DNA of 64,000 nucleotides, taken from the NCBI GenBank assembly GCA_965197905.1, contig CBDAOB010000005.1, positions 1,792,001-1,856,000 on the forward strand. Reading direction: 5' to 3'. Below are positions 1 to 64,000 of the stretch, one piece after another. The notes beneath the pieces were generated by a model. The model was not told the origin of the DNA, searched no databases, and saw only the letters and a program-made list of their open reading frames with translations. How positions within the stretch are numbered: the stretch's first letter is position 1; every line of letters begins with the position of its first letter. Source of the stretch: Candidatus Latescibacterota bacterium (lineage in GTDB: Bacteria; Latescibacterota; UBA2968; UBA8231). A program made the translations under genes and the position numbers.

Positions 1-1617
1 CAAACCCAGATTGTTCAACGTCTCCGGGTCACCGGGCGCAAGCCGTAACGCACGGTCGTACGAGCTCCTCGCAGCCTCTATGCCTCCGGCGCGATGATGG
101 GCCAGACCGGTGTTGGTGTGCGCCGCTAGGTGGAGCGAATCGATCGCAGTTGCCCGCCTCAGTACCGCCAACCCTTCAACGAATGCACCCTTGTTCACCA
201 ATAGACTGCCCAGATTGTTGTGCATTCCGGCAAGGTGAGGTTGTAGCTCAACTGCTTTTCGAAAGGCAGATTCCGCGCCGTCCAGATCTCCTCTCTCCTC
301 AAGAGCCAGACCTAGGTTGTTCCAGGTCTTTCCGTACCCCGGATTCAGGGCAACTGCGCGCCGGAGTGTTTCCACGGCAAGGGCCGGTTGACCTCGGTTG
401 AGTTGGGCCAGTCCAAGGTTGCTCCGAACCCGAAACATCCGGGGCGCTTTCCTGGCGGCATCACTCCACAGGGTGTATTCGTCGACCCATGACGTATTGC
501 GCTGCATCGAAAGCAACGACCACAACACTAGTAGAATCAACCCGGGGACCAGGAGTCGGGTGCGATGGCGCCTGGCGCATAACCACACCGTCCCCACGAC
601 GGCCAACAGCACGCCAACCGATGCCAGGTACAGTCTGTGCTCGCTCACCAGCACATTTAGGGGAAGAAAAAAGGTGGGAGCCATACAGGCGAAGAACCAG
701 GCGGACCCTATGGCTGCGGGCTCGCGAACTTTGAGTGAGCGGCAGGTAAGGAATCCGATGCTGCACAACATTATCAAGGCGGCAACCACCGCCGGGTCGC
801 CGAACCCAACGCTTTCCTCAAACGCATGTTCTACGCTCTGGCCGATCGGCACCAACAGCAGTTTTGCGTAGTAGACGAGCCCCTTTGTCTGGGTCGCCCA
901 TTGGGCGACCCACGGGCGAACCTCCTGAGCCAGGGATTTGGGCAGGAAATCGTTCATCCAGATGACACCGAGATACAGCACCGTCACCGACCAGAAAGGT
1001 AGGTGCCACAAGGTCGACTTGCCGGGGCTGATTTTCGGTCGTCGATAGAGCAGCAACAGCGGTAGGAGTGCGATTGCCGTCGACTTGGTGAGCAGGGCGA
1101 ACGCGTAGCTTGCAACCGACCACACGCGACGATATCCGTACGCCACCCCGCACATTGCCAATAGCACGCCGGCCGCGCTTAGTGAGACAGAACGGCTGCT
1201 GATGTAGTTGACCGCCTGGGTCTGAATCGGATGGACCGCAAACAAAACACCACCCCAAAAACCGACCCATTTGCCCTGCCAATTGGCAAGAATCAGAAAT
1301 GTCAGAATGGCGACGACACCGTGGATCGCGATGTTGGTGCCTAGGTATCCCCGCGGCTCGTACTCACCGGCCGCGTAATTGAAAGCGAACGAGCTGACCA
1401 GAACCGGTCGGTACATCGCCATGGTGGGCTCGCCCGAAAAGGTCTCTGGCTCCAGGAAGAAGCTTGGCAGGTTGGCCAGGCTGCGAATGTGGGGATTTTC
1501 GACAATGGAATGGCTGTCGTCGTAGTGAAACGAATTCTGGAAGCTGTTGGCGTAAACGGCGACGATCAGCGCCAAGATGGCCAGTGCGAGCACATCTTTT
1601 CGAGACGTGACGATCAT
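1..1617 (-). CDS. TMTC-like GT-C glycosyltransferase with TPRs, paralog 1 (3' end runs off the window; absent from the ORF track)
   Basis: Manual translation from ATG at 1617 (ATGA overlap with the paralog 2 stop) is open to base 1: NSFHYDDSHSIVENPHIR, MYRPV, HPIQTQAVNYISSRSV, TQTKGLVYY, PLNVLVSEHRLYL, then NNLG-type TPRs. Confidence 0.85.
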   Translation of the reverse strand, partial: MIVTSRKDVLALAILALIVAVYANSFQNSFHYDDSHSIVENPHIRSLANLPSFFLEPETFSGEPTMAMYRPVLVSSFAFNYAAGEYEPRGYLGTNIAIHGVVAILTFLILANWQGKWVGFWGGVLFAVHPIQTQAVNYISSRSVSLSAAGVLLAMCGVAYGYRRVWSVASYAFALLTKSTAIALLPLLLLYRRPKISPGKSTLWHLPFWSVTVLYLGVIWMNDFLPKSLAQEVRPWVAQWATQTKGLVYYAKLLLVPIGQSVEHAFEESVGFGDPAVVAALIMLCSIGFLTCRSLKVREPAAIGSAWFFACMAPTFFLPLNVLVSEHRLYLASVGVLLAVVGTVWLCARRHRTRLLVPGLILLVLWSLLSMQRNTSWVDEYTLWSDAARKAPRMFRVRSNLGLAQLNRGQPALAVETLRRAVALNPGYGKTWNNLGLALEERGDLDGAESAFRKAVELQPHLAGMHNNLGSLLVNKGAFVEGLAVLRRATAIDSLHLAAHTNTGLAHHRAGGIEAARSSYDRALRLAPGDPETLNNLGL

Positions 1618-3515
1618 CGAGCACTGCGCAGCAATCGCCTGGCCAACTCGACACCACGCTTGCTCTTCTCGTAAGCCGGGTTGATTTTCCAGGACTGCAT
1701 GAAAAAGCTCTCGGCCTGCTTGAAAAACTCTTGACCGTCCTCACCACTTCGCATCGCTTGCTGCCCCAAAGTGATGTAGAGATTGCCCAGATTGTTGAGC
1801 GCGTTGTAGGCACGCGGATTCAGCCCCACGGCTTTTCGGTAGGCCGCGTCGGCGTGTTCGAAGGCGCCGACGTTAAACAGGGCAAACCCCATGTTCCCAT
1901 ACGCCGCGGAATGATTCGGCAAAATCTTCAGCGCCTCGCCGTACTGTTCGATAGCCGTTGTCAGCAGCTCCTTTCGACGAATATCTCCGTCGGGCAATCC
2001 GAGCGCTCGCTGTTGGTAGGTGTTCCCCAGATTTACGAGGGCATCGGCGTACACCGGATTCAGCTCCAATGCCTTCCTGTAAGCCTCTTCCGCTTCCGCA
2101 TAGTTCCCCAGTTCGAAATTTACGCTGCCGAGATTGTTTAGAGACCGTATGGCCAGCACGTCGTCTGGCTTGACCTTGATCGCACGGCGGTAAGATGCGG
2201 CGGCCGCGCTCCAATGCCGTTTTGTGGCGACCGGGTCGAACGAGGTTCGGGCATCGTGGGTATGAGCGTTGCCCATATACAGGTGCACCCGGGGCATTTG
2301 AGGCGCCTTTGATACGGCGTCGGTCCAGAGAGTAAAATCGGTGCGCCAATCTTGATTGCGCAGGTAGGTTAGCGAGGTGAGAATCAGCAGCAGCACGGCG
2401 ACGGCAGCCATGCGTCCCTGGCGAAACCGGTGCCGGGATTCGATGGCTCGGTTGAAGAGCACCCCCAAAACGATGCAGAACGCGCCGCATGCGAGATAAA
2501 GTCGACGTTCATTCACCAGAACATTCAGCGGAATCACGCTGGCCGGCAAGAGGCTGACGACGCCCCAGAATCCAAGAAAGAACGGTAGCTTCCATCCCGC
2601 AGCTGCAAAGCGGTAAAGCAGAAACAACAGGCTGACCAGGAAGATGCCGGGCAAAATTACAGCGAGCTCGAACCCTGCATGGTGCTCGAAAAACTGGTGC
2701 TCCACGTTTAGCCCCCAGGGCCACAGGAGCAGTTTCGCGTAGTAAGCGATCGCTTTTGTTTGGGTGAATAGCTGCGTGTCGCCGTTCCTTACATGGTTGT
2801 CGAGCGAGCTGACCAGGAAACCGTTCAAGCGAATCAGGAGGAGATATCCCACGCCGGTTGCCCAAAAAATGAGGTGCCACGGGTAAAACCGATGGCGAAA
2901 AAATCGCTTCAGGTCGAACCCAGATACGAACGCAAGTTCATACGCCAGCAACACGGCGGGAAGGGTAATGACCGTGGATTTGCTGAGAAGCCCGAGTGCC
3001 AGGGCAGCCCACGATGCCAACATATACCTCAAACGCGACGCCGGCCCGGCGCGCACCAGAAAGCAGATCCCGGCGAGGTAGAACATTCCCGAAAAGCTTT
3101 CACTTCGACTGCTTATGTAGTTCACCGGCTCGGTAGCCAGCGGATAGATTGCGAAGAGAAGACCACATATGAAGCTGGCGCCGCTTCGCCCGTGCAACAA
3201 CATGCATAGCCAGGACAGCAAACAGGCGTTGACCGCGTGCAAGGCGATGTTGACAACGTGATACCCGTAAACCTCGTATTCGCCCCACGCGTAATTAAGG
3301 GCGTATGTGACCAGCAACAATGGACGGTACATGCCCTTATCGGCATCGACCGAAAACATCCCGGGAGTCGTAAAGAAGGACGGAATATTGGCGACGTCCC
3401 GCACATTGATGTTGTATTGGATGGAATGCTCGTCATCGTAGTGGAAACTGTTACTCAGGGTATTGGCAAACACCGCCGCACAAACGAGCAGGATAATCGC
3501 GCACTGCCTACTCAT
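1614..3515 (-). CDS. TMTC-like GT-C glycosyltransferase with TPRs, paralog 2
   Basis: FHYDDEHSI, MYRPLL, TEPVNYISSRSE, PLNVLVNERRLY, multiple hydrophobic helices, C-terminal TPRs; 633 aa. Confidence 0.85.
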   Translation of the reverse strand: MSRQCAIILLVCAAVFANTLSNSFHYDDEHSIQYNINVRDVANIPSFFTTPGMFSVDADKGMYRPLLLVTYALNYAWGEYEVYGYHVVNIALHAVNACLLSWLCMLLHGRSGASFICGLLFAIYPLATEPVNYISSRSESFSGMFYLAGICFLVRAGPASRLRYMLASWAALALGLLSKSTVITLPAVLLAYELAFVSGFDLKRFFRHRFYPWHLIFWATGVGYLLLIRLNGFLVSSLDNHVRNGDTQLFTQTKAIAYYAKLLLWPWGLNVEHQFFEHHAGFELAVILPGIFLVSLLFLLYRFAAAGWKLPFFLGFWGVVSLLPASVIPLNVLVNERRLYLACGAFCIVLGVLFNRAIESRHRFRQGRMAAVAVLLLILTSLTYLRNQDWRTDFTLWTDAVSKAPQMPRVHLYMGNAHTHDARTSFDPVATKRHWSAAAASYRRAIKVKPDDVLAIRSLNNLGSVNFELGNYAEAEEAYRKALELNPVYADALVNLGNTYQQRALGLPDGDIRRKELLTTAIEQYGEALKILPNHSAAYGNMGFALFNVGAFEHADAAYRKAVGLNPRAYNALNNLGNLYITLGQQAMRSGEDGQEFFKQAESFFMQSWKINPAYEKSKRGVELARRLLRSAR

Positions 3516-5496
3516 TATCGCCCGGTTCCGAGAGTCGCTGGAGTCTGGCCTTTGTGCGCCGGCTCATATCCGGGTCCTGGCTCAGAGACAACAAACGCCG
3601 GTAGGCCGCGGCGGCCTCGTTGTTCCTGCCGGCAGATTCCAACACATTAGCCAGCTGGAGGAATCCTAGTTCGAACGTCGGGAAATCTGCGACTAGCCGT
3701 TGATTCTGGTCGATGCTTTCGCTGTACCGTCGTTGCTGGAACAGCGCTACGGAGCGAAAGAACTGCGCCTCGGCCGTCGGCACATAACCTGCAAGAAGCG
3801 AAGCGCAAACGGACTCCACGTCGGCGTCGCTGCCCGTTTGTAGCAATTGTTGCGCAAGGCGGTTGAAGTTCTCCGCGGCATCTTTGCTTTCAGGATTGAC
3901 CGCAAGAGCGCGCCCGTAATAGAAAAGGGCGCTGTCGGTCCGGGATTCCTTTTCGTGGAGGGTGCCTAGGTTGTTGGCAACCAACTCGAAATGCACGCTG
4001 GTGTCCGTGATGGTCAGATAGACGCCGCGAGCACGCTCGCTGTGGCCGCTTCGTTGCAGAGCCCTGGCTAGATTGTAACGCACCTCCATCGCATCCTTCT
4101 TCTGGTGCAGGAGTCGTTCATATATAGCGATCGCCTGCTCCTGGTCTCCCATGGCATCGAAGACCGTGGCGAGGTTGTTCTGTGCCGCAGTGTGCTCGGG
4201 ATCGACTTCCAGGGCTTGCTCGAAGTACCCCACTGCCTCGGACATGCGCCCGGCATCTTTGGCATAATTTCCAAGATGCACGTACGCTACCGGTATGAGG
4301 GGGTGGGGTGATTTTCGCGCCGCGTCACTCCACAGGGTGTGTTCGTTTTCCCAAACATCGTTCCGCCGTACCACCAGCAGCCCAAGCAGAACGACCAGCA
4401 CAATCAGCGGCATCTGCAATCGTCGCAGCTGCCCCGGTGGAATTGAGCTGCCGATGATGATCAGCCCAATCAATGGCAGATAGAGACGGTGATCATTTAC
4501 GAGGACGTACAGCGGTACCACGGACGCCGGCGCCAGAGTGATCGCAAACCAGAGGAGTCCGAACAGCCGAATGCCCCTGCGCTCTCCGGGAGATGAAACG
4601 GCAACGGCAAAACTCAGAAGCAGCAGCAAGAACAGAAGGATGACTGGCCCTATCCCCGACTCGAAGAACTGGTGATGCACGTTCAAACCGATGGGAAAGC
4701 AGAGCAGCTTGGCGTAGTAGACCCAGGCTTTTATCTGGGTTCCCAGTTGCACATCCCAGGAGCGAACAGGGGCGTCCAGAACCGCCTTGCGAAGAAAGGA
4801 ACTCACGAGGGCAAGATAGAGGACGGAACAGAAGCCGTAGGGCAGATATCGTTGCCAGGTCCTCGCGATCGATCTGCCGGTCGTGAGATCGCGAACGAGA
4901 ATTAATGCGGGCAGGGCGATTCCCACCGATTTGGCGAGTAGTCCGAGAACAAAACAGCTTACAGAGCCAATGTAGGCGGTCCTCCCTGAAGCCCACGAGC
5001 GCTCGTACAACCAGAAGCTGGCTACCACGAACAAACCGGCCATTAGCTCCGAACGGCTGCTGATGTAGTTGACAGGCTCCGTTCCGATGGGATGCAAAGC
5101 GAACAATAGCGCTCCGAAGAAACAAAACGATCCGTTCACGTTCATCGACCCCAGAAGACACCATACGAGAAGGCTCGTGGCCGCATGCATGAGGATATTG
5201 ACGACATGATAGGAGTATACCTGGCGCTCACTCCAGACATAGTTGAGCGCAAATGAGGTGAGTAACAGGGGTCGATACATTCCCTTGTCAGCGTCCCTCG
5301 AGAAGAAGGCGGGATCGGTAAAAAAGGAAGGGATGAGGGATACATCCTCGATATGAGGGTTTTCCACTAGAACGTGGAGATCGTCATAGTGGAAGGAATT
5401 ATCGATGGAGTTTACGTAGACGAGCACGACGAATCCCGCAACCAAGCCGGGTGCCAGAAAGCGGCGGCTCTGTATGGCCTTGAGATCGTTACTCAT
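3508..5496 (-). CDS. TMTC-like GT-C glycosyltransferase with TPRs, paralog 3
   Basis: FHYDDLHVL, MYRPLL, HPIGTEPVNYISSRSE, VNDHRLY, TPRs; 662 aa; stop overlaps the paralog 2 start by 8 nt. Confidence 0.85.
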   Translation of the reverse strand: MSNDLKAIQSRRFLAPGLVAGFVVLVYVNSIDNSFHYDDLHVLVENPHIEDVSLIPSFFTDPAFFSRDADKGMYRPLLLTSFALNYVWSERQVYSYHVVNILMHAATSLLVWCLLGSMNVNGSFCFFGALLFALHPIGTEPVNYISSRSELMAGLFVVASFWLYERSWASGRTAYIGSVSCFVLGLLAKSVGIALPALILVRDLTTGRSIARTWQRYLPYGFCSVLYLALVSSFLRKAVLDAPVRSWDVQLGTQIKAWVYYAKLLCFPIGLNVHHQFFESGIGPVILLFLLLLLSFAVAVSSPGERRGIRLFGLLWFAITLAPASVVPLYVLVNDHRLYLPLIGLIIIGSSIPPGQLRRLQMPLIVLVVLLGLLVVRRNDVWENEHTLWSDAARKSPHPLIPVAYVHLGNYAKDAGRMSEAVGYFEQALEVDPEHTAAQNNLATVFDAMGDQEQAIAIYERLLHQKKDAMEVRYNLARALQRSGHSERARGVYLTITDTSVHFELVANNLGTLHEKESRTDSALFYYGRALAVNPESKDAAENFNRLAQQLLQTGSDADVESVCASLLAGYVPTAEAQFFRSVALFQQRRYSESIDQNQRLVADFPTFELGFLQLANVLESAGRNNEAAAAYRRLLSLSQDPDMSRRTKARLQRLSEPGDNE

Positions 5497-7387
5497 TCAG
5501 ATAGCGATCGATCTTGGATAAACGGTTCCGGACCTTTCGATAGCCCGGATTGGAATCTTCTAGCTGGCGGTAGAGCGCTCCGGCCTCCAGCAGCGGCGCA
5601 CGGCCGCTATGCTTATCTGCTCTCTCTGCCGAAGCCAGCAGAACCTCGGCCAGACTGTAGATGTAGATGGCCTCGCCGCCATTGAGCGCTACAGCCTCTC
5701 TGTAGGCGGTTCGGGCGGACTCAAGGTCTCCCAAACGCACCTGCACATTGCCCAGCCGGAAATGCGCCTCAGCGTCGTCTGGGACGAGGTTGATCGACCT
5801 CTGATACATCTCCGACGCCTCCGTGAACCTCCTACGGGCGGTGAGAGAAGCCGCCAGGTTGTAGTACGCTTCAGGAAAGTTTGGATAGAGTTGGATCGTT
5901 TTGCGATAGTAGGCAATGGCACGCTCGTGGTCTTTGGCCGCAGCGTAGATATTGCCCAGGCTGTTTAGTGCTTCCCGATACTCCGGATCAAGCTCCACCA
6001 CCTTTTCGTATTCAGCCGCCGCCGCCTGGAAGTACTGCTGGGCGTGGTTGCTGTCCGGGGCGCTCATCGCCTCTTCGTAGAGGATGTTGGCCAGGTTCGT
6101 GCGTGCCGCTCGGTGTCTGACATCCAGTTCCAATGCACGCCGATACCTCTGCTGCGCCGCGTCCCGCTTTCCTTCCAGGCGCAACGCGTTTCCCAATTCT
6201 ACATGGGCGCGCGGCATCAGAGGACTGCCCTTGGCTGCTGCTGTCCACAGGCTCACCTCGTCTGCCCAAGCGTTGTTCCGTTGGAAAGCCAGGATGAGAA
6301 AGGCCGGTAAAAGCAGATAACAAATTGCCTTGGCGGGTGCTCTGATCTGTTCGAATAAACGTGCGAAAAGGACGGCCAGAGCGACCATGGGGAGATACAA
6401 TCGATGCTCGTTGACCAGAACGTTCAACGGAACTACCAATGTGGGCGCGAGGCAAATCGGTATCCAACCCATCCAAAAGAGATTCTCCTTGGATGAAAGT
6501 CGACCCGCCAGAACCGCGAGCGACCCGAGAAACAGAAGACTCGCCACAACCGCCCCTTCCCATGGAACGTGGGACTCGAAAAACTGATGTTCCACGTTGA
6601 GTGCCACTGGCATCGACACGAGATCGACGTATTTGACGAGTGCTTTGATCTGCGTCCAAAGCTGCACGTCCAGAGCCCGAACGGGTTGTTTCAGAGAACT
6701 GCTCAGAAATCCAACTTTCCAAATGAGGATCAGATAGACTGCTGCAACACCCCAAAACCTCGCATCTCGTCGGAGTTGCCTCGCCAGGGACGCGGACTCC
6801 ACGCAGATGCCATACAAGAGCGAGATCCCCAGAAAAACCATCACAATCGATTTGGAGAGAAGGCCCAACGCGAAACAAAACAGGGCCACCCACTCCGATC
6901 CGGTTGTCTGCTGCAGCCTAAATCTGAAAGCACCGAGCAAGAAGAGCGCTGCAAGGGATTCTGAGCGGCTGCTGACGTAGTTTACCGGTTCGGTGGCAAG
7001 GGGGTGCAGAGCAAACAGGAGACTGCTGACCAGCGCGGTCCGGGTCGAAAAGCCGATCTTGAGAAGAATGCTCCAAACCAGAAGGCTGCAAGCAAGGTGT
7101 AGCACTAAGTTTGTGCTATGGAAGACCAGCGTTGAATACCCACTCCAATAGTAATCCAGCGCGTAGGTAGCCAGGAGCAACGGCCGGTACATCCCCTTCT
7201 GTGGATCGGAGGAAAACGGGCTGAGGCTGGTAAAGTATCCGGGGATGCCGTCCAGATGGCGGATATGTGGGTTTGCGACGATTGAATGAACATCGTCGTA
7301 GTGGAATCCGCCTTGCAGGGAGTTCCCATAGACCAGTGCCACTGCCAACAATAAGATCGCCGGAGCGGAGAATCGGATCGAGTTCAA
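5489..7387 (-). CDS. TMTC-like GT-C glycosyltransferase with TPRs, paralog 4
   Basis: FHYDDVHSI, MYRPLL, TEPVNYVSSRSE, PLNVLVNEHRLY, TPRs; 632 aa; TTG start overlapping the upstream stop. Confidence 0.85.
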   Translation of the reverse strand: MNSIRFSAPAILLLAVALVYGNSLQGGFHYDDVHSIVANPHIRHLDGIPGYFTSLSPFSSDPQKGMYRPLLLATYALDYYWSGYSTLVFHSTNLVLHLACSLLVWSILLKIGFSTRTALVSSLLFALHPLATEPVNYVSSRSESLAALFLLGAFRFRLQQTTGSEWVALFCFALGLLSKSIVMVFLGISLLYGICVESASLARQLRRDARFWGVAAVYLILIWKVGFLSSSLKQPVRALDVQLWTQIKALVKYVDLVSMPVALNVEHQFFESHVPWEGAVVASLLFLGSLAVLAGRLSSKENLFWMGWIPICLAPTLVVPLNVLVNEHRLYLPMVALAVLFARLFEQIRAPAKAICYLLLPAFLILAFQRNNAWADEVSLWTAAAKGSPLMPRAHVELGNALRLEGKRDAAQQRYRRALELDVRHRAARTNLANILYEEAMSAPDSNHAQQYFQAAAAEYEKVVELDPEYREALNSLGNIYAAAKDHERAIAYYRKTIQLYPNFPEAYYNLAASLTARRRFTEASEMYQRSINLVPDDAEAHFRLGNVQVRLGDLESARTAYREAVALNGGEAIYIYSLAEVLLASAERADKHSGRAPLLEAGALYRQLEDSNPGYRKVRNRLSKIDRYLNE

Positions 7388-9558
7388 TGTTTGCCTAATT
7401 CAGCGATACGATGCTCGACATGTCGCCGACGATCGTCCCTCCCATCCCAAATCCTTAGAAATGCTTGATAAACCTCCACTGCTTCGGTCGTCGAACCGGT
7501 TTTGTCAAGGCTCATAGCCAGCCCGAAGAGTGCCCTCTCATATTGCGGGCGTATCTCCAACGCCCTCCGAAACTGTCCGATCGCGTATTCGAGCTCCGCG
7601 TTGTCAGCATGAAGCTCGCCGAGTGCGGCGTGCGGCCTGGCATCGGTTGCGTCCAGCTCGGTTGCGCGTACAAAGGCGGCTTGGGCGCCATCCATCTTCT
7701 TTTGTTTCCGGAACGCTCGACCCAGGTGGTAATAATGCGCCGCGGACCCACGCCCCTGGGCGATCGCACTTTGCAAGACACTCGCTGCCGTGGAAACGTG
7801 GCTCAGCTGGAGGTGGGTGGTGGCGATGTTGATCTCTACTTCTCCTAGTTCCCTGGGCGATCTGGCAATCGCCTGCTGGTAACGCTCCAGAGCAAGCTCA
7901 TGTTTTCCTTGGGCGGACAGCACGTTGCCTAAATTGTTGTAGGGCTCTGCGAGTTTCGGGGCTAGCTCAATCGCTTTCGCGTACGCGCTTGCGGCTTCGT
8001 CGAATCTCTTCTCCTCCATGAGAATTAAGCCGTAGTTGCTCCAAGTGCTACCCTTGGCCCCATCTATACTAAGAGCCTTCTCGAACATTTGTGCCGCCGT
8101 GTCGATTTCACCCATCTTGAAATGAGCATCCCCGAGGTTGACATAGATTTCGTCGTAGTTGGGATACCAGCGCAGCGCCTCGTGGTACCACCGAATCGCC
8201 TCATTCAGATCGCCATTCTCGTGGTACAACGTCGCGACATTGTTGTAGGCATCGCCGTGGCGTGGATCGATTTCGATCGCTTTGCGGTACGCATCCAATG
8301 CTTCATCGTCCCGCCCATCCATCTGCAGAGCTCTTCCGTAGTTGGCGTGCGCCCTGCGCATCGTCGGCGCTTTCTCGACTGCATCTCCCCACAAGGTCAG
8401 CTCGTTCGCCCATATGCGGTTCCGCGCCGCCGTCTGCAACGCCAGCAGTACCAACAGGGCGACCGCTATCGGTTTCTGCACCCGGCGCAGTGCGTACGCG
8501 AAAATCCATGCTGATCCTGCAACTACCAGGTAGAGACGTCGCTCGTTGACCAGCATGTTAAGCGGCATGACCGAGGCGGGTAACAAGACGACGAGATTCC
8601 ACAGTATGAAGAAGCTCAAGGGGGGACGGCGCCCCCATTTCAAAGCCAGTAGGACCAATCCGACCACGAGGAAAAAACCGAGAATCACCACGGCTTCCTG
8701 CCAACTGTTCGACGCCCGGAACTGATGCTCCACGTTGAGTCTGTTGGGGACAAAGAGCAACTGCAGGTAGTACGGGATCGCTTTCAGCTGGGTCCACACC
8801 TGAGTATCTACGGATCGAACCGGAGCCCCAAGTGATTTGGGTAAGAATCCGGAGAGCCACAAGACAGACGTATATAAACCCAGCCCGATCCAATAGGGAG
8901 CGTGCAGCCCAATGAACGGGCGCCAGACGAATCTCGCCGAGTTGAGCCGCCGTTGCGACAGGTCAAAGACGAGTAGAACCGCTGGCAGAGTCGCGACCGT
9001 CGCCTTGGTCAGCAAGCCCAGCGTGCATGCGATCACCGCCTTCCAGCATCCGCCCACTCTGCCGCTGTCGCGATGGATGGCGAAATAGTAGAAGGAACCC
9101 AGATAGCAAAGGGCCGCCAGGCTTTCGCTGCGGCTGCTGACGTAGTTGACCGGCTCTGTACAGATGGGATGTACGGCGAAAAGGAGCCCGCAAAGCAGGC
9201 CTGCCGATCCTCCGATCAACAGACTCCCTATCCGGGCAACGAAGATCGAGCAACCCAGATGAATCAGCAGATTCACCAGGAGATATCCCCATACCTCGTA
9301 TTCCCCTGCCGCGTAGTTCAGGGCGAAAGTCGCCAACAAGACCGGTCGATACATCCCCTTTTCCCGGTCGGTGGAAAACAGCTCCATGTCGGTGAAATAT
9401 GCGGGAATATTTGCCAGGCTGCGGACAGCCGAATTCTCCACTATGGAGTGAAAATCGTCGTAGTGGAATGAACCACTCAAAGAATTGGTGTAGCAGGCAA
9501 AACACGTGAGAGCGATCGCGATGATCTGCCTGGATTCCCCGCCTGCCCTCAATCTCAC
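7384..9558 (-). CDS. TMTC-like GT-C glycosyltransferase with long TPR array, paralog 5
   Basis: FHYDDFHSI, MYRPV, TEPVNYVSSRSE, PLNMLVNERRLY; longest TPR tail; 724 aa. Confidence 0.85.
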   Translation of the reverse strand: MRLRAGGESRQIIAIALTCFACYTNSLSGSFHYDDFHSIVENSAVRSLANIPAYFTDMELFSTDREKGMYRPVLLATFALNYAAGEYEVWGYLLVNLLIHLGCSIFVARIGSLLIGGSAGLLCGLLFAVHPICTEPVNYVSSRSESLAALCYLGSFYYFAIHRDSGRVGGCWKAVIACTLGLLTKATVATLPAVLLVFDLSQRRLNSARFVWRPFIGLHAPYWIGLGLYTSVLWLSGFLPKSLGAPVRSVDTQVWTQLKAIPYYLQLLFVPNRLNVEHQFRASNSWQEAVVILGFFLVVGLVLLALKWGRRPPLSFFILWNLVVLLPASVMPLNMLVNERRLYLVVAGSAWIFAYALRRVQKPIAVALLVLLALQTAARNRIWANELTLWGDAVEKAPTMRRAHANYGRALQMDGRDDEALDAYRKAIEIDPRHGDAYNNVATLYHENGDLNEAIRWYHEALRWYPNYDEIYVNLGDAHFKMGEIDTAAQMFEKALSIDGAKGSTWSNYGLILMEEKRFDEAASAYAKAIELAPKLAEPYNNLGNVLSAQGKHELALERYQQAIARSPRELGEVEINIATTHLQLSHVSTAASVLQSAIAQGRGSAAHYYHLGRAFRKQKKMDGAQAAFVRATELDATDARPHAALGELHADNAELEYAIGQFRRALEIRPQYERALFGLAMSLDKTGSTTEAVEVYQAFLRIWDGRDDRRRHVEHRIAELGKH

Positions 9559-9559
9559 T

Positions 9560-11403
9560 TTACCTCTGCGCGGATGGTTTACTCGTTGGTTTTATCGCCG
9601 CAGCTCGCTTGAGTGCGTTCCTGGCATCATCCCTCCGACCGAGTCGGGCGTACAGCCCACCCATATTCAACCAGGCCTCCGCGTACTGCGGATCGAGGCT
9701 TACGGCCTCGGCGTACGCCGCTTCTGCGTTATCGTGGGATTGCATCATCTGGTGTGCGTTCCCTGCGTTGAGCCAACTGCGCGGGTCGGAGGGTTCCACC
9801 TCGATAGCCTTCATATGATGGATCAATGCTTCGTTCGGTTGGTTCAACAACTGGTAGAGATTCCCAGATTGTTCCGTAGGCCACCATCTTCGGGGTCGAG
9901 TTCAACGGCTCTGAGATAGGCATCGCGGCTTGCGTGAAAGTCCCGACTTCGCCGGTGCTGCTCGCCCAACGCTTCCCATAGATCGGCATTCTCAGGAATC
10001 GCCGCCACTCCCCTTCTCAATACCCCAACGGCAGCTCTCTCATTGCCGTGGGCCCGATGCAGCACGGCGAGACGGATATAGGCCGGCCCAAATCCAGGAT
10101 CTCGTATCAATACCGTCTCGAACTCCTTCATGGCCCTTGCGAGATTTCCATCCTCGAAATGTGCATCACCTAAGAAGATGTGAGGCCGTGCCATTAGCGG
10201 CGCTTTAGAGGCGGCATCCTCCCATAGGTCATAGGCGCTTCCCCACACCGTGTTCCGCTGTGTCGTAGCAACCCCGAGCAGTCCGATCAAGACCACAGGT
10301 ATCATGCCCCGTATTCGACGCCGCCCGTGGGACGACCCAAACCGCTTCAACGTCAACCCGGCTACGAGCGCGAAAGAAACCGAGGGAAGGTATAGCCGGT
10401 GTTCGTTAACGAGAACGTTTAAAGGGATCAACGAGGATGGCGCCAGTACGATCAGGAACCAGGCTATACTAAACAGATATATCGGTTTGGAACGGGCAGC
10501 ACCAAAGGCCACAAAAAGGAGAGACAAGACAAACAAACCAGCGGGACCCGAGATCGGGTCAAACGGAGTATCCGATATGAGGAATTGGTGATCGATAGTC
10601 AGTCCGGTGGGAACAGCCAGCAACTTCAGATAGAATACCAACGCCTTTATCTGCGTAGAGATCTGCTCTGGAAGCGAGCGCACCGGAGCCCCAAGACTTG
10701 CTTTGTGCAGGAAGCTCCACACGATCCACAGATAGCCTGCAGCGAGAACAGCCAGAGCCGCATAGAGGGCCGTCCTACCCTCCCGTCCCGTCCTGCAGCG
10801 GATCAATAGATCGCGAGTCCACAGAACCGCTGGCAATACAAACACGATCGATTTACTCAGTAGGCCGGCGGCGAAGGCGCCCCACACACTTGGGTATCTA
10901 TAGGCGCCGCCTTCCCTGATAGTGGCAAGGTGAAACGCCAACAGAAAAAACAATGCGGCGAGGATCTCAGATCGACTGCTGATGTAGTTGACCGCCTCGG
11001 AGTTCACCGGATGTACGCCGAAAAGAAGGGCACCAATCAACGCCGGCTTGGTTTCGTTCAACAGCGCCCGCCCCAATACAAAGACCAACAGTCCACATAG
11101 ACCGTGAATAACCACGTTGACGAGGTGATAGCTCCACGTCTTCCTGCCGCTGATTGCGTAGTTGAAAGCAAACGTCGAAAGTAGCAACGGGCGGTACATC
11201 GCACTCTCCGGAATCTCCGAAAATAGCGTCGGATCGGAAAAGAATTGGGGAACGTTAGCCAACGAGCGAATGTGTGGATTGTCTGCTATGGAGTGAAAGT
11301 CATCGTACTGGAACGGATTCGACAGCGAGTTCGAGTACACCAGGACCGGCGCGAGGAACACGAGCAAGATTTTCCAACGTTCTACGCTAGACAAGCTACT
11401 CAT
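9560..11403 (-). CDS. TMTC-like GT-C glycosyltransferase with TPRs, paralog 6 (1-nt frameshift near 9861-9865)
   Basis: ORF 9844-11403 has FQYDDFHSI, MYRPLL, SEAVNYISSRSE. Adding one base to CTGGGAATC restores the TPR NNLGNLYQLLNQPNEAL and joins ORF 9560-9850. Confidence 0.8.
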
Positions 11404-13287
11404 TCAACCTCGTTCGAGTAATCGGTCCGTGATCCAAGCTCGCCAATTCTCCACCTAACGTGGTCGGCAATGGCGTCATCCCCATCCCACAGGGAGAGAA
11501 AAAGACGGTGGTTGGACACCGCCTGGGCTAATCGATTGCTGTGTTCCATGAGCAGCGCTAGATTGTAGTACGGTTTGGCGTATGACGGATCGATCTCGAT
11601 GGCGCGCAGGTAAGCAGCCTCCGCCTCGTCGAGCCGTTTTTGTCCTTCGAGCGCACCGCCCAGGTTGAAATGAACGGTCGCCGCCCGATCGTCGATCGCC
11701 AGCGCCTGCCGAAACGCGCGCGCCGCTTCTCGGAACCGGTTCATCCGCAGAAGCGTGGTGCCCATGTTGTTGAACGTTTCCTCTCTGTTGAGGCTTCGAG
11801 ATAGCGCAGCTTGGTAAAGTGCCAAGGCCTCGGCCAAGCGGTCCTGCCTACCCAGCAACGTAGCGAGATTTATCTGCGCCTCGAGATTTCCCGGCTGCAA
11901 TTCCAACGCCCGGCGAAAACTCGCTTCGGCTTGCTGCGGCTGTCCAGAGTCCATCTGGACAAGGGCGCGCTTCCCCCAGGCCGCTGAACTTTCGGGCTCC
12001 AACGCAAGAGCCCGGTTGATCACCCTCTCCGCTTTCTCGACCTCACCGGCGGTCCGGAACAAACGTCCCAGATTCAACAGCGGGCGACTCATGAGCGGAG
12101 CCTTCATCTGGGCATCCAACCAAAGGCTCTGCTCGGTCGCCCACACCTTGTTTCTGTCAACCGTCAATAGGAGAAGCGGAATGACGCAAATGCCGGAGAG
12201 ACGGACGGCGAGGGTCTTACGCTCCAGTCGGGATAGCAACCACGCGGCCAAACCAATCGCTCCGGCGAGGACCAGGTAAAGACGTCTCTCATTTACCAGA
12301 ACATTCAACGGCACAACGAACGTGGGCAATGAGACGATCGTTATCCACGCGATCCAAAAAAAACACCGAGGTGACCACCTGCCTACGCCGCCAAGTCAGC
12401 ACCAGAACTAATGATATCACACCCAAAGCTGGCCATACGATCGCAAACGGCTTCGCGGCGCTCGCCTCGAAGAACTGGTGCTCGACACTAAGTGAGAAAG
12501 GAGACACGATCAGCGTCGCGTAGTAGACAATGGCCTTCAACTGGGTAGCCTACTGAACCCACATCGAACGCAGCGGTGCGTCCATTACCGCCTCACGAAG
12601 AATCCCCTGCACCGCGAGCAGGTAGATAATTGCGATCGCCGCGTGCGGGATCAATCGCCTTAACCTGAGATTCAGCGCACGATTCCCGAAGTGGTCGTGG
12701 CAAAATAGAAGGGCAGGAAGTCCGATTACGGTAGATTTGGCCAGAAGGCCCAACCCGTAGCAACAATAGGAAAGCACTGGATACCCTTCCTTCTTCCTTA
12801 TATAGCCGTACAATGCGGCCAGGAAAAAGAATGCAGCCAGTGACTCGGACCTGCTGCTGATGTAGTTGACCGGTTCGGTCGTGAGGGGATGAGAAGCGAA
12901 CACCAAAGCCGCAACCAGGGATGCTGGTTTGCCAGTCCCAAGCTGTAACAACAGAAAATAGAAGGCAATTGCAGACCCGGCGTGAATAGCCAGATTGACC
13001 AGATGGTATCCTCCGACGTCATATCTGCTGAAGCGGTAGTTCAGCGCATAACTGACCAAAACCAGAGGGCGGTACATATCACTACCGACGTTTCTCGAGA
13101 AAAGGCTCGGATCTACGAAGAACGACGGGATGTTCTCTAACGCGCGAATATGGGGATTCTCGAGAATGGAGTGTTCGTCGTCAAAATGAAAACTGTTTTC
13201 GAGGCTATTTGAAAAGGCAACTGCGCACATGACCGAAACGAATAATACGGCGACGATATGTCGTTGAAGATCGGATCGAGGTGCCAT
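11400..13287 (-). pseudogene. TMTC-like paralog 7, interrupted by an in-frame TAG (12550-12552) and a frameshift in a T8 run (12356-12363)
   Basis: FHFDDEHSI, MYRPLV, TEPVNYISSRSE, then WVQ*ATQLKAIVYY in frame. Removing one T gives VFFWIAWITIVSLPTFVVPLNVLVNERRLY followed by TPRs. May be sequence error. Confidence 0.7.
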
Positions 13288-14465
13288 CAGAGTTCCAGCA
13301 AACGTCTTCCAAGGGCAAGAAAGTGGGGTTCAGCGGCATATTTGTGCCGCTCACGCATCAGATTCAGATGCATGCGCTCACGGACTTTGAAATCAAGCAT
13401 GGTGACCAGTCTTTCGGCAACCGTCTCGGGCGACTGAGGATCGGCTACCAATCCGAAGTCCTCCCGTTCGATCAGTCCCTGGGCGCTGCCCTGAGGCAAT
13501 GCCCCCAGAACGGGACGGGCATGTGCGATGTGCTCGTAAAGTTTACCTGGAATGGCGTAGGCATAGTCGGAGGAAGCTAGCGAGAGATAACATATGTCGG
13601 CCGCGATTAGTTTTGCACTCACCTCTCCTGCATTGAGATACCCCCCGTACTTAACTATCTCATTAAAGCGGGATCCCAGGCGATTTCGTCGATAGTGATT
13701 GTCCGGGCCGTAGATTATGATCTCAAACCTCTGGGTGTATTGAGGTTCCCGCGCGCGCAAGATCTCCACCGCATCGAAGATTACTTCAAGTCCCTGGGCG
13801 CCCGATATCGAGCCGATGTATACAATCCGAACCTTCTCCTCCTCGCAGTAAGACGTCTCTTCCGGGATCTCCCAAAACCCATTTGGCGTCAATTGAACGT
13901 CCTCGCGGTTCAGGTCGTATCGACCAATGAGATTGTCTGCTACCTCCTGAGTGGCCACCGAAATAACGGAGGCCTGCTGGACAACCCATTTCTCGCACCA
14001 GTGTGCCCACGGAGATTGCAGCCCTTTCGCGAGGCCGCGGTATTCATCCCTGAAATCGAGCACTAATCTTGCGCCGGTATCGCGTGCTGCCATAGCCGCT
14101 GCGAGATGATCTGTTACGGGCGGATAGAGGCTGAAAATCACGTCATTTGACGATGAAGCGATGCGGGCTGCGGCACGTGCCGCGGGCCGCAGCCAATTGA
14201 TATGGGGACACGGCGCGAGACCGGTTCTAAAAAGTACTTCGCCGGTCAAATACCAGGGAATCGCTCGCGGTCGGTGCACTGGAATATCGTCGGTGGCCGG
14301 AAGGGTATCTGGATCGTTCACAAACGATCCGAGCGCACGCGAGACGTTGCCGTGGGCTACGATTTCTACGTCACAGCCGGCGTCGGCCAGGTATCGTGCA
14401 AACTGATAGCGTCTGTAGGTCCGGGCCAGAGGCGGAAAATAGCAGGTTACGAAACATACCTTCAT
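13287..14465 (-). CDS. Glycosyltransferase family 4 (GT-B)
   Basis: MKVCFVTCYFPP N-terminus, VYIGSI and IPGKLYEH motifs; coupled to TMTC genes on both sides. Confidence 0.85.
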   Translation of the reverse strand: MKVCFVTCYFPPLARTYRRYQFARYLADAGCDVEIVAHGNVSRALGSFVNDPDTLPATDDIPVHRPRAIPWYLTGEVLFRTGLAPCPHINWLRPAARAAARIASSSNDVIFSLYPPVTDHLAAAMAARDTGARLVLDFRDEYRGLAKGLQSPWAHWCEKWVVQQASVISVATQEVADNLIGRYDLNREDVQLTPNGFWEIPEETSYCEEEKVRIVYIGSISGAQGLEVIFDAVEILRAREPQYTQRFEIIIYGPDNHYRRNRLGSRFNEIVKYGGYLNAGEVSAKLIAADICYLSLASSDYAYAIPGKLYEHIAHARPVLGALPQGSAQGLIEREDFGLVADPQSPETVAERLVTMLDFKVRERMHLNLMRERHKYAAEPHFLALGRRLLEL

Positions 14466-16270
14466 TGCTTAGCCGTGCGCGCCTCGCCGGCGCGAGCCTG
14501 CTGGACGAATTTCCCGTACTCGGCTTCCTTGCCAAGCAGGTTTACAGCCCGACCAAACGCAGCGTGGGCTCGATCGGACTCCCCGTTCCCTTCAAACATG
14601 CGAGCCAGATTCAACCATGCCCCACCCAACTCTGGATCCTGGGGTTGCGGCCAATACAACGAGTCCGCGACAGCAAGCTCGTACTGCGCCAACGCCGCAT
14701 CGCGGTCTCCCTGAGCCTCGTAAGCCTGTCCCAAATTGTTTCTCGCTTTGACAAAACGGGGATCAATTTCCAGGGCCCTCGCGAATTGGGCGCCCGCTTT
14801 TTCCGCCTGTCCGGTACCCATGAATAGATTCCCGATGTTGTGATAGACCCCGGGAAGCTGAGAATTGTATGTCAGAGCTGTCCGGTACGCCGCCTCCGCC
14901 TCCTGGATTTTGGCTTGCTCGCTCAGGATATTCCCTTTGAGTACCCAACCCTCCGCGAAGTCCTGACGTAGTTGCAGTCCGGCTTCCAATTCAGCTAGTG
15001 CCTTGGCCGACTCCCCCCTTTTGTGGTATGCGATAGCCAGGTTCAATCGCGAACGCGGCATCAACGGTGACTTGCTCACAGAATCTTTCCATATAGTGAC
15101 CTCATCACTCCAGACCTCGTTTCGGCCAATGCTCAAGAGCGAAAACAGCACGCATAGAATACCGCCGATGACCATGGCGGATGTCGGTTTTACCCGAAAC
15201 AACTGATACCACGCCCACACGGAAATCAGCAAGATTCCGGCACTGGACAGGTACACCCTACGCTCGCTCACAAGGATATTCAGAGGCACGATGGAGGCAG
15301 GAAGAAGCGTAATCAAGAACCAGCCGATTCCAAATCTAAGATACCTGTCACCCACCTTGAGGATGAAGAGAACCGATGAGCCCAGGAACAGGGCCGATAA
15401 AACCACAACAGGCCCCAGCTGCCGGCCACTCTCAACAAACTGATATTCGATGTTCAGATTGATAGGAACGACAGACATCCAGACGTAATAAACCAATGCC
15501 TTTAGCTGCGTGAGCAGCTGGATATCGATCGCACGAGGCATCTTGTCGATGGAGCTCTGAACGTACCGGTTGCTCCAGATTACCACCACATAAAGGAGCG
15601 AGAGAAGTGTCAGCGTCCAATACTTATTCCATTCAACGCCTATGGCGCGAGCGGTCTTCGAAACACCGAAACGGCTCGATTCCCAGGCGAAAGTGGCAAG
15701 GGGGATGGTGATTGCGACCGATTTGGAAAGGAGCCCCGTGACAAATATGAAATGTCCGAGAATTAACGATCGGACGCTAACCCCTAATAAGAGCGTTGTG
15801 GCGGATAAGTAGCAGAGCGAAACGAGCAGGTCCGAACGACTGCTGAGGTAATTGATCGGCTCACTATGTAGTGGATGCACGAGAAAAACCAACCCGGTTG
15901 CGATGCCCAGGACCTCGGATCCCATTTTGCGGAGCAACAGGAACAGACCGAACGAGCAGAGTATGTGGAGTACCAGGTTTGTGACTCTGTAACCCCACAC
16001 CTCTTGGCCATGCAGGGCATAGTTCAAAGCAAGGGAGATGGAGGTCAGTGGCCGAAACATGTACCCATTGGGCTGGCTCGAAAAGGTGTGTGGATCGAGC
16101 ACGAAACGCTCCATCTGATCCAACGACCTGATGTGGGGATTGTACTGGATAGAATGGAAATCATCGTACTGGAAAGGATTTGACAGGGAATTGAAGTATA
16201 GGGCCGAGCCAATAGCGGCAAGAAGTACGAGAACGGCAATGAATCGCAGAATAGGTGCTCTATTTTTCAA
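14462..16270 (-). CDS. TMTC-like GT-C glycosyltransferase with TPRs, paralog 8
   Basis: FQYDDFHSI, MFRPL, HSEPINYLSSRSD, PLNILVSERRVY, TPRs. Start placed at TTG 16270 overlapping the upstream stop; the ORF track extends to 16378. Confidence 0.8.
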   Translation of the reverse strand: MKNRAPILRFIAVLVLLAAIGSALYFNSLSNPFQYDDFHSIQYNPHIRSLDQMERFVLDPHTFSSQPNGYMFRPLTSISLALNYALHGQEVWGYRVTNLVLHILCSFGLFLLLRKMGSEVLGIATGLVFLVHPLHSEPINYLSSRSDLLVSLCYLSATTLLLGVSVRSLILGHFIFVTGLLSKSVAITIPLATFAWESSRFGVSKTARAIGVEWNKYWTLTLLSLLYVVVIWSNRYVQSSIDKMPRAIDIQLLTQLKALVYYVWMSVVPINLNIEYQFVESGRQLGPVVVLSALFLGSSVLFILKVGDRYLRFGIGWFLITLLPASIVPLNILVSERRVYLSSAGILLISVWAWYQLFRVKPTSAMVIGGILCVLFSLLSIGRNEVWSDEVTIWKDSVSKSPLMPRSRLNLAIAYHKRGESAKALAELEAGLQLRQDFAEGWVLKGNILSEQAKIQEAEAAYRTALTYNSQLPGVYHNIGNLFMGTGQAEKAGAQFARALEIDPRFVKARNNLGQAYEAQGDRDAALAQYELAVADSLYWPQPQDPELGGAWLNLARMFEGNGESDRAHAAFGRAVNLLGKEAEYGKFVQQARAGEARTAKQ

Positions 16271-18058
16271 CCGTTGGCAAAGTCTCCCGCATTTCTCGCA
16301 GCGCCTGCTCGGCTGTGCCTTCGAAGGCAGTCCCCCTTCCGGCAATACTGAGTGCTGCGAAGGCTTGGCGTGCTTCAACGTTCTTACCTAACCGTCGGTA
16401 GGCAGTGCCAAGCGCCAGCCAAGTTGCTGGATAACTCTCTATCTCCAAAGACGTCTTGAAGTTGCCTGCCGCCCCCTCGATCTTCCCCGAGACCAATTGC
16501 TGTAGCCCCAGCTTGTACAATCGCTGCGCTTCGGGGTCTCTTTCGTCTATTTGGAATGCCAGTAACCCCTCCAAGGCTTCACGCGACTTTCGATAACTCG
16601 GATCCACATCAAGAGCCTTTTGATACCAACTCACAGCTTCGGTGAATCTCCCATAGACAAGTGCATCGAACCAAGATTGTTAAAGATCACTACCTCGTCT
16701 CCAGCGCTTAAGACACCGGGGTGAACATCGAGAGCTGTTTGATAGTGCCTCAGTGCCATCTGGTCGCGACCAGCGTTGCGATGGTGGTCGCCCGCATAGA
16801 CGTGGGGTCGCGGCATTCGAGGTGATCTTCGAAGGGAATCGCCCCATAGCGATTCAGCGCTTTCCCAAACTACCATTCGACCGCGATCGAGAACGCTGTA
16901 GACAAGCAAGAGTGCGCCCACGGCGATCGCCACCACCGGTCGATCCGCAGCATGGACAGAGACTATGCCTACAACAACACCGAACGTTATCATGGGCAGG
17001 TAAAGTCGATGTTCATTTACCAAAACATTCAACGGGACGACGGTTGCGGGAAGGAGAAAAAGAACCGACCAAATTGCCCAAAAAAAAGAGAGCCGCCAAG
17101 ACGCTTGGTAGTGATCCCGATGACCGCACATGAGGCGAACACAAGCAGTGATCCGATTACTGCGAATTCAAAAAACGATGATGATAGGTTGAACTGGTGT
17201 TCCACGTTCAGGTTATGGGGAATGAAAAGGAGCTGAAGGTAATAAATCAGAGCCTTGGACTGTGTTGCCAGCTGCGTCACAAGGTCCCTGACCGGGTAGA
17301 AAACCAAAGCTTCGGCGGCCAAGTCTATCGTTACCGCAAGGTAGGCAATGGTCAGCGTCCAAAACGGCCAGTGCAATCGGGCACACAAACCCAATATTCC
17401 GATCAGCGACTCTCGTCGTTTTAAGTGCACCTCAAGAGCCAACAGCGCCGCAGGGACAACAACGGCGACGGACTTTGAGCCCAGCGCGGCGGCAAAGCAG
17501 AATACGCTTAGAACAAGGCGGATTTGAGGTGCGCTTGTAAGGCGAGCGTGCGTGTAAAGTACCAAGCCGCACAAACAGAACAAAGCACATAAGGATTCTG
17601 ATCGGGCACTTATGTAGTTCACCACCTCAGCGTTTGCAGGGTGGACGCAGAATATCGACCCGGCTGCGAGGCTTACTAGATAGTTTCGATTAACAGCCTT
17701 GACCAGGTGAAACACCAAAAGGCTGTTAAGCAAATGAATCCCGAGATTAGTCAAGCGAAAGAATGTGGGGTCGTATCCATGAATCTTGAAATTCAAAGCG
17801 TAGGTCAGCAGAACAAGGGGCCGGTACATCGCGCTGTTGGGGTCCTCGGAAAATAACCGAGCGTCCGCGACCTGGGCAAAATGCCAAGGAATTGCTGAGC
17901 GACCGGATGCTGGGATTCTCCACTATGGAATGAAAATCGTCGTACTGGAACGCCCCGGGAACAAAGATTCCATGGGCAGCAAAGCCCAGGCTAAGCAAAA
18001 GTCCATAGGCCACGAGGCAGTTTCCGAATCGAGGAGGGGCACCACCTGGCCTTACCAT
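16260..18058 (-). pseudogene. TMTC-like paralog 9, split by three frameshifts (~17880, 17080-17087, 16650-16652)
   Basis: Consecutive fragments give FQYDDFHSIVENPSIR / MYRPLV...AEVVNYISARSE / PLNVLVNEHRLY / TPRs. Two of the shifts lie in T8 and G3 runs. May be sequence error. Confidence 0.7.
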
Positions 18059-18059
18059 C

Positions 18060-19190
18060 TCAGGCGAATTCGGCATATAAGCGAACCCACTCCTGCTCCA
18101 TGGCGTTCGGTGCGAAGGTTCTCTCCGCGTACTCTCGTCCGCGCCTTCCCAGAACCTCGCGTTTGCGGTCATCCCGCATCAACGTTTCCAGAACGTTGGC
18201 ATATCCTGCTGGGGTGTTTTCAGCTAGTTGAACCCACTCCCCTTGAAGCTCCGGAACAGGAAGAGACTGTCGATTGTTGACGACGACCGGGAGCCCATGC
18301 CACATTGCTTCCAATATAGTCTTAGGAAATTCAGGATAATCCGTGTGAACGGCGAATAGATCAAATCCGGTCATCGCACTGTTCAATTCCGTATTACTCA
18401 TCGAACGCTGAAAATGCACACGATCCGATATGCCCGTTGCATAAGCGATCTCGCGCAGGCATTTGTGCCTTGGTCCGTCACCAACTACCGTCAGGTGCGC
18501 ATCGATGTTCCTCAATCCGCGAATCAGTTGATCCGGTTGTTTACGCACCAGCTGTCGCCCTACGGAGAGAATTGCTGGCGGACGTCCCAATTGATAGCCA
18601 AACTTCACCTCAGAGGAGTTCGGGGAGACAATGTTGTATATCTTTGCGACACGTTTAGCGCCATGCATCGTAACATAGTCTCTCAAGGATTCGTAGACGA
18701 TCACCGCCACGTCTGCCGTGCAGATCGCCAGTGACGCGTAACGCTTTTCGTGCCCCAGATACCACCTACGGACTCCCCATGGTTCGCGCTTCAAAAGGTC
18801 GTCGCGGTGAGTATGTAGTGATATGATGTGAGGAATCCCCAACGCCTTCTTCACGTGGCAGCCCAAATAGCCCGTAAGTCTGTCGCCAGTTCGTACAAGG
18901 TCCGGCTTGATTCTCCGGGCAAGACTTATGACCCGGTCTTTCCAAAACCTATCGAGGAGCGGTGTAACACTTAGACTCAGCTTATCGGGCCCCTTCCACA
19001 ATCGGTGGAGGAATAGTTTTGCACTTCCCGCCATTGGAGCCACCAACTCGGGATCGATCGAGTCGGACGTGGTACTAAGCAAGTGGACTTCATCAAAAAA
19101 GTTGCCAGGATTGTAGTACCGGTCCGTCACCTCACCTTTGCTGACGAGTTGAGACAGTCGATCGGCGATAATGAAGAGTAACGTTCGCAT
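18060..19190 (-). CDS. Glycosyltransferase family 4
   Basis: ILSVGRQLVRKQ, VVGDGP, EFPKTILEAMWHGLPVV (EX7E-like) motifs. Confidence 0.85.
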   Translation of the reverse strand: MRTLLFIIADRLSQLVSKGEVTDRYYNPGNFFDEVHLLSTTSDSIDPELVAPMAGSAKLFLHRLWKGPDKLSLSVTPLLDRFWKDRVISLARRIKPDLVRTGDRLTGYLGCHVKKALGIPHIISLHTHRDDLLKREPWGVRRWYLGHEKRYASLAICTADVAVIVYESLRDYVTMHGAKRVAKIYNIVSPNSSEVKFGYQLGRPPAILSVGRQLVRKQPDQLIRGLRNIDAHLTVVGDGPRHKCLREIAYATGISDRVHFQRSMSNTELNSAMTGFDLFAVHTDYPEFPKTILEAMWHGLPVVVNNRQSLPVPELQGEWVQLAENTPAGYANVLETLMRDDRKREVLGRRGREYAERTFAPNAMEQEWVRLYAEFA

Positions 19191-19216
19191 TGACTATTGT
19201 TGCCAGATCGGTCGGT

Positions 19217-20209
19217 TCAGCGGTTGTCGTTCCCTTTGACGCCCAAGATTCTGAACGCACTCCCGTAATCGTAAAGCCCCATAACCAAGAGTAGTGCCTG
19301 CATTGAGAACCGGCGCATGCGAGTCCACCGGCGGCGTGAACTTGATTTCCTAGTAAGTTTGCTCGCGATCCTGGCGGCGGTTCCACGCGCACCTGGAGGC
19401 CAACTGCCGTCCGGGGTTCGAGCACGAGCGGCCTCAAGAATGTCGTCCATGTACATCGGGAATGACCCCATGTGCTGGAATCCCTCCTCCGCATAAAGCG
19501 AGAGCAATCGTCGCAATGTCATCGAATCGCGGTATAAAACGCCGTATTTGTCATATAAGCGCCCATCGTAGGAACAGCTTATGCCCTCCCGCTCGAAGGT
19601 CTTGGCGCAGTCAAACAACCGGCGCGCCAGACCGACTCGTTTCTCCACTTCGCTTCCAGCAAGGAGATCCAACACTCCACACTCGATGTTGTAAACAAGG
19701 TGACCGTAGGTGTTGTAGATGAACGTACAGAGATGTCCACGGGGTTTTACCCAATGGCATAGGTTACGGAAAGCCCTCACCGTATCAGGCGTGTGATGAA
19801 TGCAACCCAAGCTAGAAACGTAGTCGAATGACGCTGGGGCAAACTGAGAGCGGTCCAAGACCGACCCGTATCGAAACTCAACGTTTTCAAGCCCAGACCG
19901 TTTCGCTGAAGCGCGGGCCAGTTCCAGAGATCCTTGGCTGGTATCGATGCCCACAATTCTCTCCGGTCCTAGGCTGGCCAGAAACATAGTCTCCTCCCCC
20001 GTTCCGCAACCCGCATCCAACAACGTCTTGTCCCTAAAAAAATTGCTGATATCGATGCCCAGCTTGTCGTATACGAACTTCCTGTGCCGAACATATATGT
20101 CGTTTTGACGAGGGTCGAGGTTCGGATATCGAATCGCTGAATACATCGACCGAACGCGGTCTTCATTAGAGCTAGGGGAGTCTGACGTACTCGAGGGCGT
20201 ATTACTCAC
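19217..20209 (-). CDS. Class I SAM-dependent methyltransferase
   Basis: LLDAGCGTGE, VGIDTS, FDYVSSLGCIHH. GTG start at 20209 overlaps the capA-like stop (GTGA). Confidence 0.85.
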   Translation of the reverse strand: MSNTPSSTSDSPSSNEDRVRSMYSAIRYPNLDPRQNDIYVRHRKFVYDKLGIDISNFFRDKTLLDAGCGTGEETMFLASLGPERIVGIDTSQGSLELARASAKRSGLENVEFRYGSVLDRSQFAPASFDYVSSLGCIHHTPDTVRAFRNLCHWVKPRGHLCTFIYNTYGHLVYNIECGVLDLLAGSEVEKRVGLARRLFDCAKTFEREGISCSYDGRLYDKYGVLYRDSMTLRRLLSLYAEEGFQHMGSFPMYMDDILEAARARTPDGSWPPGARGTAARIASKLTRKSSSRRRWTRMRRFSMQALLLVMGLYDYGSAFRILGVKGNDNR

Positions 20210-21345
20210 GTCTGCTTTCTCCCCGATTCGCGCGTATCTGCAATTTCGAAAATGCTGCGACCCACGGATTTCAAGCTCTTGCGACTCAATCGCAGTAGAC
20301 GGGTTGCCCCAACCTTCCAACCCGCCTGCACAACCTCCTCATTGAACACTCTCCAAAGTCTTTGCTTTTCGTACTGTTTTGCTTCGCGATGCCAGAATCT
20401 ATCATACCCATTGGACGACAAACGCGAGGAATATTCTCTCAAATCTGAGAGCACAATTTCTCGTGCAGGGCCACCTAAGGATTTCAATCGACCGTCGATA
20501 TCCATGAACGTGGGTTCAACGTTCTCGAGGACAGCGCGTCCGTCTTCGATAAGGAATTTCGCCACCAGTGATCGCCTGGTCTGATCGCTGTCGAATCGCA
20601 GTCCTTGCGTCACATAGTCGGGAAAGAGCAGATTTCCCAGGCTGTAGCAGATCGTTCCGTGCCGATAGTGCTCTATACCCTGGATTACGTGAGGATGATG
20701 GCCGATCACGATATCTGCTCCGCAATCAACCAAGTCATGTGCAAGTTGGATAATCTGAGGTGCTGGATAATTAAGGTACTCCTTTCCCCAGTGTGCGGAT
20801 ACCACGACACAGTCTACCCGTTCCTGCAATTGCTTGACATCTTCCTGCATGTGCTCCAGTTCCAGCGGAGCCACACCCGCTGAATCGGCAGTGGCAATCA
20901 CAGAGCCGACCCAAGGATGAGCCGATGCGTATGCCAAGAATCCGACGTCGGTGCCCCGCTTTGATATCACTCGGGCAGCGCGTGCGTCTTCTAGATTCCG
21001 TCCAGCTCCCACGAATTCGATTCCGAGTTCGGCGATGCGATCCTGCGTGATACGCAAAGATCGAGCACCGTAGTCCATGCTGTGGTTGTTTGCTTGAGAG
21101 ATGATCGAAACGCCGAGCTGTTGCAACAAAGCCAATTGCCCCGGAGTCGCAGAAACGAGATACTCATCGGGATTCGGACTGTCACCACTCGTGTCGAAGG
21201 TGCAATCGAGATTGACGAAATTGATGCCGCCGGTTTCGAAAACCCCAAGAGCCTCGGCAAATACAGTATCGCGCTGATCCCCATGGTCTTCCAATGCGCC
21301 CCCAAGGGCAACGTCACCTCCTGCACATAGGCGCAACGCTTTCAT
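20206..21345 (-). CDS. CapA/PgsA family metallophosphoesterase-like protein
   Basis: GDV, ANNHSMDYG, HWGKEY, GHHPHVIQG, YSLGN motifs of the PGA_cap family. Start could be 21345 or 21363. Confidence 0.85.
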   Translation of the reverse strand: MKALRLCAGGDVALGGALEDHGDQRDTVFAEALGVFETGGINFVNLDCTFDTSGDSPNPDEYLVSATPGQLALLQQLGVSIISQANNHSMDYGARSLRITQDRIAELGIEFVGAGRNLEDARAARVISKRGTDVGFLAYASAHPWVGSVIATADSAGVAPLELEHMQEDVKQLQERVDCVVVSAHWGKEYLNYPAPQIIQLAHDLVDCGADIVIGHHPHVIQGIEHYRHGTICYSLGNLLFPDYVTQGLRFDSDQTRRSLVAKFLIEDGRAVLENVEPTFMDIDGRLKSLGGPAREIVLSDLREYSSRLSSNGYDRFWHREAKQYEKQRLWRVFNEEVVQAGWKVGATRLLRLSRKSLKSVGRSIFEIADTRESGRKQT

Positions 21346-21349
21346 GGCG

Positions 21350-23200
21350 TCATGCGTCGACAAAGCGCCGGTACCACAACTCGACCGTCAACAGCGATTG
21401 CAACAAGGTCATAACCGGCCAGCCGTCGTCGATCTGGCGAACTAGCCTCTGAAGCCCTTCAGCGTCTATAATGCCCCTAGAGTAGGTACGTTGATCCTGC
21501 AACAGGTTCATGTATGCAGAACGAAACCGAGGTACTTGTCGAAAGTGTCGATTCAAGTCGCCTCTGTGACTCACATCCCATCGTCCTCTGGAGACCTGCA
21601 ACAAGGCGCATGTTGCCATCTGTTTGATCGGCAACCTATCGTACATCTTGTCAATCAACGACTTCGGCCGATCCAGCGACTTTCCCGTTTTGGCCCACCC
21701 AATTGCAGCAGCCTCTGGAAACTCTCTCTGGATTATCGCCCGGTAGAAACCGGCACCTCGTTTGTATTCCGGGGGTAGGCGGAGATACAGGTCGGTAATC
21801 TCGTAGTCCAGACCGGGATAACCGTATTCGACATATTGCCGTTGAATGTTGGGAAGTGCCACGGAGTATCGATTGCTCCTGTTCGCGAACGAGAAACGCT
21901 GGACGAAATTGCTGATGTGCGGCTCGTCTATTTTCGACATCTCGGAGGAAATACTGTCGCGATTCGTCTGTTCGTACTCGGAGTAAAACTCTGGCAGAAA
22001 AGAGCGCTTAACAAATATAGGTTTACATCGCCTCCACATGCCATTGATAATCGCCATTTTCTCTTCTGTGTTGTATTCATTCTTCGCTGGGAGAACGAGA
22101 AAGGTATCCCCTAAGAATACGTCCATCAGGTAACCATCGAGCAGCATCTTGGCCAATCCTGCTTCTCCGATCTTCTGCGCGATCGGCAAGAACCAAAACT
22201 GATGGCAGTGGGTGTTTCCCCCAGATCTTTCAATTCCTTCTTCCATGATCGTCCCGTAATCAAATTCAAGGGGGTCGAATCGGTACCATTCACCTCTGTT
22301 GAGGAGACAAAGATTTTTTGCAATCCTCTCCTCGTGAGCGTACCAGGCGCAGTGGAAGACCGGCACAGGGTCTTCTTGTTGAGAGGCGTAAGAGAGTATG
22401 GTTCTGGAATCAAGGCCTCCGCTGAGCGGAACCCCGAGATGAGAAAACCGATCGCTGTATTTTCCGACCGCTTTGGCCAACAGGTAGCGGGTTTCGCCAA
22501 CAAGATCGTCAAATGTCTCGCGATTGGTGGTATTGGAATACTCATACTGCCAATACTTGCATTGTCTTTGGGACTCAGTGCCGACATTCAAAATTGAACC
22601 CTGGTCAAGCAGGCGAATCTCCTCGAACATTGTCTCACATCCGCTTAGGTATCCAAAGTTGAACAGGTTATAGACTGCTCTTTGATTCACGGTTTTTCGG
22701 GCACCTTCGATCGCTAGCAGAGCTTTTGCTTCTGTAGCAAAAGCAAAATATTGGGAATTCAGGACGTAGTAGATGTGCCGTGCCCCATGACGGCAGTTAG
22801 CAAGGATCACATGGTCTATGTTGTAAACGCACACATTGAAAACGCCGGATATAAAGTCGACAAAAGCCTCGCCGTGTTGTTGAAAAAGGCGCCAAATGGC
22901 TCTCTCTTCCCGCTGATAGAGCGAATTGCCGTCACGCAGATGCCCATCGGCATTCTCCGGATCGGAAAATTCCAGAAGGTACCCGTCTAAAAACACTGTC
23001 CCGTCTTCTGCACGACGCGCCGTCCCCACAGGCGAAGAATCGATGAATCTGTAGTTCCGCGCTGCGAATGATCCATCATCGAACGAATCGACGGTCACGG
23101 GATGTTTGGGTTCAAAGGTAGAGGCCATATGTTGGACCTGCTTGGAAGCCCAGTGTTTGGGCGCCTCGGTCCTCTGTAGATATCCGAATAATGCCGGCAA
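21350..23200 (-). CDS. Asparagine synthase-related ATP-dependent amide ligase lacking the N-terminal Cys
   Basis: PP-loop LSGGLDSR, FAFATEAKALL, C-terminal LTVELWYRRF; N-terminus is MPALFG rather than MCGI. Confidence 0.75.
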   Translation of the reverse strand: MPALFGYLQRTEAPKHWASKQVQHMASTFEPKHPVTVDSFDDGSFAARNYRFIDSSPVGTARRAEDGTVFLDGYLLEFSDPENADGHLRDGNSLYQREERAIWRLFQQHGEAFVDFISGVFNVCVYNIDHVILANCRHGARHIYYVLNSQYFAFATEAKALLAIEGARKTVNQRAVYNLFNFGYLSGCETMFEEIRLLDQGSILNVGTESQRQCKYWQYEYSNTTNRETFDDLVGETRYLLAKAVGKYSDRFSHLGVPLSGGLDSRTILSYASQQEDPVPVFHCAWYAHEERIAKNLCLLNRGEWYRFDPLEFDYGTIMEEGIERSGGNTHCHQFWFLPIAQKIGEAGLAKMLLDGYLMDVFLGDTFLVLPAKNEYNTEEKMAIINGMWRRCKPIFVKRSFLPEFYSEYEQTNRDSISSEMSKIDEPHISNFVQRFSFANRSNRYSVALPNIQRQYVEYGYPGLDYEITDLYLRLPPEYKRGAGFYRAIIQREFPEAAAIGWAKTGKSLDRPKSLIDKMYDRLPIKQMATCALLQVSRGRWDVSHRGDLNRHFRQVPRFRSAYMNLLQDQRTYSRGIIDAEGLQRLVRQIDDGWPVMTLLQSLLTVELWYRRFVDA

Positions 23201-23207
23201 GTCAGCG

Positions 23208-24032
23208 CTATTCCGAGAGTCCGACGAATCGGTCCCAAAGTCGTTGCAGATTGTTGTCTCTTATTCGGACACGACGGAATCCGCTCCATGTGCCGCCCTT
23301 TCGCCTCAAAAGGCACCGCGCGGGCACTCGCCAAAACCGGGTAGGACGGTAATCTACAGTAAGATCGAATGGAGGATCCAACACCGTTGGTATGATTTCG
23401 CGGGAATTCTCGAGCGCCGTTCGAACGCCGTCTCGAATCTCCCCGCGCACAATATCTGCTGGCCGGCTGACACAGGCGGATCTGGACAACCCGATCTTGG
23501 TGGCGACGTATCGGATATTCGACACGACCGATTGCGCCTCACTCACTGCGGCCTGATCGCCGCTGATGAATACCGTGGGCACTCCAAAGCTGGCAGCAAT
23601 ACCGGCAATCAGACCGAATTCGCCGATCTGACATCCGTTTAGAACTACCCTATCAAGGTGTTTTCGACTGTAGGTGTGAGCCAGGTGCCCTGCCGGAGCT
23701 TGAGCCATAGCGTGTTGCCCAACGCATATCAACGCATCGAATGAAGGGTCCAGCATGGGCAGCCACGTATTGCGCCCCTTTCCGTGAATCAACTGTGCTG
23801 GCGAAGCAATATCAGCAAGACTCAGGTTATTACCGGAGCCGTGATTGTCTATCACCACTATTCGACTCGCGCCAGCGAGAATTGCCCCCTTGATGGAGGC
23901 GTTTATCTCCGCAGTCCAAAGTGTGACTGCTGCCTGCTTTTTGGCGAATTCTCCAGGCACGCGATCTCGATATGTATCGAAGCATCCGATCCCACTTACG
24001 CCCTCCAAATCAGCGACGATGTAAACATTCAT
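23208..24032 (-). CDS. M55 family metallopeptidase (DppA-like D-aminopeptidase)
   Basis: YIVADLEGVSG, IDNHG, GQHAMA, HLAHTYS, IGEFG, FISGD motifs. Confidence 0.85.
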   Translation of the reverse strand: MNVYIVADLEGVSGIGCFDTYRDRVPGEFAKKQAAVTLWTAEINASIKGAILAGASRIVVIDNHGSGNNLSLADIASPAQLIHGKGRNTWLPMLDPSFDALICVGQHAMAQAPAGHLAHTYSRKHLDRVVLNGCQIGEFGLIAGIAASFGVPTVFISGDQAAVSEAQSVVSNIRYVATKIGLSRSACVSRPADIVRGEIRDGVRTALENSREIIPTVLDPPFDLTVDYRPTRFWRVPARCLLRRKGGTWSGFRRVRIRDNNLQRLWDRFVGLSE

Positions 24033-24970
24033 GTTATAGAATCGGAATCTGCGTAATGGAACTCGCGAAACCAGTCGGCGAAATCACTACACGTCGGCGT
24101 CCAACAATTCTTCTGGACGGACGCAATTGTCTCGAAAATGCGGCTGAACTGGAGCCGGTCTTTGTCCTTGGGATCCAGATAAATATTTGATAAAGCCCCG
24201 TGTTCGGAAGCCTGTGTCAATCGGCTCGCAAGAAGTCGATGAAAATCGCTCTTGTGCCAGCCGCCGCGGGAGTATAATGCGTGCCAGCTATCAAAGGAAG
24301 TGAAGGGATGTTCCGGACACGTAGTTACGGGGATTTCTAAGACCTCCCCGCTCCACACCGGCACCCCCAATCTCATGCCCCTGGGAGCCAACATAGAAGA
24401 CGAATAGCACAGGCCAACAGACTCCAACAACTCGTAGGTCTCTTCTACGACTATGTTGCCGAAATGGGGAGCGCGGAAACCTTTCATTCTGTACCCAAGC
24501 GTTCGCTCCACCACTTGTTGACAATTGCTGATCTCGTCGAGGCGCTCGGCAACAGACAGATCCTGCCAACGTCGGTGATTGAAATCGCTTCGACTGGAAA
24601 TGAAGTGCGAAGGTGAGTTCACCAACTCGGGGTGGGAGTAAGAATGATTCATCAACTCGTGACCACCATCGATCACCGCAGCGTGAGCGTCTGGATACTC
24701 TTCAGCCCATCTTCCAACACAAGCGAAGCTGGCGTTGATCCCGTATTTCTCCAGCAATACGACGATCTCGGGCAAAGCCAGGGCGTCTTCTGGAAAATCA
24801 CAGTCGAACGTTAATAATAGACAGGATCTCTTGCCGTTCCATGAGGCAATGCCGGAGTTTCCAAACTCGCGCAACATGTGCCGATTTAGGTGGCCTGCAA
24901 ATACCTGCCCTGCGAGCTGGGCAGCCGCCCCACGCGCACGGAGCATGGATTGAGCGAATCCGCCGGTCAT
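24029..24970 (-). CDS. Polysaccharide deacetylase family protein (CE4-like)
   Basis: LTFDCD, HELMNHSYSH, GFRAP motifs; start set at ATG 24970. Confidence 0.8.
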   Translation of the reverse strand: MTGGFAQSMLRARGAAAQLAGQVFAGHLNRHMLREFGNSGIASWNGKRSCLLLTFDCDFPEDALALPEIVVLLEKYGINASFACVGRWAEEYPDAHAAVIDGGHELMNHSYSHPELVNSPSHFISSRSDFNHRRWQDLSVAERLDEISNCQQVVERTLGYRMKGFRAPHFGNIVVEETYELLESVGLCYSSSMLAPRGMRLGVPVWSGEVLEIPVTTCPEHPFTSFDSWHALYSRGGWHKSDFHRLLASRLTQASEHGALSNIYLDPKDKDRLQFSRIFETIASVQKNCWTPTCSDFADWFREFHYADSDSIT

Positions 24971-24980
24971 ATTTCCGTTG

Positions 24981-26888
24981 TCAGGATACCTCTGAAAGAG
25001 GTGTCCGAAAATCCAAATCGCCGTCGAGATACATTCTGCACCACAACTCGAGACAAAGTACGCTCCAAATGCGTTGGGAATGACGTGCCTGATTTCCCTT
25101 CCACTCCCCAAGAAGCCGACCTACTGACTTTGAGTCCAGAAAATCACGTTGCTTGATCCGCCGCGATGACAGAATTCTGCTGATCGGCTCTTCGATACCG
25201 TATCTCGTCCACAAGGCGAACGGTACTGCCAAGCCTTGTTTTTTGCGAGCAACAATTTGCCTTGGTAAGATTCGACTGAGCGCTTTCTTTAGGATGACTT
25301 TTTCGTTGCCATTTCGCACGCGAAAATGTCCCGGAATCTTCATGGCCTTGGCGACTACTCTATGATCCAGAAAGGGGGTTCTCGCTTCCAAGGATACGGC
25401 CATACTCATTCGGTCGGTCCGTGCCAGCATAAGCTCCGGAAGTCGAATCTTGGTCTCGCAGTAGGACATCGATTCCGTTCTTGGCCGCGAACCGAAGGTA
25501 CGGACCTGCTCTTCGTAGACCCTTGCAGCGCACCCTACCGTTCGCGATTTATTTCGGTCGTTTAACAATGGCATTTCATCCAACTCGAAAGCGGTAACCC
25601 ATGACAGGAATCGTTGCGCGTCTGGCAATTCGCTCATCTCCAATGCCCGCACCATTTGTTCGGCGAACGGTAGCTTTCGGCTCATGCGGCACAGTGTTCT
25701 CCGCATACCGGCAGGAAGAATTTGCAATCGGTGTATCTTCTGATCGGAAACGAACCGGGTATACCCACCAAAGAGTTCGTCTGCCCCCTCACCCGTTAGA
25801 ACTACCTTGACGTGCTGTGCCGCCAGTTCTGCCACCTGGTAGGTAGGAACGATTATCGGGTCCGCAAAAGGTTCATCGAAGTGATGAATCAGCATAGGAA
25901 GCTGTTCAACCTTGTCGGCCGTGCAATCGACCTCGCGATGCTCGGTGCAGAACTCTCTTGCTATTCTATTCGCGTGGATTCGTTCATCAAGCTTCCCGAT
26001 CTCGCTGAATCCGATTGAAAACGTTTTTACCGGTTCGCTCATCGCCTCAGACATAAGGGCAACAATGCCGCTGGAATCGAGCCCTCCGCTGAGGAATGCC
26101 CCAAAAGGCACATCACTCATCAGACGAATCTTAACGGCGTCTGCCAACAATTCGTAGAGCTCATCGGCCAGATCGTCTTCAGACAGAGCTGCCAAACTCC
26201 CAGCTCCTGGATCCGGATCCCAATACTGTTCGATCTCGTAGGTCCCGTTGCGCTGATCAACGCGAATCAGACTGCCAGGAAGCAGCTTGTGAATACGACG
26301 AAAAATGGTCTTGTCACGCGGAACGTACCTAAGCGTTAGGTACAGCTCCACAGAGTCCATATCGAGCTCAGGTGAAAATCCCGGGAACTCTAGAATTGCT
26401 TTTATTTCGGAGGCAAATAGAAGCAGGTTGCCGTGGCGGCAATAAAACAACGGCTTTATGCCCAGGCGGTCGCGCACTACCAATGCTGCCTTTTCGGCTG
26501 CATCCCATATGGCAAAAGCGAACATTCCGTTGAGGTGAGTTGGACAACGGTCTCCGAATTCCTCGTACAGGTGAACCAGCACCTCGGTATCCGCTCGAGA
26601 GATAAACTTGTGACCATCGGCCACCAAATCACGTCGAAGGTCTGCTTGGTTATACAGCTCGCCGTTAAAAACAGTCCAGATCGTTTCGTCCTCGTTGTGT
26701 ACGGGCTGCTTGCCACCGGCTGGATCGATGATACTTAAACGTCTATTGGCTAAGGCGACGGCGTCATCACAGTATATGCCTTCGTCGTCTGGGCCCCTAT
26801 GCACGAGCTTCCGAGACATTCTTAGAAGGTCGTCCTTGTTGGGTGGAGGTCCTTCTTCAAGTTCGATTATACCGCAGATTCCGCACAA
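24981..26888 (-). CDS. asnB: Asparagine synthase (glutamine-hydrolysing)-type amidotransferase
   Basis: TTG-start (M)CGICG, HRGPDDEG, FNGELYN, LSGGLDS, GEGADELFGGY, RKKQG. Confidence 0.85.
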   Translation of the reverse strand: MCGICGIIELEEGPPPNKDDLLRMSRKLVHRGPDDEGIYCDDAVALANRRLSIIDPAGGKQPVHNEDETIWTVFNGELYNQADLRRDLVADGHKFISRADTEVLVHLYEEFGDRCPTHLNGMFAFAIWDAAEKAALVVRDRLGIKPLFYCRHGNLLLFASEIKAILEFPGFSPELDMDSVELYLTLRYVPRDKTIFRRIHKLLPGSLIRVDQRNGTYEIEQYWDPDPGAGSLAALSEDDLADELYELLADAVKIRLMSDVPFGAFLSGGLDSSGIVALMSEAMSEPVKTFSIGFSEIGKLDERIHANRIAREFCTEHREVDCTADKVEQLPMLIHHFDEPFADPIIVPTYQVAELAAQHVKVVLTGEGADELFGGYTRFVSDQKIHRLQILPAGMRRTLCRMSRKLPFAEQMVRALEMSELPDAQRFLSWVTAFELDEMPLLNDRNKSRTVGCAARVYEEQVRTFGSRPRTESMSYCETKIRLPELMLARTDRMSMAVSLEARTPFLDHRVVAKAMKIPGHFRVRNGNEKVILKKALSRILPRQIVARKKQGLAVPFALWTRYGIEEPISRILSSRRIKQRDFLDSKSVGRLLGEWKGNQARHSQRIWSVLCLELWCRMYLDGDLDFRTPLSEVS

Positions 26889-26908
26889 AACGTCCAGGCG
26901 CCGCCTTT

Positions 26909-27835
26909 CTACAACTCTGGCAAGGTCGACGAACTGCTCCGTCGCCCGCCGTTGACCGCTAAAACAAGCTCCCATTCTCCATTTTCGAAGTATCCCATTA
27001 GAACCAAGCAGGCTATGTATGCTACCGTGCCAACCAGCAAGCCAACGAGAATGGGTCCCAATTGGGTTGAAATTAAAAACCTCAGACATGAACCCATCAC
27101 GATAAACGCTAGCACCGTCTTTATCAATGGTCGGAGATTTTACTCGAAGTCAAAACAAAACCTTGCATAGCAGAACAATTTGGACCACGTAAGTGGCGAG
27201 TGTCGTGCCAGCAGCACAGTAAAATTCCCAAAGCGAAACGAGCAGGAAGTTTGCTGTCAAATTCAACATAGCGCACGCCCCATTACTTCCATATTCCCCT
27301 CCAGCCTGACGATCGCCTCCGCCTGCGCACTCAATTTCATCGCCAAGATTCCCAATGCCACAAATCCGATTACCGTCCAATGTGAAAGATATTGGCTGGT
27401 AGCGAAACTGGTCTGGGCCATGAAAGATTGCTACCACATACCAATCCTGGCATTGTCAACCAGCAACAGCAATCCGAAAACGCGCGAACAGGCGCATACA
27501 TGACATGGTGGGAAGACGGAAGTCGATGTCTGTCGCACAAATCTACATCATCTTTGCGTTGGGACCTGGCAGACTTGAATCCGACTATTGATACGGAATG
27601 AAAGGGCGAGTTGGTGAGCGCCTGGACTATCGCCAAAGGCACTACCACTCCGAGCCGAAAGCATTCGGGCCACTCGATAGCTTCTCGCGCCAAAGCCTAG
27701 AAGTGACTTAACCGCTGGATAATAGGATTCTGTAATATCGCTCCGAAGATAGTAGAGCCGAGCCGTCAGTATTCGAAGCACGACTGCGAAACCCAATATT
27801 CCAGCCAAGCGGAATGGCACTGATATCCAATTCAC
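26909..27835 (-). pseudogene. Truncated, frameshifted Wzx/MurJ-like oligosaccharide flippase remnant
   Basis: Hydrophobic fragments in several frames, including LNLTANFLLV...AAGTTLATY and GLLVGTVAYIACLVLMG typical of flippase C-termini; only ~930 bp. Confidence 0.5.
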
Positions 27836-28860
27836 GATGGTGCCTCAACGCGACTCGTTACGAGCATTTCGAATCGAGGACGAAAGTACTGTCGCCGATG
27901 AGACCATATGTTGTGCTTCACCAGCTCGCCGCCCCATTTGTGCTTGAATCGACGGATCCGCTCTTCCTTCGGGCTCTTCGGATCCAACGCAACGCCGCTC
28001 TGATCGTATCTAACTCCTTTTCGAGCGCATTCTCGTATTATCTCCCAGCGAATTAGATCATTGCCGCAAAGCGACTCGTTTATGTCGATATCGGTCTGTC
28101 CGGCCATGAATTCCGAGGCTACACGTCCGAATGTTATGCAACCCAAAACCGCAGTCGGTATGTTTTCACGATATGACATATAAAATGTCGCATCTTCGCC
28201 CTCGAATACGTCGTCGAAAATGTCCGCGTAGGAAAGATTCAGCAAAGACAACCCCAACCTCGCCCTGCATTGATTGTACAGCTCAACAACGGATCCTGTC
28301 ATTGAACCCGGCTCGACGGGTTTAACAACGACGCCATTTTTTCTGGCCTTGCGAACGGCTTTGCGGGCGCTACGCTCCAGTGCTGACCAGCACGCCTCTT
28401 CTCCATTGGATCCGTCGATTATCAACGTGGCTCCTTTGCACGACCTGAAACCGCGATCCGCCATCAAGTCTTCCACTTCGGTGCACAACTCGTGGTCGTG
28501 ATATGCAGGAGTGGTCGGACCTATCTTTCTGAATCCTCTTTGCTCAGCAAAACTGACCACTGCGTCCAGAATCTTTTGCGTAGCCTCGTCGGCCCCTTCG
28601 CGGGCCAATACCACAGGACCGCATTCCCAGCAGATCGTAGCGGTTTTCAGAAGATTCAGACCACGAGCGACGATCCGAGCAAGCAAAAGAGCGGCAACAT
28701 TTTCTCCCTCTCGCACGATCCAATAAAGTGGCGTACTGCCTTCGTAGCCCTGTAGGAACCTACCGTAAAGTGAGCTCTGAAAGTAACTTCCCCCAATCGC
28801 CGAACGCACCAGTTCGTCCCATCCCGCCGGCGCCTCGCTTTCGCGGAACTCGACCGACAT
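27832..28860 (-). CDS. FemAB/FemX-like GNAT-fold aminoacyltransferase
   Basis: WDELV...YFQS, RKAVRKARKNGV, LIRWEII, YDQSG, RFKHKWGG; start at ATG 28860. Confidence 0.75.
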   Translation of the reverse strand: MSVEFRESEAPAGWDELVRSAIGGSYFQSSLYGRFLQGYEGSTPLYWIVREGENVAALLLARIVARGLNLLKTATICWECGPVVLAREGADEATQKILDAVVSFAEQRGFRKIGPTTPAYHDHELCTEVEDLMADRGFRSCKGATLIIDGSNGEEACWSALERSARKAVRKARKNGVVVKPVEPGSMTGSVVELYNQCRARLGLSLLNLSYADIFDDVFEGEDATFYMSYRENIPTAVLGCITFGRVASEFMAGQTDIDINESLCGNDLIRWEIIRECARKGVRYDQSGVALDPKSPKEERIRRFKHKWGGELVKHNIWSHRRQYFRPRFEMLVTSRVEAPS

Positions 28861-28883
28861 TTCCCCTTTCCTAGTAAAACATG

Positions 28884-29531
28884 TCATATGTGCCTGACAA
28901 TGACAGCGGGATTGCCAGCAACAAGGACGTTGCTCGGCACATCTGTGCGAACTACGGCTCCTGCACCTATCACCGAATTCTCTCCAACTTCGACCCCTTT
29001 CAATATCGTTGCTCCTAATCCGATCCAGACATTGTTCCCTATCCTGATACTCCTCATCGGTGATTCCGCATCGTAAAATCCCGTCCGCCAAATTTCCTTG
29101 TCGTGATACATTCTCTTCCTAGGATCTACGCTGTGACCATCGTAATCGATGATGACGACGTTAGGCGCTACGATGACCCCATCCCCAATATGGATACCAC
29201 TTTTCGAAACCAAAGATGTCCCCCGATTGATGGCGCAGTGCCGACCAATTGCAATCCCTTGCCCGCCGTCGGCGACGATGGCGATATTTCCCTTGGATAT
29301 CTGAGGCGCTTCAGAGACATGAGATCGAAGATGCGTATTTTCGCCTATTTCGATCGTGGAATTCGAACGTCGTACTAGGGGAAAGCCGGTCACAACAACT
29401 CCGGGTGCCATACTTACACCCCTCAGCCTCACAACCTCCTTGGACAATATGGATCCCAGCCTTCGTAGGCAGCGGCCGATGATTCTCGACTGGAACCATG
29501 AAGCGTCATCTGACGATCGATGCAGCCACAT
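28884..29531 (-). CDS. Hexapeptide-repeat O-acyltransferase (maltose acetyltransferase-like)
   Basis: IGNNVWIG, ILKGVEVGENSVIGAGAVV, VAGNPA; start uncertain. Confidence 0.8.
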   Translation of the reverse strand: MWLHRSSDDASWFQSRIIGRCLRRLGSILSKEVVRLRGVSMAPGVVVTGFPLVRRSNSTIEIGENTHLRSHVSEAPQISKGNIAIVADGGQGIAIGRHCAINRGTSLVSKSGIHIGDGVIVAPNVVIIDYDGHSVDPRKRMYHDKEIWRTGFYDAESPMRSIRIGNNVWIGLGATILKGVEVGENSVIGAGAVVRTDVPSNVLVAGNPAVIVRHI

Positions 29532-30510
29532 GGCACTCAACGTCGATACACTCGCACGGAACTTTTCCAGGCCCGAATTTGCTGCGAAACTCCCGGTAAC
29601 CGCTTCCGTTCCAAATTTCGGAGAATGGTTCCGCAAAAATGTTGCCGAAATGTATCTCGTCGCTGTCGTTGAGCATGCAACAGGGACAAACGTATCCATC
29701 GAACGTAATTGCAATCGAAGTCCATGGGGCAGAACAACCCTTGAAACGGACGTACCTCGAAGGATCCGGACCATCAAACGAGACGGCGACTCCCAGCTTC
29801 ACTCCAGCTTCCGACGCACTCGCTTTTTCTTCGACGAATTTTAGACCTGCTTTGACGTGTTGATCCCGCCAAAGATCAACGTCAGGCCGGTATTCCATTA
29901 TTGGTGTGAAGGTCACGATATCAACCTCCAGGTCAGCGCACAATTCGACCATCTCGGTCATCCTTCCAATGGTTGAATCCATAACAACCATGTTGACGCG
30001 AATCGGAGCGAGCCCGGATCCACCGTTCTCAGCACCCGTCAATGAACGGATTCCGTTTATGACCTGGCCATAATTCGCACGAACTCGAATTTTTTCGAAT
30101 TCCTCGGCGTTGGGAGAATCAAGCGAGACAATGATTTGTGACGCCAACTCCCTCATCTCTAACAATACATTAGATCCTTGCCTGTCCAAAAGCGTTCCGT
30201 TGGTGACGAATGTCACGTCCACGCCTCGCTCTTTCGAAGCGCGAAGCATGGGCAGCAAGTCTTTGTTGATCAAGGGCTCTCCGATACCAGTCAGAGTACC
30301 GCTCCGCAGAGTGGGAATCTCTTCCAGTACATGTGCAAACTGTTGCAGCTTCATATTGCCAACATCACGGCCCTTTCCCCAGCCGGTTCTTCGGCACATT
30401 ATGCAATCGATATTGCACAGGTTCGTAACCTCTATATTGGCACTAGTCGGTCCCTGCCACGCCCTCTGAAAACCAGCTAGCTGGCTCGTGAGGTTGGCAA
30501 TCTTTCTCAT
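29506..30510 (-). CDS. Radical SAM protein with SPASM/twitch domain
   Basis: CNIDCIMC (CxxxCxxC), GEPL, C-terminal CSAPW...CPCC...FGNI...EIWNG...CECIDVEC. Confidence 0.85.
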   Translation of the reverse strand: MRKIANLTSQLAGFQRAWQGPTSANIEVTNLCNIDCIMCRRTGWGKGRDVGNMKLQQFAHVLEEIPTLRSGTLTGIGEPLINKDLLPMLRASKERGVDVTFVTNGTLLDRQGSNVLLEMRELASQIIVSLDSPNAEEFEKIRVRANYGQVINGIRSLTGAENGGSGLAPIRVNMVVMDSTIGRMTEMVELCADLEVDIVTFTPIMEYRPDVDLWRDQHVKAGLKFVEEKASASEAGVKLGVAVSFDGPDPSRYVRFKGCSAPWTSIAITFDGYVCPCCMLNDSDEIHFGNIFAEPFSEIWNGSGYREFRSKFGPGKVPCECIDVECHVAASIVR

Positions 30511-31226
30511 ACCAATTGCTCCTTGCCTGTATTGGCCGATTCAACTTTACCCGCAACTCGAAAACATACGTCGTCGCCGAACATGTTTATCCATATCTCC
30601 TTCAGCAATGGGATACCGTCATCGGCGCAGTACTCCATGATTTCGACATTCATCTGAGCCAATTGTCCCCTAAAATCTTTGACAGACCAGAATCTCACAT
30701 GTTCAGAAGGATGAAACGCCCATTGACATGGAAACCTACCAAACAAAAGCCTCAAACGATGTTCAATGAACGCGATATTGGGTATCGAAACCAGGACCTC
30801 GTTCGCGATCCGAAGATATTTGTTGAACACATCCTCCGACTCGACAACATGCTCGATAAATGCGGACAACACGACGACATCAAAATGTTTATCGGGCATC
30901 TCTTTCGTGACATCCATTACATGGGCTTCGATGCCGCGTTCCCGAGCCTTCTTGACGGCTACGTCCGATCGATCAACGCCCACAACGCTACACTGTTTTT
31001 CCTGATGGAGATAACTGGCGAAGGCACCATCACCGCATGCGACATCCAAAACAGCGCTGCCATCCGCTATCCAGGATGCGAACACTTTGTGCCGTGATGC
31101 CAGGTGTGTCGGCGTACGCCATTCCCAATAGTCCTCATAGGAAAGAGTTTCACCTTTGAACGGAATGTAGCAAAACAACCGTTGAACTCTGTCTGGAAGA
31201 TTCCTAATTCTTCTCCGAAACGTCAC
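30507..31226 (-). CDS. Class I SAM methyltransferase (MetW-like subfamily)
   Basis: VLDVACGDG, VSIPN...RLRLLFGRFP, HVRF motifs; start uncertain (GTG 31226). Confidence 0.8.
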   Translation of the reverse strand: MTFRRRIRNLPDRVQRLFCYIPFKGETLSYEDYWEWRTPTHLASRHKVFASWIADGSAVLDVACGDGAFASYLHQEKQCSVVGVDRSDVAVKKARERGIEAHVMDVTKEMPDKHFDVVVLSAFIEHVVESEDVFNKYLRIANEVLVSIPNIAFIEHRLRLLFGRFPCQWAFHPSEHVRFWSVKDFRGQLAQMNVEIMEYCADDGIPLLKEIWINMFGDDVCFRVAGKVESANTGKEQLV

Positions 31227-33006
31227 TTTTATGTGTCCCCGTGTCGCTGGTTTTTGTTGCAACGAATCTGTACTGAAAGGCAAACAGATGTTTGAGCACT
31301 CCTAAAGCAAGTACCCTGCAGACCACACCCAGACGCAAAGGGAATCCCAGCACCGACACATCCAACAGCCGGTAATTCGGGTGAACTTCACGCACGGTCA
31401 ATCCAGCCGAACCCAGCAGTTCCGTGGCGCTACGACGCGTAAAAAATCTGAGATGGGAATGGCACAGAATTCCACGTTCGGAGTACCGAAAACGATTGCA
31501 TACCAGGCTCCAGATCACTGACCAGTGCGCAACATTTGGGAGACTTGCGACGAGAGTGCCGCCTCCCTGGAGCAGTTTCACGTATCGAGCCAACTCAAAC
31601 GTCGGCATCGACATGTGTTCGAGAACATCTCCGAAAATCATGCAGTCGAAATGGCGTTTGCCGCAATGCGCAGTCAACTGATCATAGTTGGAGTAAACCG
31701 CATCGAGATACTTTCTTGCCTCAATGGCCGCACCCGTGCAGGTCTCCACTCCAACCACAACCACGTTACCCCGAGCTTTGAGAAGACGACCGAGATATCC
31801 CATGCCACACCCTACATCGAGAATCATCCGCGCATTCGCCGGCACGTGCGCTTCCAAGTCTGGCCGGTGATCGCACATCATAGCCGGATCGATTTCAGCC
31901 TTCTCCCCAATCCAGAACGCCTTCTGGGGAGGCGGAGTCTGTACTCTCCGAGCATTTAGCATGTTGCTAGCCGCCTCGATTGCCGTCGCCCCCACTCTAG
32001 GGATCGAGTAGTGCCTTTTGAATAGTTCAAATCCTGCACGTGCTATCTCGTTCCTTCTACTCGGATGCTCGCGCAGGAAGATGATGGCCTCAGCCAACGC
32101 CTCGGCGTCACCGTGAGGAACGAGCCATGCGTTTCTCCCGTGACTGAACACTTCCCTTGCGGCTGGGGAATCACCGGTGATTAGCGGCCGTGCGGAGGCG
32201 ATCGCGGCGTATGCCTTATTAGGCACCACCTGTTGGGCCTTCTCGGTCCTTCCGAAGATCCCCAGGCAGATATCCGCCCTGCTCTGTAGAACCGCCAACT
32301 CATGCTCTCGCACCCTAGAACGCAGTTTGACGTCTTCGAGAGTGTTGGCTTCCACTGCAGCCTGAACGGAGTCTCTTCCAGGACCATCGCCCACCATGAC
32401 GAAACTAACTCCCATGCCTGCCAATCTACGTGCCGCTTCTACTATGACATCGACGCCTTGAAGAGGAATGAAGGATCCCCAGAATAGCACCGTAAATTCC
32501 TCTCCAACATCAGGCTCACACTCCCCGGTAAAGACATTCTCGTCAGCGCCTACGGGAACACATTCAAATTTCCCGGGCCATAGTCTAAATTCCCGCAAGA
32601 AATAATCGATCTGGCTGCGGGTATCCAAAATCACCCTGTCGCTAAGTCTGCAGGCGGCGACATCCACCAGGCGCCAGAACAACGCTCTTGCTCCGTCCGG
32701 AGCGCATCGAGCCTTGTCGTGCACCACTGTCTGGTATACCGAAAAATACGCATCGAATATTATCGGACCCTTCGCAATGAGCCGAAAGAACGGCAACATG
32801 AAATGGCCACTAGAGCCCACCCACAATACGTCGTAGTCGAGAGAGCGATTTAGCGTTCTGAAGCGAACGAGCTTCTTTAGGAAAAACGACTCTTCCCGAC
32901 GAAAATGAAACTCAACAACAAAGGCGCCATTCGATTTCAGTCCGTTGATCAAGATCCGCGTTCTCGAATACTCCGGATCGCCTATGGTCACATACAGAAT
33001 TTTCAC
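31204..33006 (-). CDS. GT4 glycosyltransferase fused to a class I SAM methyltransferase
   Basis: N-terminal FWGSFIPLQG and ADICLGIFG...VPNK; C-terminal ILDVGCGMG, FGDVLEH, SLPNVAHW, HLRFFT, all in one frame. Confidence 0.8.
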   Translation of the reverse strand: MKILYVTIGDPEYSRTRILINGLKSNGAFVVEFHFRREESFFLKKLVRFRTLNRSLDYDVLWVGSSGHFMLPFFRLIAKGPIIFDAYFSVYQTVVHDKARCAPDGARALFWRLVDVAACRLSDRVILDTRSQIDYFLREFRLWPGKFECVPVGADENVFTGECEPDVGEEFTVLFWGSFIPLQGVDVIVEAARRLAGMGVSFVMVGDGPGRDSVQAAVEANTLEDVKLRSRVREHELAVLQSRADICLGIFGRTEKAQQVVPNKAYAAIASARPLITGDSPAAREVFSHGRNAWLVPHGDAEALAEAIIFLREHPSRRNEIARAGFELFKRHYSIPRVGATAIEAASNMLNARRVQTPPPQKAFWIGEKAEIDPAMMCDHRPDLEAHVPANARMILDVGCGMGYLGRLLKARGNVVVVGVETCTGAAIEARKYLDAVYSNYDQLTAHCGKRHFDCMIFGDVLEHMSMPTFELARYVKLLQGGGTLVASLPNVAHWSVIWSLVCNRFRYSERGILCHSHLRFFTRRSATELLGSAGLTVREVHPNYRLLDVSVLGFPLRLGVVCRVLALGVLKHLFAFQYRFVATKTSDTGTHKSDVSEKN

Positions 33007-33031
33007 TTGCCGCCCATTCGAACCCGAACTG

Positions 33032-33784
33032 TCACGCGAGCGGGACCTTTTCTGCAATACCCCAGAGGGATTTGAATCTGCTACTAGTTCCATCTGTCTT
33101 CCTTTTTAGTCGGGGATAGATGTTTGGAACGAATGACAACAACCTCGACGGCACGAACAGAAACGGCCACAAACCCTCTGGAATCTTCTCCAGGATTCCC
33201 TCGGGAAGAAATTGAACCATCGACGGAACCGGGTTCCAAACTCGAACATCCCCATTGAACCCTGTTCTTCTCAGGAGCTCGCGAAGCTCGTCACGCGTGA
33301 CCCCGTGTCCGATTTCCTTGCGATGTCGATACACTAGGTGATCGTTGTTGGGAGTTGAAAAAAGCAAACATCCTCCTGTCTTGAGAACTCGCCAAACCTC
33401 CGCGAGAAGGGCAACTTGAGAATCGCACGAGTCGGGAATTTCCAAAACATGACTCAGGACCACTCCATCGAAGAAACCGTCGGGCCAGGGAATCTCGTAG
33501 AACGAAGCTGTCTTGAATACTCCTTGCGGACAAAGATGTTGCGCCTCCTGCACTAAGGCAGCACAGTGGTCGACACCGTGAATTCGAGCCCCAGTGGCGA
33601 AGCTAATCATGAACCCCGTATTGCAACCGACGTCCAAGACATTTCCGTCGAGGGCCATTATTTCCTCGATGATTCGAACACGCACATCCAGGTAATCGCC
33701 CCACCAAGTCTTTGGGCTCCACTGTTTATATCGGCTTGCAGTCTGCAGCAAGAATCCCATTTGCGCCCAACCGCTACCGTTCAT
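33032..33784 (-). CDS. Class I SAM-dependent methyltransferase
   Basis: VLDVGCNTG, SHVLE, RVLKTGG, STPN. Confidence 0.85.
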   Translation of the reverse strand: MNGSGWAQMGFLLQTASRYKQWSPKTWWGDYLDVRVRIIEEIMALDGNVLDVGCNTGFMISFATGARIHGVDHCAALVQEAQHLCPQGVFKTASFYEIPWPDGFFDGVVLSHVLEIPDSCDSQVALLAEVWRVLKTGGCLLFSTPNNDHLVYRHRKEIGHGVTRDELRELLRRTGFNGDVRVWNPVPSMVQFLPEGILEKIPEGLWPFLFVPSRLLSFVPNIYPRLKRKTDGTSSRFKSLWGIAEKVPLA

Positions 33785-33943
33785 CCCGTCAAGACTCGAA
33801 ACAAGCTAGGTCGAAGAATCCGTGCATCTTGTAATACGCCGCAACGGTCCACGCGAGGACACTGCAGCGCACGGCGATTAGCACCAGGCTCTTCCACATT
33901 CTGGAAACGTACCTGTCCGTCGCACTTTCCAAGCACCGCGAAG

Positions 33944-35035
33944 TCATGGGTCGACCGGAAGTGCGTTGGATGTATTCCGGAGACGTCCGAGAGCTCGCCA
34001 CCCTATGCCGTCGCGACTTTGCAATTCGAAATCTGCAACTCGAGCATTGGCGAACCAAGTTTCAACCTCTTGGCGTTCGAAATATTCAGTTGAGGGTGCT
34101 GCGAGCCGATCGAACCAGTCTGCGTGGCCGACCCGGAACGGTAGGTCCGCGTATCGCGTAAATGGCAATCTTGCCGATATTCCACGTCCCCACGGAAGAC
34201 TCCGAAGAACCTTGAAGGGCAATGAAAACACCAGGAAAGAGAGGACGTTCAAACAGAGGGAGATATAATACAGGGAACGCATGGAGGTACTGCGGAACAC
34301 GAGTCTCATGAGATCAACCAAGCGATACAAACCTTTTCGCTTCCCGTACACCCAGACGAAAATCCCCCCATCCTTTTTGAGAAGGCGAGACAAGCTAAGA
34401 AACCCACCCTCCGGATCCGGAAGATGTTGGATAACACCGACGGAATAGACCAGATCAAACACCGGCTTTAGGGGCGGGTCGAAAATGTCTCCCTGGATCA
34501 CATCCACGTTTTCGCACTCTCGAGTATTGTGACGAGCAGCTTCGACAGCCTCGCTCAAATCCATAGCGATGACCTTCGCACCGTTAGCAGCAGCGTGGAA
34601 CGAATGCCTCCCGAAACCACACCCAGCATCCAATACAAACTTCCCCCTAAAATCAGAAGGTTTCATCAATGGCTCGAAATAGCTGCGGAAGTTGTCTCCC
34701 CAATGTTCGTACATCTCGGAAAAGGTTGTCCATTGATAGCCAAAGTTTCGCAGCGTCTTGAGCTTTAGTGTCGACTCATCCTCATCCGGATCCGCCGGGC
34801 GTTCTGCAGAAGCGTTGACGTACTCGGGATGAAATCTCTTCAGCGTTTCGGCCAAAAGACCCTGTTTTAGCAGTCGTGGAATTCCGTTGATTATCGGAAA
34901 ATGATGCCCCTGCTGACACGAAAGTTCACCGTTTTCAAGATCCCCCGCTTCTCCCGAGTTAAATTGCGGTTCGGAGGATAGTAGATCGCCTTGACAGATA
35001 GGACATGCGATCACTCCTAGTAAGAAACGTCTCAT
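33944..35035 (-). CDS. Methyltransferase with N-terminal Trm112-like Zn-binding domain
   Basis: ACPICQGDL...CQQGHHFPIINGIPRL, then FGYQW, VLDAGCGFGRH, GVIQHLPD. Confidence 0.85.
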   Translation of the reverse strand: MRRFLLGVIACPICQGDLLSSEPQFNSGEAGDLENGELSCQQGHHFPIINGIPRLLKQGLLAETLKRFHPEYVNASAERPADPDEDESTLKLKTLRNFGYQWTTFSEMYEHWGDNFRSYFEPLMKPSDFRGKFVLDAGCGFGRHSFHAAANGAKVIAMDLSEAVEAARHNTRECENVDVIQGDIFDPPLKPVFDLVYSVGVIQHLPDPEGGFLSLSRLLKKDGGIFVWVYGKRKGLYRLVDLMRLVFRSTSMRSLYYISLCLNVLSFLVFSLPFKVLRSLPWGRGISARLPFTRYADLPFRVGHADWFDRLAAPSTEYFERQEVETWFANARVADFELQSRDGIGWRALGRLRNTSNALPVDP

Positions 35036-35244
35036 AGTTCGACGGACCGCCCGACAACGAGTTTGGCGCGAGAATATCCGGCTTTTAGCCGTGCAGTTGT
35101 AACAATCGAGAGGGGAACCAGATTCAAGGGATGTGGATTAAAAGCGATTCGAAATATCGTGTAATCGGTGGGAGTCGGACGACTCGGAAAATGAGAGCAG
35201 AGCATGTCGATACGACTCCCGTTCAACCCATCAAAAAGCAAATA

Positions 35245-37157
35245 TTAAACCAGCCCCCTAGAACCCTTCGACTTGCATTTATTGTGCTGAAGCCACAGCT
35301 CTAGCACAATGATCGCCCAGAGCTGCTGGCTCCAATCCCTGCGACCTGAATCGTGCTCGGAAATCATTGTTTTTACTCGCTTCAAGTCGAAGTATTCACC
35401 AGTGGCGCGCGTTTTTACTAGGATGCTGTCCAACATCCACGACCTGAGCTCGGTTTGGAGCCAGCTCGCCAGGGGAATGGCGAAACCTTGTTTCCGTCGC
35501 CGAAGGATTGAACTGGGAAGATACTTTTCGGCAAGCTTTCGCAACAGAATCTTGCTGTGCCGCGAGGAGTATTTGAGATTCTTCGGTAGTCTAGACATCA
35601 ATTCGACGATTTTGTGGTCAAGCAATGGTGAGCGGGCTTCGAGCGAATTCGCCATAGTCATCCGATCGAGCTTTACCAGAATGTCGTCCGGCAGATAAGT
35701 CATCAGATCTAGCCACAACATGCGCTGCTGCCCGGCATGCGCTTGGTCGCTGAAATAATCCTGAAAGCTGTCGGGGCCCTCATATTCGACTAGTACATCG
35801 GCAAATTGTTCCGTATACAGCAGATTTTTCTCTTTTCGGGTAAAAAAAAAGCCCAGCTAGTGTTTGGAGCCTCGGCGACCGCAGTTGAATACTCCGCAAA
35901 CCGCTTAATCTTCTTGATCGTACTTGCTCCAAAGTACGTCGATGGTTCCCTGATACCACCGAATAGGGTCTGCAGCAAATTTATTCCCCCAAGACTTGGA
36001 AGGTGACCCGCCAGATCCGCCCAAGTTCGAGCCTGATATCTCCGATATCCACCGAAGATCTCGTCTCCTCCATCCCCACTCAGGGCGACGGTAACCTTTT
36101 CGCGCGTCACCCTGGACAGGTGGAATGTTGGAATCGCCGACGAGTCAGCGAATGGCTCACCGAAATGTTCAATAAGCTGTGGAACGATATTCGTAACGTC
36201 ATAGGATACCAGGTGTTCCTCATGTTCCGTATCGAGCGCCAGGGCCACTTCCCGCGCAAAAGTTAATTCGTTGTAGGCGGTATCATCAAAGCCAATCGAA
36301 AAGGTCCTGACAGGCTTAGTTGACGATTGTTGCATCATGGCGGTAATCAGGCTGGAATCCAACCCCCCGCTCAGAAACGCCCCCACGGGCACATCTGCCA
36401 ACATCCTCAACGAGACCGCCTCCCTCAGGGTACCGTCCAATTCCTCGACCAAGTCAGCGGTCGGTCGCCGCTTGTCTACGTGGTCATAACGCACAGACCA
36501 GTAGCGTTCGATTGTGAGTTTTCCGTCCCGGTAGATAGCATAAGAAGCGGGGGGTAGTTTGCGTACGGACTTGTAGATGGTACGTGGATGAGGTACAAAC
36601 AGATATGTGAGGTACTCGTCGATTGCCACCGGATCGATGCTACTATCTATATCGGTACAGAACAAAGGAGCGATTTCCGATGCAAAGACAAGCGAGTCGG
36701 CTGTATGGGCATAGAAAAGCGGCTTTTTCCCCAAGCGGTCGCGGGCGAGAAGCAGCGAATCATCACGACTGTCCCAAATGGCAAACGCATACATGCCTCG
36801 GAGTTGTCGAAATAGGTTCTCACCCTCATCCTCGTAGAGGTGAACTATGGTTTCGGTGTCAGCTTGCGTCCGGAACCTATGCCCCCGGCGGATTAGATCG
36901 GCGCGCAACTCATGGTGATTGTAAATTTCGCCGTTAAACACGATCCAGATCGAACCATCTTCGTTTGACATCGGCTGGCTACCGCCCTCCAGATCGACGA
37001 CCTTTAGGCGGCGCATGGCCAATCCGATGTTCCGTTCGCAATAAATACCCTCGTCATCCGGCCCACGATGAACCATTCGTTGGCACATGCACTCCAGAAC
37101 TTCCCTCGAGACATGCCTGTTATTGTCCGCAGCTGCTATGCCCGCGATTCCACACAT
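35245..37157 (-). CDS. asnB: Asparagine synthase (glutamine-hydrolysing)-type amidotransferase, frameshifted at a T9 run (35842-35850)
   Basis: MCGIAG, HRGPDD, LSGGLDSS, GDGGDE. The shifted frame continues TRKEKNLLY...MLWLDLMTYLPDDILVKLDRMTMANSLEARSP. Confidence 0.8.
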
Positions 37158-38348
37158 CTAGTTTCGCATTGCCTCTCCGTAGATTTCCTCTACCTTCGTG
37201 GCGCAAGCACTCCACGTAAGTCCCTTCTCCAAAACGCTCTGCCTGCCACGATCTCCCAGTCTTAGGCAACGCTGCGCATTACTCATCAGCTCGCGGATTG
37301 CCATCGACAGCGACTCGACATCGCCACAATCTACCAGAACCCCTGACTCCTCGTCCGTGATAAGCTCGGAGGTACCGCCAACGTTGGTCGCAACTACCGG
37401 GACTCCGCAAGCTTGAGCCTCTATGACGACGTTCGGACGTCCCTCAGAAAGGCTCGGCAGGACCAAGACGTTGGCGGCATTCATCCATGAAACCATCTCG
37501 CTATGAGGGCGACGGCCAACAAACAAGACCTTCTCCTCAAATCCGCCGCTCTTCACGGCGTACTCCAGCTCTGATCGCAAGGGTCCTTCGCCGGCCAAAA
37601 CCAGAAGAAAACGTTTTTCTTCGATCAATCTCGCTGCCTCCAAAAGGTATGTGAGTCCCTTCACAGGTGCGAGCATGCCGACGAAGAGGACAATAAATCG
37701 ATCCCCCGGCAAGTCGAGATCCCTGCGAGAAACAGACCGGTCGCGAGGTCGAAACTGGGCATCGACGCCGTTGGGAACCACGCGAACACGGTTTTTGTTG
37801 GCACCGATTTCAACCAACCTTGCGGCTATATCGTCGCTGACCGCCAGCAGTCGATCAACCTTGCGGTAGACGAAGCGATTGAGTGCTCTCAAGAACGTTC
37901 CTGATGCGTGGATATCTGATCCCCGCACTGAGAGAACAACCGCCTGGTGTCCGCAACATCTGGCCATCAGTGCAACCAAACCACAGATCGTCCAGTTGCA
38001 ATGAATCACCTCGCACCGTCGAACAAGCCTGACCGCTGCCAACACGAACCCCGCAAGAAAGAATGGAGTTTGTACTCGCGCCAAGAAGCTCGTGGCAATG
38101 TTCGACGGAATCCCTCCTCGGTAAGCCACTCGTTGAAGTCTGGACGGCAACATGTATCTGAACCGAGTGATCTTGATTCCACCCAAATTCTCAGAACGTT
38201 CGATGCCCTCTTCATGTGGAGCCAGCACCTCAAGGCTATGCCCTCGGGCTTGCAGCTCGAGGGCCATTTGGTACACAAAATTCCCGTAGTAATCGCCAGA
38301 AAAACGGGGGAAACTCGTCGATAATATGCAAACTCTCACCGGCCCCAT
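37158..38348 (-). CDS. Glycosyltransferase family 4
   Basis: TSFPR, FVGMLAPVKG, PSLSEGRPNVVIEAQACGVPVV. Confidence 0.9.
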   Translation of the reverse strand: MGPVRVCILSTSFPRFSGDYYGNFVYQMALELQARGHSLEVLAPHEEGIERSENLGGIKITRFRYMLPSRLQRVAYRGGIPSNIATSFLARVQTPFFLAGFVLAAVRLVRRCEVIHCNWTICGLVALMARCCGHQAVVLSVRGSDIHASGTFLRALNRFVYRKVDRLLAVSDDIAARLVEIGANKNRVRVVPNGVDAQFRPRDRSVSRRDLDLPGDRFIVLFVGMLAPVKGLTYLLEAARLIEEKRFLLVLAGEGPLRSELEYAVKSGGFEEKVLFVGRRPHSEMVSWMNAANVLVLPSLSEGRPNVVIEAQACGVPVVATNVGGTSELITDEESGVLVDCGDVESLSMAIRELMSNAQRCLRLGDRGRQSVLEKGLTWSACATKVEEIYGEAMRN

Positions 38349-39293
38349 TCAACTGCTTTCCTCCATGTCATATAACATGGCAAAAAGAAGAAATTGGATT
38401 CCCATAATGATCATCAACGCGCAGACAACGGAACGCGGCCCGCTTACACCAACTCCAACCAACTGCTGGTAGGCCAAAAACACACCGAAACCGACCCCGA
38501 GCGGAAGCAAGAGCAACCCGAACAAGTAAAAAAAGAACAGGGGATGGAAATCCCTGATTAGATACTTGCTAAACAGGCGCCAGAAGAACCCATGGACCAA
38601 CATAGGGGCCACGCGGAGGGCGTAACTTCCTCCCTTTATCTGCGACTGCCGCTCTCCCTGCAGATAGATCGCGCGCCTGGGCACATCCAACACCTTAAGC
38701 CCATAGGCATTCAGCCGAACCAAAAAATCCATTGGATAGCCATACCCCTTCCAGGCTTTGTTCCAATCGATCAGATCGACTCCTCTCTTCGTAATAGCCG
38801 TGAATCCGTCCACCACGTCGTAGACCTTGTAATATCCAGACGCGACCTTCGTCATAATTGAGATCAATGCATTGGGGAAGAACCGGGTCCAGGGCATGTC
38901 CTCCAAGCCCACCTCCGGCATCATAAAACGATTGCCTTTGGTATAATCTGCTCGGCCGTCGACGATAGGATCCAGAAGATCGCCGATTTGTTCCATGGGC
39001 ATCTGGTTGTCCCCACCTACCACAACGGTTACATCATGTTCCTGCTTACTGGATTCCAGGTAACCGGTAATGATGGACTGTCCGACCCCCTGGTTTTTCT
39101 CGTGCTGTAGAAGTCGAATGCGGTCATCCCCGCGGCTCTTCTCCGCAACGATCGAGGTCGTTTGGTCGCTGCTGCAGTCGTCAACAACAAATACCGCATC
39201 GATAAGACCCGGCACTGCTTCCAGAGTGGGCCCGATGAGCCGCTCCTCGTTGTAAGCCGGTATTACGAGTGAGATTTTTTTCCCTCGGTACAC
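38349..39293 (-). CDS. GT2 glycosyltransferase, DPM1/polyprenol-phosphate glycosyltransferase-like, with two C-terminal TM helices
   Basis: VIPAYNEE, VVDDCSSD, NQGVG, KGNRF, two terminal hydrophobic helices. Confidence 0.8.
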   Translation of the reverse strand: MYRGKKISLVIPAYNEERLIGPTLEAVPGLIDAVFVVDDCSSDQTTSIVAEKSRGDDRIRLLQHEKNQGVGQSIITGYLESSKQEHDVTVVVGGDNQMPMEQIGDLLDPIVDGRADYTKGNRFMMPEVGLEDMPWTRFFPNALISIMTKVASGYYKVYDVVDGFTAITKRGVDLIDWNKAWKGYGYPMDFLVRLNAYGLKVLDVPRRAIYLQGERQSQIKGGSYALRVAPMLVHGFFWRLFSKYLIRDFHPLFFFYLFGLLLLPLGVGFGVFLAYQQLVGVGVSGPRSVVCALMIIMGIQFLLFAMLYDMEESS

Positions 39294-39303
39294 GTCGCCC
39301 TCG

Positions 39304-40334
39304 CTAGTTCAGGTCGATGAGCGCTCCGCCGCTCTCCAGAGATTTGCTGGCCGCTTCCAGAATGCGCACAACCCGTAATCCGCTCTCGCCGTTCGTTCGG
39401 GGGTCCCGATTGTTTGCAACGCATGCCAGAAATTCCGCGCATTCTACCCTGAGCGGCTCCACGAAGTCAATCCTAGGTATCAGCACATCCCCGGCGCGCT
39501 GGATCAATTGAAATTTTCCGAAGGTGTCGAACTCCCCCAGCGATCCGCCTATATGCCGCCGATCGATACCCTTGTCGAAGAGTTGAATCTTGGCATCGGC
39601 GCTCGAATCATCGTACACCACCATTTTCTCGCTGCCGACCACCGTCGTGCGCCTCACTTTGCCCGGGTCCAACCAGCTGACGTGAATGTGCGCCGCAACT
39701 CCACTGGCAAACTCCAGGTTTAGGTAAACCACGTCCTCAACGCCCTTCTGAAGATAGGTATAGCCGCGGGCGTTTACCGCGACCGGCATCCCCTTGAGCC
39801 ATTTCAGGGCGATGGATATATCATGAGGAGCGAGATTCCACATCGCATTCACATCCTGGCGCACGATACCGAGATTGAGCCTCTGGGAATAGATGTAGTA
39901 GAGTTCTCCGAGCTCTTGCTTCTCTATATAGTCCGCGATGCGCTCCACCGCCGCGTTGTATTCGAAGGTGTGCCCAACCATAAGCACCGTCCCTCGGTTC
40001 TGCGCCAATTCGATCAGCTGCTCGCACTGCGAAACGGTTCTGGCGAGCGGCTTCTCTATGAACACGGATCTGCCGCTTTCTATAATGGCCTTTCCGAGCT
40101 CGTAGTGAGTATCGGCCGGCGTCGCCAGCGCGATGGCGTCAATCTTGCCGTCTGTGAGCAGATCCTGGAGGCAGTTGGCCAGGCGCAGCAGCGGATAAGA
40201 TCTGCCTATGTTCTCGAGTCGCTTCGGCGATGCGTCTGCCACCGCAACCAGCTCGCACTCGTCTAGAACTCCGAAATTCCGGATCAAGTTGGGACCCAGT
40301 AGCCGGCCCCTACAACCCCGATGCCAATAGTCAT
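39304..40334 (-). CDS. Gfo/Idh/MocA NAD-dependent oxidoreductase (sugar-nucleotide dehydrogenase-like), 1-nt frameshift at 40295-40297
   Basis: MTIGIGVVGAGYW(G)PNLIRNF restored by adding one G; EKPL, VGHTF, PHD motifs. Confidence 0.8.
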
Positions 40335-40360
40335 TTCTTTGTCATTGCGCCTGAAGCGAG

Positions 40361-41137
40361 CTATCCTCTCTTCCGTGCGACCACCAGAACCCCCCTTCCC
40401 CACTGAAAGTGAGAGAATAGCTCATCGAATTGCAACGCCCGCGACACCAGTTGGACCAAGACGCGAGACCGCCCGACCTGCGTATCAACTCTTGTTTCCC
40501 GCTCATCCATGGAAGCTCCCGCCGTGCGTTTGAGCCAGGGGGCGAATAGCAACCTGTGATAGAGTCGCCCAAGAGGGAATCCCCATATCTTGGTACGCTC
40601 GACCACGAATCCGGCATTTTCGAACAATCCAATGAGCCCAGGTTTTGTATATCGTTTTACATGTCGAGCCCAAACATCACTATCGTCCCACAGCGCCGGG
40701 TTGAAAGGAACGCTAACCACACAGGGAGCCCCCACCCTCAAGACCCGGTAAAATTCGGCGACTGCCCGCGCGTCTCCCCCTTGCTCGGGAGTCACGTGCT
40801 CCAACACCTCACCACACACGAGGCCATCGAATTGATCGTCGCCAAAGCTCAACTCCGTCACCGAACCCTGACGGACGCGAAGGGTTTCCTCCAGACCGCT
40901 CCGGGCAGCCACCGTTTGAACGAATTCAACGAACTGAGGTGAATCCTCCACCGCATCGACGTCGTAGCCGCAACGGCATAGGTCGACAGCCAAGCTCCCG
41001 CTCCCGCATCCCGCATCCAAGACGCGACCTCGTGCGACGGCCCGGCGTAACAGCCGCAACAGCAGGCGTTCGCGGAACAGATGCACCGGTCCGCGAATCT
41101 CGCACTCACCCCAATCGGTCGCGGACTCAACTTGCAA
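40361..41137 (-). CDS. Class I SAM-dependent methyltransferase
   Basis: VLDAGCGSG, GEVLEH, SVP...W...D...HVKRY. Confidence 0.85.
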   Translation of the reverse strand: MQVESATDWGECEIRGPVHLFRERLLLRLLRRAVARGRVLDAGCGSGSLAVDLCRCGYDVDAVEDSPQFVEFVQTVAARSGLEETLRVRQGSVTELSFGDDQFDGLVCGEVLEHVTPEQGGDARAVAEFYRVLRVGAPCVVSVPFNPALWDDSDVWARHVKRYTKPGLIGLFENAGFVVERTKIWGFPLGRLYHRLLFAPWLKRTAGASMDERETRVDTQVGRSRVLVQLVSRALQFDELFSHFQWGRGVLVVARKRG

Positions 41138-42272
41138 GCCGATGCTCCAGAACCGGCATCAGGTGTCTTCCAATCGCCGCCGGTGTCCCGCACGACTGAT
41201 ACCGTTGGTACCCCGAGTTGGCAATACGAGCCAAGAGCGTGCGGTCAGCGTGAAGTCTGGTAATTGATCTGGCGAGATCGGCCCCGTCCGGAGCGCACAA
41301 TAGCGCGGTATCTCCATCCTGCAGGAATTCCCGAATGGCCGGCGAATCCCTGGTAACTACTGCTTTGCGCAGGGCGATTGCGCCGAAAACCTTATACGGG
41401 ATGACCCGCGCCGCTTTTGCCGTGCTTCCGAATATACCCAAGCAGAGGTCGGCAGAGCGAATCTGTTCGACCAGCTCACGAGGTCCCATCCACCGGTCGA
41501 TGAGCTCGATATTACACAGCTCTCGGGCTCTGGCTTCCATCGACTCAAAAAGCTGTCCTCGGCCAATCAGGGTAAATTGGATCTCACGTTCATGCAGGAG
41601 TCGAGTAGCCGCATCGAGGATCACGTCGACGCCATGCAACGGCACGTAGGTGCCGTAAAACAGAACTCGAAACGATCCGCAACTCTGGCCCGCCGATTCA
41701 TGGGGAGGCGGTTCGTATTCGTGAAATTCATGCCCCACGAAACTACGCTGAAACTTGCCTTCCGGCAGTCCAAACAACTGGGCGTAGTAGCGGATCTGTT
41801 CCCGAGTGTCCACGAGCACTAGATCGGCTGCTCGAAAAGCCATCTGGTCGATCGCCTTCAGTAGAACCGCCCGCCAACTTCCGGGAGCTACCAGCGCGCG
41901 ATCGACGGCCATCGTATCGTATAGCGAAATGAAGCTCACCAAAACCATCAAACGGCCACTGAACAGATTCAACAAGCGCCCTATAAGAATCTCCAAGAAC
42001 CCGGGATATCCCACAATCACGCATTGGTGTGACCTTGCCCGACCGTACTTGCGAACGAGGGAGACATACGTCTGCAACGCTCGCCATCCCATTCGCGCGA
42101 AATCTCGCCAGTGCCAGCGACCTGGTCCATCGTGAAGAAAACCCTCCCACAGTGATTCGCGGCACTCCTCGACGTCGCAACCCGCCTCGCGTAGTCCCTT
42201 GAGCAGAAACCGGTTGACCGGATACCCCGGATCGGTTTTGTACATCCCGAAGAAACAGATCTCCATGCTCAC
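41127..42272 (-). CDS. Glycosyltransferase family 4
   Basis: FYGTYVPLHG, ADLCLGIFG...VIPYK; same subfamily as the GT domain at 31204-33006. Confidence 0.85.
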   Translation of the reverse strand: MSMEICFFGMYKTDPGYPVNRFLLKGLREAGCDVEECRESLWEGFLHDGPGRWHWRDFARMGWRALQTYVSLVRKYGRARSHQCVIVGYPGFLEILIGRLLNLFSGRLMVLVSFISLYDTMAVDRALVAPGSWRAVLLKAIDQMAFRAADLVLVDTREQIRYYAQLFGLPEGKFQRSFVGHEFHEYEPPPHESAGQSCGSFRVLFYGTYVPLHGVDVILDAATRLLHEREIQFTLIGRGQLFESMEARARELCNIELIDRWMGPRELVEQIRSADLCLGIFGSTAKAARVIPYKVFGAIALRKAVVTRDSPAIREFLQDGDTALLCAPDGADLARSITRLHADRTLLARIANSGYQRYQSCGTPAAIGRHLMPVLEHRLAS

Positions 42273-43156
42273 GATTCATCCGAACGTTCAAAGCGCATTT
42301 GCGCCACTTGCTCCGCAATGAGACCCATCATGAAAATCTGCACCGATGTAGTGAATAGCAGCATCGACATGTTTGTGAACCGGTGGCTGTTCCAATAGGT
42401 GTAGCCGTAATAACCGAGTCCCATAAGGAAGACGTAGACGCTGACCGGCAGGAAGATTCGCAGGGGAGAAAACAGCATGCAGATCTTCATGATAACCAGA
42501 AAGAATTTGGTCCCGTCAGAAAATAATCTGATCTTGCTATTGCCGCTTCTCTTCGCCGCCTTGATCGGGATGTAGCTGACGCTGAATCCCGCCCGCATCA
42601 GGCACAAGGTGATGGTGGTTGGATAGGAGAAACCGTTGGGCAGGAGACTCAAGAATCTCCATGCCACCTCGCGGCGAATCGCTCGAAACCCGGAGGTCAA
42701 ATCGGCAATCTTCTGTCCCGTTACGTAGGTGGCGAACCTGTTGTAGATCGAATTTGCCACACTGCGGTGCCACCCCGCCTGACTGCCTCGTCCCCGGGCT
42801 CCTACAACCATGTCGAACCTTCTACATCCTTCGACAAACCGCGGAATGTCAGCCGGGTCGTGCTGTCCATCCCCGTCCATGAGGATGACGATCTCCCCGC
42901 AGGCCTGTCGGATACCGGTTTTGACCGCCGCTCCGTTTCCTAGATTGTACGGATGCTGAACGACGCGAATGAGCGGATCCACCGCTTTTGCTGCCGCCGC
43001 GGTTCCATCCGTTGACCCGTCGTCAACCACCAGGAGTTCCCAGCCGCCTTCGAGTTGTTTGAGTTGAGCGAGAATAGAGCCCAGCACCGAAGCTATTTGA
43101 CCCGCTTCATTGTAGGCAGGCACAACGATGCTAACGTTGACCGCTGAGCCTCCCAC
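42269..43156 (-). CDS. GT2 glycosyltransferase, DPM1/polyprenol-phosphate sugar synthase-like, with two C-terminal TM helices
   Basis: VVPAYNEA, VVDDGSTD, MDGDGQH (DxD), DLTSGFR. GTG start at 43156 shares one base with the HNH stop. Confidence 0.85.
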   Translation of the reverse strand: MGGSAVNVSIVVPAYNEAGQIASVLGSILAQLKQLEGGWELLVVDDGSTDGTAAAAKAVDPLIRVVQHPYNLGNGAAVKTGIRQACGEIVILMDGDGQHDPADIPRFVEGCRRFDMVVGARGRGSQAGWHRSVANSIYNRFATYVTGQKIADLTSGFRAIRREVAWRFLSLLPNGFSYPTTITLCLMRAGFSVSYIPIKAAKRSGNSKIRLFSDGTKFFLVIMKICMLFSPLRIFLPVSVYVFLMGLGYYGYTYWNSHRFTNMSMLLFTTSVQIFMMGLIAEQVAQMRFERSDES

Positions 43157-43665
43157 TAGGTTTCGGCCTGGGTCGCAGCGCGCGTCAGAAGAGGAAGCTC
43201 TTCCTGGAGATGGAACTCTGCCCTCCTGTGACAGGAAGGGCAAAGTGAAACGAGATGCTCGAGATTGTTCGCTCCGAGGTTCGATTCGAAGCTGCCATAG
43301 GGTATAGCATGGTGAACATCGAGCTTTCTGCCCAACGTTTCCTCGGTCACGCCGCATTTTCGGCAGGAGAAGTTATCTCGTTCGCGAGTAGCTAAGGATT
43401 GAATCTTCCAATTACCCCCTCTACTGTACCGCACCCCGGATGCACCTAAATCTGCGTCCGGTCGCTCGCTTGCCCAGGACCGCCGACATTTGGGGCCGCA
43501 GAACATCACACTGAGCTTCTTCGCCATGAACCAATCTGGGACTTCGATGCGGGTGCTGCAGTGAGCACACGCCAGCGTTGACCTATCACCAGAGTCTATT
43601 GGTGTAAGGTGACCGCCGCCAAATTCGAGATTAAGCTGGGAACCATCCGGTTTTTTCGGGGCCAT
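43156..43665 (-). CDS. HNH endonuclease with N-terminal Zn-finger
   Basis: CAHC...FCGPKC, RERDNFSCRKCG, LDVHHAIP, NNLEHLVSLCPSCH. Confidence 0.8.
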   Translation of the reverse strand: MAPKKPDGSQLNLEFGGGHLTPIDSGDRSTLACAHCSTRIEVPDWFMAKKLSVMFCGPKCRRSWASERPDADLGASGVRYSRGGNWKIQSLATRERDNFSCRKCGVTEETLGRKLDVHHAIPYGSFESNLGANNLEHLVSLCPSCHRRAEFHLQEELPLLTRAATQAET

Positions 43666-43710
43666 TCCATTGCGCAGGGGACCGACATTCGCGCAATGTG
43701 GGGTTGGCCA

Positions 43711-43740
43711 AAAATACTGATTTTACTAAGGATATGTCAA
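43711..43740 (-). promoter_or_regulatory. Putative sigma70 promoter for the HNH-glycosylation operon
   Basis: TTGACA-N18-TATTTT on the minus strand in the short AT-rich gap ~45 bp upstream of the HNH ATG. Confidence 0.55.
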
Positions 43741-43744
43741 GTTG

Positions 43745-44149
43745 TCAGTCGCTCGTAAGGGTGAAATCGACGTCCAAGGTATCGCGTACGGTGCGCGCCT
43801 GCGCCACCACCTCCCCGCGCCGGGATCGGCCGTCGCCGGGACTCTGCAGGAAGGCGATCGCCAGGCCGTCGAGGGTGATGGCGCTTGAGGTTATCGTACC
43901 TACGGTGGTTGCGAACACTACGACGGTGCTATCCTGAACCGGGCGGGTTCCCTCCCTGATGGTTGCCCAGATCTCCGAAACGGCCTCGCTGTCCTCAACC
44001 GAAAGCCGGTCTGGAAAGGCGGCGAGCTCGATGGTGAGGTTCTTGTCCTTTGAGCTGGTTGGTGCTACCGAGAAGGCGCACTGGCCGGCGGCGAGCGCAA
44101 TGGCGGCCATGAGCGCAAGGTTCGCGAGAGCTCTGATCTTTCGATTCAC
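43745..44149 (-). CDS. Small exported Ig-like (invasin/Big_1-like) protein, possible lipoprotein
   Basis: Hydrophobic signal ending AAGQC; VVFATTVGTITSSAITLDGLA beta-sandwich pattern; GTGA coupling to the upstream gene. Confidence 0.55.
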   Translation of the reverse strand: MNRKIRALANLALMAAIALAAGQCAFSVAPTSSKDKNLTIELAAFPDRLSVEDSEAVSEIWATIREGTRPVQDSTVVVFATTVGTITSSAITLDGLAIAFLQSPGDGRSRRGEVVAQARTVRDTLDVDFTLTSD

Positions 44150-45630
44150 GGCAGAAAATCCGGTGGAGTCCACGAGAAGCGCTCGGCCATGCTTGCCAGC
44201 ATGTTGCCCGCGACATCCTCGAGGGCTGAGTTTTGTATATCCGACAATTCGCGCGCCGAAGCGGTCGCAGTAATGTTGCGGCGATCGACGGGGAGCAACC
44301 TCACGCGCTTGCGGGCCCGGCCGACGCCGTCGATAGTAGCGGTAAACGCCTCCATCTCCTCCCCTTCCGGGCCGAAGAATTCCATAACTCGGAACCGGAG
44401 TCTGACATCGACCCTGGTCTCTGGCAGCTCGACCAAGTAGGGTAGGTGAATACCGGCAAATCGTTTGATTTCGTAGTCCAGCACCTCCCCCGAAACCACC
44501 ACATCCACACCTAGCTTTCGCGCCAGATCCCGCGCCAACAGCGGTGATACTCCCCCTTTTCGGGGCAAACCGGAGAACCGAGCCAGGTCCACCACCTCGA
44601 GACTGTCGTGGGGAGCGAGCTCCGTTTTGATCTTTGCTACCAGTCGCGGCCCGGCATCGTATTCCTCGAACCCTTCGAAGTCGAGGATGGCGATGCGCAA
44701 GACCTTCTCCGGCTCGTACAGACGTTTTATTGGAGCCGGCGGAATATAGAGTGTATGCCGCGTCCCCAACTTGCGGCGAAAACCGTGCATGCGCACCCCG
44801 AAGGTAAAAGCACCCTTGGTGGGGTGATCCAAGAATCCGATCTCCCGGTTCAATTCCAGTTGGATGCCGCGAAACAACCGAATCCGCGTGCCGAATTTCA
44901 ACGCGCCAGACGCACGAGACTCCTGGGTAAACGAAACGCGAGCCTGGTACTCCACGTTGAAGCTGGCGCGATTTTGACGGCCAACCTCGATGCCGAGACC
45001 GTACACGAGCTGCGAAAGGACCTCCAAATTCCCCGACCGGAAGAATCCGCCGTTGATGTAGAGCGACAGCCTGCGAAAATGGAGGTCAACCAGATATTGC
45101 AGCCCCAAGTCCACCGACTCCGAGCTGAACGGACGGATGCCTCCCACCTTGTCCAGGGCATGTTCCCCCTTGTATCCCAAGGGTAAAGTGAACAAGAGTT
45201 GAAAGGCCGAATGGGAGCTCGACGGCACCTTGGTCTGTCTCGCGTACTTGATCCCGACTACCGGATCCCCGGTGCCGTACTTGTTGAGCCCGCCCGCTGA
45301 ATCTAGAAGGAACGGCACCAAAAAACTTATATCGATGGCGGGACTGAACCCGAAGGCATACCCATAGTTTCCCGTGTAGATGCTCCCCTGCCCCAGCTCG
45401 GGGATCGTAAGACCCACCGATCGATTAAGGGCGCGGACGCGGAATCGGCCCTTCCCCAACGGCTCGGCGCTGTGAATCATGTCCAGGCCCTGGCCGAGAG
45501 GAACGCTGATGGCCGAATTCTGAGGTCGGCGCAAAAGGTTCAGATCTTGAGCCGTTACTGGAGTATTCGCCATGGCCGCAAACGAAAACGCCGCCAGTAA
45601 GATAGCCCCGTATGATTTTTCGTTTGCCAC
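44146..45630 (-). CDS. Exported protein: putative outer-membrane beta-barrel plus CsgG/TolB-N-like C-terminal domain
   Basis: Signal peptide, amphipathic beta-strand pattern (YGLGIEVG, FTFGVRM), C-terminal RIAILDFEG...ARKLGVDVVVSGEVLDY. Confidence 0.5.
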   Translation of the reverse strand: MANEKSYGAILLAAFSFAAMANTPVTAQDLNLLRRPQNSAISVPLGQGLDMIHSAEPLGKGRFRVRALNRSVGLTIPELGQGSIYTGNYGYAFGFSPAIDISFLVPFLLDSAGGLNKYGTGDPVVGIKYARQTKVPSSSHSAFQLLFTLPLGYKGEHALDKVGGIRPFSSESVDLGLQYLVDLHFRRLSLYINGGFFRSGNLEVLSQLVYGLGIEVGRQNRASFNVEYQARVSFTQESRASGALKFGTRIRLFRGIQLELNREIGFLDHPTKGAFTFGVRMHGFRRKLGTRHTLYIPPAPIKRLYEPEKVLRIAILDFEGFEEYDAGPRLVAKIKTELAPHDSLEVVDLARFSGLPRKGGVSPLLARDLARKLGVDVVVSGEVLDYEIKRFAGIHLPYLVELPETRVDVRLRFRVMEFFGPEGEEMEAFTATIDGVGRARKRVRLLPVDRRNITATASARELSDIQNSALEDVAGNMLASMAERFSWTPPDFLP

Positions 45631-45634
45631 TCTT

Positions 45635-46336
45635 CTACAACCTGGTCGACGACTCTTGAAGGAGCGAGGTCGCTTCTTCGTTTATGTTTTGCAGCAGGTG
45701 CCCCGGATCGCGAAACTGGAACTGGCCGCGAATCAGGCGCAGCTGCGCCGAGGCGTTGTTTGGATCTGGTCTATCCAGGGCGCTGTAGCGCCCCAGCTGG
45801 AAATACGACTCTGCCAGCAGGATACGGACGTGTCGGGAATCGAAGTTGTCGTGGGAGAGATTCCGCCCATCTTCATCCAGTCGAGCCCGCGAGTCGTAGT
45901 CAGGATCGATCTCTAAAGCCGTAATAGCGAACTGGATCGCGTCGCTGAACTGTTGCAGGGCGTGAGCCACGCCCGCCCGCCCGACCCAGGCATCGGTGTT
46001 CCGGGAATCGAGCTGCAATGCTTGCCTGAAGGCCAGATCGGATTTTTCCAGGTCTTGCTGTTTGAAGAAAGACCACGCGATGCCGCTATGCGCTTCTGAC
46101 TTGATCTGGTTCTTGACACCTTCCGCCCCCTCCAATAGGTCGGCCTGTTCGAGGGTCTGAGTAAAACCGTCGATGGCTGCGGCGTAGTTCCCGGTGTTGT
46201 AAGGACTCCAATCTGCCGGCAGTCTGTCCCGCAGTTTGTCCTCTTGTCGTTTTATTTCAGTAGGGCCAAGTCCGTTGCCGCCCCCGCACCCCGATTGCAA
46301 CAGGATTGCCGCGCCGATGAGCGCGATAAACTTCAT
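45635..46336 (-). CDS. TPR-containing lipoprotein
   Basis: MKFIALIGAAILLQSG-C lipobox-like signal; TPR-like helices (EAHSGIAW, DAWVGRAG, LAESYFQLG). Confidence 0.7.
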   Translation of the reverse strand: MKFIALIGAAILLQSGCGGGNGLGPTEIKRQEDKLRDRLPADWSPYNTGNYAAAIDGFTQTLEQADLLEGAEGVKNQIKSEAHSGIAWSFFKQQDLEKSDLAFRQALQLDSRNTDAWVGRAGVAHALQQFSDAIQFAITALEIDPDYDSRARLDEDGRNLSHDNFDSRHVRILLAESYFQLGRYSALDRPDPNNASAQLRLIRGQFQFRDPGHLLQNINEEATSLLQESSTRL

Positions 46337-46365
46337 ATTGTTTCCCATAGATGACCTCTTTGGAC

Positions 46366-49274
46366 TCATTTCAACAACATCATGGAACGCGACAAGATTC
46401 GATTTCCTGACTCCAACCTGTAGAAGTAGATGCCGCTGCTCACCGTGCCACCGCTCTCGTCTCGCGCATCCCATTGCAGCTCATGCCGACCAGCCGATAC
46501 CTCTCTGGCGAGCAACTGACGTACCAGCTGACCCGATATGTTATAAATAGCGAGTCGCACGGATCTTTCCTCGGGTACAGCCAGGGAACGTCCTGTTTGC
46601 CGCGGCGCCCGATACCGGTGATGTTTCCTGTAGCATTAAGTTGAGCTTCGATACTCCACTGGATGGCCGAGTCCGGATGGGAGACGCGATCGAGAATGAA
46701 CTTATTGAGACTGTCTTCGTGGGACGTGCCGGCAACGAACTGAACGTCGGGCAGTGGCAACAAGCGGAGGACCTCGCTCTCGCCGAATACGCGGATGTGC
46801 GCCGTCTCCGTATTGCTATTTCCCAGGCTGTCCCTGGCCGTGAAGGCTACCGTATCAGTACCCGAGCTAACACCGAAGAACTGCACGATGTTCCCTTCGA
46901 TAATCGCGGGGATCGAATGGTCGCCTCCAAGGATGGTGAACTCCCAGGTCAAACTCTCCACCGGGAACTCGGCTGGGGCTTGAACGAAGTTGTCCAGATC
47001 CAGCACCTCGATGAATACTCCCACGGGCACCTCGAGGGTCAGCGGAAACGGACGGATCTGGAAGGAGTCTGAAGGTGGACCGCCCGATCGAATCGTCACG
47101 AGCATGGTATCCTGTGCCGTGATACCCTCCGGCGAGATCACCTGAAAGATTACGGATTCAGTGCGGAAGGTTGCACGGTCACTCACAACGAAGGTGACCA
47201 GGTGCGTAATCGGATCTATGCCGATCTGGAGGTTGCCTTGATCGAAACTGTCCAGGACGCGCCAGCTCATCTCCTGATCGGAGTTGTTCGAGTCGTAATA
47301 GAAGCTATCAAGGTCGATTTCGCTGTGCCGCTGTCCCTGATCCAATATCAGGTCGGGGAGTCCGCCGGCCACAGGCGTTCCATCTGAGGAGTAGATCCTG
47401 AGCTTCAAATCATCCGACTGATTCCCCGGGTCCGAGACAATCAGAACTGCCTCCTCGTAGCCAACGAATTCGAACGGCGAAGCCGCCGAAAGCACGTGAT
47501 TCTCATCGACCTCAAGTACCGTCCTGATGAACGAAGGGAATGCCCAGGCAAGCTCCGAGTCGGCGTTGTCCGGGTCGTCGACGAAGTCGTCCAGATTCTC
47601 TTGAGCCGTATCTCCTCCGGGTATCAGATTGACCTTGATCTCATCGGGAAACACGACCGGTGGCAAAGCCTCCGCGGCGGTTATGAAGATCACCATCGTG
47701 TCGGAGAGTCGTTCGGGATCCACCGGATCCGCTAGTCGAAAGGTGACCCTTCCCAACCCGGAAAAATCTGGGGTGCCGGTGATCGAGATCACCAGGCCGG
47801 CCTCGGTCCGGGTGGTGTCGGTGGCAAAATGCTCTTCCGGGTCATCTACCCAGGACAGCTCGAGGCTGTCCAATGATGTGTCCACGTCCCGTGCAATGTT
47901 GCTCAACAGATAAGAACGGGTCCCTCCCCGGCTAACCTTCGGCTCCCGGTCCTGCAGAATGAACTCCGGCGGGTCTGGAAGCTCGATCACCTCGATGATC
48001 ACGCGCAAAGAATCCAACCCGCGGAAGGCATCGAGCACCACCACCTTAAGCGAGTCGGTTCCAAAGAAATCCTGCCGGGACCATACCAGTAGCTCGTGGG
48101 TGTTCGGGTCATCGTCGGCCCGCACATTTACCGTGTCGGAGAAGGCACCGAACGGCAGCACCGTAAAGTTCAGCTCGCTCTGCGGGTCGATGACGTCCGG
48201 ATCGTCGACAATCTGATCAAGATCTCTGCCGCGAAACGCAACACGCCTGTCCAGAGCTAGACCCGGCGTAAACGGACTGCCGTCCTCGACGATGCGAATC
48301 GTGTCTCGCTTGACCCCATCGGCACCGGGTTGAATCGAAAACACGGGTGGATTGTTCACCACAATATCCGAGAATTCGGTGGTCTTATTAGGCTCCTGAC
48401 CCGGGATGAGTCCCGAAGGTTCCTCGGCGATCCAGATGATCCGCTGGCGCCCCGTCCAGCCGTTCTTCGGGGTCACCTTTACGCGGTTGGTCACGGGCTC
48501 GATCTCCACCGAAAGGCTGTCCTCCAGGAAACTGTCCACAACGGAAGGATCGACGTTGGGAAGCTCGAAGGACCAGCGTATGGAATCTGGAGCGGCAAGG
48601 GTGCTGGAGACGTAGCTCGTCAGCGAGCCAATCTGCAGACTGTCGGCCTGGCCGGGTGAGAGGATCACATCCGGGATGTCTCGCAGTTGCAGCCCGGTAA
48701 CCGTGATTTCCATACCCCGGACGGTGAGGAAGCGAACCTCTTGGCCATCAGGCAGTACTAAACGGGTTTCGCGGACCGGGTTGTCGTCGATATCAATTCG
48801 ACCGTTGACGATGGGACGGACGCAAAGCAGCCGAAACGACGCTATCACGCCTGCTCCACCCCGGGTTCTCTGCCCGGCGGCCCCAACGACAGCGGCATAA
48901 TCCAGCTGCTGACCCTCGAAGTTGGAAGCGGACGGGTCGCTTTCAGGAAGCAGAAGGTTGATCTGCTCGCCTGCACCCTGAAAGAGCGGCCCCTGGAGAA
49001 AAGGCTGGACTCCGACACGCAACTCGGCCCCCTGATCGATTACCTGGAAGGCATCGCTGGGCACCGTTATGAAAAAGGCGACTCCGGACGCCTCCACTCT
49101 GCCCAGGTCACCGAACACCTCGATGGTGATCGTCTGGCCAACCTGGACCGTCGCCCGCGAGGAGTTTCCGCCGGCCTGCTGGAGTCGCAATGTTTGCGCA
49201 CCGGCAGCAGTCCAACTGAGACCGAATAGACCTATGACAAATACGGTCGGGACTAATCTATTTCGCATACTCAT
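46366..49274 (-). CDS. Secreted protein: cohesin-like domain, ~7 cadherin-like Ca-binding Ig repeats, and a T9SS-type C-terminal domain (disrupted near 46570-46620)
   Basis: Signal peptide ending AGAQ; repeats with LDDFVDDPD, NNPPVF, DPPEF. The C-terminal VRLAIYNISGQLVR...SSGIYFYRL...MMLLK is in a different frame (46366-46560). Confidence 0.7.
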
Positions 49275-49316
49275 CGGCGTTTAGTCCGGACACAATAGTC
49301 CGGGCACCCGCAACTA

Positions 49317-49333
49317 CGCAAATTGCGTGCCCA
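49317..49333 (-). promoter_or_regulatory. Putative sigma54 (-24/-12) promoter
   Basis: Minus strand TGGGCACGCAATTTGCG matches GGCACG-N4-TTGC with exact GG-N10-GC spacing, ~45 bp upstream of the ATG at 49274. Confidence 0.65.
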
Positions 49334-49478
49334 TTTCCACACATAAGAGCATCGCCAACTCGAAGGTTGGCGGAACTGTAATTCCCTCTCCTATGACGCC
49401 CGACCGGCTGTTGGCGTTTCGGGGAGCACATTTACCTAGGCCATCGTGCGAGGGGAACTCTTTTCCTGCAGAACAAGC

Positions 49479-49512
49479 AAAAGCGCCGCAGGGTTTCCCC
49501 TGCGGCGCTTTG
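49479..49512 (-). terminator. Rho-independent terminator downstream of the giant surface-protein gene
   Basis: Perfect stem AAAGCGCCGCAGGG / CCCTGCGGCGCTTT with a GAAA loop on the minus strand, T-rich tail, ~25 bp after the stop. Confidence 0.85.
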
Positions 49513-49534
49513 TACCGTTGTTGATCTACCTGGT

Positions 49535-52500
49535 TTATTTCACCAGGGTCATCTTGCGAATCTGCGAGAAGTCGCCGGATTCCAGACTGTAGAAATACAC
49601 TCCGGAGGATACGTCATGACCGGCTTCCGTGGTACCGTTCCACTTCATGCGGTAGGTACCCGCCTTCATCCGCTTGTCCGCCAGCGTCCGGACGGTCTGT
49701 CCGAGCTGGTTGTAGATCCGCAGCTTGACGATGCCCTCGGCGGGAATGTCGAAGCGGATCTCCGTGGACGGATTGAACGGATTCGGGAAGTTCTGATGCA
49801 GTGCTGCCACCTTCGGCAGGGCCGGAGCCTTCTTCACCTGCATCGGAGAGCCACGGAACTCGCTGTTCACCAGGTCACCGGAGATGATCTCCATTTCGCC
49901 CGGATCATCACCCATCGCGACGAAGCGCAAGGTAGCCAGGTTGGCGTTGCCGCTTGCCGACCAGCTTGCTCCAATGCGACCACCGGTCACATCGACGCGA
50001 CCCGGCTGGACGCGATGGAAGAAGAGCGATCCATGCGGGTTCTTGGCAAAGACGTCGCCTGCCGTCGCGGCCTTGTCGCCACCGATCAGCTTAACCCTGT
50101 TCGGATCGAAGCTGACGCTGAGACCGTAGGCCATGACGTCGGTCATGCCGGTGACGTTCAGGTTCACCTCGAACTCGCGGCCGGTCCACCAGGACTCAAC
50201 ATCGCTGAGACCGTTGAGCTCGACCACGGCGTTCTCGTTGTCACCGCTGGCGTAACCCCGCTTGAAGACAGGCGGAGCACCAAAGCCGTCGATACCGAAG
50301 TTCTGGCTTACGAAACCCAGATCGATGGCGTTGATGATGCCGTCGTCGTTGATATCCGATGGCGCCTGGAATCCAGCATCGGCCGGAGTCAGGTTCCACA
50401 GGCTGAAGACGAGGTTCGCGTCAGCAACATCCACCTGGTTGTCGCCCGTCGCATCGCCGCCCTTGAGGAAACCAAACGGCGTCGCCGGAGACAGGTTACC
50501 CAGGTTGTCAGACCCGAAGGTCGGATCGGCGGTCTTGGTCGTCCCGTTGAACAAGTTCAGCGTATCGGTACGACCGGAGATGTAGCCGTCGGTCTTCACC
50601 GTGATCTCGTAGATACCCGGGGGTATCTCCGTGAGGGTGAAGGTCCCGAAGGCATCGCTGACCACGTTGACCGAATCGAGTATCACAACCACGCCCGGAG
50701 CGTTGCCGGTAATGGTGCTGATGTTGCCAACCGCACCGCTGGTGCCACCCGTGACCGTCTCGCCAGTCGAAAACACGCCCGTGAGCGGGGTTCCTACCGT
50801 GAGATTGGGACTGGCAAACGCGGTGACCACGCCGGCTGCGCCGCTGGTCGTACCCGTAGCCGTCTCAGAGGCGGCAAAGGTACCAGTGATACTGGCCAAA
50901 CCTAGCGTTACCGTCGTATTGCCACCGGTCGAATCGAGCGCAACGTCGTTGGCGCGGATGAAACTCTCATCAGTTATATCCTGCGTGCTTCCGATCTCGC
51001 GCAAGTGCACATCCAGGGTGTCGCCAAAATTCGTGCGACCCTGGAGTGGCGCCGTGGCGATCACGCGAGCACGAGGCGTCAGTGTTACGACACCGTCGCG
51101 CGGTGGAGCAGCTATCTGCGTAGTTCCGTTGCGCATTCCGGTGATTCGATTGCCGCCGGAATTCCACGCCAACGTGGTGTCTGCAGGTGCACCGCCCGTG
51201 AAGCGCTTGACCAGGAGTTGCACCGTGGCGGCCACCTGGGAGCTGTCGCCCGCCACGTTGCCGATCACCTCGCCACCGATCCGGCTCTCTACGAAGTTCA
51301 GGTAGAGCCACTGGTCGGTGCCCTGTGTCGTATCGTTCTGCGCGATGGTTGCGGCACCGATGAAGGCGCCGGTCGAATCCTTGAACGGCTGCACACCCGA
51401 CGTAGCCGCATCCTGGTCGATGACCTCGAAGTGCGAACGTGGCACGTTCAGATGGAAAGCCATCAGGTCGATGCTGCTGGCCTGTGAGTTCGTCAAGACC
51501 TGGAAGTCGAGCGTATCCCCCGAGCTTGCGGTGAGAGCTGTGGGCCCGAGCTCAATACTGAAGATCGGGTCAGCCCCCTCGACACGCAGGGCTCCGGGCG
51601 CCTTGGAAAGCACGGCCGACAGAGACTGAGATCCGTTGCCAGTGGCTATCGAATCCACCGTGCCATTGACGAAGATGTCTTCACCGAACTGCGGATTCAT
51701 GCTGGCGGCGACGAAGATGTCGAACTCGGTTGGCGTCCCGATTATCTTGAAGGACGTCGTCTTCGTATCCCACAGGAAGAAATTCTCGTCGCTTTCACGA
51801 ATCCGCTGGATCTTCAGTGAAGTGGAGCCCGTGTAATCCTCGATCTGGGCACCAGCAGCGTTTACGTTCGTGCCGTCCAGGCTATTGATGAGAAACACGT
51901 CACCATTGCCTGCACCAGCATTGGTTTCCAATTGAGTAATTGTGGTGTACTTGTTTTTCGGTGCCGCATAGAGACGCAGGTAGGCGTCATCCGTGCCCGT
52001 GCCATCGTCGATCAGGAAAGCATCCCATTCGAGACGGATCACGTCGCCGTTGATGAGCGTCTGCCCGGACTCGGGCGGCGTCTTCATGGTTACACGTGGC
52101 AACTGGGAAGCAGGGCTCGTACCACTGCCTTGCAGCAGCACGGCACCACCCCCCTGCACCCGCGTGTTACCAAGGGTATCTGCCATGACGGCGTAGACCC
52201 ACGCCGTGTCCACCGTGGAGCCAACCTGGAGATATTCGGATTGTTGGCATTCGACGGGGCCCCGCTTGGGCTGCCCCTGAACGTCTTGGGCAACTCGCCG
52301 GGCGGGTTACGGAAATCCCAGACGAACTGGTCTCCGGCACCCTCGTCGTCCTCGCGGATACCGCCCTGGATCAAGACAGCGTTTCCAGGATTAGTGCCAC
52401 TGGTTGCCACCAGTTGCGTCGAATCGGTCCCAGAGTAATCCACAGTGGTCGGATCGATGCCGGTGTAGTAGAGAGCAATTATGGCATTTCCATCCAGGTC

Positions 52501-55500
52501 GCGATCGGAACGTCCGCGCTGCCATTCGATGGTATACTGGAACTGCGCGCCCGTGCTGATCGGTATGGTCAGGCCCTCCAACGGCGAGGTAAACTCGAAC
52601 GAGGGACCATGCCGCACGGCCAGAGGCTGACTGGAGACACCCACTGCAAAGGTGTCTTCGTCGGCCACAACCGCGTAGAGGAAGTAGGCGCTCTGTGCGA
52701 TAATCGAGTCTTGACCACTACCCTGAGCGGTGACGTCGAAATCGAACTCGATATCTTCGTCGGTGCGCAAGGTATCGGACAACTGCATCTCGGTCGCTCC
52801 CGTCAATGCTAGGGTCTGGTTCGGGAACGTGCCGGTAATTAGAGCATTGGCATTGGTCAACGCGCTCGACGTCGAGAAGAAGAGACGAACCTGAGCATTG
52901 TCGTCATAGTCGACCAATTGGAAATCGATGTTGTACGGATTGGTCTTGGCGGCGACATCGAATTCGCCCGTATCCACCGTATCGGTTGCCACTGGCTCAA
53001 GCGACTTGACGAGCGGAATGTGGCGAACTCGCAAGGCGCCGTCACTTACGGCGAACACGGCTGGATTGACCAGATCGTCACCCACCACGTAGATGAAGTA
53101 GGTGCCATCTGGGACCTTGGTCAGCGCTGCAAAGCCCAGAGCCTGCAACGTTGCACCCGGATCATCCCAGGTGTAGGTCTGCACGTTGGTGCCGGAGGAA
53201 CCTTCGACGAAGTCCGCCGTGCCGCTCGCTGCATTTACAGAGGTGTCATCCTGCTCGTCGACGATTAAGGTCGCAAACGTGCGGATATCCTGGACGTTGC
53301 TCAAACCGTTGTCGGTGTAGAAGTAGAGCTCCATCTGGAGACCCGCTGCCGGCGTGGAAACGTTGTCGTCGGAGTCGAAGAGCACGTACCGAATGCTCTG
53401 GGTCTCGTTGGCGAACCCACCCGCGCCGAGAGTGCTGGCATCCGGTTCCACAACCTGTACCACCGGCGCTACGTTGGCAGCAGCGATGTCTATGTCGGCA
53501 CTCAGCTGGAAGAAGCTTCCCAGAGGCGGCGAGAGGGTTGATACCAGTCCTCTAGCCTGTTGAGTATGAAGTACGTTGGCAACTTGGCCCTGAGCCCCAT
53601 ATATAGGATTTGTGGTTTTTCCTATAAGGTCGATGCTCTGAGAGACGTTAGGGGTCGATGTAGCAGAATTGGATGCCGAGCTCGCGCGAATGACAAACAG
53701 GTTGTCACTGCTACCTGCGTCCAGCACATTCAACTTTACGAGCAGGCCATTCTTATCGGTATCGTCGCCCCACTCGCCGAAGTTGCTGCTTCCATCATCG
53801 TCGGCGAGGCCTTCCCAATTACCGTTGTCATTCTGTGCTTCTACCTGGTTGGACGCTCCCTTGAACACGCCCGTAGCAGAGGCCGGAGTCAGTGATGCCA
53901 CCCCCATGGAGGATAACCCAATGGTCACCCAACGGCCGGTGAGGAATCCACCCGGAGCAGAGGAGGAGCCAGGTGTGGCGCCGCCGATTCCGGATCCATT
54001 CGAATTGTCGGCGACCGTTACTGGAATCATGTTCTCCAGCGACGCAGTTTGGGGGTGTACCGGGTTGTAGGTCAGTATGTACTGGTTTCCCCCTACCGGG
54101 ATCGATCGGTCTTCGAAACTAAGGGCGCGACCGATGACCTTGAAGAACGGCTGCGGCGCTATGCTGCCCATACTCTTGGCCGAATAGCCTCTACCCGAGT
54201 TATCGGCGGCAGCTTGATTGAGAATGTCCGTGCCTGAATTCATAGGCGACCCGCCCACAAAAGAGAGGTAGACGTTGTTGTCGCCCGATCTCATAGAAAT
54301 CTTGGGGGCAAACAGGTCGCGGAACTTGACCCCGACGCCGTCGTCAAAACGGCCCGTACCAGTAGTGTTCATTCCAGTAGCCACAACGGTCGGCAACTCC
54401 CATTCTACGCCGTTGAAACGGCTGTAGTAGAGAGAGTTCGCCTGACCCGAGCTGCCGGCTCCAAAAACCGCAGCGGTCGCAGCCCTCAGTGTTTTTGTGG
54501 AAAGACCACCGGAAAACACGACATGCAGATCGCCCCGCGTCGATAGACGGTCATCGACGACCGCGGCGATCCGGTCCACGAAACCCCAGTGCTGCTCGAT
54601 CTGCCACTTGGAGTTGTTCATGAATAGTTGGCCGGAACTGACAACTTCGCCCGTTATACCCGCTCCTTGCGGGAAAGCGAAGCTCTGCGTAGTCGGCCAG
54701 CCACCGCCGGGTCCGATTACACCGTCGTAGGCGTAGAAGTTGTAAGCGATATTCTCGTCTTCGAAGGTTGTAGCGGCCGAAGCATCGGTGTATTTCCACA
54801 AGGCATATATACGGTCGGGGGTTCGTTGCCGATCAACCACCACCGTGGGGAAGAGATGCACGCCGCGCCCGGCGCCGGCTGCCCCCGTATCGGCGCCTTC
54901 CAAGGATCGGTCGGAGCTGCCCGCTACGTAACCCGCTGCGGGAGATCCACCGAAGTTGGTGTTCGTCATATCGTCGGCGAACGTACCAACCAGGGTACCT
55001 CGCTGACCTTGATCCCATCCACTGGCACCTACCTGATCCCAGAGAGTCGCCGGGACCGATTTGTGCACGATACGGTCGTCAGTGGCGGCGGCGGCGTGGG
55101 TCTGGTACCATACGACATGAAGAACATCGTCGTCGCCCACGGCAATGTCAGGCGTGAGACCGCGGACCGCATCCCGGTCGATGCGGACGCCGCCACGACT
55201 GCTTGTCTGTCCGGTAGATCCGATGGTGACGGCCTGCGCCGAACCTAGCTGCAGACTGTCGTTGTCGATCTTAGCCAGAATGACGTCGTTGGCCACAGAG
55301 AGTGCTGCAACATCCTGCATCTGGCGGTTGTAGACGACAAAAATATCGTCGGTGGAGGTGACGGCCATTCTGGGAAAGCCAGTTTTCCGTGCCGAGACGG
55401 TTGCCGTGTCATTCAAGACAACCGCGTTGTTGGCCGGCAGCCAGGAGCTACCGCCGTCGTTCGAATAGTTAAAATAGATATTGTTGTACGCATTGATGGA

Positions 55501-56136
55501 GCGCCCGCCCGCAATAACTGCAGCGTTTGTGATGGTTTGATTGTCGCGCCCATACCCCCCGAGACCATCCGGAGAATTGTCCATCGCGTAGACTACGCGA
55601 GGATTACCCTTGCTGTTGATGACGATGTCGAGCGTCGAGAACCCGCCCGTTCCGGACAGGTTGGGCGTGAGCATATCGAAACGCAACGTGCCCGATACGG
55701 ATACGGTGTCAGAAAACGTCTTGCCGCCGTCCAGACTCTTAGCATAAACGACGCCGTAGACGGGCGTTGAGGTTGAAACCGAAAAATCCGCGATACCGCG
55801 CTGCTGAACCCAGGCGCGGTGAATGATCCCGTTGTTGTCGATGGCCATGGCCTGATCCATATACGCCGCTTCGCTTGCGGTACTGAAAAAGCCTTGTGCC
55901 TGTTCGACTTTCTGGAAATTGCCAATGACCGGGTAGGTCTCATTGGCCGACTCGCTCAAATCGACAAGAATGCTGATATCCTTGTCGGACGCAAACGAGG
56001 TTTTGGTCGTGCTGTCAGAGGGGGAAAATCCCACTGGCGTCTGATTTTCGAAAACCGGCTGGGCAAAGGCATTCGTACCCAGAGCGATCGCGAAAACGAC
56101 CATCAGCGTTTGAAAAGACTTAAGCCTTAAGCTCAT
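49535..56136 (-). CDS. Giant (~2200 aa) secreted surface/S-layer-like protein with Asp-box region, internal beta-sandwich repeats, cohesin-like domains, dockerin and T9SS-type/FlgD-Ig C-terminal domain (1-nt frameshift near 52230)
   Basis: AGGAG RBS and MSLRLKS...NAFAQ signal; SLDGGKTF and SNDGGSSW Asp-boxes; GDATGDNQVDVAD...SDINDDGIINAIDL dockerin; QNFPNPFNPST...SSGVYFY...KMTLVK. The two ORFs join by one base at NPN(I)LQVGSTVDTAW. Confidence 0.8.
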
Positions 56137-56600
56137 AACCAAGCACTCCTTCCGTGGACACAACTTACAATTGCTGAAAGCGAAAAAGTCTACGACGGCC
56201 CCAGTTGATTTCCCTATCCCCTGTGGGCCCATCATCTATCGACTTACGTGCCCGCCCCCACGGGCACAATTAGTTCAAAAAGTGGTTTTGTGAGACCTTA
56301 CTCACCTCCTGTGCATTTTTCACGATTGATGAAATAACGTGCTGTTTTTCTGTCATTTATGTATATCGCACACACGGTTCTCCCGCGTTGAACGAATCCT
56401 TACTCCTACTTATCGGCAGTGGGTCTTGGGAACTTCAAGATTATTTTGCCCGTTAAGTCGCCGATCCAGTTATCAGGTACTATGCCGTTTTTTAGCATTG
56501 GGCCGCAAATCCGATTCAGTTTCGAGGGTTTGCGGTAATAGCTACCTATATCGGCAGCCCACCCTGATTAGTTGAGCGCCGTCTGCGAATAGCCGCACCC

Positions 56601-56629
56601 TTGCGACATTGCCTGCCCCCCGTTATTAT
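56601..56629 (+). promoter_or_regulatory. Putative sigma70 promoter facing rpsT
   Basis: TTGCGA-N17-TATTAT; would imply a ~340-nt leader or a small RNA. Confidence 0.35.
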
Positions 56630-56972
56630 TACCGCCTCCAAAGAAAGGTTGTGGAGCCGACCCCTTTAAGAGTTGCCGGCTCCACCCTCGCTTTCAGACC
56701 AAGTTGTGCCCCAGGTTGTGGTTTCTCGAGCGCTTCACGCCTGATTACGCCGCTTGGGGGAGCGAAAGCGGGCGGACTGCGCTCGCACTTTGATGGGACT
56801 ATAAACTTGTCGCTGCCCTTCTAAGCAAGCATCGTACCACGCTCAGGGGCTGGAGCATTAACAGATCTTTTAACTTGTTGTGGAACAGGCGATTCGCAAA
56901 ATCACCTGAACCACCGACCTCAGTAACGTCGAGGAAGATTTTGCCTTACTTTTTTACGTTTGGAGAGCGACT

Positions 56973-57227
56973 TTGCCTAAACTGAAATCTTCCAAAAAGC
57001 GGCTTCGGACCAACCTCAAAGCAAGATTAAAGAACAAGGCGATACGCTCGAGGATGCGAACCGCTATCAAGTCTGTGCGAGAAGCTGAGGACAAGGAAAC
57101 GGCTGCTGGCGCGTTGCAAACCGCCGTCTCCCTGATAGACAAAACGGCGCAAAAGAAGGTCATCCACCCGAATATGGCCGCACGTTACAAGTCAAATCTG
57201 ACCCGAATGGTCCAGAAAATGGACTGA
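56973..57227 (+). CDS. rpsT: 30S ribosomal protein S20
   Basis: MPKLKSSKKRLR...SRMRTAIK...IDKTAQKKVIHPNMAARYKS; GGAG RBS, TTG start. Confidence 0.97.
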   Translation: MPKLKSSKKRLRTNLKARLKNKAIRSRMRTAIKSVREAEDKETAAGALQTAVSLIDKTAQKKVIHPNMAARYKSNLTRMVQKMD

Positions 57228-57253
57228 TTGCACCCGCCAACCGATTGAATAAC

Positions 57254-57287
57254 GCCCGCCTGCTCTTATCGAGCAGCGGGCTTTTTT
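57254..57287 (+). terminator. Rho-independent terminator after rpsT
   Basis: GCCCGCCTGCTC-TTATC-GAGCAGCGGGC followed by TTTTTT. Confidence 0.75.
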
Positions 57288-57289
57288 CT

Positions 57290-58954
57290 ATGAGCCCGAA
57301 CCGCAGACCCGAGGTGTTTCTCATTTTTGTGGTGGCTGCGGTTGTTCTCGTCTATCTCGGCAGCCTCGACAACAGCTTCCATTACGACGACGGCCACTCG
57401 ATCCAGCGCAATCCCCACATTCGAGATCTGGCCAACCTACCGCGTTTTTTCACAGATACGTCGCTCTTCTCCGAAAATCCGGAGTACGCCATGTATCGAC
57501 CGCTGGTGCTGACCTCTCATGCGCTCAATTACGCTTTGGGAGGGCCCGATCCATCGGGGTATATTGCGCTGAACCTCGCTATTCACACCGCAGCTACCGC
57601 GCTCGCTTTCCTTGTCCTCCTTCAGCTGGGGGGAGGGTTGTACGGCGCAACCTTGGGCGCCCTCCTGTTCGGTTTCCACCCGGTTCACAGTGAGGTAATC
57701 AACTTCGTCAGCGCCCGCTCGGAGTCGCTCGCCGCCGGGTTCATGCTGCTCTCGTTTGCGGCTTACATGAGAGCTACTCAATCCGGAGGGTCGAGGATAG
57801 CAGTGTCATCGAAGGGGTACCGAGCCCTCTCCGTTTTGGCCTTCGGCTTGGGGTTGTTGTGCAAGGCGACCGCCATTGCGCTGCCTGCCCTTTTGATCGT
57901 GTATGCGTGGCTCCGTCATCCAAAAGGCTGGAATTGGCGCGACCTGGCTCGAGTCCAGCTCGCCTACTGGGCCGTCACCGCGCTGTATGTGGCAACATAC
58001 CTCTTCTTCTCGTCGCAGAGCGTCGGAAGAGCCGGCGAGGTACGGAGTGCGACGTCCCAAATCGCGACGCAGGCTAAGGCGATCGTCCACTACATTAAAC
58101 TTTCCATAATGCCCACGGAGCTGACCATATATCACCAGTTTTTCATCTCCGATTCGCTCGCAGAATGGGCCCCGTTTCTCGGCCTTCTTGCGGGGCTCAG
58201 CCTCGCGCTAATGTTTGTTGTCTTGTGTAGGACAAACTGGCTGGCCAGCTTCGGTTGCGCCTGGTTTGTCATCACCCTGTTTCCAACGTTAGCAGTGCCT
58301 CTAAACCTGGCCGTGAACGACCACAGACTCTACCTGGCTTTGTTGGGTCCGGTGATCACGTTGACTGCGTTGTGCAGGGATCGTCGCTTCGCCATTTGGG
58401 CAGTAGCGGCCGCCGCCGTCTTCGGCCTCCTGTCCGCCAAACAAGATGTCGTGTGGCAGGATGAGCTGAGCCTTTGGGACCATGCCGCCAAGCGCGCACC
58501 GCTCATGCCCGAAGCGCACTACAATCTGGCGGTTGAATACCACGAGGTGGGAGATCTGCAGATCGCGCGACTTTCATACGAGGCCGCGGTTGGACTTGAT
58601 GCGACCTACGAGGAGGCACAGGCCAATCTGGCTTCGATCTATCGTGCTGCCGGTGAGCTGGAAAAGGCGGAGTCGGCGCTAAAAGCCGCGCTTCAAGCTG
58701 AACCTGATCTTCCAGGAGCTCTCAACAGCCTTGGTTTGCTGCTGATGGACAAGGGGCAGTTAGAGCGTGCCGAGCAGGTTTTTCTGCAGATTCTGGCTTC
58801 GGACCCTGAGGTGGCCGAGGCACATTTCAATTTGGGACTGATCTACCGGGACCAGGGAAAGAAGGATCTGGCCGTTGAATATCTGAAACGAGCCGTAGCT
58901 TTGAAACCGGAACTAAAAACGTCGACCCTGCGAGCTCCGTCAATTCAGCGATAG
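57290..58954 (+). CDS. TMTC-like GT-C glycosyltransferase with short TPR tail, paralog 10
   Basis: FHYDDGHSI, MYRPLV, HSEVINFVSARSE, PLNLAVNDHRLY, ~4 TPRs; start set at ATG 57290. Confidence 0.85.
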   Translation: MSPNRRPEVFLIFVVAAVVLVYLGSLDNSFHYDDGHSIQRNPHIRDLANLPRFFTDTSLFSENPEYAMYRPLVLTSHALNYALGGPDPSGYIALNLAIHTAATALAFLVLLQLGGGLYGATLGALLFGFHPVHSEVINFVSARSESLAAGFMLLSFAAYMRATQSGGSRIAVSSKGYRALSVLAFGLGLLCKATAIALPALLIVYAWLRHPKGWNWRDLARVQLAYWAVTALYVATYLFFSSQSVGRAGEVRSATSQIATQAKAIVHYIKLSIMPTELTIYHQFFISDSLAEWAPFLGLLAGLSLALMFVVLCRTNWLASFGCAWFVITLFPTLAVPLNLAVNDHRLYLALLGPVITLTALCRDRRFAIWAVAAAAVFGLLSAKQDVVWQDELSLWDHAAKRAPLMPEAHYNLAVEYHEVGDLQIARLSYEAAVGLDATYEEAQANLASIYRAAGELEKAESALKAALQAEPDLPGALNSLGLLLMDKGQLERAEQVFLQILASDPEVAEAHFNLGLIYRDQGKKDLAVEYLKRAVALKPELKTSTLRAPSIQR

Positions 58955-59108
58955 GGGACCAGGTACCCGGCCCAGTCTGCCAAAAATAGAAGCGAAGGCT
59001 GGCAACCGCCCGGCGAACAGGGAAACCAACAGCTTCAGGCTAAGGGAATGGAAAATGTGGTTGTTGAGATCAGAATAGGTGGTCGGAATCTCGCGAGGGG
59101 CGGGGCAG

Positions 59109-60026
59109 TTACTCGAAGGCTCGAGTACTGAGGTAACGGAGCCCGCTGTCGCAGAGAATGGTGGCCACCCTCTTGCCGGTCCCTAACTCCGCCGCAACCT
59201 CGCACGCCTTGAAGACGTTGGCACCCGCGGAAATACCCACCAGTAGTCCTTCCTCCCGCGCTAGGCGACGAGTCATGTCGTAGGCGTCGTCGTCGCTAAT
59301 GGTGCGCACCTCGTCGATGAGCGAGCGGTCGAGGATATCCGGAACGAATCCGGCGCCGATCCCCTCGATGTAACTGAATCCAGGATTTCCTCCCGACAGG
59401 ACGGGCGAGCCCTCCGGCTCAACGGCAACCACGCGCACCGCCGGAATCGCCTCTTTGAGCACCATTCCAACCCCGGTGAGCGAACCACCGGTACCCACTC
59501 CCGCCACCAGCGCATCGATCTGCCCATCCATCTGCTCGAGAAGCTCGGGGCCGGTGGTGCGTCGGTGAATCTCCGGATTGGCGGGGTTCATGAACTGCTG
59601 CGGCAGGAAATATTCGGGGTGCTCTTGCTTAAGCTTCAACGCCCGTTCGATGGCGCCGCGCATCCCCTCGTCTGAGGGGGTAAGCAGAACCTCCGCTCCA
59701 TAGGCCTGAATCTGCAGCCGGCGCTCCCGGCTTGCGGTGTCGAACATGGTAATGATGAGGCGATACCCCTTGATCGCCGCAACCATCGCCAGGCCAATCC
59801 CGGTATTGCCGCTGGTGGGCTCGACGATTGTGCCGCCAGGTTTCAACGCCCCGGCTTCTTCGGCTGCCTCGACCATGGCGAGGGCGATGCGATCTTTGAC
59901 ACTTCCGGCAGGATTTGCCGACTCCAGTTTCGCCCAGACCTCGGCGGTTTCGTTTCCAACCACCTGGTTCAAGCGCACGATCGGCGTGGCACCGATAAGA
60001 TCCAGCGCGTTGTTGGCCCGTTTCAT
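59109..60026 (-). CDS. cysK: Cysteine synthase (O-acetylserine sulfhydrylase family, PLP-dependent)
   Basis: IGATPIVRL, NPAGSVKDRIA, EPTSGNTG, QQFMNPAN, GVGTGGS, IEGIGAGF, CDSGLRYLST. Confidence 0.9.
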   Translation of the reverse strand: MKRANNALDLIGATPIVRLNQVVGNETAEVWAKLESANPAGSVKDRIALAMVEAAEEAGALKPGGTIVEPTSGNTGIGLAMVAAIKGYRLIITMFDTASRERRLQIQAYGAEVLLTPSDEGMRGAIERALKLKQEHPEYFLPQQFMNPANPEIHRRTTGPELLEQMDGQIDALVAGVGTGGSLTGVGMVLKEAIPAVRVVAVEPEGSPVLSGGNPGFSYIEGIGAGFVPDILDRSLIDEVRTISDDDAYDMTRRLAREEGLLVGISAGANVFKACEVAAELGTGKRVATILCDSGLRYLSTRAFE

Positions 60027-62032
60027 TCTTCTTTTTCCTCTAGTGCGCTATTCAGTGCTTGAATCCGCGTCCGCACGTATTGCTCACGAGTGTGGTTGCC
60101 CACCGAGACCCGGAGAAACCGTCGGTAACTTTCGAGTGCTTCGCCGGGCGCTCCCAACCCCTCCCACGCCTGCGCCAGACCCAACAACATGCCCGGCTCC
60201 GCTGGCGCCATGCTCAGCGCGGCTGCATAGATCTCCTGCGCCGGCCGGTAGCGCCCGCTTTCCAGATAGATGGATCCGAGATTCATGTGGGCCCCGAGGT
60301 GATGAGGCGATCTGCTGAGCGCCTGCCGATACTGCACCTCCGCCGCCTCGTGGTTGCCGTTGGTCCAATCCAGATTGGCCAGGTTATAATATGTTTCACC
60401 GTGGTCCGGTCGCAAGAATATAGCCCGCTGGTACGCCGAGCGGGCTTCGTCGAACCTTCCCTGGCGGACATGCAAAATACCCAGTCTGCGGTGAACCTCG
60501 CCGGATGCTGGGTGGTGTTCCGCCGCTTTCCCCAGCAGATCCTCCGACATTTTCAGCTGATTGCGATCGAGATGGACCGCGGAAAGATTGATCAGGGAAT
60601 TGTGGAACGTCGGGTCGAGCTCGAGGCTTTTCTCGTAGGATCTCACCGCGGCATCGATCTGACCCAGCAACCTCAGTCCATTGGCCAGATTATAATGTGA
60701 CTCTACCACGCCTGGGGCCAGCTCGACCGCCCTCTGGTAGCGCTTCACGGCCTCCTCAACTCTGCCCGACGCCTCCAGGGCACCTCCGAGGTGCATCTGC
60801 GAACGGTACATCCCCGGGCTCTGTCGCACCGCGGCGTTCCAGAGCGTCAATTCGCTCTCCCATACCCGATTTCTTTTCGCCGTCAGCGCAGCGAGGCAGA
60901 CCACAACGGTCACCGCGGCTAGTAGGCGGAGCCGCCGGATATCGGACCATGTTGCGACTAACATGGTCACCCCGATAGCGATGCCGGCAAGAGGAAGATA
61001 GAGCCGGTGCTCGTTCACGAGCACGTTCAATGGCACAATACTAGAAGGCAGCAAAGGCAGGATGGTCCACGCGCAAACTAGCGCGGCCTTACGCCGGTGC
61101 CGTAGGGCGAACAAAGCAGACAGCAGCAGGAGCGCCGCGAAGAGAACAGGAGCCTCCCACCACACCTCCGACACGCGAAAACCGTGTTCGACGCTCAGAT
61201 GAATTGGAGCAGCGACAAGCTGCAGGTAATATGGCATCGCCTTGATCTGCGTGTATATCTGGTGCGTTAGGTCCCTGATCGGATGCCCCAACGCCGAATC
61301 AATCCCTTGTTGGACCAATGCCACGTAAGCGAGACAGACCATCCAGTAGCCCGCATTGTGCGCCCAGGGAATCGGATCTCGCTCTCGGCGCTCCCGAACA
61401 AACTCCCATACCAGTAAGGCGAGGGGTAACACCGCTGCGGTAGCCTTGCTCAACAGCGCCAGTGCGAACGCCGCCAGCGAAGCGAGGTAGATCATGCTGC
61501 CCGAATTCGATCGCTGGCGCGCACGCCATCGCAGGTAAAAGAGCAGGGCCAGCAGATACCAAAACGCCGCGAGGGATTCGGAGCGACTGCTGATGTAGTT
61601 GGTGGCTTCCGCCTGCAGCGGATGCAAACCGAACAACAGGGCGCCGAATGCTGCGGCGCGGGCATTGCCGACAACGGCGATCCCAAGCAGGTAGACGGCG
61701 ATCGCACAACTGATGTGAAGGGCAACGTTGACGAGGTGATACCCGAAGATCTCGTACCCGTGCACCCAGTGGTTCAAGGCGTAGGTGACCAGGACCAGCG
61801 GCCGGTACATGGCCCGCTCGGGCATGGACGAGAATAGGCTCGGGTCCGAGAAGAACGCGGGAATGTTCCCCAGGAGCCGAATATGGGGGTTCTCGACTAT
61901 GGAGTGGAAATCGTCGTAGTGAAAACTATTGGAGAAGGAGTTGCCGTAGGTGGCAACAATTGCCAACGTCGCCAGAAGCAGAAACCATCGACGTGTGGAA
62001 GCGGCAAGCAACGGTGCGTTCACATCTGGCAA
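60023..62032 (-). CDS. TMTC-like GT-C glycosyltransferase with TPRs, paralog 11
   Basis: FHYDDFHSI, MYRPLV, AEATNYISSRSE, PLNVLVNEHRLY, TPRs; ATGA overlap with cysK. Confidence 0.85.
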   Translation of the reverse strand: MPDVNAPLLAASTRRWFLLLATLAIVATYGNSFSNSFHYDDFHSIVENPHIRLLGNIPAFFSDPSLFSSMPERAMYRPLVLVTYALNHWVHGYEIFGYHLVNVALHISCAIAVYLLGIAVVGNARAAAFGALLFGLHPLQAEATNYISSRSESLAAFWYLLALLFYLRWRARQRSNSGSMIYLASLAAFALALLSKATAAVLPLALLVWEFVRERRERDPIPWAHNAGYWMVCLAYVALVQQGIDSALGHPIRDLTHQIYTQIKAMPYYLQLVAAPIHLSVEHGFRVSEVWWEAPVLFAALLLLSALFALRHRRKAALVCAWTILPLLPSSIVPLNVLVNEHRLYLPLAGIAIGVTMLVATWSDIRRLRLLAAVTVVVCLAALTAKRNRVWESELTLWNAAVRQSPGMYRSQMHLGGALEASGRVEEAVKRYQRAVELAPGVVESHYNLANGLRLLGQIDAAVRSYEKSLELDPTFHNSLINLSAVHLDRNQLKMSEDLLGKAAEHHPASGEVHRRLGILHVRQGRFDEARSAYQRAIFLRPDHGETYYNLANLDWTNGNHEAAEVQYRQALSRSPHHLGAHMNLGSIYLESGRYRPAQEIYAAALSMAPAEPGMLLGLAQAWEGLGAPGEALESYRRFLRVSVGNHTREQYVRTRIQALNSALEEKEE

Positions 62033-62050
62033 GTAAGCTCGTCGTCGCAG

Positions 62051-62332
62051 TCAGGCTTTGCCACCGGCAATAGCCGGCACGATCGACAGGTTGTCGCCGT
62101 TGTTCAGGGGCGTTTCGGAGCCGTCCAGAAAACGGATGTCCTCGTCGTTGACATAGATATTCACGTAACGGCGAATCTCCCCGTTCTCGTCGACCAGCTT
62201 TTCCTTGATGCCGGCAAATGACGTCTCAAGATTCTCTACCAGCTCTGCCACAGTTGCTGCGTCAATCTCTACCTCGGCCTGGTTTCCAGTCAGCTTTCGG
62301 AGAGGGGTGGGTACGTGCACCGTAATTGCCAT
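62051..62332 (-). CDS. MoaD/ThiS/CysO family ubiquitin-like sulfur carrier
   Basis: VHVPTPLR...VNIYVNDEDIRFL...IVPAIAGG-KA; GGAGG RBS. Confidence 0.9.
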   Translation of the reverse strand: MAITVHVPTPLRKLTGNQAEVEIDAATVAELVENLETSFAGIKEKLVDENGEIRRYVNIYVNDEDIRFLDGSETPLNNGDNLSIVPAIAGGKA

Positions 62333-62343
62333 TTATTCCTCCG

Positions 62344-64000
62344 TTAGAATTTGGTTGTCGCCGATATTTCTTGTGCCCTGAGACGGGCGATCCTCGCCAG
62401 CTCTAGATCCTGGCTATACCGGGCAGCGTTCTGGTACGAATAGACAGCATCCTCCGAACGTTCCAGGACCAGCTGTAGATTTCCCAGATTGAACCAGGCG
62501 TCGGCATAGGTCGAATCGATGGCCAAGGCTGCTGCGTACGCCTCCTCCGCCTCGGCAAGGTTGCTACTCTCTTTCGCGGCCACGCCCAGGCGGGACCATA
62601 AGCTCGCACTTGGCGTGGACGATACCCCCAAAGACGCCCGGTAGTACTCGAGCGCTTCTTTGGCGTTTCCACCGCGCCCGAGCGCGAGGTCACCCAAGTG
62701 TTCCAGGGCGTCCGAGTTTTCGGCGTCGAATTTCAACACCCGTTCGTATTCTTGAATAGCTTCCTGCCACTTCTCCTGGCGCACGAAAACACCGGCGAGA
62801 TTCAACCTGGCGGCAATGACATCCGGAGAGACCGCAAGCAACGCGCGGAACTGCTCTTCCGCCTGCGCCCAGTTCCCCTGACGCAGATATAACCGTCCAA
62901 GGTTGTTCCGCGCGGCGGCGTGTCGCGGCCGCAGATTCAGGGCCTTGAGATACGCATTCTCTGCTTCCGCCCATTGAGCCCGCTTGGCATGTTCGTCACC
63001 CAGGCGCAGCTGCGGCTTTAGCATCATGGGCCCTTTGCGTGCCGCGTCCCCCCACAACTGCAGCTCATCCCCCCACACCCTGTTCCGGTCTACCGTCAAG
63101 GAGGCCAATATCACAAGGTAAAGACCCACTACGACCTTTGCTACCTTGGGCCGGCAACTGTTCAGGCTCGCAAATCCCCATATCGCGATGAGGCAAAAGC
63201 CGATGCCGGCCACGTACATGCGGTGCTCGTTGACCAACACGATCAGCGGAACGACGAGCGCAGGCAACAAAGCGATCAATGCCCACAGCCAGCCAAACGC
63301 GAGCAGTCGGCTATTCCGAATGATCACTATTGCCAGGGAAACGACAAACAACCAGACGCATAGAACAACCGGTTCGTCAACTTGGCGCGACAGTGAGAAT
63401 TGCGGATCGACACTCAAGCTGACCGGCACCCCGGTCGTAAACGCGTAAAATACGAGGGCTTTCAGTTGCGTCCACAGCTGCACATCGAGCGTGCGCACAG
63501 GGGTCAACACAGCTTTCTCGATGATCGACCGCACGAAAAGTAGATACAATGCCGGCAATGCCAGAAACGGCACGTACTGTCGCCATTGGGACCGTATGCC
63601 CTCCCATCCCCGGTGCAGCCAATCGCAACTCACCAGGCTGAGAACGGCTATTCCTCCCACGGATTTTGTCAGCAGCGACAGGGCAGCGGCGCAAACAGCG
63701 CCAACATACCATCGAGCGCTGCCCATTGTGCGAAAGCGCAGATATAGAACACACGCCAACAACAGAAAGGTCGCCATCAACAGCTCGGATCTGCTGCTGA
63801 CGTAGTTGACCGCTTCGGAGTTTATCGGATGTACAGCGAACAGCAGAGCTGCTCCCCCCGCCATCTTGCGGTCCCCCATCAGTTGCAACAGAAGCAGAAA
63901 CACCAATCCGGCATTCAGCCCGTGAAGCAATACGTTGGTACGATGAAAGGCGCGGGCGTCCAGTCCGCTCGAGCTGAAGTTGAGTGCATACGTTGCCAAT
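62344..64000 (-). CDS. TMTC-like GT-C glycosyltransferase with TPRs, paralog 12 (5' end outside the window)
   Basis: TYALNF, HPINSEAVNYVSSRSE, TQLKAL, PLIVLVNEHRMY, TPRs. Confidence 0.85.
   Translation of the reverse strand, partial: LATYALNFSSSGLDARAFHRTNVLLHGLNAGLVFLLLLQLMGDRKMAGGAALLFAVHPINSEAVNYVSSRSELLMATFLLLACVLYLRFRTMGSARWYVGAVCAAALSLLTKSVGGIAVLSLVSCDWLHRGWEGIRSQWRQYVPFLALPALYLLFVRSIIEKAVLTPVRTLDVQLWTQLKALVFYAFTTGVPVSLSVDPQFSLSRQVDEPVVLCVWLFVVSLAIVIIRNSRLLAFGWLWALIALLPALVVPLIVLVNEHRMYVAGIGFCLIAIWGFASLNSCRPKVAKVVVGLYLVILASLTVDRNRVWGDELQLWGDAARKGPMMLKPQLRLGDEHAKRAQWAEAENAYLKALNLRPRHAAARNNLGRLYLRQGNWAQAEEQFRALLAVSPDVIAARLNLAGVFVRQEKWQEAIQEYERVLKFDAENSDALEHLGDLALGRGGNAKEALEYYRASLGVSSTPSASLWSRLGVAAKESSNLAEAEEAYAAALAIDSTYADAWFNLGNLQLVLERSEDAVYSYQNAARYSQDLELARIARLRAQEISATTKF

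Follow-up and report, generated by a model that had tools for sequence, protein, structure and literature searches.

A 64,000-nucleotide stretch of a Candidatus Latescibacterota genome, hereafter the window, carries twelve genes for TMTC-like proteins, in which a GT-C glycosyltransferase domain is joined to a TPR tail. With slightly better than even confidence, we read the locus from sequence and structure modelling as a periplasmic O-glycosylation module dedicated to a family of large T9SS-exported surface proteins. The observations behind this reading are the GT-C fold with a DD motif in its first loop, the TPR tails, twelve ordered clades of paralogues, an operon that joins the surface genes to the glycosyltransferase GT2b, and the joint retention or loss of these parts among relatives. 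Our literature search found no characterized bacterial TMTC.

Locus organization

The window's features are listed in Table 1. Nine TMTC-like genes form a co-oriented minus-strand tandem set (1-18040; pairwise identity 31–45%). The preliminary description had recognized these nine and their motifs (FxYDD/FDD, MYRP, HP..E.VNY.S.RSE and NE[HR]RLY); three further genes (57245-64000) lie beyond the span it covered, and it did not mention the breaks in paralogues f, g and i. In a phylogenetic tree, the 12 array positions resolve into 12 orthologous clades in fixed order, which rules out recent tandem duplication. TPR tail length is characteristic of each clade, and the top match from another lineage belongs to the same clade for 100 of 100 tails. 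Such clade-specific tails suggest protein binding, a prediction from sequence; in TMEM260, TPRs are reported to recruit the peptide acceptor (10.64898/2026.03.17.711096).

Wzz/Wza-like genes sit just past lepA. Neither Wzy nor WaaL turned up in a domain scan of 46 ORFs from the window and a selection of 42 others, mostly from relatives. The plasmid search gave no match, and the promoter and terminator scan yielded nothing above shuffled sequences.

Table 1. Features of the window, with coordinates counted from its first nucleotide
Feature	Position	Strand	Remarks
TMTC-like paralogue a	1..1617	-	3' end before window start, then lepA
TMTC-like paralogue b	1614..3515	-	ERRLY type
TMTC-like paralogue c	3508..5496	-	
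TMTC-like paralogue d	5489..7387	-	
TMTC-like paralogue e	7384..9558	-	Long TPR tail, ~332 aa
TMTC-like paralogue f	9560..11403	-	Frameshift near 9863, within TPR tail
TMTC-like paralogue g	11400..13287	-	FDD; in-frame TAG at 12550, frameshift near 12360
GT4 glycosyltransferase within array	13287..14465	-	AsnB-type gene instead in some relatives
TMTC-like paralogue h	14462..16378	-	
TMTC-like paralogue i	16260..18040	-	At least 3 frameshifts
Semi-conserved tailoring block	18060..27089	-	GT4, methyltransferase, PGA_cap-like, two AsnB-type amidotransferases, M55 peptidase, polysaccharide deacetylase
Variable tailoring block	27832..35035	-	FemAB-like, hexapeptide acetyltransferase, radical SAM, methyltransferases, GT4-MT fusion, Trm112-MT
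AsnB-type amidotransferase	35245..37157	-	Split near 35840 at T9 run
Conserved core	37158..42272	-	GT4, GT2a, Gfo/Idh dehydrogenase, methyltransferase, GT4
GT2a, polyprenol-phosphate glycosyltransferase-like	38349-39293	-	Part of conserved core
GT2b, AglJ/ArnC-type polyprenol-phosphate glycosyltransferase	42269..43150	-	Single-copy; candidate donor synthase
Small lipoprotein-like gene	43745-44173	-	Conserved, between GT2b and surface genes
Exported protein, 494 aa	44146-45630	-	No family match; conserved envelope gene
TPR lipoprotein-like gene	45635-46474	-	Conserved envelope gene
Cadherin-like (Big_9) repeat surface protein	46366..49274	-	Internal deletion; CTD remnant 46366-46632
Huge surface protein	49535..56136	-	Dockerin/cohesin-like end, T9SS type A CTD; frameshift near 52230
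TMTC-like paralogue k	57245..58954	+	Divergent from huge surface gene
TMTC-like paralogue l	60023..62032	-	Used for structure model
TMTC-like paralogue m	62344..64000	-	Start beyond window end

TMTC-like enzymes

The TM domain of paralogue l was modelled as a GT-C fold (pLDDT 94.5, pTM 0.93), as the preliminary description had predicted; a single-sequence prediction was discarded (pLDDT 48). A fold search with the model matched AglB and ArnT equally (Z 21.4), followed by Pmt4 (20.6) and Pmt1-Pmt2 (20.4), with rmsd 4.2–4.4 over 316–345 aligned residues. ALG12, ALG3 and AftB were also among the matches, and no TMTC or TMEM260 chain was. Sequence and profile searches of the PDB with the TM domain, the repeats and the N-terminal domain returned nothing significant.

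An HMM check for TMTC, proposed in the preliminary description, turned out negative: Pfam TMTC_DUF1736 matched 0 of 10 window TM domains. Only an unlinked paralogue (C4:72049-73785) comes up to the DUF1736 cut-off, with 26.8–29.3 bits against 27, and its profile match to the array is 99.9% over 373 columns. The array also matches an Atlas cluster that is 85% DUF1736 and 98% Eukaryota (score 0.92, rank 22 of 30). Judged by sequence, the array is thus homologous to eukaryotic TMTCs, via the Atlas cluster and, indirectly, via the unlinked paralogue. The array profile hits 115,425 clusters of proteins grouped at 50% identity.

We counted the TMTC motif set M1–M7 (PMC7801869, Table 4) over 109 array sequences. 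The M1 DD in EL1 and the following His are invariant (109/109). At M2, [YF]RP is kept in 108 of 109, while SHxS[YF]RP and SHKS occur in none; SHKSYRP is the predicted mannose contact of TMTCs (PMC7801869). M3 RxD is present as RxE/D, mostly with Glu (99/109 by pattern). The Lys of M4 KE is invariant (109/109) and its Glu is found in just 22, while M5 DW is replaced by E/D-H (E in 70, D in 25, H in 94 of 109); KE and DW together form the predicted TMTC metal site (PMC7801869). M7 ERxxY keeps Tyr in all 109 and Glu in 99, with Arg (46) or His (61) at the second position according to clade and an invariant Arg one position later. By these counts the array diverges from TMTCs at M2, M4 and M5 and, less clearly, at M7. 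Given this divergence and the missing DUF1736 match, mannose should not be assumed: the mannose donor previously ascribed to a DPM1-type enzyme is not supported, as the predicted mannose- and metal-binding motifs are changed.

Donor synthesis and glycan tailoring

Two GT2s are present, as previously described, each with C-terminal hydrophobic segments. They score best against AglJ, ArnC, PgfS and PpgS models, all below cut-off (AglJ model, 86.9 and 116.8 against 325). With best scores of AglJ/ArnC type, the former label "DPM1-like" does not, on sequence, imply mannose.

Domain annotation of the ORFs bore out the presence of a glycan-decorating cluster. Across relatives the array is constant and the central glycan genes vary, a pattern expected if the acceptor is constant. 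The tailoring genes, earlier taken as part of a TMTC-style transfer of single sugars, fit that role poorly because their products are cytoplasmic; their substrate would need to be either a lipid-linked glycan that has yet to be flipped or a polysaccharide distinct from it. The Wzx-type flippase of this genome is encoded on a different contig, and a GtrA-type flippase was not found in G000, which is 91% complete.

Surface proteins and their export

Two large proteins with signal peptides (called by eye) belong to families that end in FlgD-Ig/T9SS-type CTDs, in agreement with the preliminary description. The type A CTD scores 36.1 bits against TIGR04183 (cut-off 23). The genome's SprA and PorU exceed their model cut-offs, PorV was also found, and ~90 ORFs bear CTDs. 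Paralogues of both surface proteins lie ~750 kb away, adjoining porU-porV.

The repeats described as cadherin-like are of the bacterial Big_9 type. Of 19 orthologues, 18 contain Big_9 (best E 3.8e-13; Atlas 0.96); the protein is ~1340–1480 aa long in relatives, while the window copy by itself gives a Big_9-type match below cut-off; PDB sequence and profile searches matched the repeats to no solved cadherin. The huge-protein family measures ~2110–2210 aa in relatives. The Ser/Thr richness attributed to it holds in that Ser+Thr reaches 17.5%, where CTD proteins of this genome have 14.0% and its cytoplasmic proteins 10.8%, yet values this high also occur at the top end of the CTD set.

The cadherin-like protein has 17 D-S/T-hydrophobic sites where 4.6 are expected, ranking 3 of 7982 frames, which is borderline given multiple testing; 22 of its 34 conserved Ser/Thr columns are not D-S/T sites. 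Genome-wide ratios show no enrichment in CTD proteins (1.03), lipoproteins (0.98) or secreted proteins (1.02), and a mild depletion in cytoplasmic proteins (0.88). We rejected the motif as evidence for the array, since a lipoprotein is equally enriched in 4 of 4 array-less genomes (10–20 sites against 1.6–2.8 expected). Because enrichment persists without the array, sequence makes the array an unlikely initiator of a Bacteroidota-type D-S/T system. The motif may also be structural in Big_9 repeats.

Joint retention, joint loss and decay

The array occurs in 38 of 76 family genomes, kin that are not independent samples. The huge-protein family is found in 36 of 38 array-bearing genomes, the cadherin-like family in 34 and GT2b in 33, whereas each is found in 0 of 38 array-less genomes, 27 of which comprise at most 10 contigs. 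Two array-bearing genomes, G003 and G078, matched neither surface protein. Three genera include both array-bearing and array-less members. Array-less genomes also lack the unlinked paralogues of both surface proteins, while keeping SprA (3/3 tested), PorU (3/3) and 58–150 FlgD-Ig genes (4/4); Wzz-like genes are kept in four of the five array-less loci read. A lifestyle shift could delete several surface loci at once. In the synteny set, the order from surface genes to GT2b holds in all 14 loci with GT2b, and 5 loci have paralogue k facing the huge gene. Synteny and co-occurrence thus agree with the proposed linkage of arrays to secreted proteins in relatives, and joint retention and loss with the carrier enzyme makes the two surface proteins the best candidate targets of the array enzymes.

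The locus had been called complete, but six genes are broken in this strain (TMTC-like f, g and i, both surface genes and one amidotransferase), and the Wzx-type flippase is encoded elsewhere. The cadherin-like gene is ~1.39 kb shorter than in G002 and its CTD is out of frame; decay proceeds through different lesions in G000 and G002. Assembly error as sole cause is unsupported, with flanking housekeeping genes each aligning in one piece. The read-level check covered the AsnB split and the 52229 break: each of the four runs has short-read contigs that carry the AsnB split free of gaps, and the 52229 break predominates in one sample but is missing from the other.

Proposed mechanism and alternatives

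In the favored O-glycosylation module, GT2b and/or GT2a would charge polyprenol-phosphate with a sugar on the cytoplasmic side of the membrane, where the products of the GT4, amidotransferase, methyltransferase and acyltransferase genes could extend and tailor it. The lipid-linked donor would then be flipped by a flippase encoded outside the window. As surface proteins emerge from Sec, the TPR tail of each paralogue would bind a different segment or domain, and the GT-C domain would transfer the sugar or glycan to β-strand Ser/Thr. The glycoproteins would exit via SprA/PorV and be anchored by PorU. Counting against this module, twelve enzymes are many for ~2–6 substrates, and ArnT, whose acceptor is a lipid, ties with protein-acting enzymes in the fold match. 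More tentatively, the twelve TMTC-type enzymes may each read a different domain or strand of the cadherin-like and related T9SS surface proteins through their TPRs, perhaps moving entire tailored oligosaccharides from a lipid-phosphate carrier instead of single mannose, alongside a second, general D-S/T system of TMEM260-like type.

The main alternative, though doubtful, is that the acceptors of the GT-Cs are carbohydrates or lipids and that the enzymes form a periplasmic assembly line, one residue or branch per paralogue, with the TPRs as scaffolds; the glycan could be an LPS-like PorU anchor, a capsule, or a core glycan that another enzyme has already put on D-S/T sites. The tied ArnT fold and the ALG12, ALG3 and AftB matches suit such a line, as do a fixed order of twelve, which fits stepwise addition, and the Wzz/Wza-like neighbors. 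T9SS linking sugars are described as products of a Wbp/Vim route (PMC11969387). The cluster's Gfo dehydrogenase, acetyltransferase, amidotransferases and FemAB-like gene resemble that route, and the E-H pair at M5 resembles the H-E-H metal site of ArnT (PMC7801869). Against an assembly line, the array stays the same while glycan genes are swapped; the anchor needs no array, as array-less genomes retain PorU and more than 50 CTD genes; Wzz-like genes mostly persist there; and clade-specific tails suggest protein binding.

It is unlikely that many envelope proteins are O-glycosylated, with a paralogue per client class and the two big proteins only some clients or co-regulated passengers. Twelve distinct TPR tails, the abundance of CTD-bearing ORFs and three more conserved envelope genes in the same operon would accommodate this, but most CTD cargo outlives loss of the array, while these two families vanish, unlinked copies included. 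Least probable, and by our estimate very improbable, is that enzymes and surface proteins share no functional link and belong to an ancestral envelope island lost by block deletion or lifestyle change. Joint loss is expected from physical linkage by itself, the lesions differ between G000 and G002, and the genomes are related; against this, joint loss reaches the second locus ~750 kb away, and the conserved gene order and the facing of k and the huge gene recur across loci.

Relation to known systems

The closest relatives in kind are animal TMTC1-4 (CAZy GT105), which O-mannosylate cadherin EC domains with Dol-P-Man as donor. Shared features are a GT-C domain with C-terminal TPRs, the conserved DD, YRP, EL2 Arg, EL3 Lys and EL5 E..Y, several isoenzymes differing in TPR number, and candidate substrates with cadherin-like Ig repeats. 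Unlike TMTC1-4, the array is predicted to act in the bacterial periplasm, has 12 paralogues and AglJ/ArnC-type GT2s, is altered at SHKS, KE, DW and, less clearly, the M7 Arg position, and leaves DUF1736 unmatched; its candidate substrates are T9SS cargo with Big_9 repeats that lack sequence matches to solved cadherins. TMEM260 (GT117) likewise combines GT-C and TPR, and its luminal TPR is described as binding an extended substrate peptide, but it belongs to a family of its own and has an additional Rossmann-like domain; this genome's own TMEM260-like gene lies elsewhere (C4:378691-381303).

The motif of Bacteroidota general O-glycosylation, D-(S/T)-(A/I/L/V/M/T), is enriched in some exported proteins here, the cadherin-like one among them, and this enrichment persists in genomes without the array. 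AglJ primes the lipid-phosphate glycan in archaeal S-layer glycosylation. That system is similar in that our GT2s score best against AglJ, AglB ties for best fold, and variable tailoring genes lie by surface genes; it differs in having one AglB against twelve TMTC-like enzymes and N- rather than presumed O-linkage, and the AglJ scores are far below cut-off. ArnT/GtrII-type modifiers of lipid A and O-antigen share the fold and the logic of GT2 plus GT-C, but do not form ordered 12-member arrays, and such GT-Cs are not known to carry TPR acceptor-binding tails. In T. forsythia, the initiating transferase of D-S/T O-glycosylation is described as unknown (PMC8729774).

Significance

By co-evolution, and beyond mere adjacency, the locus points to twelve specialized enzymes together with their candidate substrates and a candidate donor synthase, which reduces the question of bacterial TMTC targets to a small reconstitution experiment. 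How the TPR tails of human TMTCs choose cadherin-type domains is described as unresolved (PMC11292533), and the locus could supply a soluble-substrate model for that choice. Should the enzymes instead build a glycan, they would still constitute a periplasmic GT-C assembly line of unusual length. If each of the twelve does read its own domain and a TMEM260-like system works beside them, domain-specific TMTC and TMEM260 glycosylation would coexist in a single bacterial cell.

Joint presence and loss of array, surface proteins and GT2b

ORF calling and alignment confirm the nine co-oriented TMTC-like genes of the preliminary description: they (a–i) are TM+TPR genes that run head to tail along the minus strand. 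As a total that count was too low: three further TM+TPR genes (k, l, m), outside the region it covered, raise it to 12. A GT4 gene separates paralogues g and h; across genera, the genes beside lepA repeatedly run a-b-c-d-e-f-g-(GT4 or AsnB)-h-i. In several genera, interspersed among k, l and m are cysK, a second cysteine synthase and what we take to be a small MoaD/ThiS-like and a Mov34/JAB-like gene.

With presence defined as an array-clade match at E<=1e-90, 38 of the 76 family genomes carry the array. The huge-protein family occurs in 36/38 array genomes, the cadherin-like family in 34/38 and the candidate donor synthase GT2b in 33/38, each against 0/38 array-less genomes. Misses among array-bearing genomes are mostly in fragmented assemblies; G078, however, is 96% complete and contains three array genes and GT2b but neither surface protein. 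Of the array-less genomes, 27/38 have at most 10 contigs, and genera g13, g21 and g9 contain members of both kinds. Array-less genomes retain SprA, PorU and 58–150 FlgD-Ig genes (3–4 genomes each), and a weak TMTC-like gene is frequent among them; they have also lost the second-locus surface-protein paralogues beside porU-porV. Because kin are not independent, we treat this genome-by-genome co-occurrence as a strong pattern rather than a P value.

Gene order is kept as well. The common arrangement (huge, cadherin-like, TPR lipoprotein, 494-aa protein, small lipoprotein, (HNH), GT2b, GT4, methyltransferase) is found in 14/14 loci containing GT2b; of the 7 compared loci without it, 4 stop short of that point, L091 shows cadherin-like matches alone and 2 are distant. 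Order and co-occurrence together bear out the proposed linkage of array and secreted surface proteins in relatives. The two surface proteins are the candidate substrates. Their intact orthologues span ~1340–1480 aa (cadherin-like) and ~2110–2210 aa (huge). Big_9/cadherin-like repeats were detected in 18/19 orthologues of the cadherin-like protein (Atlas 0.96); the huge protein has dockerin- and cohesin-like domains followed by a type A CTD. The window's genome encodes SprA, PorU and PorV. At its N-terminus the cadherin-like protein has a domain that had no family match but is similar to one inside the huge protein (64 columns at 89% profile probability).

Homologues with a taxon name carry the label Ca. 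Latescibacterota or, in some cases, Gemmatimonadota. A GTDB phylum search, run outside the phylum Gemmatimonadota, placed the array clade in 32/68 further members of the window's family and in 0/84 genomes of 13 other families. The enzyme family as a whole is very large (115,425 clusters at E<=0.001).

A TMTC-related subfamily of GT-C enzymes

The TM domains are predicted to adopt the anticipated GT-C fold. A model built on 150 sequences (pLDDT 94.5) matches AglB and ArnT (Z 21.4), Pmt4 (20.6), Pmt1-Pmt2 (20.4) and STT3 (20.1), with rmsd 4.2–4.8; scores so closely tied do not discriminate protein from lipid acceptors. The evidence for kinship with TMTCs is indirect, yet consistent: an Atlas match to a chordate-dominated DUF1736 cluster (score 0.92), and an unlinked paralogue, itself scoring at the DUF1736 cut-off, that the array profile matches over 373 columns. 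Some homologues already bear the JGI name 'protein O-mannosyl-transferase'. Of the seven TMTC motifs tabulated in PMC7801869 (Table 4), the 109 array sequences retain DD (109), [YF]RP (108) and the EL3 Lys (109); SHKS is found in 0 and the M4 Glu in 22, and DW is replaced by E/D-H. Array sequences are of two types, ERRLY (clades b, e, g, h) or EHRLY. The array enzymes are a TMTC-related subfamily, not TMTC proper, and their sugar need not be mannose. PMC7801869 mentions TMTC homologues 'even among prokaryotes' and gives no function for them there. Elsewhere the window's genome has more TMTC-like genes without linkage to the array; one of these comes after a GT2 gene (C4:1537616), and another is nearest to eukaryotic DUF1736.

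Paralogue specialization

In a FastTree analysis covering 13 genomes and 114 TM domains, limited to domains with at least 330 aligned positions and hence without the window's own g and i, 107/109 array sequences sort by array position into 12 clades (local support 0.88–1.0); the remaining two, both from G007, do not group with the clades expected for them. TPR-tail length is typical of each clade, from ~150 aa (k) to 330 (a and e), and 100/100 tails find their best match in the same clade, own genome and closest relative excluded. The TPR domain of TMEM260 alone suffices for acceptor-peptide binding (bioRxiv 10.64898/2026.03.17.711096), and an acceptor-binding role has been proposed for the TPRs of TMTC1-4 (PMC11292533). 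By analogy, each paralogue may have its own acceptor.

A probably separate D-S/T system

The cadherin-like protein has 17 D-[ST]-[AILVMT] sites, the Bacteroidota sequon (PMC8729774), against 4.6 expected, and a conserved Asp precedes 12/34 of its conserved Ser/Thr columns. A TPR lipoprotein (L114; orthologues L120–L124) has 10–20 D-[ST]-hydrophobic sites against 1.6–3.0 expected in 6/6 genomes, with equal enrichment in 4/4 array-less genomes, which suggests Bacteroidota-type general O-glycosylation in Latescibacterota. A TMEM260-like (PF11028) gene, which 5/5 tested genomes of the family share with the Bacteroides thetaiotaomicron control, is a candidate D-S/T initiating transferase; our literature search found no such proposal. 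Given the enrichment in array-less genomes and the presence of this gene in all those tested, the D-S/T sites more likely belong to an array-independent general system, or are structural. The other 22 columns of this conserved set, of which several lie at the ends of strands, would be the candidate array sites. Rank 2 genome-wide for D-[ST] sites goes to an Ig-repeat protein that contains a series of P-D-T-T-G-T repeats.

Tailoring genes and probable locus decay

GT2a, GT2b, two GT4s, a methyltransferase and AsnB form a core in 5/5 relatives' loci compared, among which the middle of the tailoring region is exchanged. Tailoring enzymes of these classes act on cytoplasmic substrates and therefore cannot build on a sugar once it is attached to a protein in the periplasm. 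Their product would be either a tailored lipid-linked oligosaccharide donor, a reading that fits both the AglJ-like best matches (below cut-off) and the Wzx genes of three relatives' loci, or a polysaccharide of its own, for example a T9SS anchor (PMC11969387).

Paralogues f, g and i, one AsnB-type gene and both surface-protein genes are broken in the window; flanking housekeeping genes are intact. Short-read contigs back the AsnB split in 4/4 runs (two samples), and the 52229 break in the huge gene predominates in one sample but does not occur in the other. The sister genome G002 carries other lesions, including a ~1-kb insertion in g. Together these differing lesions, whole flanks and read support indicate that the locus is probably decaying in the window's sub-lineage; intact versions occur in G001, G015 and G075. 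In three genomes from two genera (window, G002 locus, L111:12798-14692), the break in this AsnB-type gene falls at one shared W-x-F-F run, in alleles ~53–60% identical; the gene is whole in G015 and G075. The window's split lies at a T9 run near 35840, with concordant short-read contigs; slippage, -1 recoding and phase variation are candidate explanations.

Coordinates of features in the window (C5:1792001-1856000) and elsewhere in its genome (G000; C3–C5, contigs)
Feature	Location	Remarks
Paralogues a–i	window 1-18040 (-)	
Genes among k, l, m	window 59109-62343 and just past window end	
AsnB-type amidotransferase	window 35245-37157	split
HNH-domain gene	window 43156-43665	in some relatives' operons, missing from others
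494-aa exported protein	window 44146-45630	always between surface genes and GT2b; 45-95% identity across relatives; no Pfam or NCBIfam match
N-terminal domain, cadherin-like protein	window 48690-49199	
Similar domain, huge protein	window ~51350-51540	
Hairpin, 14-pair, T-rich tail	window 49480-49511	between the surface genes; likely terminator or stabilising stem
Wzx-like gene and 624-aa GT-C	C4:1363414-1367520	GT-C inside locus in relatives
TMEM260-like gene (L125)	C4:378691-383317	adjoins LPG_synthase_TM gene
TPR lipoprotein (L114)	C5:2239624-2242545	
Ig-repeat protein	C5:2146718-2150014	
Second locus (L118, L119)	C5:2576287-2601948	two huge-protein paralogues and split cadherin-like paralogue near porU, porV
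Third surface-protein pair	C5:2135342-2150017	more distant paralogues
Unlinked TMTC-like genes	C3:240607; C4:72049; C4:1538432; C5:1152366-1156510; C5:1226316-1228894	

Significance

Our literature search, which covered few subscription papers, found neither a characterised bacterial TMTC nor an account of this locus. The observation is real; the mechanism is what we infer from it. What the locus adds is a putative cognate cargo and donor named by joint loss, specialization at the level of the TPRs, and separation from the D-S/T system.

Follow-up and report, generated by a model that had tools for sequence, protein, structure and literature searches.

The 64,000-nucleotide stretch of DNA analysed here (the window) carries nine homologous genes on the minus strand (positions 1-18058), each encoding a GT-C membrane domain followed by TPRs, and three more paralogs at 57245-64209, which makes 12 in or at the window and 13 genome-wide. 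On balance, and with modest confidence, most of the 12 paralogs would appear to be parallel periplasmic O-glycosyltransferases, each serving one particular domain or site in the large secreted surface proteins that the locus also encodes. This reading is preferred because of the one-to-one orthology of the paralogs, the purifying selection acting on them, their GT-C fold, their invariant DD/R/K/E-x-R-x-Y residues and their joint loss with the candidate cargo.

Organization and integrity of the array

1..1617, continuing to -533, minus strand: T1, TMTC-like GT-C and TPR protein, 716 aa
1614..3515, minus strand: T2, 633 aa, full-length in both informative cargo-less genomes
3508..5496, minus strand: T3, 662 aa
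5489..7387, minus strand: T4, 632 aa, AlphaFold model with pLDDT 96.6
7384..9558, minus strand: T5, 724 aa
9560..11403, minus strand: T6, 614 aa after frameshift correction
11400..13287, minus strand: T7, recent pseudogene in the source strain
13287..14465, minus strand: GT4 glycosyltransferase within the array, between T8 and T7
14462..16270, minus strand: T8, 602 aa, from TTG at 16270
16260..18058, minus strand: T9, about 600 codons
57245..58954, plus strand: T10, divergently transcribed, shortest tail, without the acidic residue of motif M5
60023..62032, minus strand: T11, 669 aa, full-length in the cargo-less genome G082
62344..64000, minus strand: T12, start at 64209, 621 aa

The initial annotation described positions 1-18058 as a tandem, translationally coupled run of nine paralogs. 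The count holds, but the run is not purely tandem, as the GT4 gene separates T8 from T7; in other genera this slot is occupied by an AsnB-type gene. The ATGA junctions at 1614-1617, 11400-11403 and 14462-14465 and the 8-nt overlaps at 3508-3515 and 5489-5496 read as claimed, although the junction at 14462-14465 links T8 to the GT4 gene and not to a second paralog. The overlaps on which coupling was based are real but not specific to the array, since the non-TMTC genes of the operon overlap too. The array continues past base 1 only through its last gene; instead of a tenth paralog, lepA comes next, beyond -533. The lengths of the intact products, given as 632 to 724 aa, actually range from about 600 to 724 aa. 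The DD motif is indeed present in all nine array paralogs, and the 12 copies in or at the window do exceed the four human TMTCs.

Three of the nine array genes (T6, T7 and T9) are broken in the assembly, whereas genomes such as G001 and G107 are intact. Contigs from all four sequencing runs show one extra base at 9862 in T6, whose corrected length equals that of the G002 ortholog; the frameshift there stems from the assembly. T7, by contrast, has genuinely and recently become a pseudogene: its in-frame TAG (12550-12552) occurs in exact-match contigs from 4/4 runs and its frameshift at an A8 run (12356-12363) in three of the four, while the frame is open in a co-occurring sister lineage. This gene was disrupted twice independently, by the stop in G000 and by IS1595 in G002. 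In T9, seven surplus bases at 17871 are absent from the three runs covering them (3/3), which makes them an assembly error; X1 and X2 disagree on one base at 16649, and neither of them corrects the frameshift at the A8 run 17080-17087. The region 1-18100 holds only two runs of at least seven identical bases, at the T7 and T9 frameshifts. Phase variation at these A8 runs was considered; T7 also carries a stop, and contigs are blind to switching.

Divergence, fold and relation to the TMTC family

The membrane domains of the 12 paralogs share 31.6-44.0% identity (66 pairs), and such values (32-44%) rule out assembly duplicates. Each array position corresponds to its own ortholog group, which extends over some ten genera within a single family of uncultured bacteria, likely of the Latescibacterota. 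The initial annotation had proposed an old expansion and suggested separate phylogenies of the membrane and TPR parts as a check; both give slot-wise clades and bear the proposal out. In the tree of membrane domains, sequences from different genera group by slot, and the independent TPR-tail tree resolves 12/12 slots as clades (support at least 0.97, one chimera); G006 carries a natural T2/T4 chimera. In the same way, the best cross-genus match keeps to the slot of the query for 117/118 membrane domains, a partly circular count as the labels come from that tree, and for 111 of 112 TPR tails, an independent test. The trees excluded partial matches below 280 profile positions; four fetched sequences and six unlinked homologs of the source genome carry no slot label. 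The order T9-T8-[AsnB]-T7...T1 is repeated in five genomes outside the labelling set, with agreement of 44/44 top matches. Furthermore, the dN/dS values that had also been proposed as a check indicate purifying selection for each paralog (0.08-0.20 for membrane domains and 0.09-0.31 for TPRs, relative to G002), and neutral copies are ruled out by values that do not exceed 0.31. TPR tail length is characteristic of the slot, and 29 of the top 40 slot-specific residues lie on outer loops (counts excluding G001 and G000), although these residues may in part reflect shared slot ancestry rather than specificity. The tail lengths, dN/dS values and outer-loop residues support the claim that each paralog retained a distinct role.

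The AlphaFold model of T4 contains 11 long helices before residue 375 and TPRs from about residue 392; the helix count is taken from this model, a simple hydropathy scan having returned five segments only, and membrane sidedness is assumed from human TMTC. Its best fold match is ArnT (5f15; Z 21.6, rmsd 3.8, 324 aligned), followed by AglB (Z 20.5), Pmt1-2 (Z 20.1) and ALG12 (Z 19.7). As modelled for T4, the array paralogs have a GT-C membrane fold that is ArnT/Pmt-like. ArnT, yeast Pmt1/2/4, AglB/PglB, ALG12 and AftA match this fold with Z of 15-22 across some 310-330 residues but are only 9-14% identical to the array protein and have no TPR arm. Since acceptors differ among these enzymes, no acceptor can be read from the fold.

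The TMTC label itself stands in part. No TMTC or TMEM260 chain occurs among the 50 fold matches listed for the T4 model, sequence searches against solved structures gave no match, NCBIfam has no name for any array membrane domain, and none of 11 array membrane domains matches PF08409 (TMTC_DUF1736) at E <= 5. The sole PF08409 match in the genome lies outside the array. The array profile matches this kind of protein along the full length of the membrane domain (positions 10-389, 197 bits, for the PF08409-positive gene C4:72052-73869), and the Atlas gives 0.92 to a cluster of chordate DUF1736 proteins. At the sequence level, the array is homologous to the TMTC family through this gene and this cluster rather than through an animal alignment; PF08409 remains unmatched, and the M4 Glu and M5 DW of the family are replaced.

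The acidic pair of the first outer loop (D34 and D35) and the His right after it are both invariant (115/115 covered sequences), as are K185 and R341 in 118/118 membrane domains; DD, R71, R143, K185, E/D339, R341 and Y343 are near-invariant in all slots. M2 (SHKSYRP) retains [YF]RP, with upstream residues that vary by slot and are not SHKS. M3 (RxD) keeps its R in 117/118 and an acidic third residue, mostly E, in 114/118. In M4 (KE(T/Q)xxT), K is found in 118/118, the metal-binding Glu in 18/118, and Ser or Ala in 96/118. M5 (DW) has E or D first (102/118), then His (100), Pro (13) and never Trp (0). M7 (ERxxY) has E/D in 118/118 and Y in 117/118; E/D is followed by H (73) or R (43), the invariant R being one place later. 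The metal ligands proposed for human TMTCs are altered in the array clade, which counts against the preferred reading; the His after DD may take over the role of metal ligand.

Such changes would also fit non-catalytic scaffolds or cargo chaperones, with some or most paralogs forming a hetero-oligomer in which one or two subunits (T2, T11) are active. The M4 Glu is gone in 100/118 sequences, T10 lacks the M5 acid, the gene overlaps suit a fixed stoichiometry, and PIG-U is a precedent for an inactive GT-C protein (PMC7801869). We nevertheless consider a scaffold role very improbable, as the DD, Arg, Lys, acidic and Tyr positions are near-invariant in each slot, the His is a new invariant, and loss of single paralogs is tolerated.

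Animal TMTC1-4 (CAZy GT105; PMC7801869, PMC11292533), protein O-mannosyltransferases that use a lipid phosphate donor to put mannose on Ser/Thr of cadherin strands, resemble the array in their GT-C module of about 11 helices, long EL1/EL4 and C-terminal TPR arm. Their DD, YRP, R-x-[ED], K and E-x-x-x-Y motifs correspond in place to those of the array, whose candidate acceptors are cadherin-like. However, the array has K[S/A] for KE, [ED]H for DW, no SHKS, a His after DD and an M7 Arg shifted by one residue. It is bacterial, comprises 12-13 fixed orthologs instead of four TMTCs, and combines donor-type GT2 genes and T9SS-type cargo in one locus. Bacterial TMTC-like proteins, labelled in databases as “tetratricopeptide repeat protein” or “protein O-mannosyl-transferase”, belong to the same family as the array (88,027 clusters at 50% identity, E <= 1e-10). 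Five further members in the source genome carry KE and DY, and one of them exceeds the PF08409 cut-off. The array clade differs from these proteins by its derived motifs, fixed order and erosion upon cargo loss. None of the papers found assigns an acceptor to any bacterial TMTC-like protein, and none reports a measured activity, donor or acceptor for the array, which counts against the preferred reading.

Candidate cargo and joint loss

44146..46474, minus strand: conserved exported protein with no Pfam family, plus a TPR protein of small size; both disappear along with the module
46369..49274, minus strand: candidate cargo 1, cadherin-like (Big_9/Cadherin_4/5-type) repeats, T9SS-type C-terminal domain
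49535..56235, minus strand: candidate cargo 2, giant secreted protein, dockerin-like and FlgD-Ig/T9SS C-terminal domain

The repeats of cargo 1 resemble bacterial cadherin-like domains (Atlas 0.96). About 500 of its residues are absent in the source assembly (orthologs have 1340-1500 aa), and cargo 2, about 2,150 aa long in orthologs, carries one frameshift near 52230; that both cargo genes appear broken counts against the preferred reading. The exported protein is probably an outer-membrane protein. PorU and PorV of type IX secretion (T9SS) are over cut-off in the genome.

The array clade, defined by E <= 1e-85, has members in 35 of the 63 genomes of a single family; 87 genomes representing 13 further families of the phylum yielded none. 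Both cargo families occur in 32/35 clade-bearing genomes versus 0/21 clade-less genomes tested (among the 28 of the family), unlinked cargo paralogs included. The clade-less genomes fall into five separate lineages in a one-gene tree of 27 genomes. In G011 and G094, the site is empty: the interleaved cysK and HNH genes are kept and all three module segments are absent. PorU is kept in five of five genomes. Linkage accounts for part of the co-loss, and related genomes are not independent.

Erosion is seen midway in G082 (96% complete, single contig from lepA to aspS), which has no cargo genes: T1, T3-T10 and T12 are absent or reduced to remnants, while T2, T11 and the whole donor cassette are kept. 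G003 keeps T2 and a T7 remnant; G131 is uninformative, its contig stopping after T2. In this one mid-erosion genome, T1, T3-T10 and T12 are cargo-dependent, whereas T2, T11 and T13 are cargo-independent. Because most paralogs decay once the cargo is lost, the cargo families are their likely targets; the survival of T2, T11 and T13 after this loss makes it likely that these three act on different or further acceptors. G009 (78% complete), which has unlinked cargo paralogs with T13 only, counts against the preferred reading. Natural loss thus adds to adjacency, which by itself has been weak evidence for other arrays, through repeated joint loss, empty sites with housekeeping genes kept and one mid-erosion genome.

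A shift of lifestyle can also produce co-loss, and this confound remains. Strong matches to another secreted protein, L040, exist in 6/14 array genomes versus 0/15 array-less ones, and tandem-95 repeats are depleted genome-wide without the array (13/14 versus 6/15 genomes). The paralogs could then modify another envelope target (a surface polysaccharide exported through Wza/Wzz, lipid A in the manner of ArnT, or many unrelated proteins) and disappear with the cargo through a shared lifestyle. Besides the similar distribution of these secreted proteins, genes resembling Wza and Wzz follow lepA at 5-8 kb downstream, the best fold match is a lipid A enzyme, and T2, T11 and T13 outlast the cargo. 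This seems improbable to us, as Wza/Wzz and the cassette stay in G082 while most paralogs erode, and the slot-specific TPR arms under purifying selection fit protein partners. Human TMTCs also match ArnT best (PMC7801869).

Putative sugar donor and proposed pathway

18060..38348, minus strand: variable sugar-tailoring cassette
38349..43357, minus strand: conserved core, two GT2 genes, oxidoreductase, methyltransferase and GT4

The cassette comprises GT4s, methyltransferases, AsnB-type amidotransferases, a deacetylase, PGA_cap, radical SAM and acetyltransferase genes. The core GT2 genes look like synthases of polyprenyl-phosphate sugars, AglJ being the best NCBIfam model though below cut-off, and are candidate donor makers. 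A MurJ/MATE-like gene beside T13 was considered as a dedicated flippase; among array-less genomes, it is intact in two of five, decayed in one and not found in two.

According to the preferred reading, the two GT2 enzymes would put a sugar on polyprenyl phosphate, cassette enzymes would lengthen and tailor it, and the donor would be flipped to the outer face. In the periplasm, the slot-specific TPR arm and outer loops of a paralog would select an Ig- or cadherin-like cargo domain, a Ser/Thr of which would receive the sugar before the cargo exits via the T9SS. Human TMTCs glycosylate cadherin beta-strands, with recruitment via TPRs proposed (PMC11292533).

The paralogs could instead form an assembly line that extends or branches one lipid- or cargo-linked glycan stepwise, each with a different sugar, like ALG3/9/12 or mycobacterial Aft. 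Their number and order are fixed, a GT4 or AsnB gene is embedded between T8 and T7, the GT-C fold includes ALG12 and AftA, T9 and the sugar cassette were exchanged together in G000 relative to G002, and a cargo-built glycan would vanish with the cargo too. We hold this to be unlikely, though worth weighing. The 12 enzymes are accompanied by just two conserved GT2 genes of donor type, T7 was broken twice, G074 lacks T1, T3 and T4 with intact neighbours, and T9 divergence is ordinary (62-72%) in other within-genus pairs. The initial suggestion that each paralog adds a different sugar fares less well for similar reasons: T1-T8 are 84-90% identical between G000 and G002 despite the cassette swap, and the cassette is intact in G082 though just two of the twelve paralogs have escaped loss or erosion there. 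T9 as a cassette-specific enzyme is a weak lead, drawn from one genome pair.

Rather doubtful, but of wider reach, is the idea that bacteria possess here their own complete equivalent of the TMTC-cadherin pathway, in which a dozen domain-specific GT-C enzymes with a re-wired, His-based active site would each read one Ig- or cadherin-like cargo domain through its own TPRs and use polyprenyl-phosphate (oligo)saccharides made by the locus. If true, this would provide the first substrates for a family of tens of thousands of bacterial proteins and would point to an origin of fold-specific glycosylation of cadherin-like domains before animals. The locus supplies candidates for the enzymes, the donor makers and the acceptors, together with twelve natural variants of TPR and active site for work on domain-specific glycosylation, a field in which the way TMTC TPRs select a folded domain is unsettled even in humans (PMC11292533).

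Bacteroidota general O-glycosylation and glycosylated T9SS surface layers (PMC10897501) share with this genome a T9SS and D(S/T) enrichment in exported proteins. Cargo 1 contains 17 D-(S/T)-hydrophobic motifs versus 4.6 expected (rank 3 of 3,765 ORFs), which would suit an array serving as the general transferase for such sequons. This is highly improbable, being contradicted by an unchanged enrichment without the array in two unlinked envelope proteins: 6.2-fold in 15 array-less versus 5.5-fold in 14 array genomes for the first, and 3.0 in 14 versus 3.0 in 12 for the second. As the sequon signal does not depend on the array, the latter would be a second, dedicated system. The other top D-(S/T) ranks are exported proteins, and the excess in cargo 1 may be partly structural, many motifs opening predicted strands.

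Layout and age of the array

The window is C5:1792001-1856000 of a source genome (G000; 6.7 Mb, five contigs) that probably belongs to Latescibacterota, since named close homologs are labelled Candidatus Latescibacterota or Gemmatimonadota at NCBI. G000 carries the following features, T1-T12 being TMTC-like GT-C plus TPR genes:

1-18058, minus strand: T1-T9, homologous membrane-plus-TPR genes, numbered from base 1
13287-14465: GT4 gene breaking up the T1-T9 run
57245-64209: T10-T12, three further homologous membrane-plus-TPR genes
C5:2576287-2601948: T9SS locus with an M6-like protein, PorV, PorU, two giant cargo paralogs and one cadherin-like cargo paralog

The nine paralogs and the total of twelve copies described in the initial annotation were both recovered in or at the window, but the run is not purely tandem since the GT4 gene interrupts it. 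The array was also said to continue past base 1; this holds for T1 itself, whose 3' end lies 533 bp left of the window, but lepA then follows. The genome-wide copy count gave 18 homologs at ≥125 bits, plus weaker matches: thirteen belong to the array clade, including one member elsewhere (T13, C5:1226295), and five are unlinked full-domain homologs outside it. The T13 gene (within C5:1224269-1228894) encodes about 860 aa in relatives, is frameshifted in the G000 assembly and always neighbours a MurJ/MATE-like gene.

The array is real, old and under selection. As an old expansion implies, a tree built from 128 membrane domains (G000 and 12 relatives) groups each gene position (slot) into a clade that spans genera. 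The separate tree of 112 TPR tails also recovers all 12 slots (support ≥0.97), and tail length is slot-specific (medians 158-335). One natural chimera joins a T2 membrane domain to a T4-type tail (G006:C8:29658-31652). Gene order is repeated in five genomes outside the labelling set (44/44 top matches). Contrary to neutral evolution, dN/dS against the relative G002 is 0.08-0.31, most housekeeping controls being slightly lower (0.06-0.16). Furthermore, the outer loops hold 29 of the 40 most slot-specific columns vs 161 of all 362 (Fisher p = 0.0002, the columns not being independent).

The order is not absolute, since G074 (locus G074:C163) lacks T1, T3 and T4, which might serve a second cargo locus. 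No unlinked cargo paralogs were seen in this single genome (86% complete). In addition, G007 has one extra array copy, and an unrelated GT-C gene is inserted in the array of G015.

Neighbourhood and broken genes

Three elements are found upstream of the array. The first is a variable cassette for sugar tailoring, the second a conserved core whose two GT2 genes look like polyprenyl-phosphate sugar synthases (AglJ-like but below cut-off). The third is a pair of large secreted proteins that end in T9SS-type domains; these candidate cargo proteins are here called cargo 1, built of cadherin-like repeats, and cargo 2. G000 encodes PorU and PorV, which adjoin three unlinked cargo paralogs. DNA identity between G000 and G002 is 87-91%, except over 16238-38307 (T9 plus cassette), which was exchanged between them. 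The variable cassettes of relatives (5 loci) contain other PMT_2-type GT-C genes, absent from that of G000.

Breaks were checked in contigs of four public runs, which come from two samples and two studies; one may be the source sample itself. All four show the T6 frameshift to be an assembly error, and the corrected protein has 614 aa, like its G002 ortholog. The T7 stop is real (4/4 exact-match contigs) and its frameshift within an A8 run was confirmed in 3/4; T7 is open in a sister lineage from the same runs. Its dN/dS is still 0.11-0.20, so its loss is recent. In G002, T7 was independently split by an IS1595 element. T9 contains 7 spurious bases at 17871, a disputed base at 16649 and a frameshift at the second A8 run that the runs' contigs leave uncorrected. 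The array has only these two A8 runs (12356-12363, 17080-17087). Each is a frameshift site, and their position, a Phe-Phe-Trp spot, is the same in T7 as in T9; one contig of run X4 has a T7 run with one base fewer.

In the G000 assembly, cargo 1 (46369-49274) lacks about 500 residues, cargo 2 is frameshifted at 52230 and an AsnB gene at 35840. These breaks may reflect early decay in the genus or long-read error. G002 has other breaks within the same module, and both cargo genes are intact in G001, G015, G099 and G107.

Joint loss of array and cargo

The weight of the finding lies in a loss pattern that names testable substrates, rather than in copy number. Of 63 genomes from the family, 35 were found to carry the array clade, against none of 87 others from the phylum. 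Both cargo families were found in 32/35 clade-bearing genomes vs 0/21 clade-less ones (21 of 28 searched), although linkage and kinship inflate these counts. A one-gene tree splits the clade-less genomes into five lineages, which nest among the array-bearing genomes. The first GT2 turned up in 5/5 array genomes vs 0/5 array-less; PorU persists in 5/5 array-less genomes, unlike the unlinked cargo paralogs of the T9SS locus, which were not found there.

The empty site of G011 and G094 reads aspS-cysK-JAB-cysK-HNH-lepA: three module segments are gone and the interleaved housekeeping genes kept. The HNH-domain gene (window 43156-43665), within the operon, is retained in G011, G094 and G082 despite module loss, and the vacated site of G094 holds an autotransporter of 2,087 aa, rich in He_PIG Ig repeats (G094:C1:860393-866656).

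Among the three array-bearing genomes without both cargo families, G131 is explained by a contig end, and G003 keeps T2 plus a T7 remnant. In G082 the whole site lies on one contig and the cargo genes are deleted; T2 and T11 are full-length, T1, T8, T10 and T12 are remnants, and T3-T7 and T9 are short traces at most. These genomes thus show array loss by erosion. That ten paralogs eroded in G082 while the cassette and both GT2s remained intact links those ten more closely to the cargo than to the cassette.

We lean, by a modest preference, towards an array of parallel, cargo-specific periplasmic O-glycosyltransferases, for which we infer the donor, flippase, acceptor residue and periplasmic sidedness. 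Stepwise assembly of a glycan by the paralogs is a less probable, still serious reading. Other secreted proteins are distributed across genomes similarly to the cargo, and some of the co-loss may therefore stem from a change of lifestyle; the same similarity favours other envelope acceptors with only an indirect link to cargo, which we consider rather improbable.

Family, motifs and sequon

Pfam detects TPRs and a weak PMT_2 in the array proteins but not PF08409; the array profile nevertheless covers the entire membrane domain of a PF08409-positive gene elsewhere in G000. The Atlas score linking T5 with a cluster of DUF1736 proteins from chordates is 0.92. T4 was modelled with AlphaFold (116 sequences; pLDDT 96.6, pTM 0.91). 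The model shows 11 long helices, a pair of long loops and a TPR arm, and most resembles ArnT (Z 21.6), then AglB, Pmt1-2, Pmt4 and ALG12. ArnT is likewise the best template for human TMTCs (PMC7801869, which gives prokaryotic homologs a single clause). Our literature search, with little coverage of subscription journals, brought up no publication that deals with TMTC-like arrays in bacteria or with their acceptors.

Compared with the TMTC motifs in Table 4 of PMC7801869, 118 array-clade sequences keep DD, the YRP Arg, the M3 Arg, the M4 Lys and the M7 E/Y near-invariant. By contrast, the M4 Glu is retained in only 18/118, the M5 DW is replaced by [ED]H, and an invariant His follows DD. The five unlinked G000 homologs retain KE and DY. 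The array is thus a derived branch within a very large family, which counts 88,027 clusters at E ≤ 1e-10. Three TMTC membership features were not found, and it is by inference that the array proteins would work like TMTC. That the paralogs are mostly non-catalytic scaffolds seems quite unlikely.

Cargo 1 contains 17 D-(S/T)-hydrophobic motifs vs 4.6 expected, the O-glycosylation sequon of Bacteroidota (PMC10897501). A general sequon enzyme was considered for the array and rejected as scarcely credible, the enrichment in unlinked envelope proteins being the same without the array. This persistence indicates that the array is probably distinct from a general sequon-directed O-glycosylation system, which the family, judging from motif counts, probably has. 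The excess in exported proteins is strong genome-wide (e.g., C5:2239621-2242536 and C4:1793051-1796701). In the PorW-like protein, it reaches 5.5-6.2-fold in 29 genomes, with or without array, vs about 1 for the E(S/T) control.

Follow-up and report, generated by a model that had tools for sequence, protein, structure and literature searches.

The animal cadherin EC domain carries a DxD motif after its B strand that provides Ca2+ ligands. Animal TMTCs place O-linked mannose (O-Man) on the B and G strands, as described in the available part of PMC11292533, and the seven motifs of the human enzymes (Table 4 of PMC7801869, a source available in part) were used as our reference. Full-length prokaryotic TMTC homologs were already reported in that part of PMC7801869, and bacterial cadherin-related proteins without LDRE and DxND were reported in the available part of PMC2926784; i.e., both halves of a bacterial TMTC-cadherin pair are already known separately. 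In Bacteroidota, general O-glycosylation uses the sequon D(S/T)(A/I/L/M/T/V), according to the available part of PMC10897501, and distant bacterial homologs of TMEM260 have been noted (PMC10214176). We found no paper that assigns the D(S/T) transferase. In a literature search that largely excluded subscription journals, no publication came up that deals with TMTC-cadherin pairing in bacteria, with the D-S/T sequon in Latescibacterota or with the role of a TMEM260-like transferase there.

We analyzed one stretch of 64,000 nucleotides from Candidatus Latescibacterota bacterium (GCA_965197905.1 CBDAOB010000005.1:1792001-1856000), hereafter the window. A preliminary description had reported cadherin-like repeats next to TMTC homologs and had postulated that the animal enzyme-substrate pairing may exist in bacteria and predate animals. 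The features of the locus are listed in Table 1. On balance, we consider it probable that the repeat protein is an exported surface rod whose D-S/T sites are glycosylated by a transferase common to the whole lineage, and that the TMTC-like paralogs serve the surface layer generally.

Table 1. Features of the window, with positions counted from its first nucleotide.
Feature	Position	Strand	Details
Array of 9 TMTC-like GT-C+TPR genes	1..17829	-	two split in assembly, one runs off the window; one GT4 inside
Glycan biosynthesis cluster	18060..43357	-	GT2, GT4, methyltransferases, AsnB-like amidotransferases, deacetylase, radical SAM, CapA-like
Three conserved downstream genes	43745..46342	-	TPR lipoprotein-like (45635-46342); 494-aa exported, no known family; 142-aa small exported
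End of FlgD-Ig/T9SS-like C-terminal sorting domain, out of frame	46366..46560	-	73% identical to aa 1370-1433 of P0002
Repeat-protein ORF	46440..49274	-	944 aa as read; true protein only up to aa 885
Inverted remnant, 62 bp, at the ~1.4-kb deletion	46563..46624		blastn vs. G002
Repeat R7, first half	46620..46781	-	aa 832-885; D-S at S869; cut by the deletion
Repeat R6	46782..47084	-	aa 731-831; D-S/T at T808, S816; without DxD
Repeat R5	47085..47384	-	aa 631-730; D-T at T723 on G strand
Repeat R4	47385..47669	-	aa 536-630; DxD 567/569
Repeat R3	47670..47981	-	aa 432-535; DxD 463/465; D-T at T466, T487, T526
Repeat R2	47982..48353	-	aa 308-431; conserved ED 330-331, DxD 358/360; D-S/T at T325, S408, S422
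Repeat R1	48354..48692	-	aa 195-307; D-S at S212, S231, S253
Cohesin-like N-terminal domain, lead only	48693..49196	-	aa 27-194
Sec signal peptide, predicted	49197..49274	-	aa 1-26; judged by eye
Giant exported neighbour	49535..56235	-	dockerin-like + FlgD-Ig domains; frameshifted here near 52,200
TMTC-like gene closest to the repeat gene	57245..58954	+	divergent from the giant gene
Two further TMTC-like genes	60023..64000	-	second runs off the window; beside cysK-like 59109-60026

All peptides quoted in the preliminary description were found in the minus-strand repeat-protein ORF (VVNNPPVF at aa 305, ELPDPPEF at 431, DSLKVVV at 407, DTMVIFIT at 525, DTMLVTI at 722 and DTVAFTA at 807). About seven acidic repeats of ~100 aa had been counted between 46620 and 48700; six are complete, and the seventh is present as its first half only. 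We set the repeat boundaries (aa 195-885) from the alignment. R1-R7 are acidic (D+E 13-21% vs. K+R 3-10%) and showed 15-34% pairwise identity, with z>=3 against shuffles in 9 of 21 pairs. The nearest named Atlas clusters of aa 27-194 carry PF00963 (0.89-0.90), and the match of this region to scaffoldin 1tyj/2y3n was not significant (E 0.23-0.26). Intact orthologs are mostly 1,300-1,500 aa long. By name, the homologs come from MAGs of Candidatus Latescibacterota or Gemmatimonadota; going by these names, the organisms are uncultured, which limits direct tests.

The fold was assessed with an AlphaFold2 model that covers R2-R5 only (69 sequences, pLDDT 92) and consists of four tandem seven-stranded beta-sandwiches. 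Animal cadherins were the top Foldseek matches of this model (E 8e-19), with titin at rank 19 and an Aeromonas RTX adhesin at rank 41; the top matches are tandem-array matches with an rmsd near 40 A. When the R4 domain was compared using VIA-align, the dystroglycan cadherin-like domain ranked first (Z 10.7, rmsd 2.1, 95 aligned), and Drosophila N-cadherin, the bacterial fucoidanase MfFcnA4 and staphylococcal SraP were within 1 Z of it (Z 9.9-10.7). A wide structural search concurred with VIA-align and added Rib and S-layer SbsC domains. That is, R2-R5 are modelled as tandem cadherin-type beta-sandwiches of ~100 aa, with Z 8.4-10.6 to many cadherins. The repeat family is large (19,044 clusters at E<=0.001). 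The Big_9 profile scored above its curated cut-off in 9 of 13 orthologs and below it in the window copy (18.1 vs. 23.6 bits), and the tand_rpt_95 profile scored below its cut-off in 8 of 8 orthologs.

Motifs were counted in 57 of the 60 ortholog proteins (P0002-P0061), with the three partial ones left out. The EC linker DxNDNxP was found in 0/57 orthologs, DxND anywhere in 9/57 and LD[RY]E anywhere in the repeat region in 6/57; the window protein has no LD[RY]E. The linkers had been likened to the cadherin DxNDNxPxF linker, a likeness that did not hold, and an N-N-P-P or D-x-P remnant was observed in only two of six inter-repeat junctions. The DxD was conserved in 56-57 of 57 orthologs in R2, R3 and R4, read D-x-D/N in R5 and was absent in R1 and R6. 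A PDB sequence search with the window protein returned 0 matches, and a PDB search with the repeat profile returned nothing significant (best E 0.49-0.56, two cadherins). As the fold is cadherin-like but DxNDNxP is missing and LD[RY]E occurs in few orthologs, the repeats are, judging from the model and the motifs, cadherin-like domains of the Big_9/tandem-95 family and not EC domains. The expectation of a cadherin-like fold was thus borne out, and that of EC identity was not.

The repeats resemble the bacterial cadherin-like domains (Big_9 PF17963, Cadherin_5 PF17892, tand_rpt_95 NF012211; CADG/CHDL in the literature), whose profiles match in the orthologs, in forming tandem acidic sandwiches of ~100 aa with DxD and N/D-x-P linkers. 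They likewise resemble the LDRE- and DxND-free repeats in the available part of PMC2926784. They differ from other Big_9-type proteins in their divergent sequence, a heavy load of conserved D-S/T-x, the cohesin-like head and the fixed place of the gene in a glycan island. Animal EC domains are alike in fold, whereas the repeats have neither the EC Ca2+ motifs nor the B+G pattern; moreover, the animal cadherin is a membrane receptor, whereas the repeat protein is soluble with a sorting tail.

The window contains 12 TMTC-like genes in total, nine in the array and three beyond the giant gene. A membrane-domain model of one of them (pLDDT 91) matched GT-C enzymes at ranks 1-34 (E from 1.8e-4, TM 0.4-0.55); protein transferases were among these matches, and so were ArnT and arabinosyltransferases. 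TPR tails follow the GT-C membrane part, and PMT_2 matched weakly in 5 of 9 window paralogs. Among 48 island TMTC-like sequences, the DD of M1, the Lys of M4, and the R and Y of M7 (E/D-x-R-x-Y) were kept in 48/48 and the R-S-E/D of M3 in 46/48. In the mannose-contact motif M2 (SHKSYRP), S-H-K-S was absent and only Y/F-R-P was left (R-P 48/48); the Glu of M4 (KE(T/Q)xxT) was kept in only 13/48, and M5 (DW) read E/D-H, with W absent. PF08409 (DUF1736) matched 0/9 window paralogs at E<=10; a single gene of the window's genome (G000) passed its cut-off, and its contig, C4, yielded no member of the repeat family. PDB searches with TMTC membrane profiles gave no relevant match, and the full-length TMTC-like query gave TPR matches only. 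The statement that TMTC homologs are present was upheld, as the 12 membrane proteins are TMTC-like in their GT-C fold, their DD, RP, K and ERxxY-type motifs and their TPR tails. They share the GT-C plus TPR architecture and several motifs with animal TMTC1-4 (CAZy GT105), and differ in the lack of a PF08409 match, the diverged mannose-contact motif and the presence of 12 paralogs in one island. In a quick tree, the paralogs clustered by array position across genera and not by genome, indicating that the array is old.

These results bear on the postulate in its strong form, in which the repeats would be genuine EC-like domains with mannose on their B and G strands and the animal TMTC-cadherin pair would descend from the bacterial one. 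The Foldseek ranking of animal cadherins and the conservation of M1 and M7 agree with it, as does the presence of TMTC homologs and true cadherins in oomycetes and choanoflagellates (available parts of PMC7801869 and PMC2926784). However, the single-domain matches tie with bacterial domains, the EC motifs are missing, the best E to solved cadherins is 0.49, M2 and M5 lack S-H-K-S and W, respectively, and the one gene that passes the PF08409 cut-off lies apart from the repeat family. We consider this postulate highly improbable.

The repeats had been described as next to TMTC homologs, which does not hold: 7,809 bp, including a 6.7-kb gene, separate the repeat gene from the nearest TMTC-like ORF, which is on the opposite strand, and the nine-gene array ends 28.6 kb away. 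The share of the genome within 8 kb of a TMTC-like gene is 2.8%. The order of TMTC genes, giant protein, repeat protein, three small genes, glycan genes and TMTC array was kept, as far as contigs reach, in 5/5 mapped genomes (G015, G024, G021, G008 and G013), and the core order around the repeat gene was also kept in the ortholog loci of G001 and G002. The middle part of the glycan cluster differs between genera, and the giant neighbour is one gene of ~2,200 aa in relatives. To the left of the window are Wza/Wzz-like genes, which are separated from the island by four housekeeping genes (labels by eye).

Co-occurrence was tabulated in 25 family genomes, G000 included. Repeats and at least 7 TMTC matches were found in 17, repeats only in 1 (2 matches), TMTC only in 0 and neither in 7 (0-3 matches); in this table matches do not equal copy numbers, the threshold of 7 was chosen post hoc, and related genomes are not independent data points. 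The giant neighbour's family was present in the same 18/25 genomes as the repeat family. The idea that TMTC number follows secretome size was not supported, and FlgD-tail counts (top values >=102) did not track the pattern (rho 0.36). Three of the four repeat-family genes in G000 are located 279-743 kb from any TMTC-like gene. Since the giant family occupies the same 18 genomes and the other repeat genes are far from TMTC-like genes, the repeat gene and the TMTC-like genes are linked via a conserved island and not as a specific pair. The anticipated co-occurrence was therefore found as a conserved genomic link, but without specificity, the giant neighbour being linked equally.

Alternatively, the island's TMTC-like paralogs could O-glycosylate proteins, the cadherin-fold repeats among them, with each paralog acting on a different strand or domain of the repeat protein and the giant neighbour. 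The kept order, the co-occurrence and the TPR tails are in line with this; grouping by array position suggests separate jobs, and two island GT2 genes, identified by Pfam, could supply lipid-linked sugar. If it were true, glycosylation of the repeats by the paralogs would parallel the animal system in function, by descent or not. However, most of the repeat-family genes in G000 have no TMTC-like neighbour, the array lies at the end of the glycan genes, and a single island inherited as a block by related genomes yields the same table.

The positions of conserved Ser/Thr also bear on these paralogs. We assigned the strand letters of the modelled repeats from DSSP. Conserved Ser/Thr was found on the G strand in 4/4 modelled repeats (8/43 positions), some of it not after Asp, on the F strand also in 4/4 (7/40 positions) and on the B strand in 1/4 (2/20 positions); pairing of B- and G-strand sites was not a general feature of R2-R5. 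T532 and T727 are G-strand sites that do not follow Asp. Four recurring Ser/Thr strands had been quoted, of which two are G strands, one is an F strand and one is an F strand by alignment, and all four start with D-S/T-hydrophobic. The recurrence thus stood for the G strand, and the B+G pattern of a TMTC substrate did not. D-S/T sites are mostly on F/G strands and in loops, rarely on B strands.

We counted the D-S/T motif in the repeat protein and elsewhere. D[ST][AILVMT] occurred 16 times in aa 195-885 vs. 4.1 expected, and E[ST]x occurred 3 times vs. 2.6 expected. The repeat protein ranked first for the motif among 1,808 G000 ORFs without an in-frame tail, within genome-wide counts that comprise 1,887 ORFs (42% of the genome) selected by our own rule. 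In the 57 orthologs, 16 D-S/T column pairs were at least 70% conserved vs. 3.7 expected, the reversed S/T-D gave 2, and Ser and Thr interchanged (S422 column: T33/S24). When 141 of 142 fold relatives were scored, the pooled O/E was 0.87 in the 103 without a tail and 1.25 in the 38 with a tail, and 18/141 had no motif; we rejected the possibility that D-S/T is intrinsic to the fold, as most fold relatives show no excess. We also rejected the possibility that all tail-bearing proteins are rich in D-S/T (217 vs. 229 expected in 79 G000 proteins, O/E 0.95). The N-terminal 1,381 aa of the giant neighbour showed no enrichment (8 vs. 7.4), and a distant repeat homolog from G026 showed only 9 vs. 5.3 expected. 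Strong enrichment and conservation of the sequon are confined to some of the exported proteins, and overall it is depleted.

We selected two unrelated exported proteins on the basis of their motif content in G000 and compared them between 17 TMTC-rich and 8 TMTC-poor genomes. The D-S/T O/E was 5.6 vs. 6.2 for a TPR protein and 2.95 vs. 3.4 for a propeller protein; in the TMTC-poor set, 6/8 genomes still have 1-3 TMTC-like matches, whereas no match at E<=1e-20 was obtained in G010 and G017, and the excess includes these two. A single TMTC-like enzyme could serve the D-S/T sites in the six genomes with matches. PF11028 (TMEM260-like) was found in 41/41 genomes and, among 14 controls, in B. thetaiotaomicron only, and the G000 copy matched human TMEM260 9rql (E 2.6e-17). 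Because other exported proteins show the excess irrespective of how many TMTC copies a genome has, the Ser/Thr peptides appear better explained as D-S/T-x sequons than as TMTC sites. As the excess is equal in TMTC-poor genomes and a TMEM260-like gene is always present, the sites are most likely served by a lineage-wide O-glycosylation system. Such a system would have its motif in common with Bacteroidota general O-glycosylation (available part of PMC10897501) and its TMEM260-like gene in common with B. thetaiotaomicron; it differs in belonging to another phylum-level lineage.

The repeat protein may instead be an unglycosylated ordinary adhesin or scaffold, in which D-S/T caps strands and the TMTC-like enzymes modify the polysaccharide or lipid glycan of the cluster. 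Fold relatives commonly have G-x-D-S/T where the F strand begins, the TMTC array adjoins the glycan genes with a GT4 inside, and the GT-C matches to ArnT and arabinosyltransferases suit such a role. However, the D-S/T excess, its conservation at many unrelated positions and the interchange of Ser and Thr speak against capping, and the same excess occurs in helical and propeller proteins and is absent in most fold relatives. An unglycosylated protein is, in our estimation, distinctly unlikely.

The conserved Ser/Thr on the G strand favours the island paralogs as transferases for the repeats, but the B strand shows no such pattern, the F strand is as rich as the G strand, and the strongest Ser/Thr signal is the D-S/T-x motif, which in other proteins is independent of TMTC. 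We regard this role of the paralogs as rather unlikely. A bolder form, in which the ~12 position-conserved TMTC-like transferases each glycosylate given strands or domains of the neighbouring cadherin-fold and other beta-sandwich surface proteins, in addition to the D-S/T system, seems unlikely outright; if true, it would mean domain-directed TMTC glycosylation of cadherin folds outside eukaryotes. That the animal TMTC-cadherin pair descended from such an island system is very improbable.

We therefore return to the D-S/T-glycosylated surface rod. The protein would be exported to the cell surface, with a signal peptide, a cohesin-like head and a rod of about eight cadherin-like (Big_9/tandem-95/CADG-type) beta-sandwiches, followed by further Ig-like domains and a FlgD-Ig/T9SS-like sorting tail through which it would be exported. 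At some of the junctions, Ca2+ is probably held by the conserved DxD and ED residues, which would stiffen the rod. In the periplasm, the protein would probably be O-glycosylated at many D-S/T-x sites by a Bacteroidota-type system, for which the TMEM260-like transferase, present in every relative, is the best candidate enzyme. For the 12 TMTC-like paralogs, the most likely task is the periplasmic transfer of sugars from lipid carriers to the surface layer encoded by the island; their acceptors may be the island's glycans or several of its proteins, and the paralogs would not be a cadherin-specific partner of this one gene. Several results count against the rod so described: the repeat family and the TMTC expansion track closely (17/1/0/7 of 25), G-strand Ser/Thr that does not follow Asp might be expected of a TMTC substrate, and neither the tail-bearing proteins as a class nor, to the same degree, the distant homolog from G026 is enriched in the motif.

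The locus is testable, with 12 TMTC-like paralogs whose positions are kept across genera beside two surface-protein families of the same distribution, and the island offers candidate acceptors for a large TMTC-like enzyme family. In addition, the D-S/T statistics suggest that this lineage performs O-glycosylation of the Bacteroidota type, with the TMEM260-like gene as candidate transferase.

The repeat gene of this strain is damaged. Compared with G002 using blastn, the window copy lacks ~1.4 kb, and the missing piece is absent elsewhere in G000. Contigs of runs X1 and X3 bridge the deletion junction, and the intact form was found in X1, X5 and X7 (4 of 19 runs examined). An assembly error is unlikely, as contigs of two runs bridge the junction, one of which may be the source sample. 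Since the junction and the intact form were both recovered in this way, the loss looks like a strain-level lesion, with the same caveat on the source sample. PNPFN is within the last 130 aa in 55/60 homologs, and the FlgD_ig profile matched at E<=1.1e-4 in 13/13 orthologs; in the window copy, owing to the deletion, the inversion and the out-of-frame sorting domain, the ORF after aa 885 is not a real protein.

The Bacteroidota-type O-glycosylation sequon, D(S/T)(A/I/L/M/T/V) (D-S/T-x), was strongly in excess in five exported proteins with unrelated folds of the genome carrying the window (e.g., 30 vs. 11.4 and 20 vs. 5.3), and was depleted genome-wide (O/E 0.77–0.88). Among the cadherin-like repeat proteins scored as fold relatives (P0074–P0215), 18 of 141 contained zero D-S/T-x motifs against an expectation of 5–28, suggesting that some lineages actively avoid the sequon. 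A single TMEM260-like gene, whose family was present in 41/41 relatives, is a candidate transferase for the D-S/T sequon of this lineage.

The TMTC-like paralogs of the window (1–17829 and 57245–64000) shared 32–45% pairwise identity. Their array positions were conserved between genera, which suggests that they have distinct roles. The TMTC-like gene above the PF08409 cut-off, far from the island, had a long branch. A second giant-protein/repeat-protein locus contained no TMTC-like gene, and similar pairs were also found in relatives. A surface scaffold is hinted at by cohesin-like and dockerin-like domains.

Two conserved exported proteins were always encoded immediately downstream of the repeat gene and the TPR lipoprotein-like gene, and a small HNH-domain gene, with the surface-protein genes on one side and the first GT2 on the other, was kept there in most relatives. 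Wzz/Wzc-like and Wza/SLBB-like genes were located 5 kb past the TMTC array, with housekeeping genes intervening. Going by the assembly sequence, the frameshifts or stops that split several genes of the window are probably sequencing indels.

Features in the window and elsewhere in its genome (G000; C4 and C5, contigs; L039 and L043, stretches)
Feature	Position	Remark
TMEM260-like gene	G000:C4:378661-381300 = L039:8662-11301	PF11028
Two giant-protein paralogs, one repeat-protein paralog	G000:C5:2586139-2601945	
D-S/T-x-rich exported protein	G000:C5:2239624-2242545	
D-S/T-x-rich exported protein	G000:C4:1525541-1527244	
D-S/T-x-rich exported protein	G000:C4:241503-245987	
D-S/T-x-rich exported protein	G000:C4:1085425-1090605	
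D-S/T-x-rich exported protein	G000:C5:2146718-2150014	
Distant TMTC-like gene	G000:C4:72052-73869	sole G000 TMTC-like gene above PF08409 cut-off
Conserved exported protein	window 44146-45630	no Pfam family
Conserved exported protein	window 43745-44173	no Pfam family
HNH-domain gene	window 43156-43665	
Wzz/Wzc-like, Wza/SLBB-like genes	L043:8918-11800 = G000:C5:1783920-1786817	labels by eye
Genes broken by frameshifts or stops	window 52090-52213, 11400-13287, 16631-17829, 35245-37157
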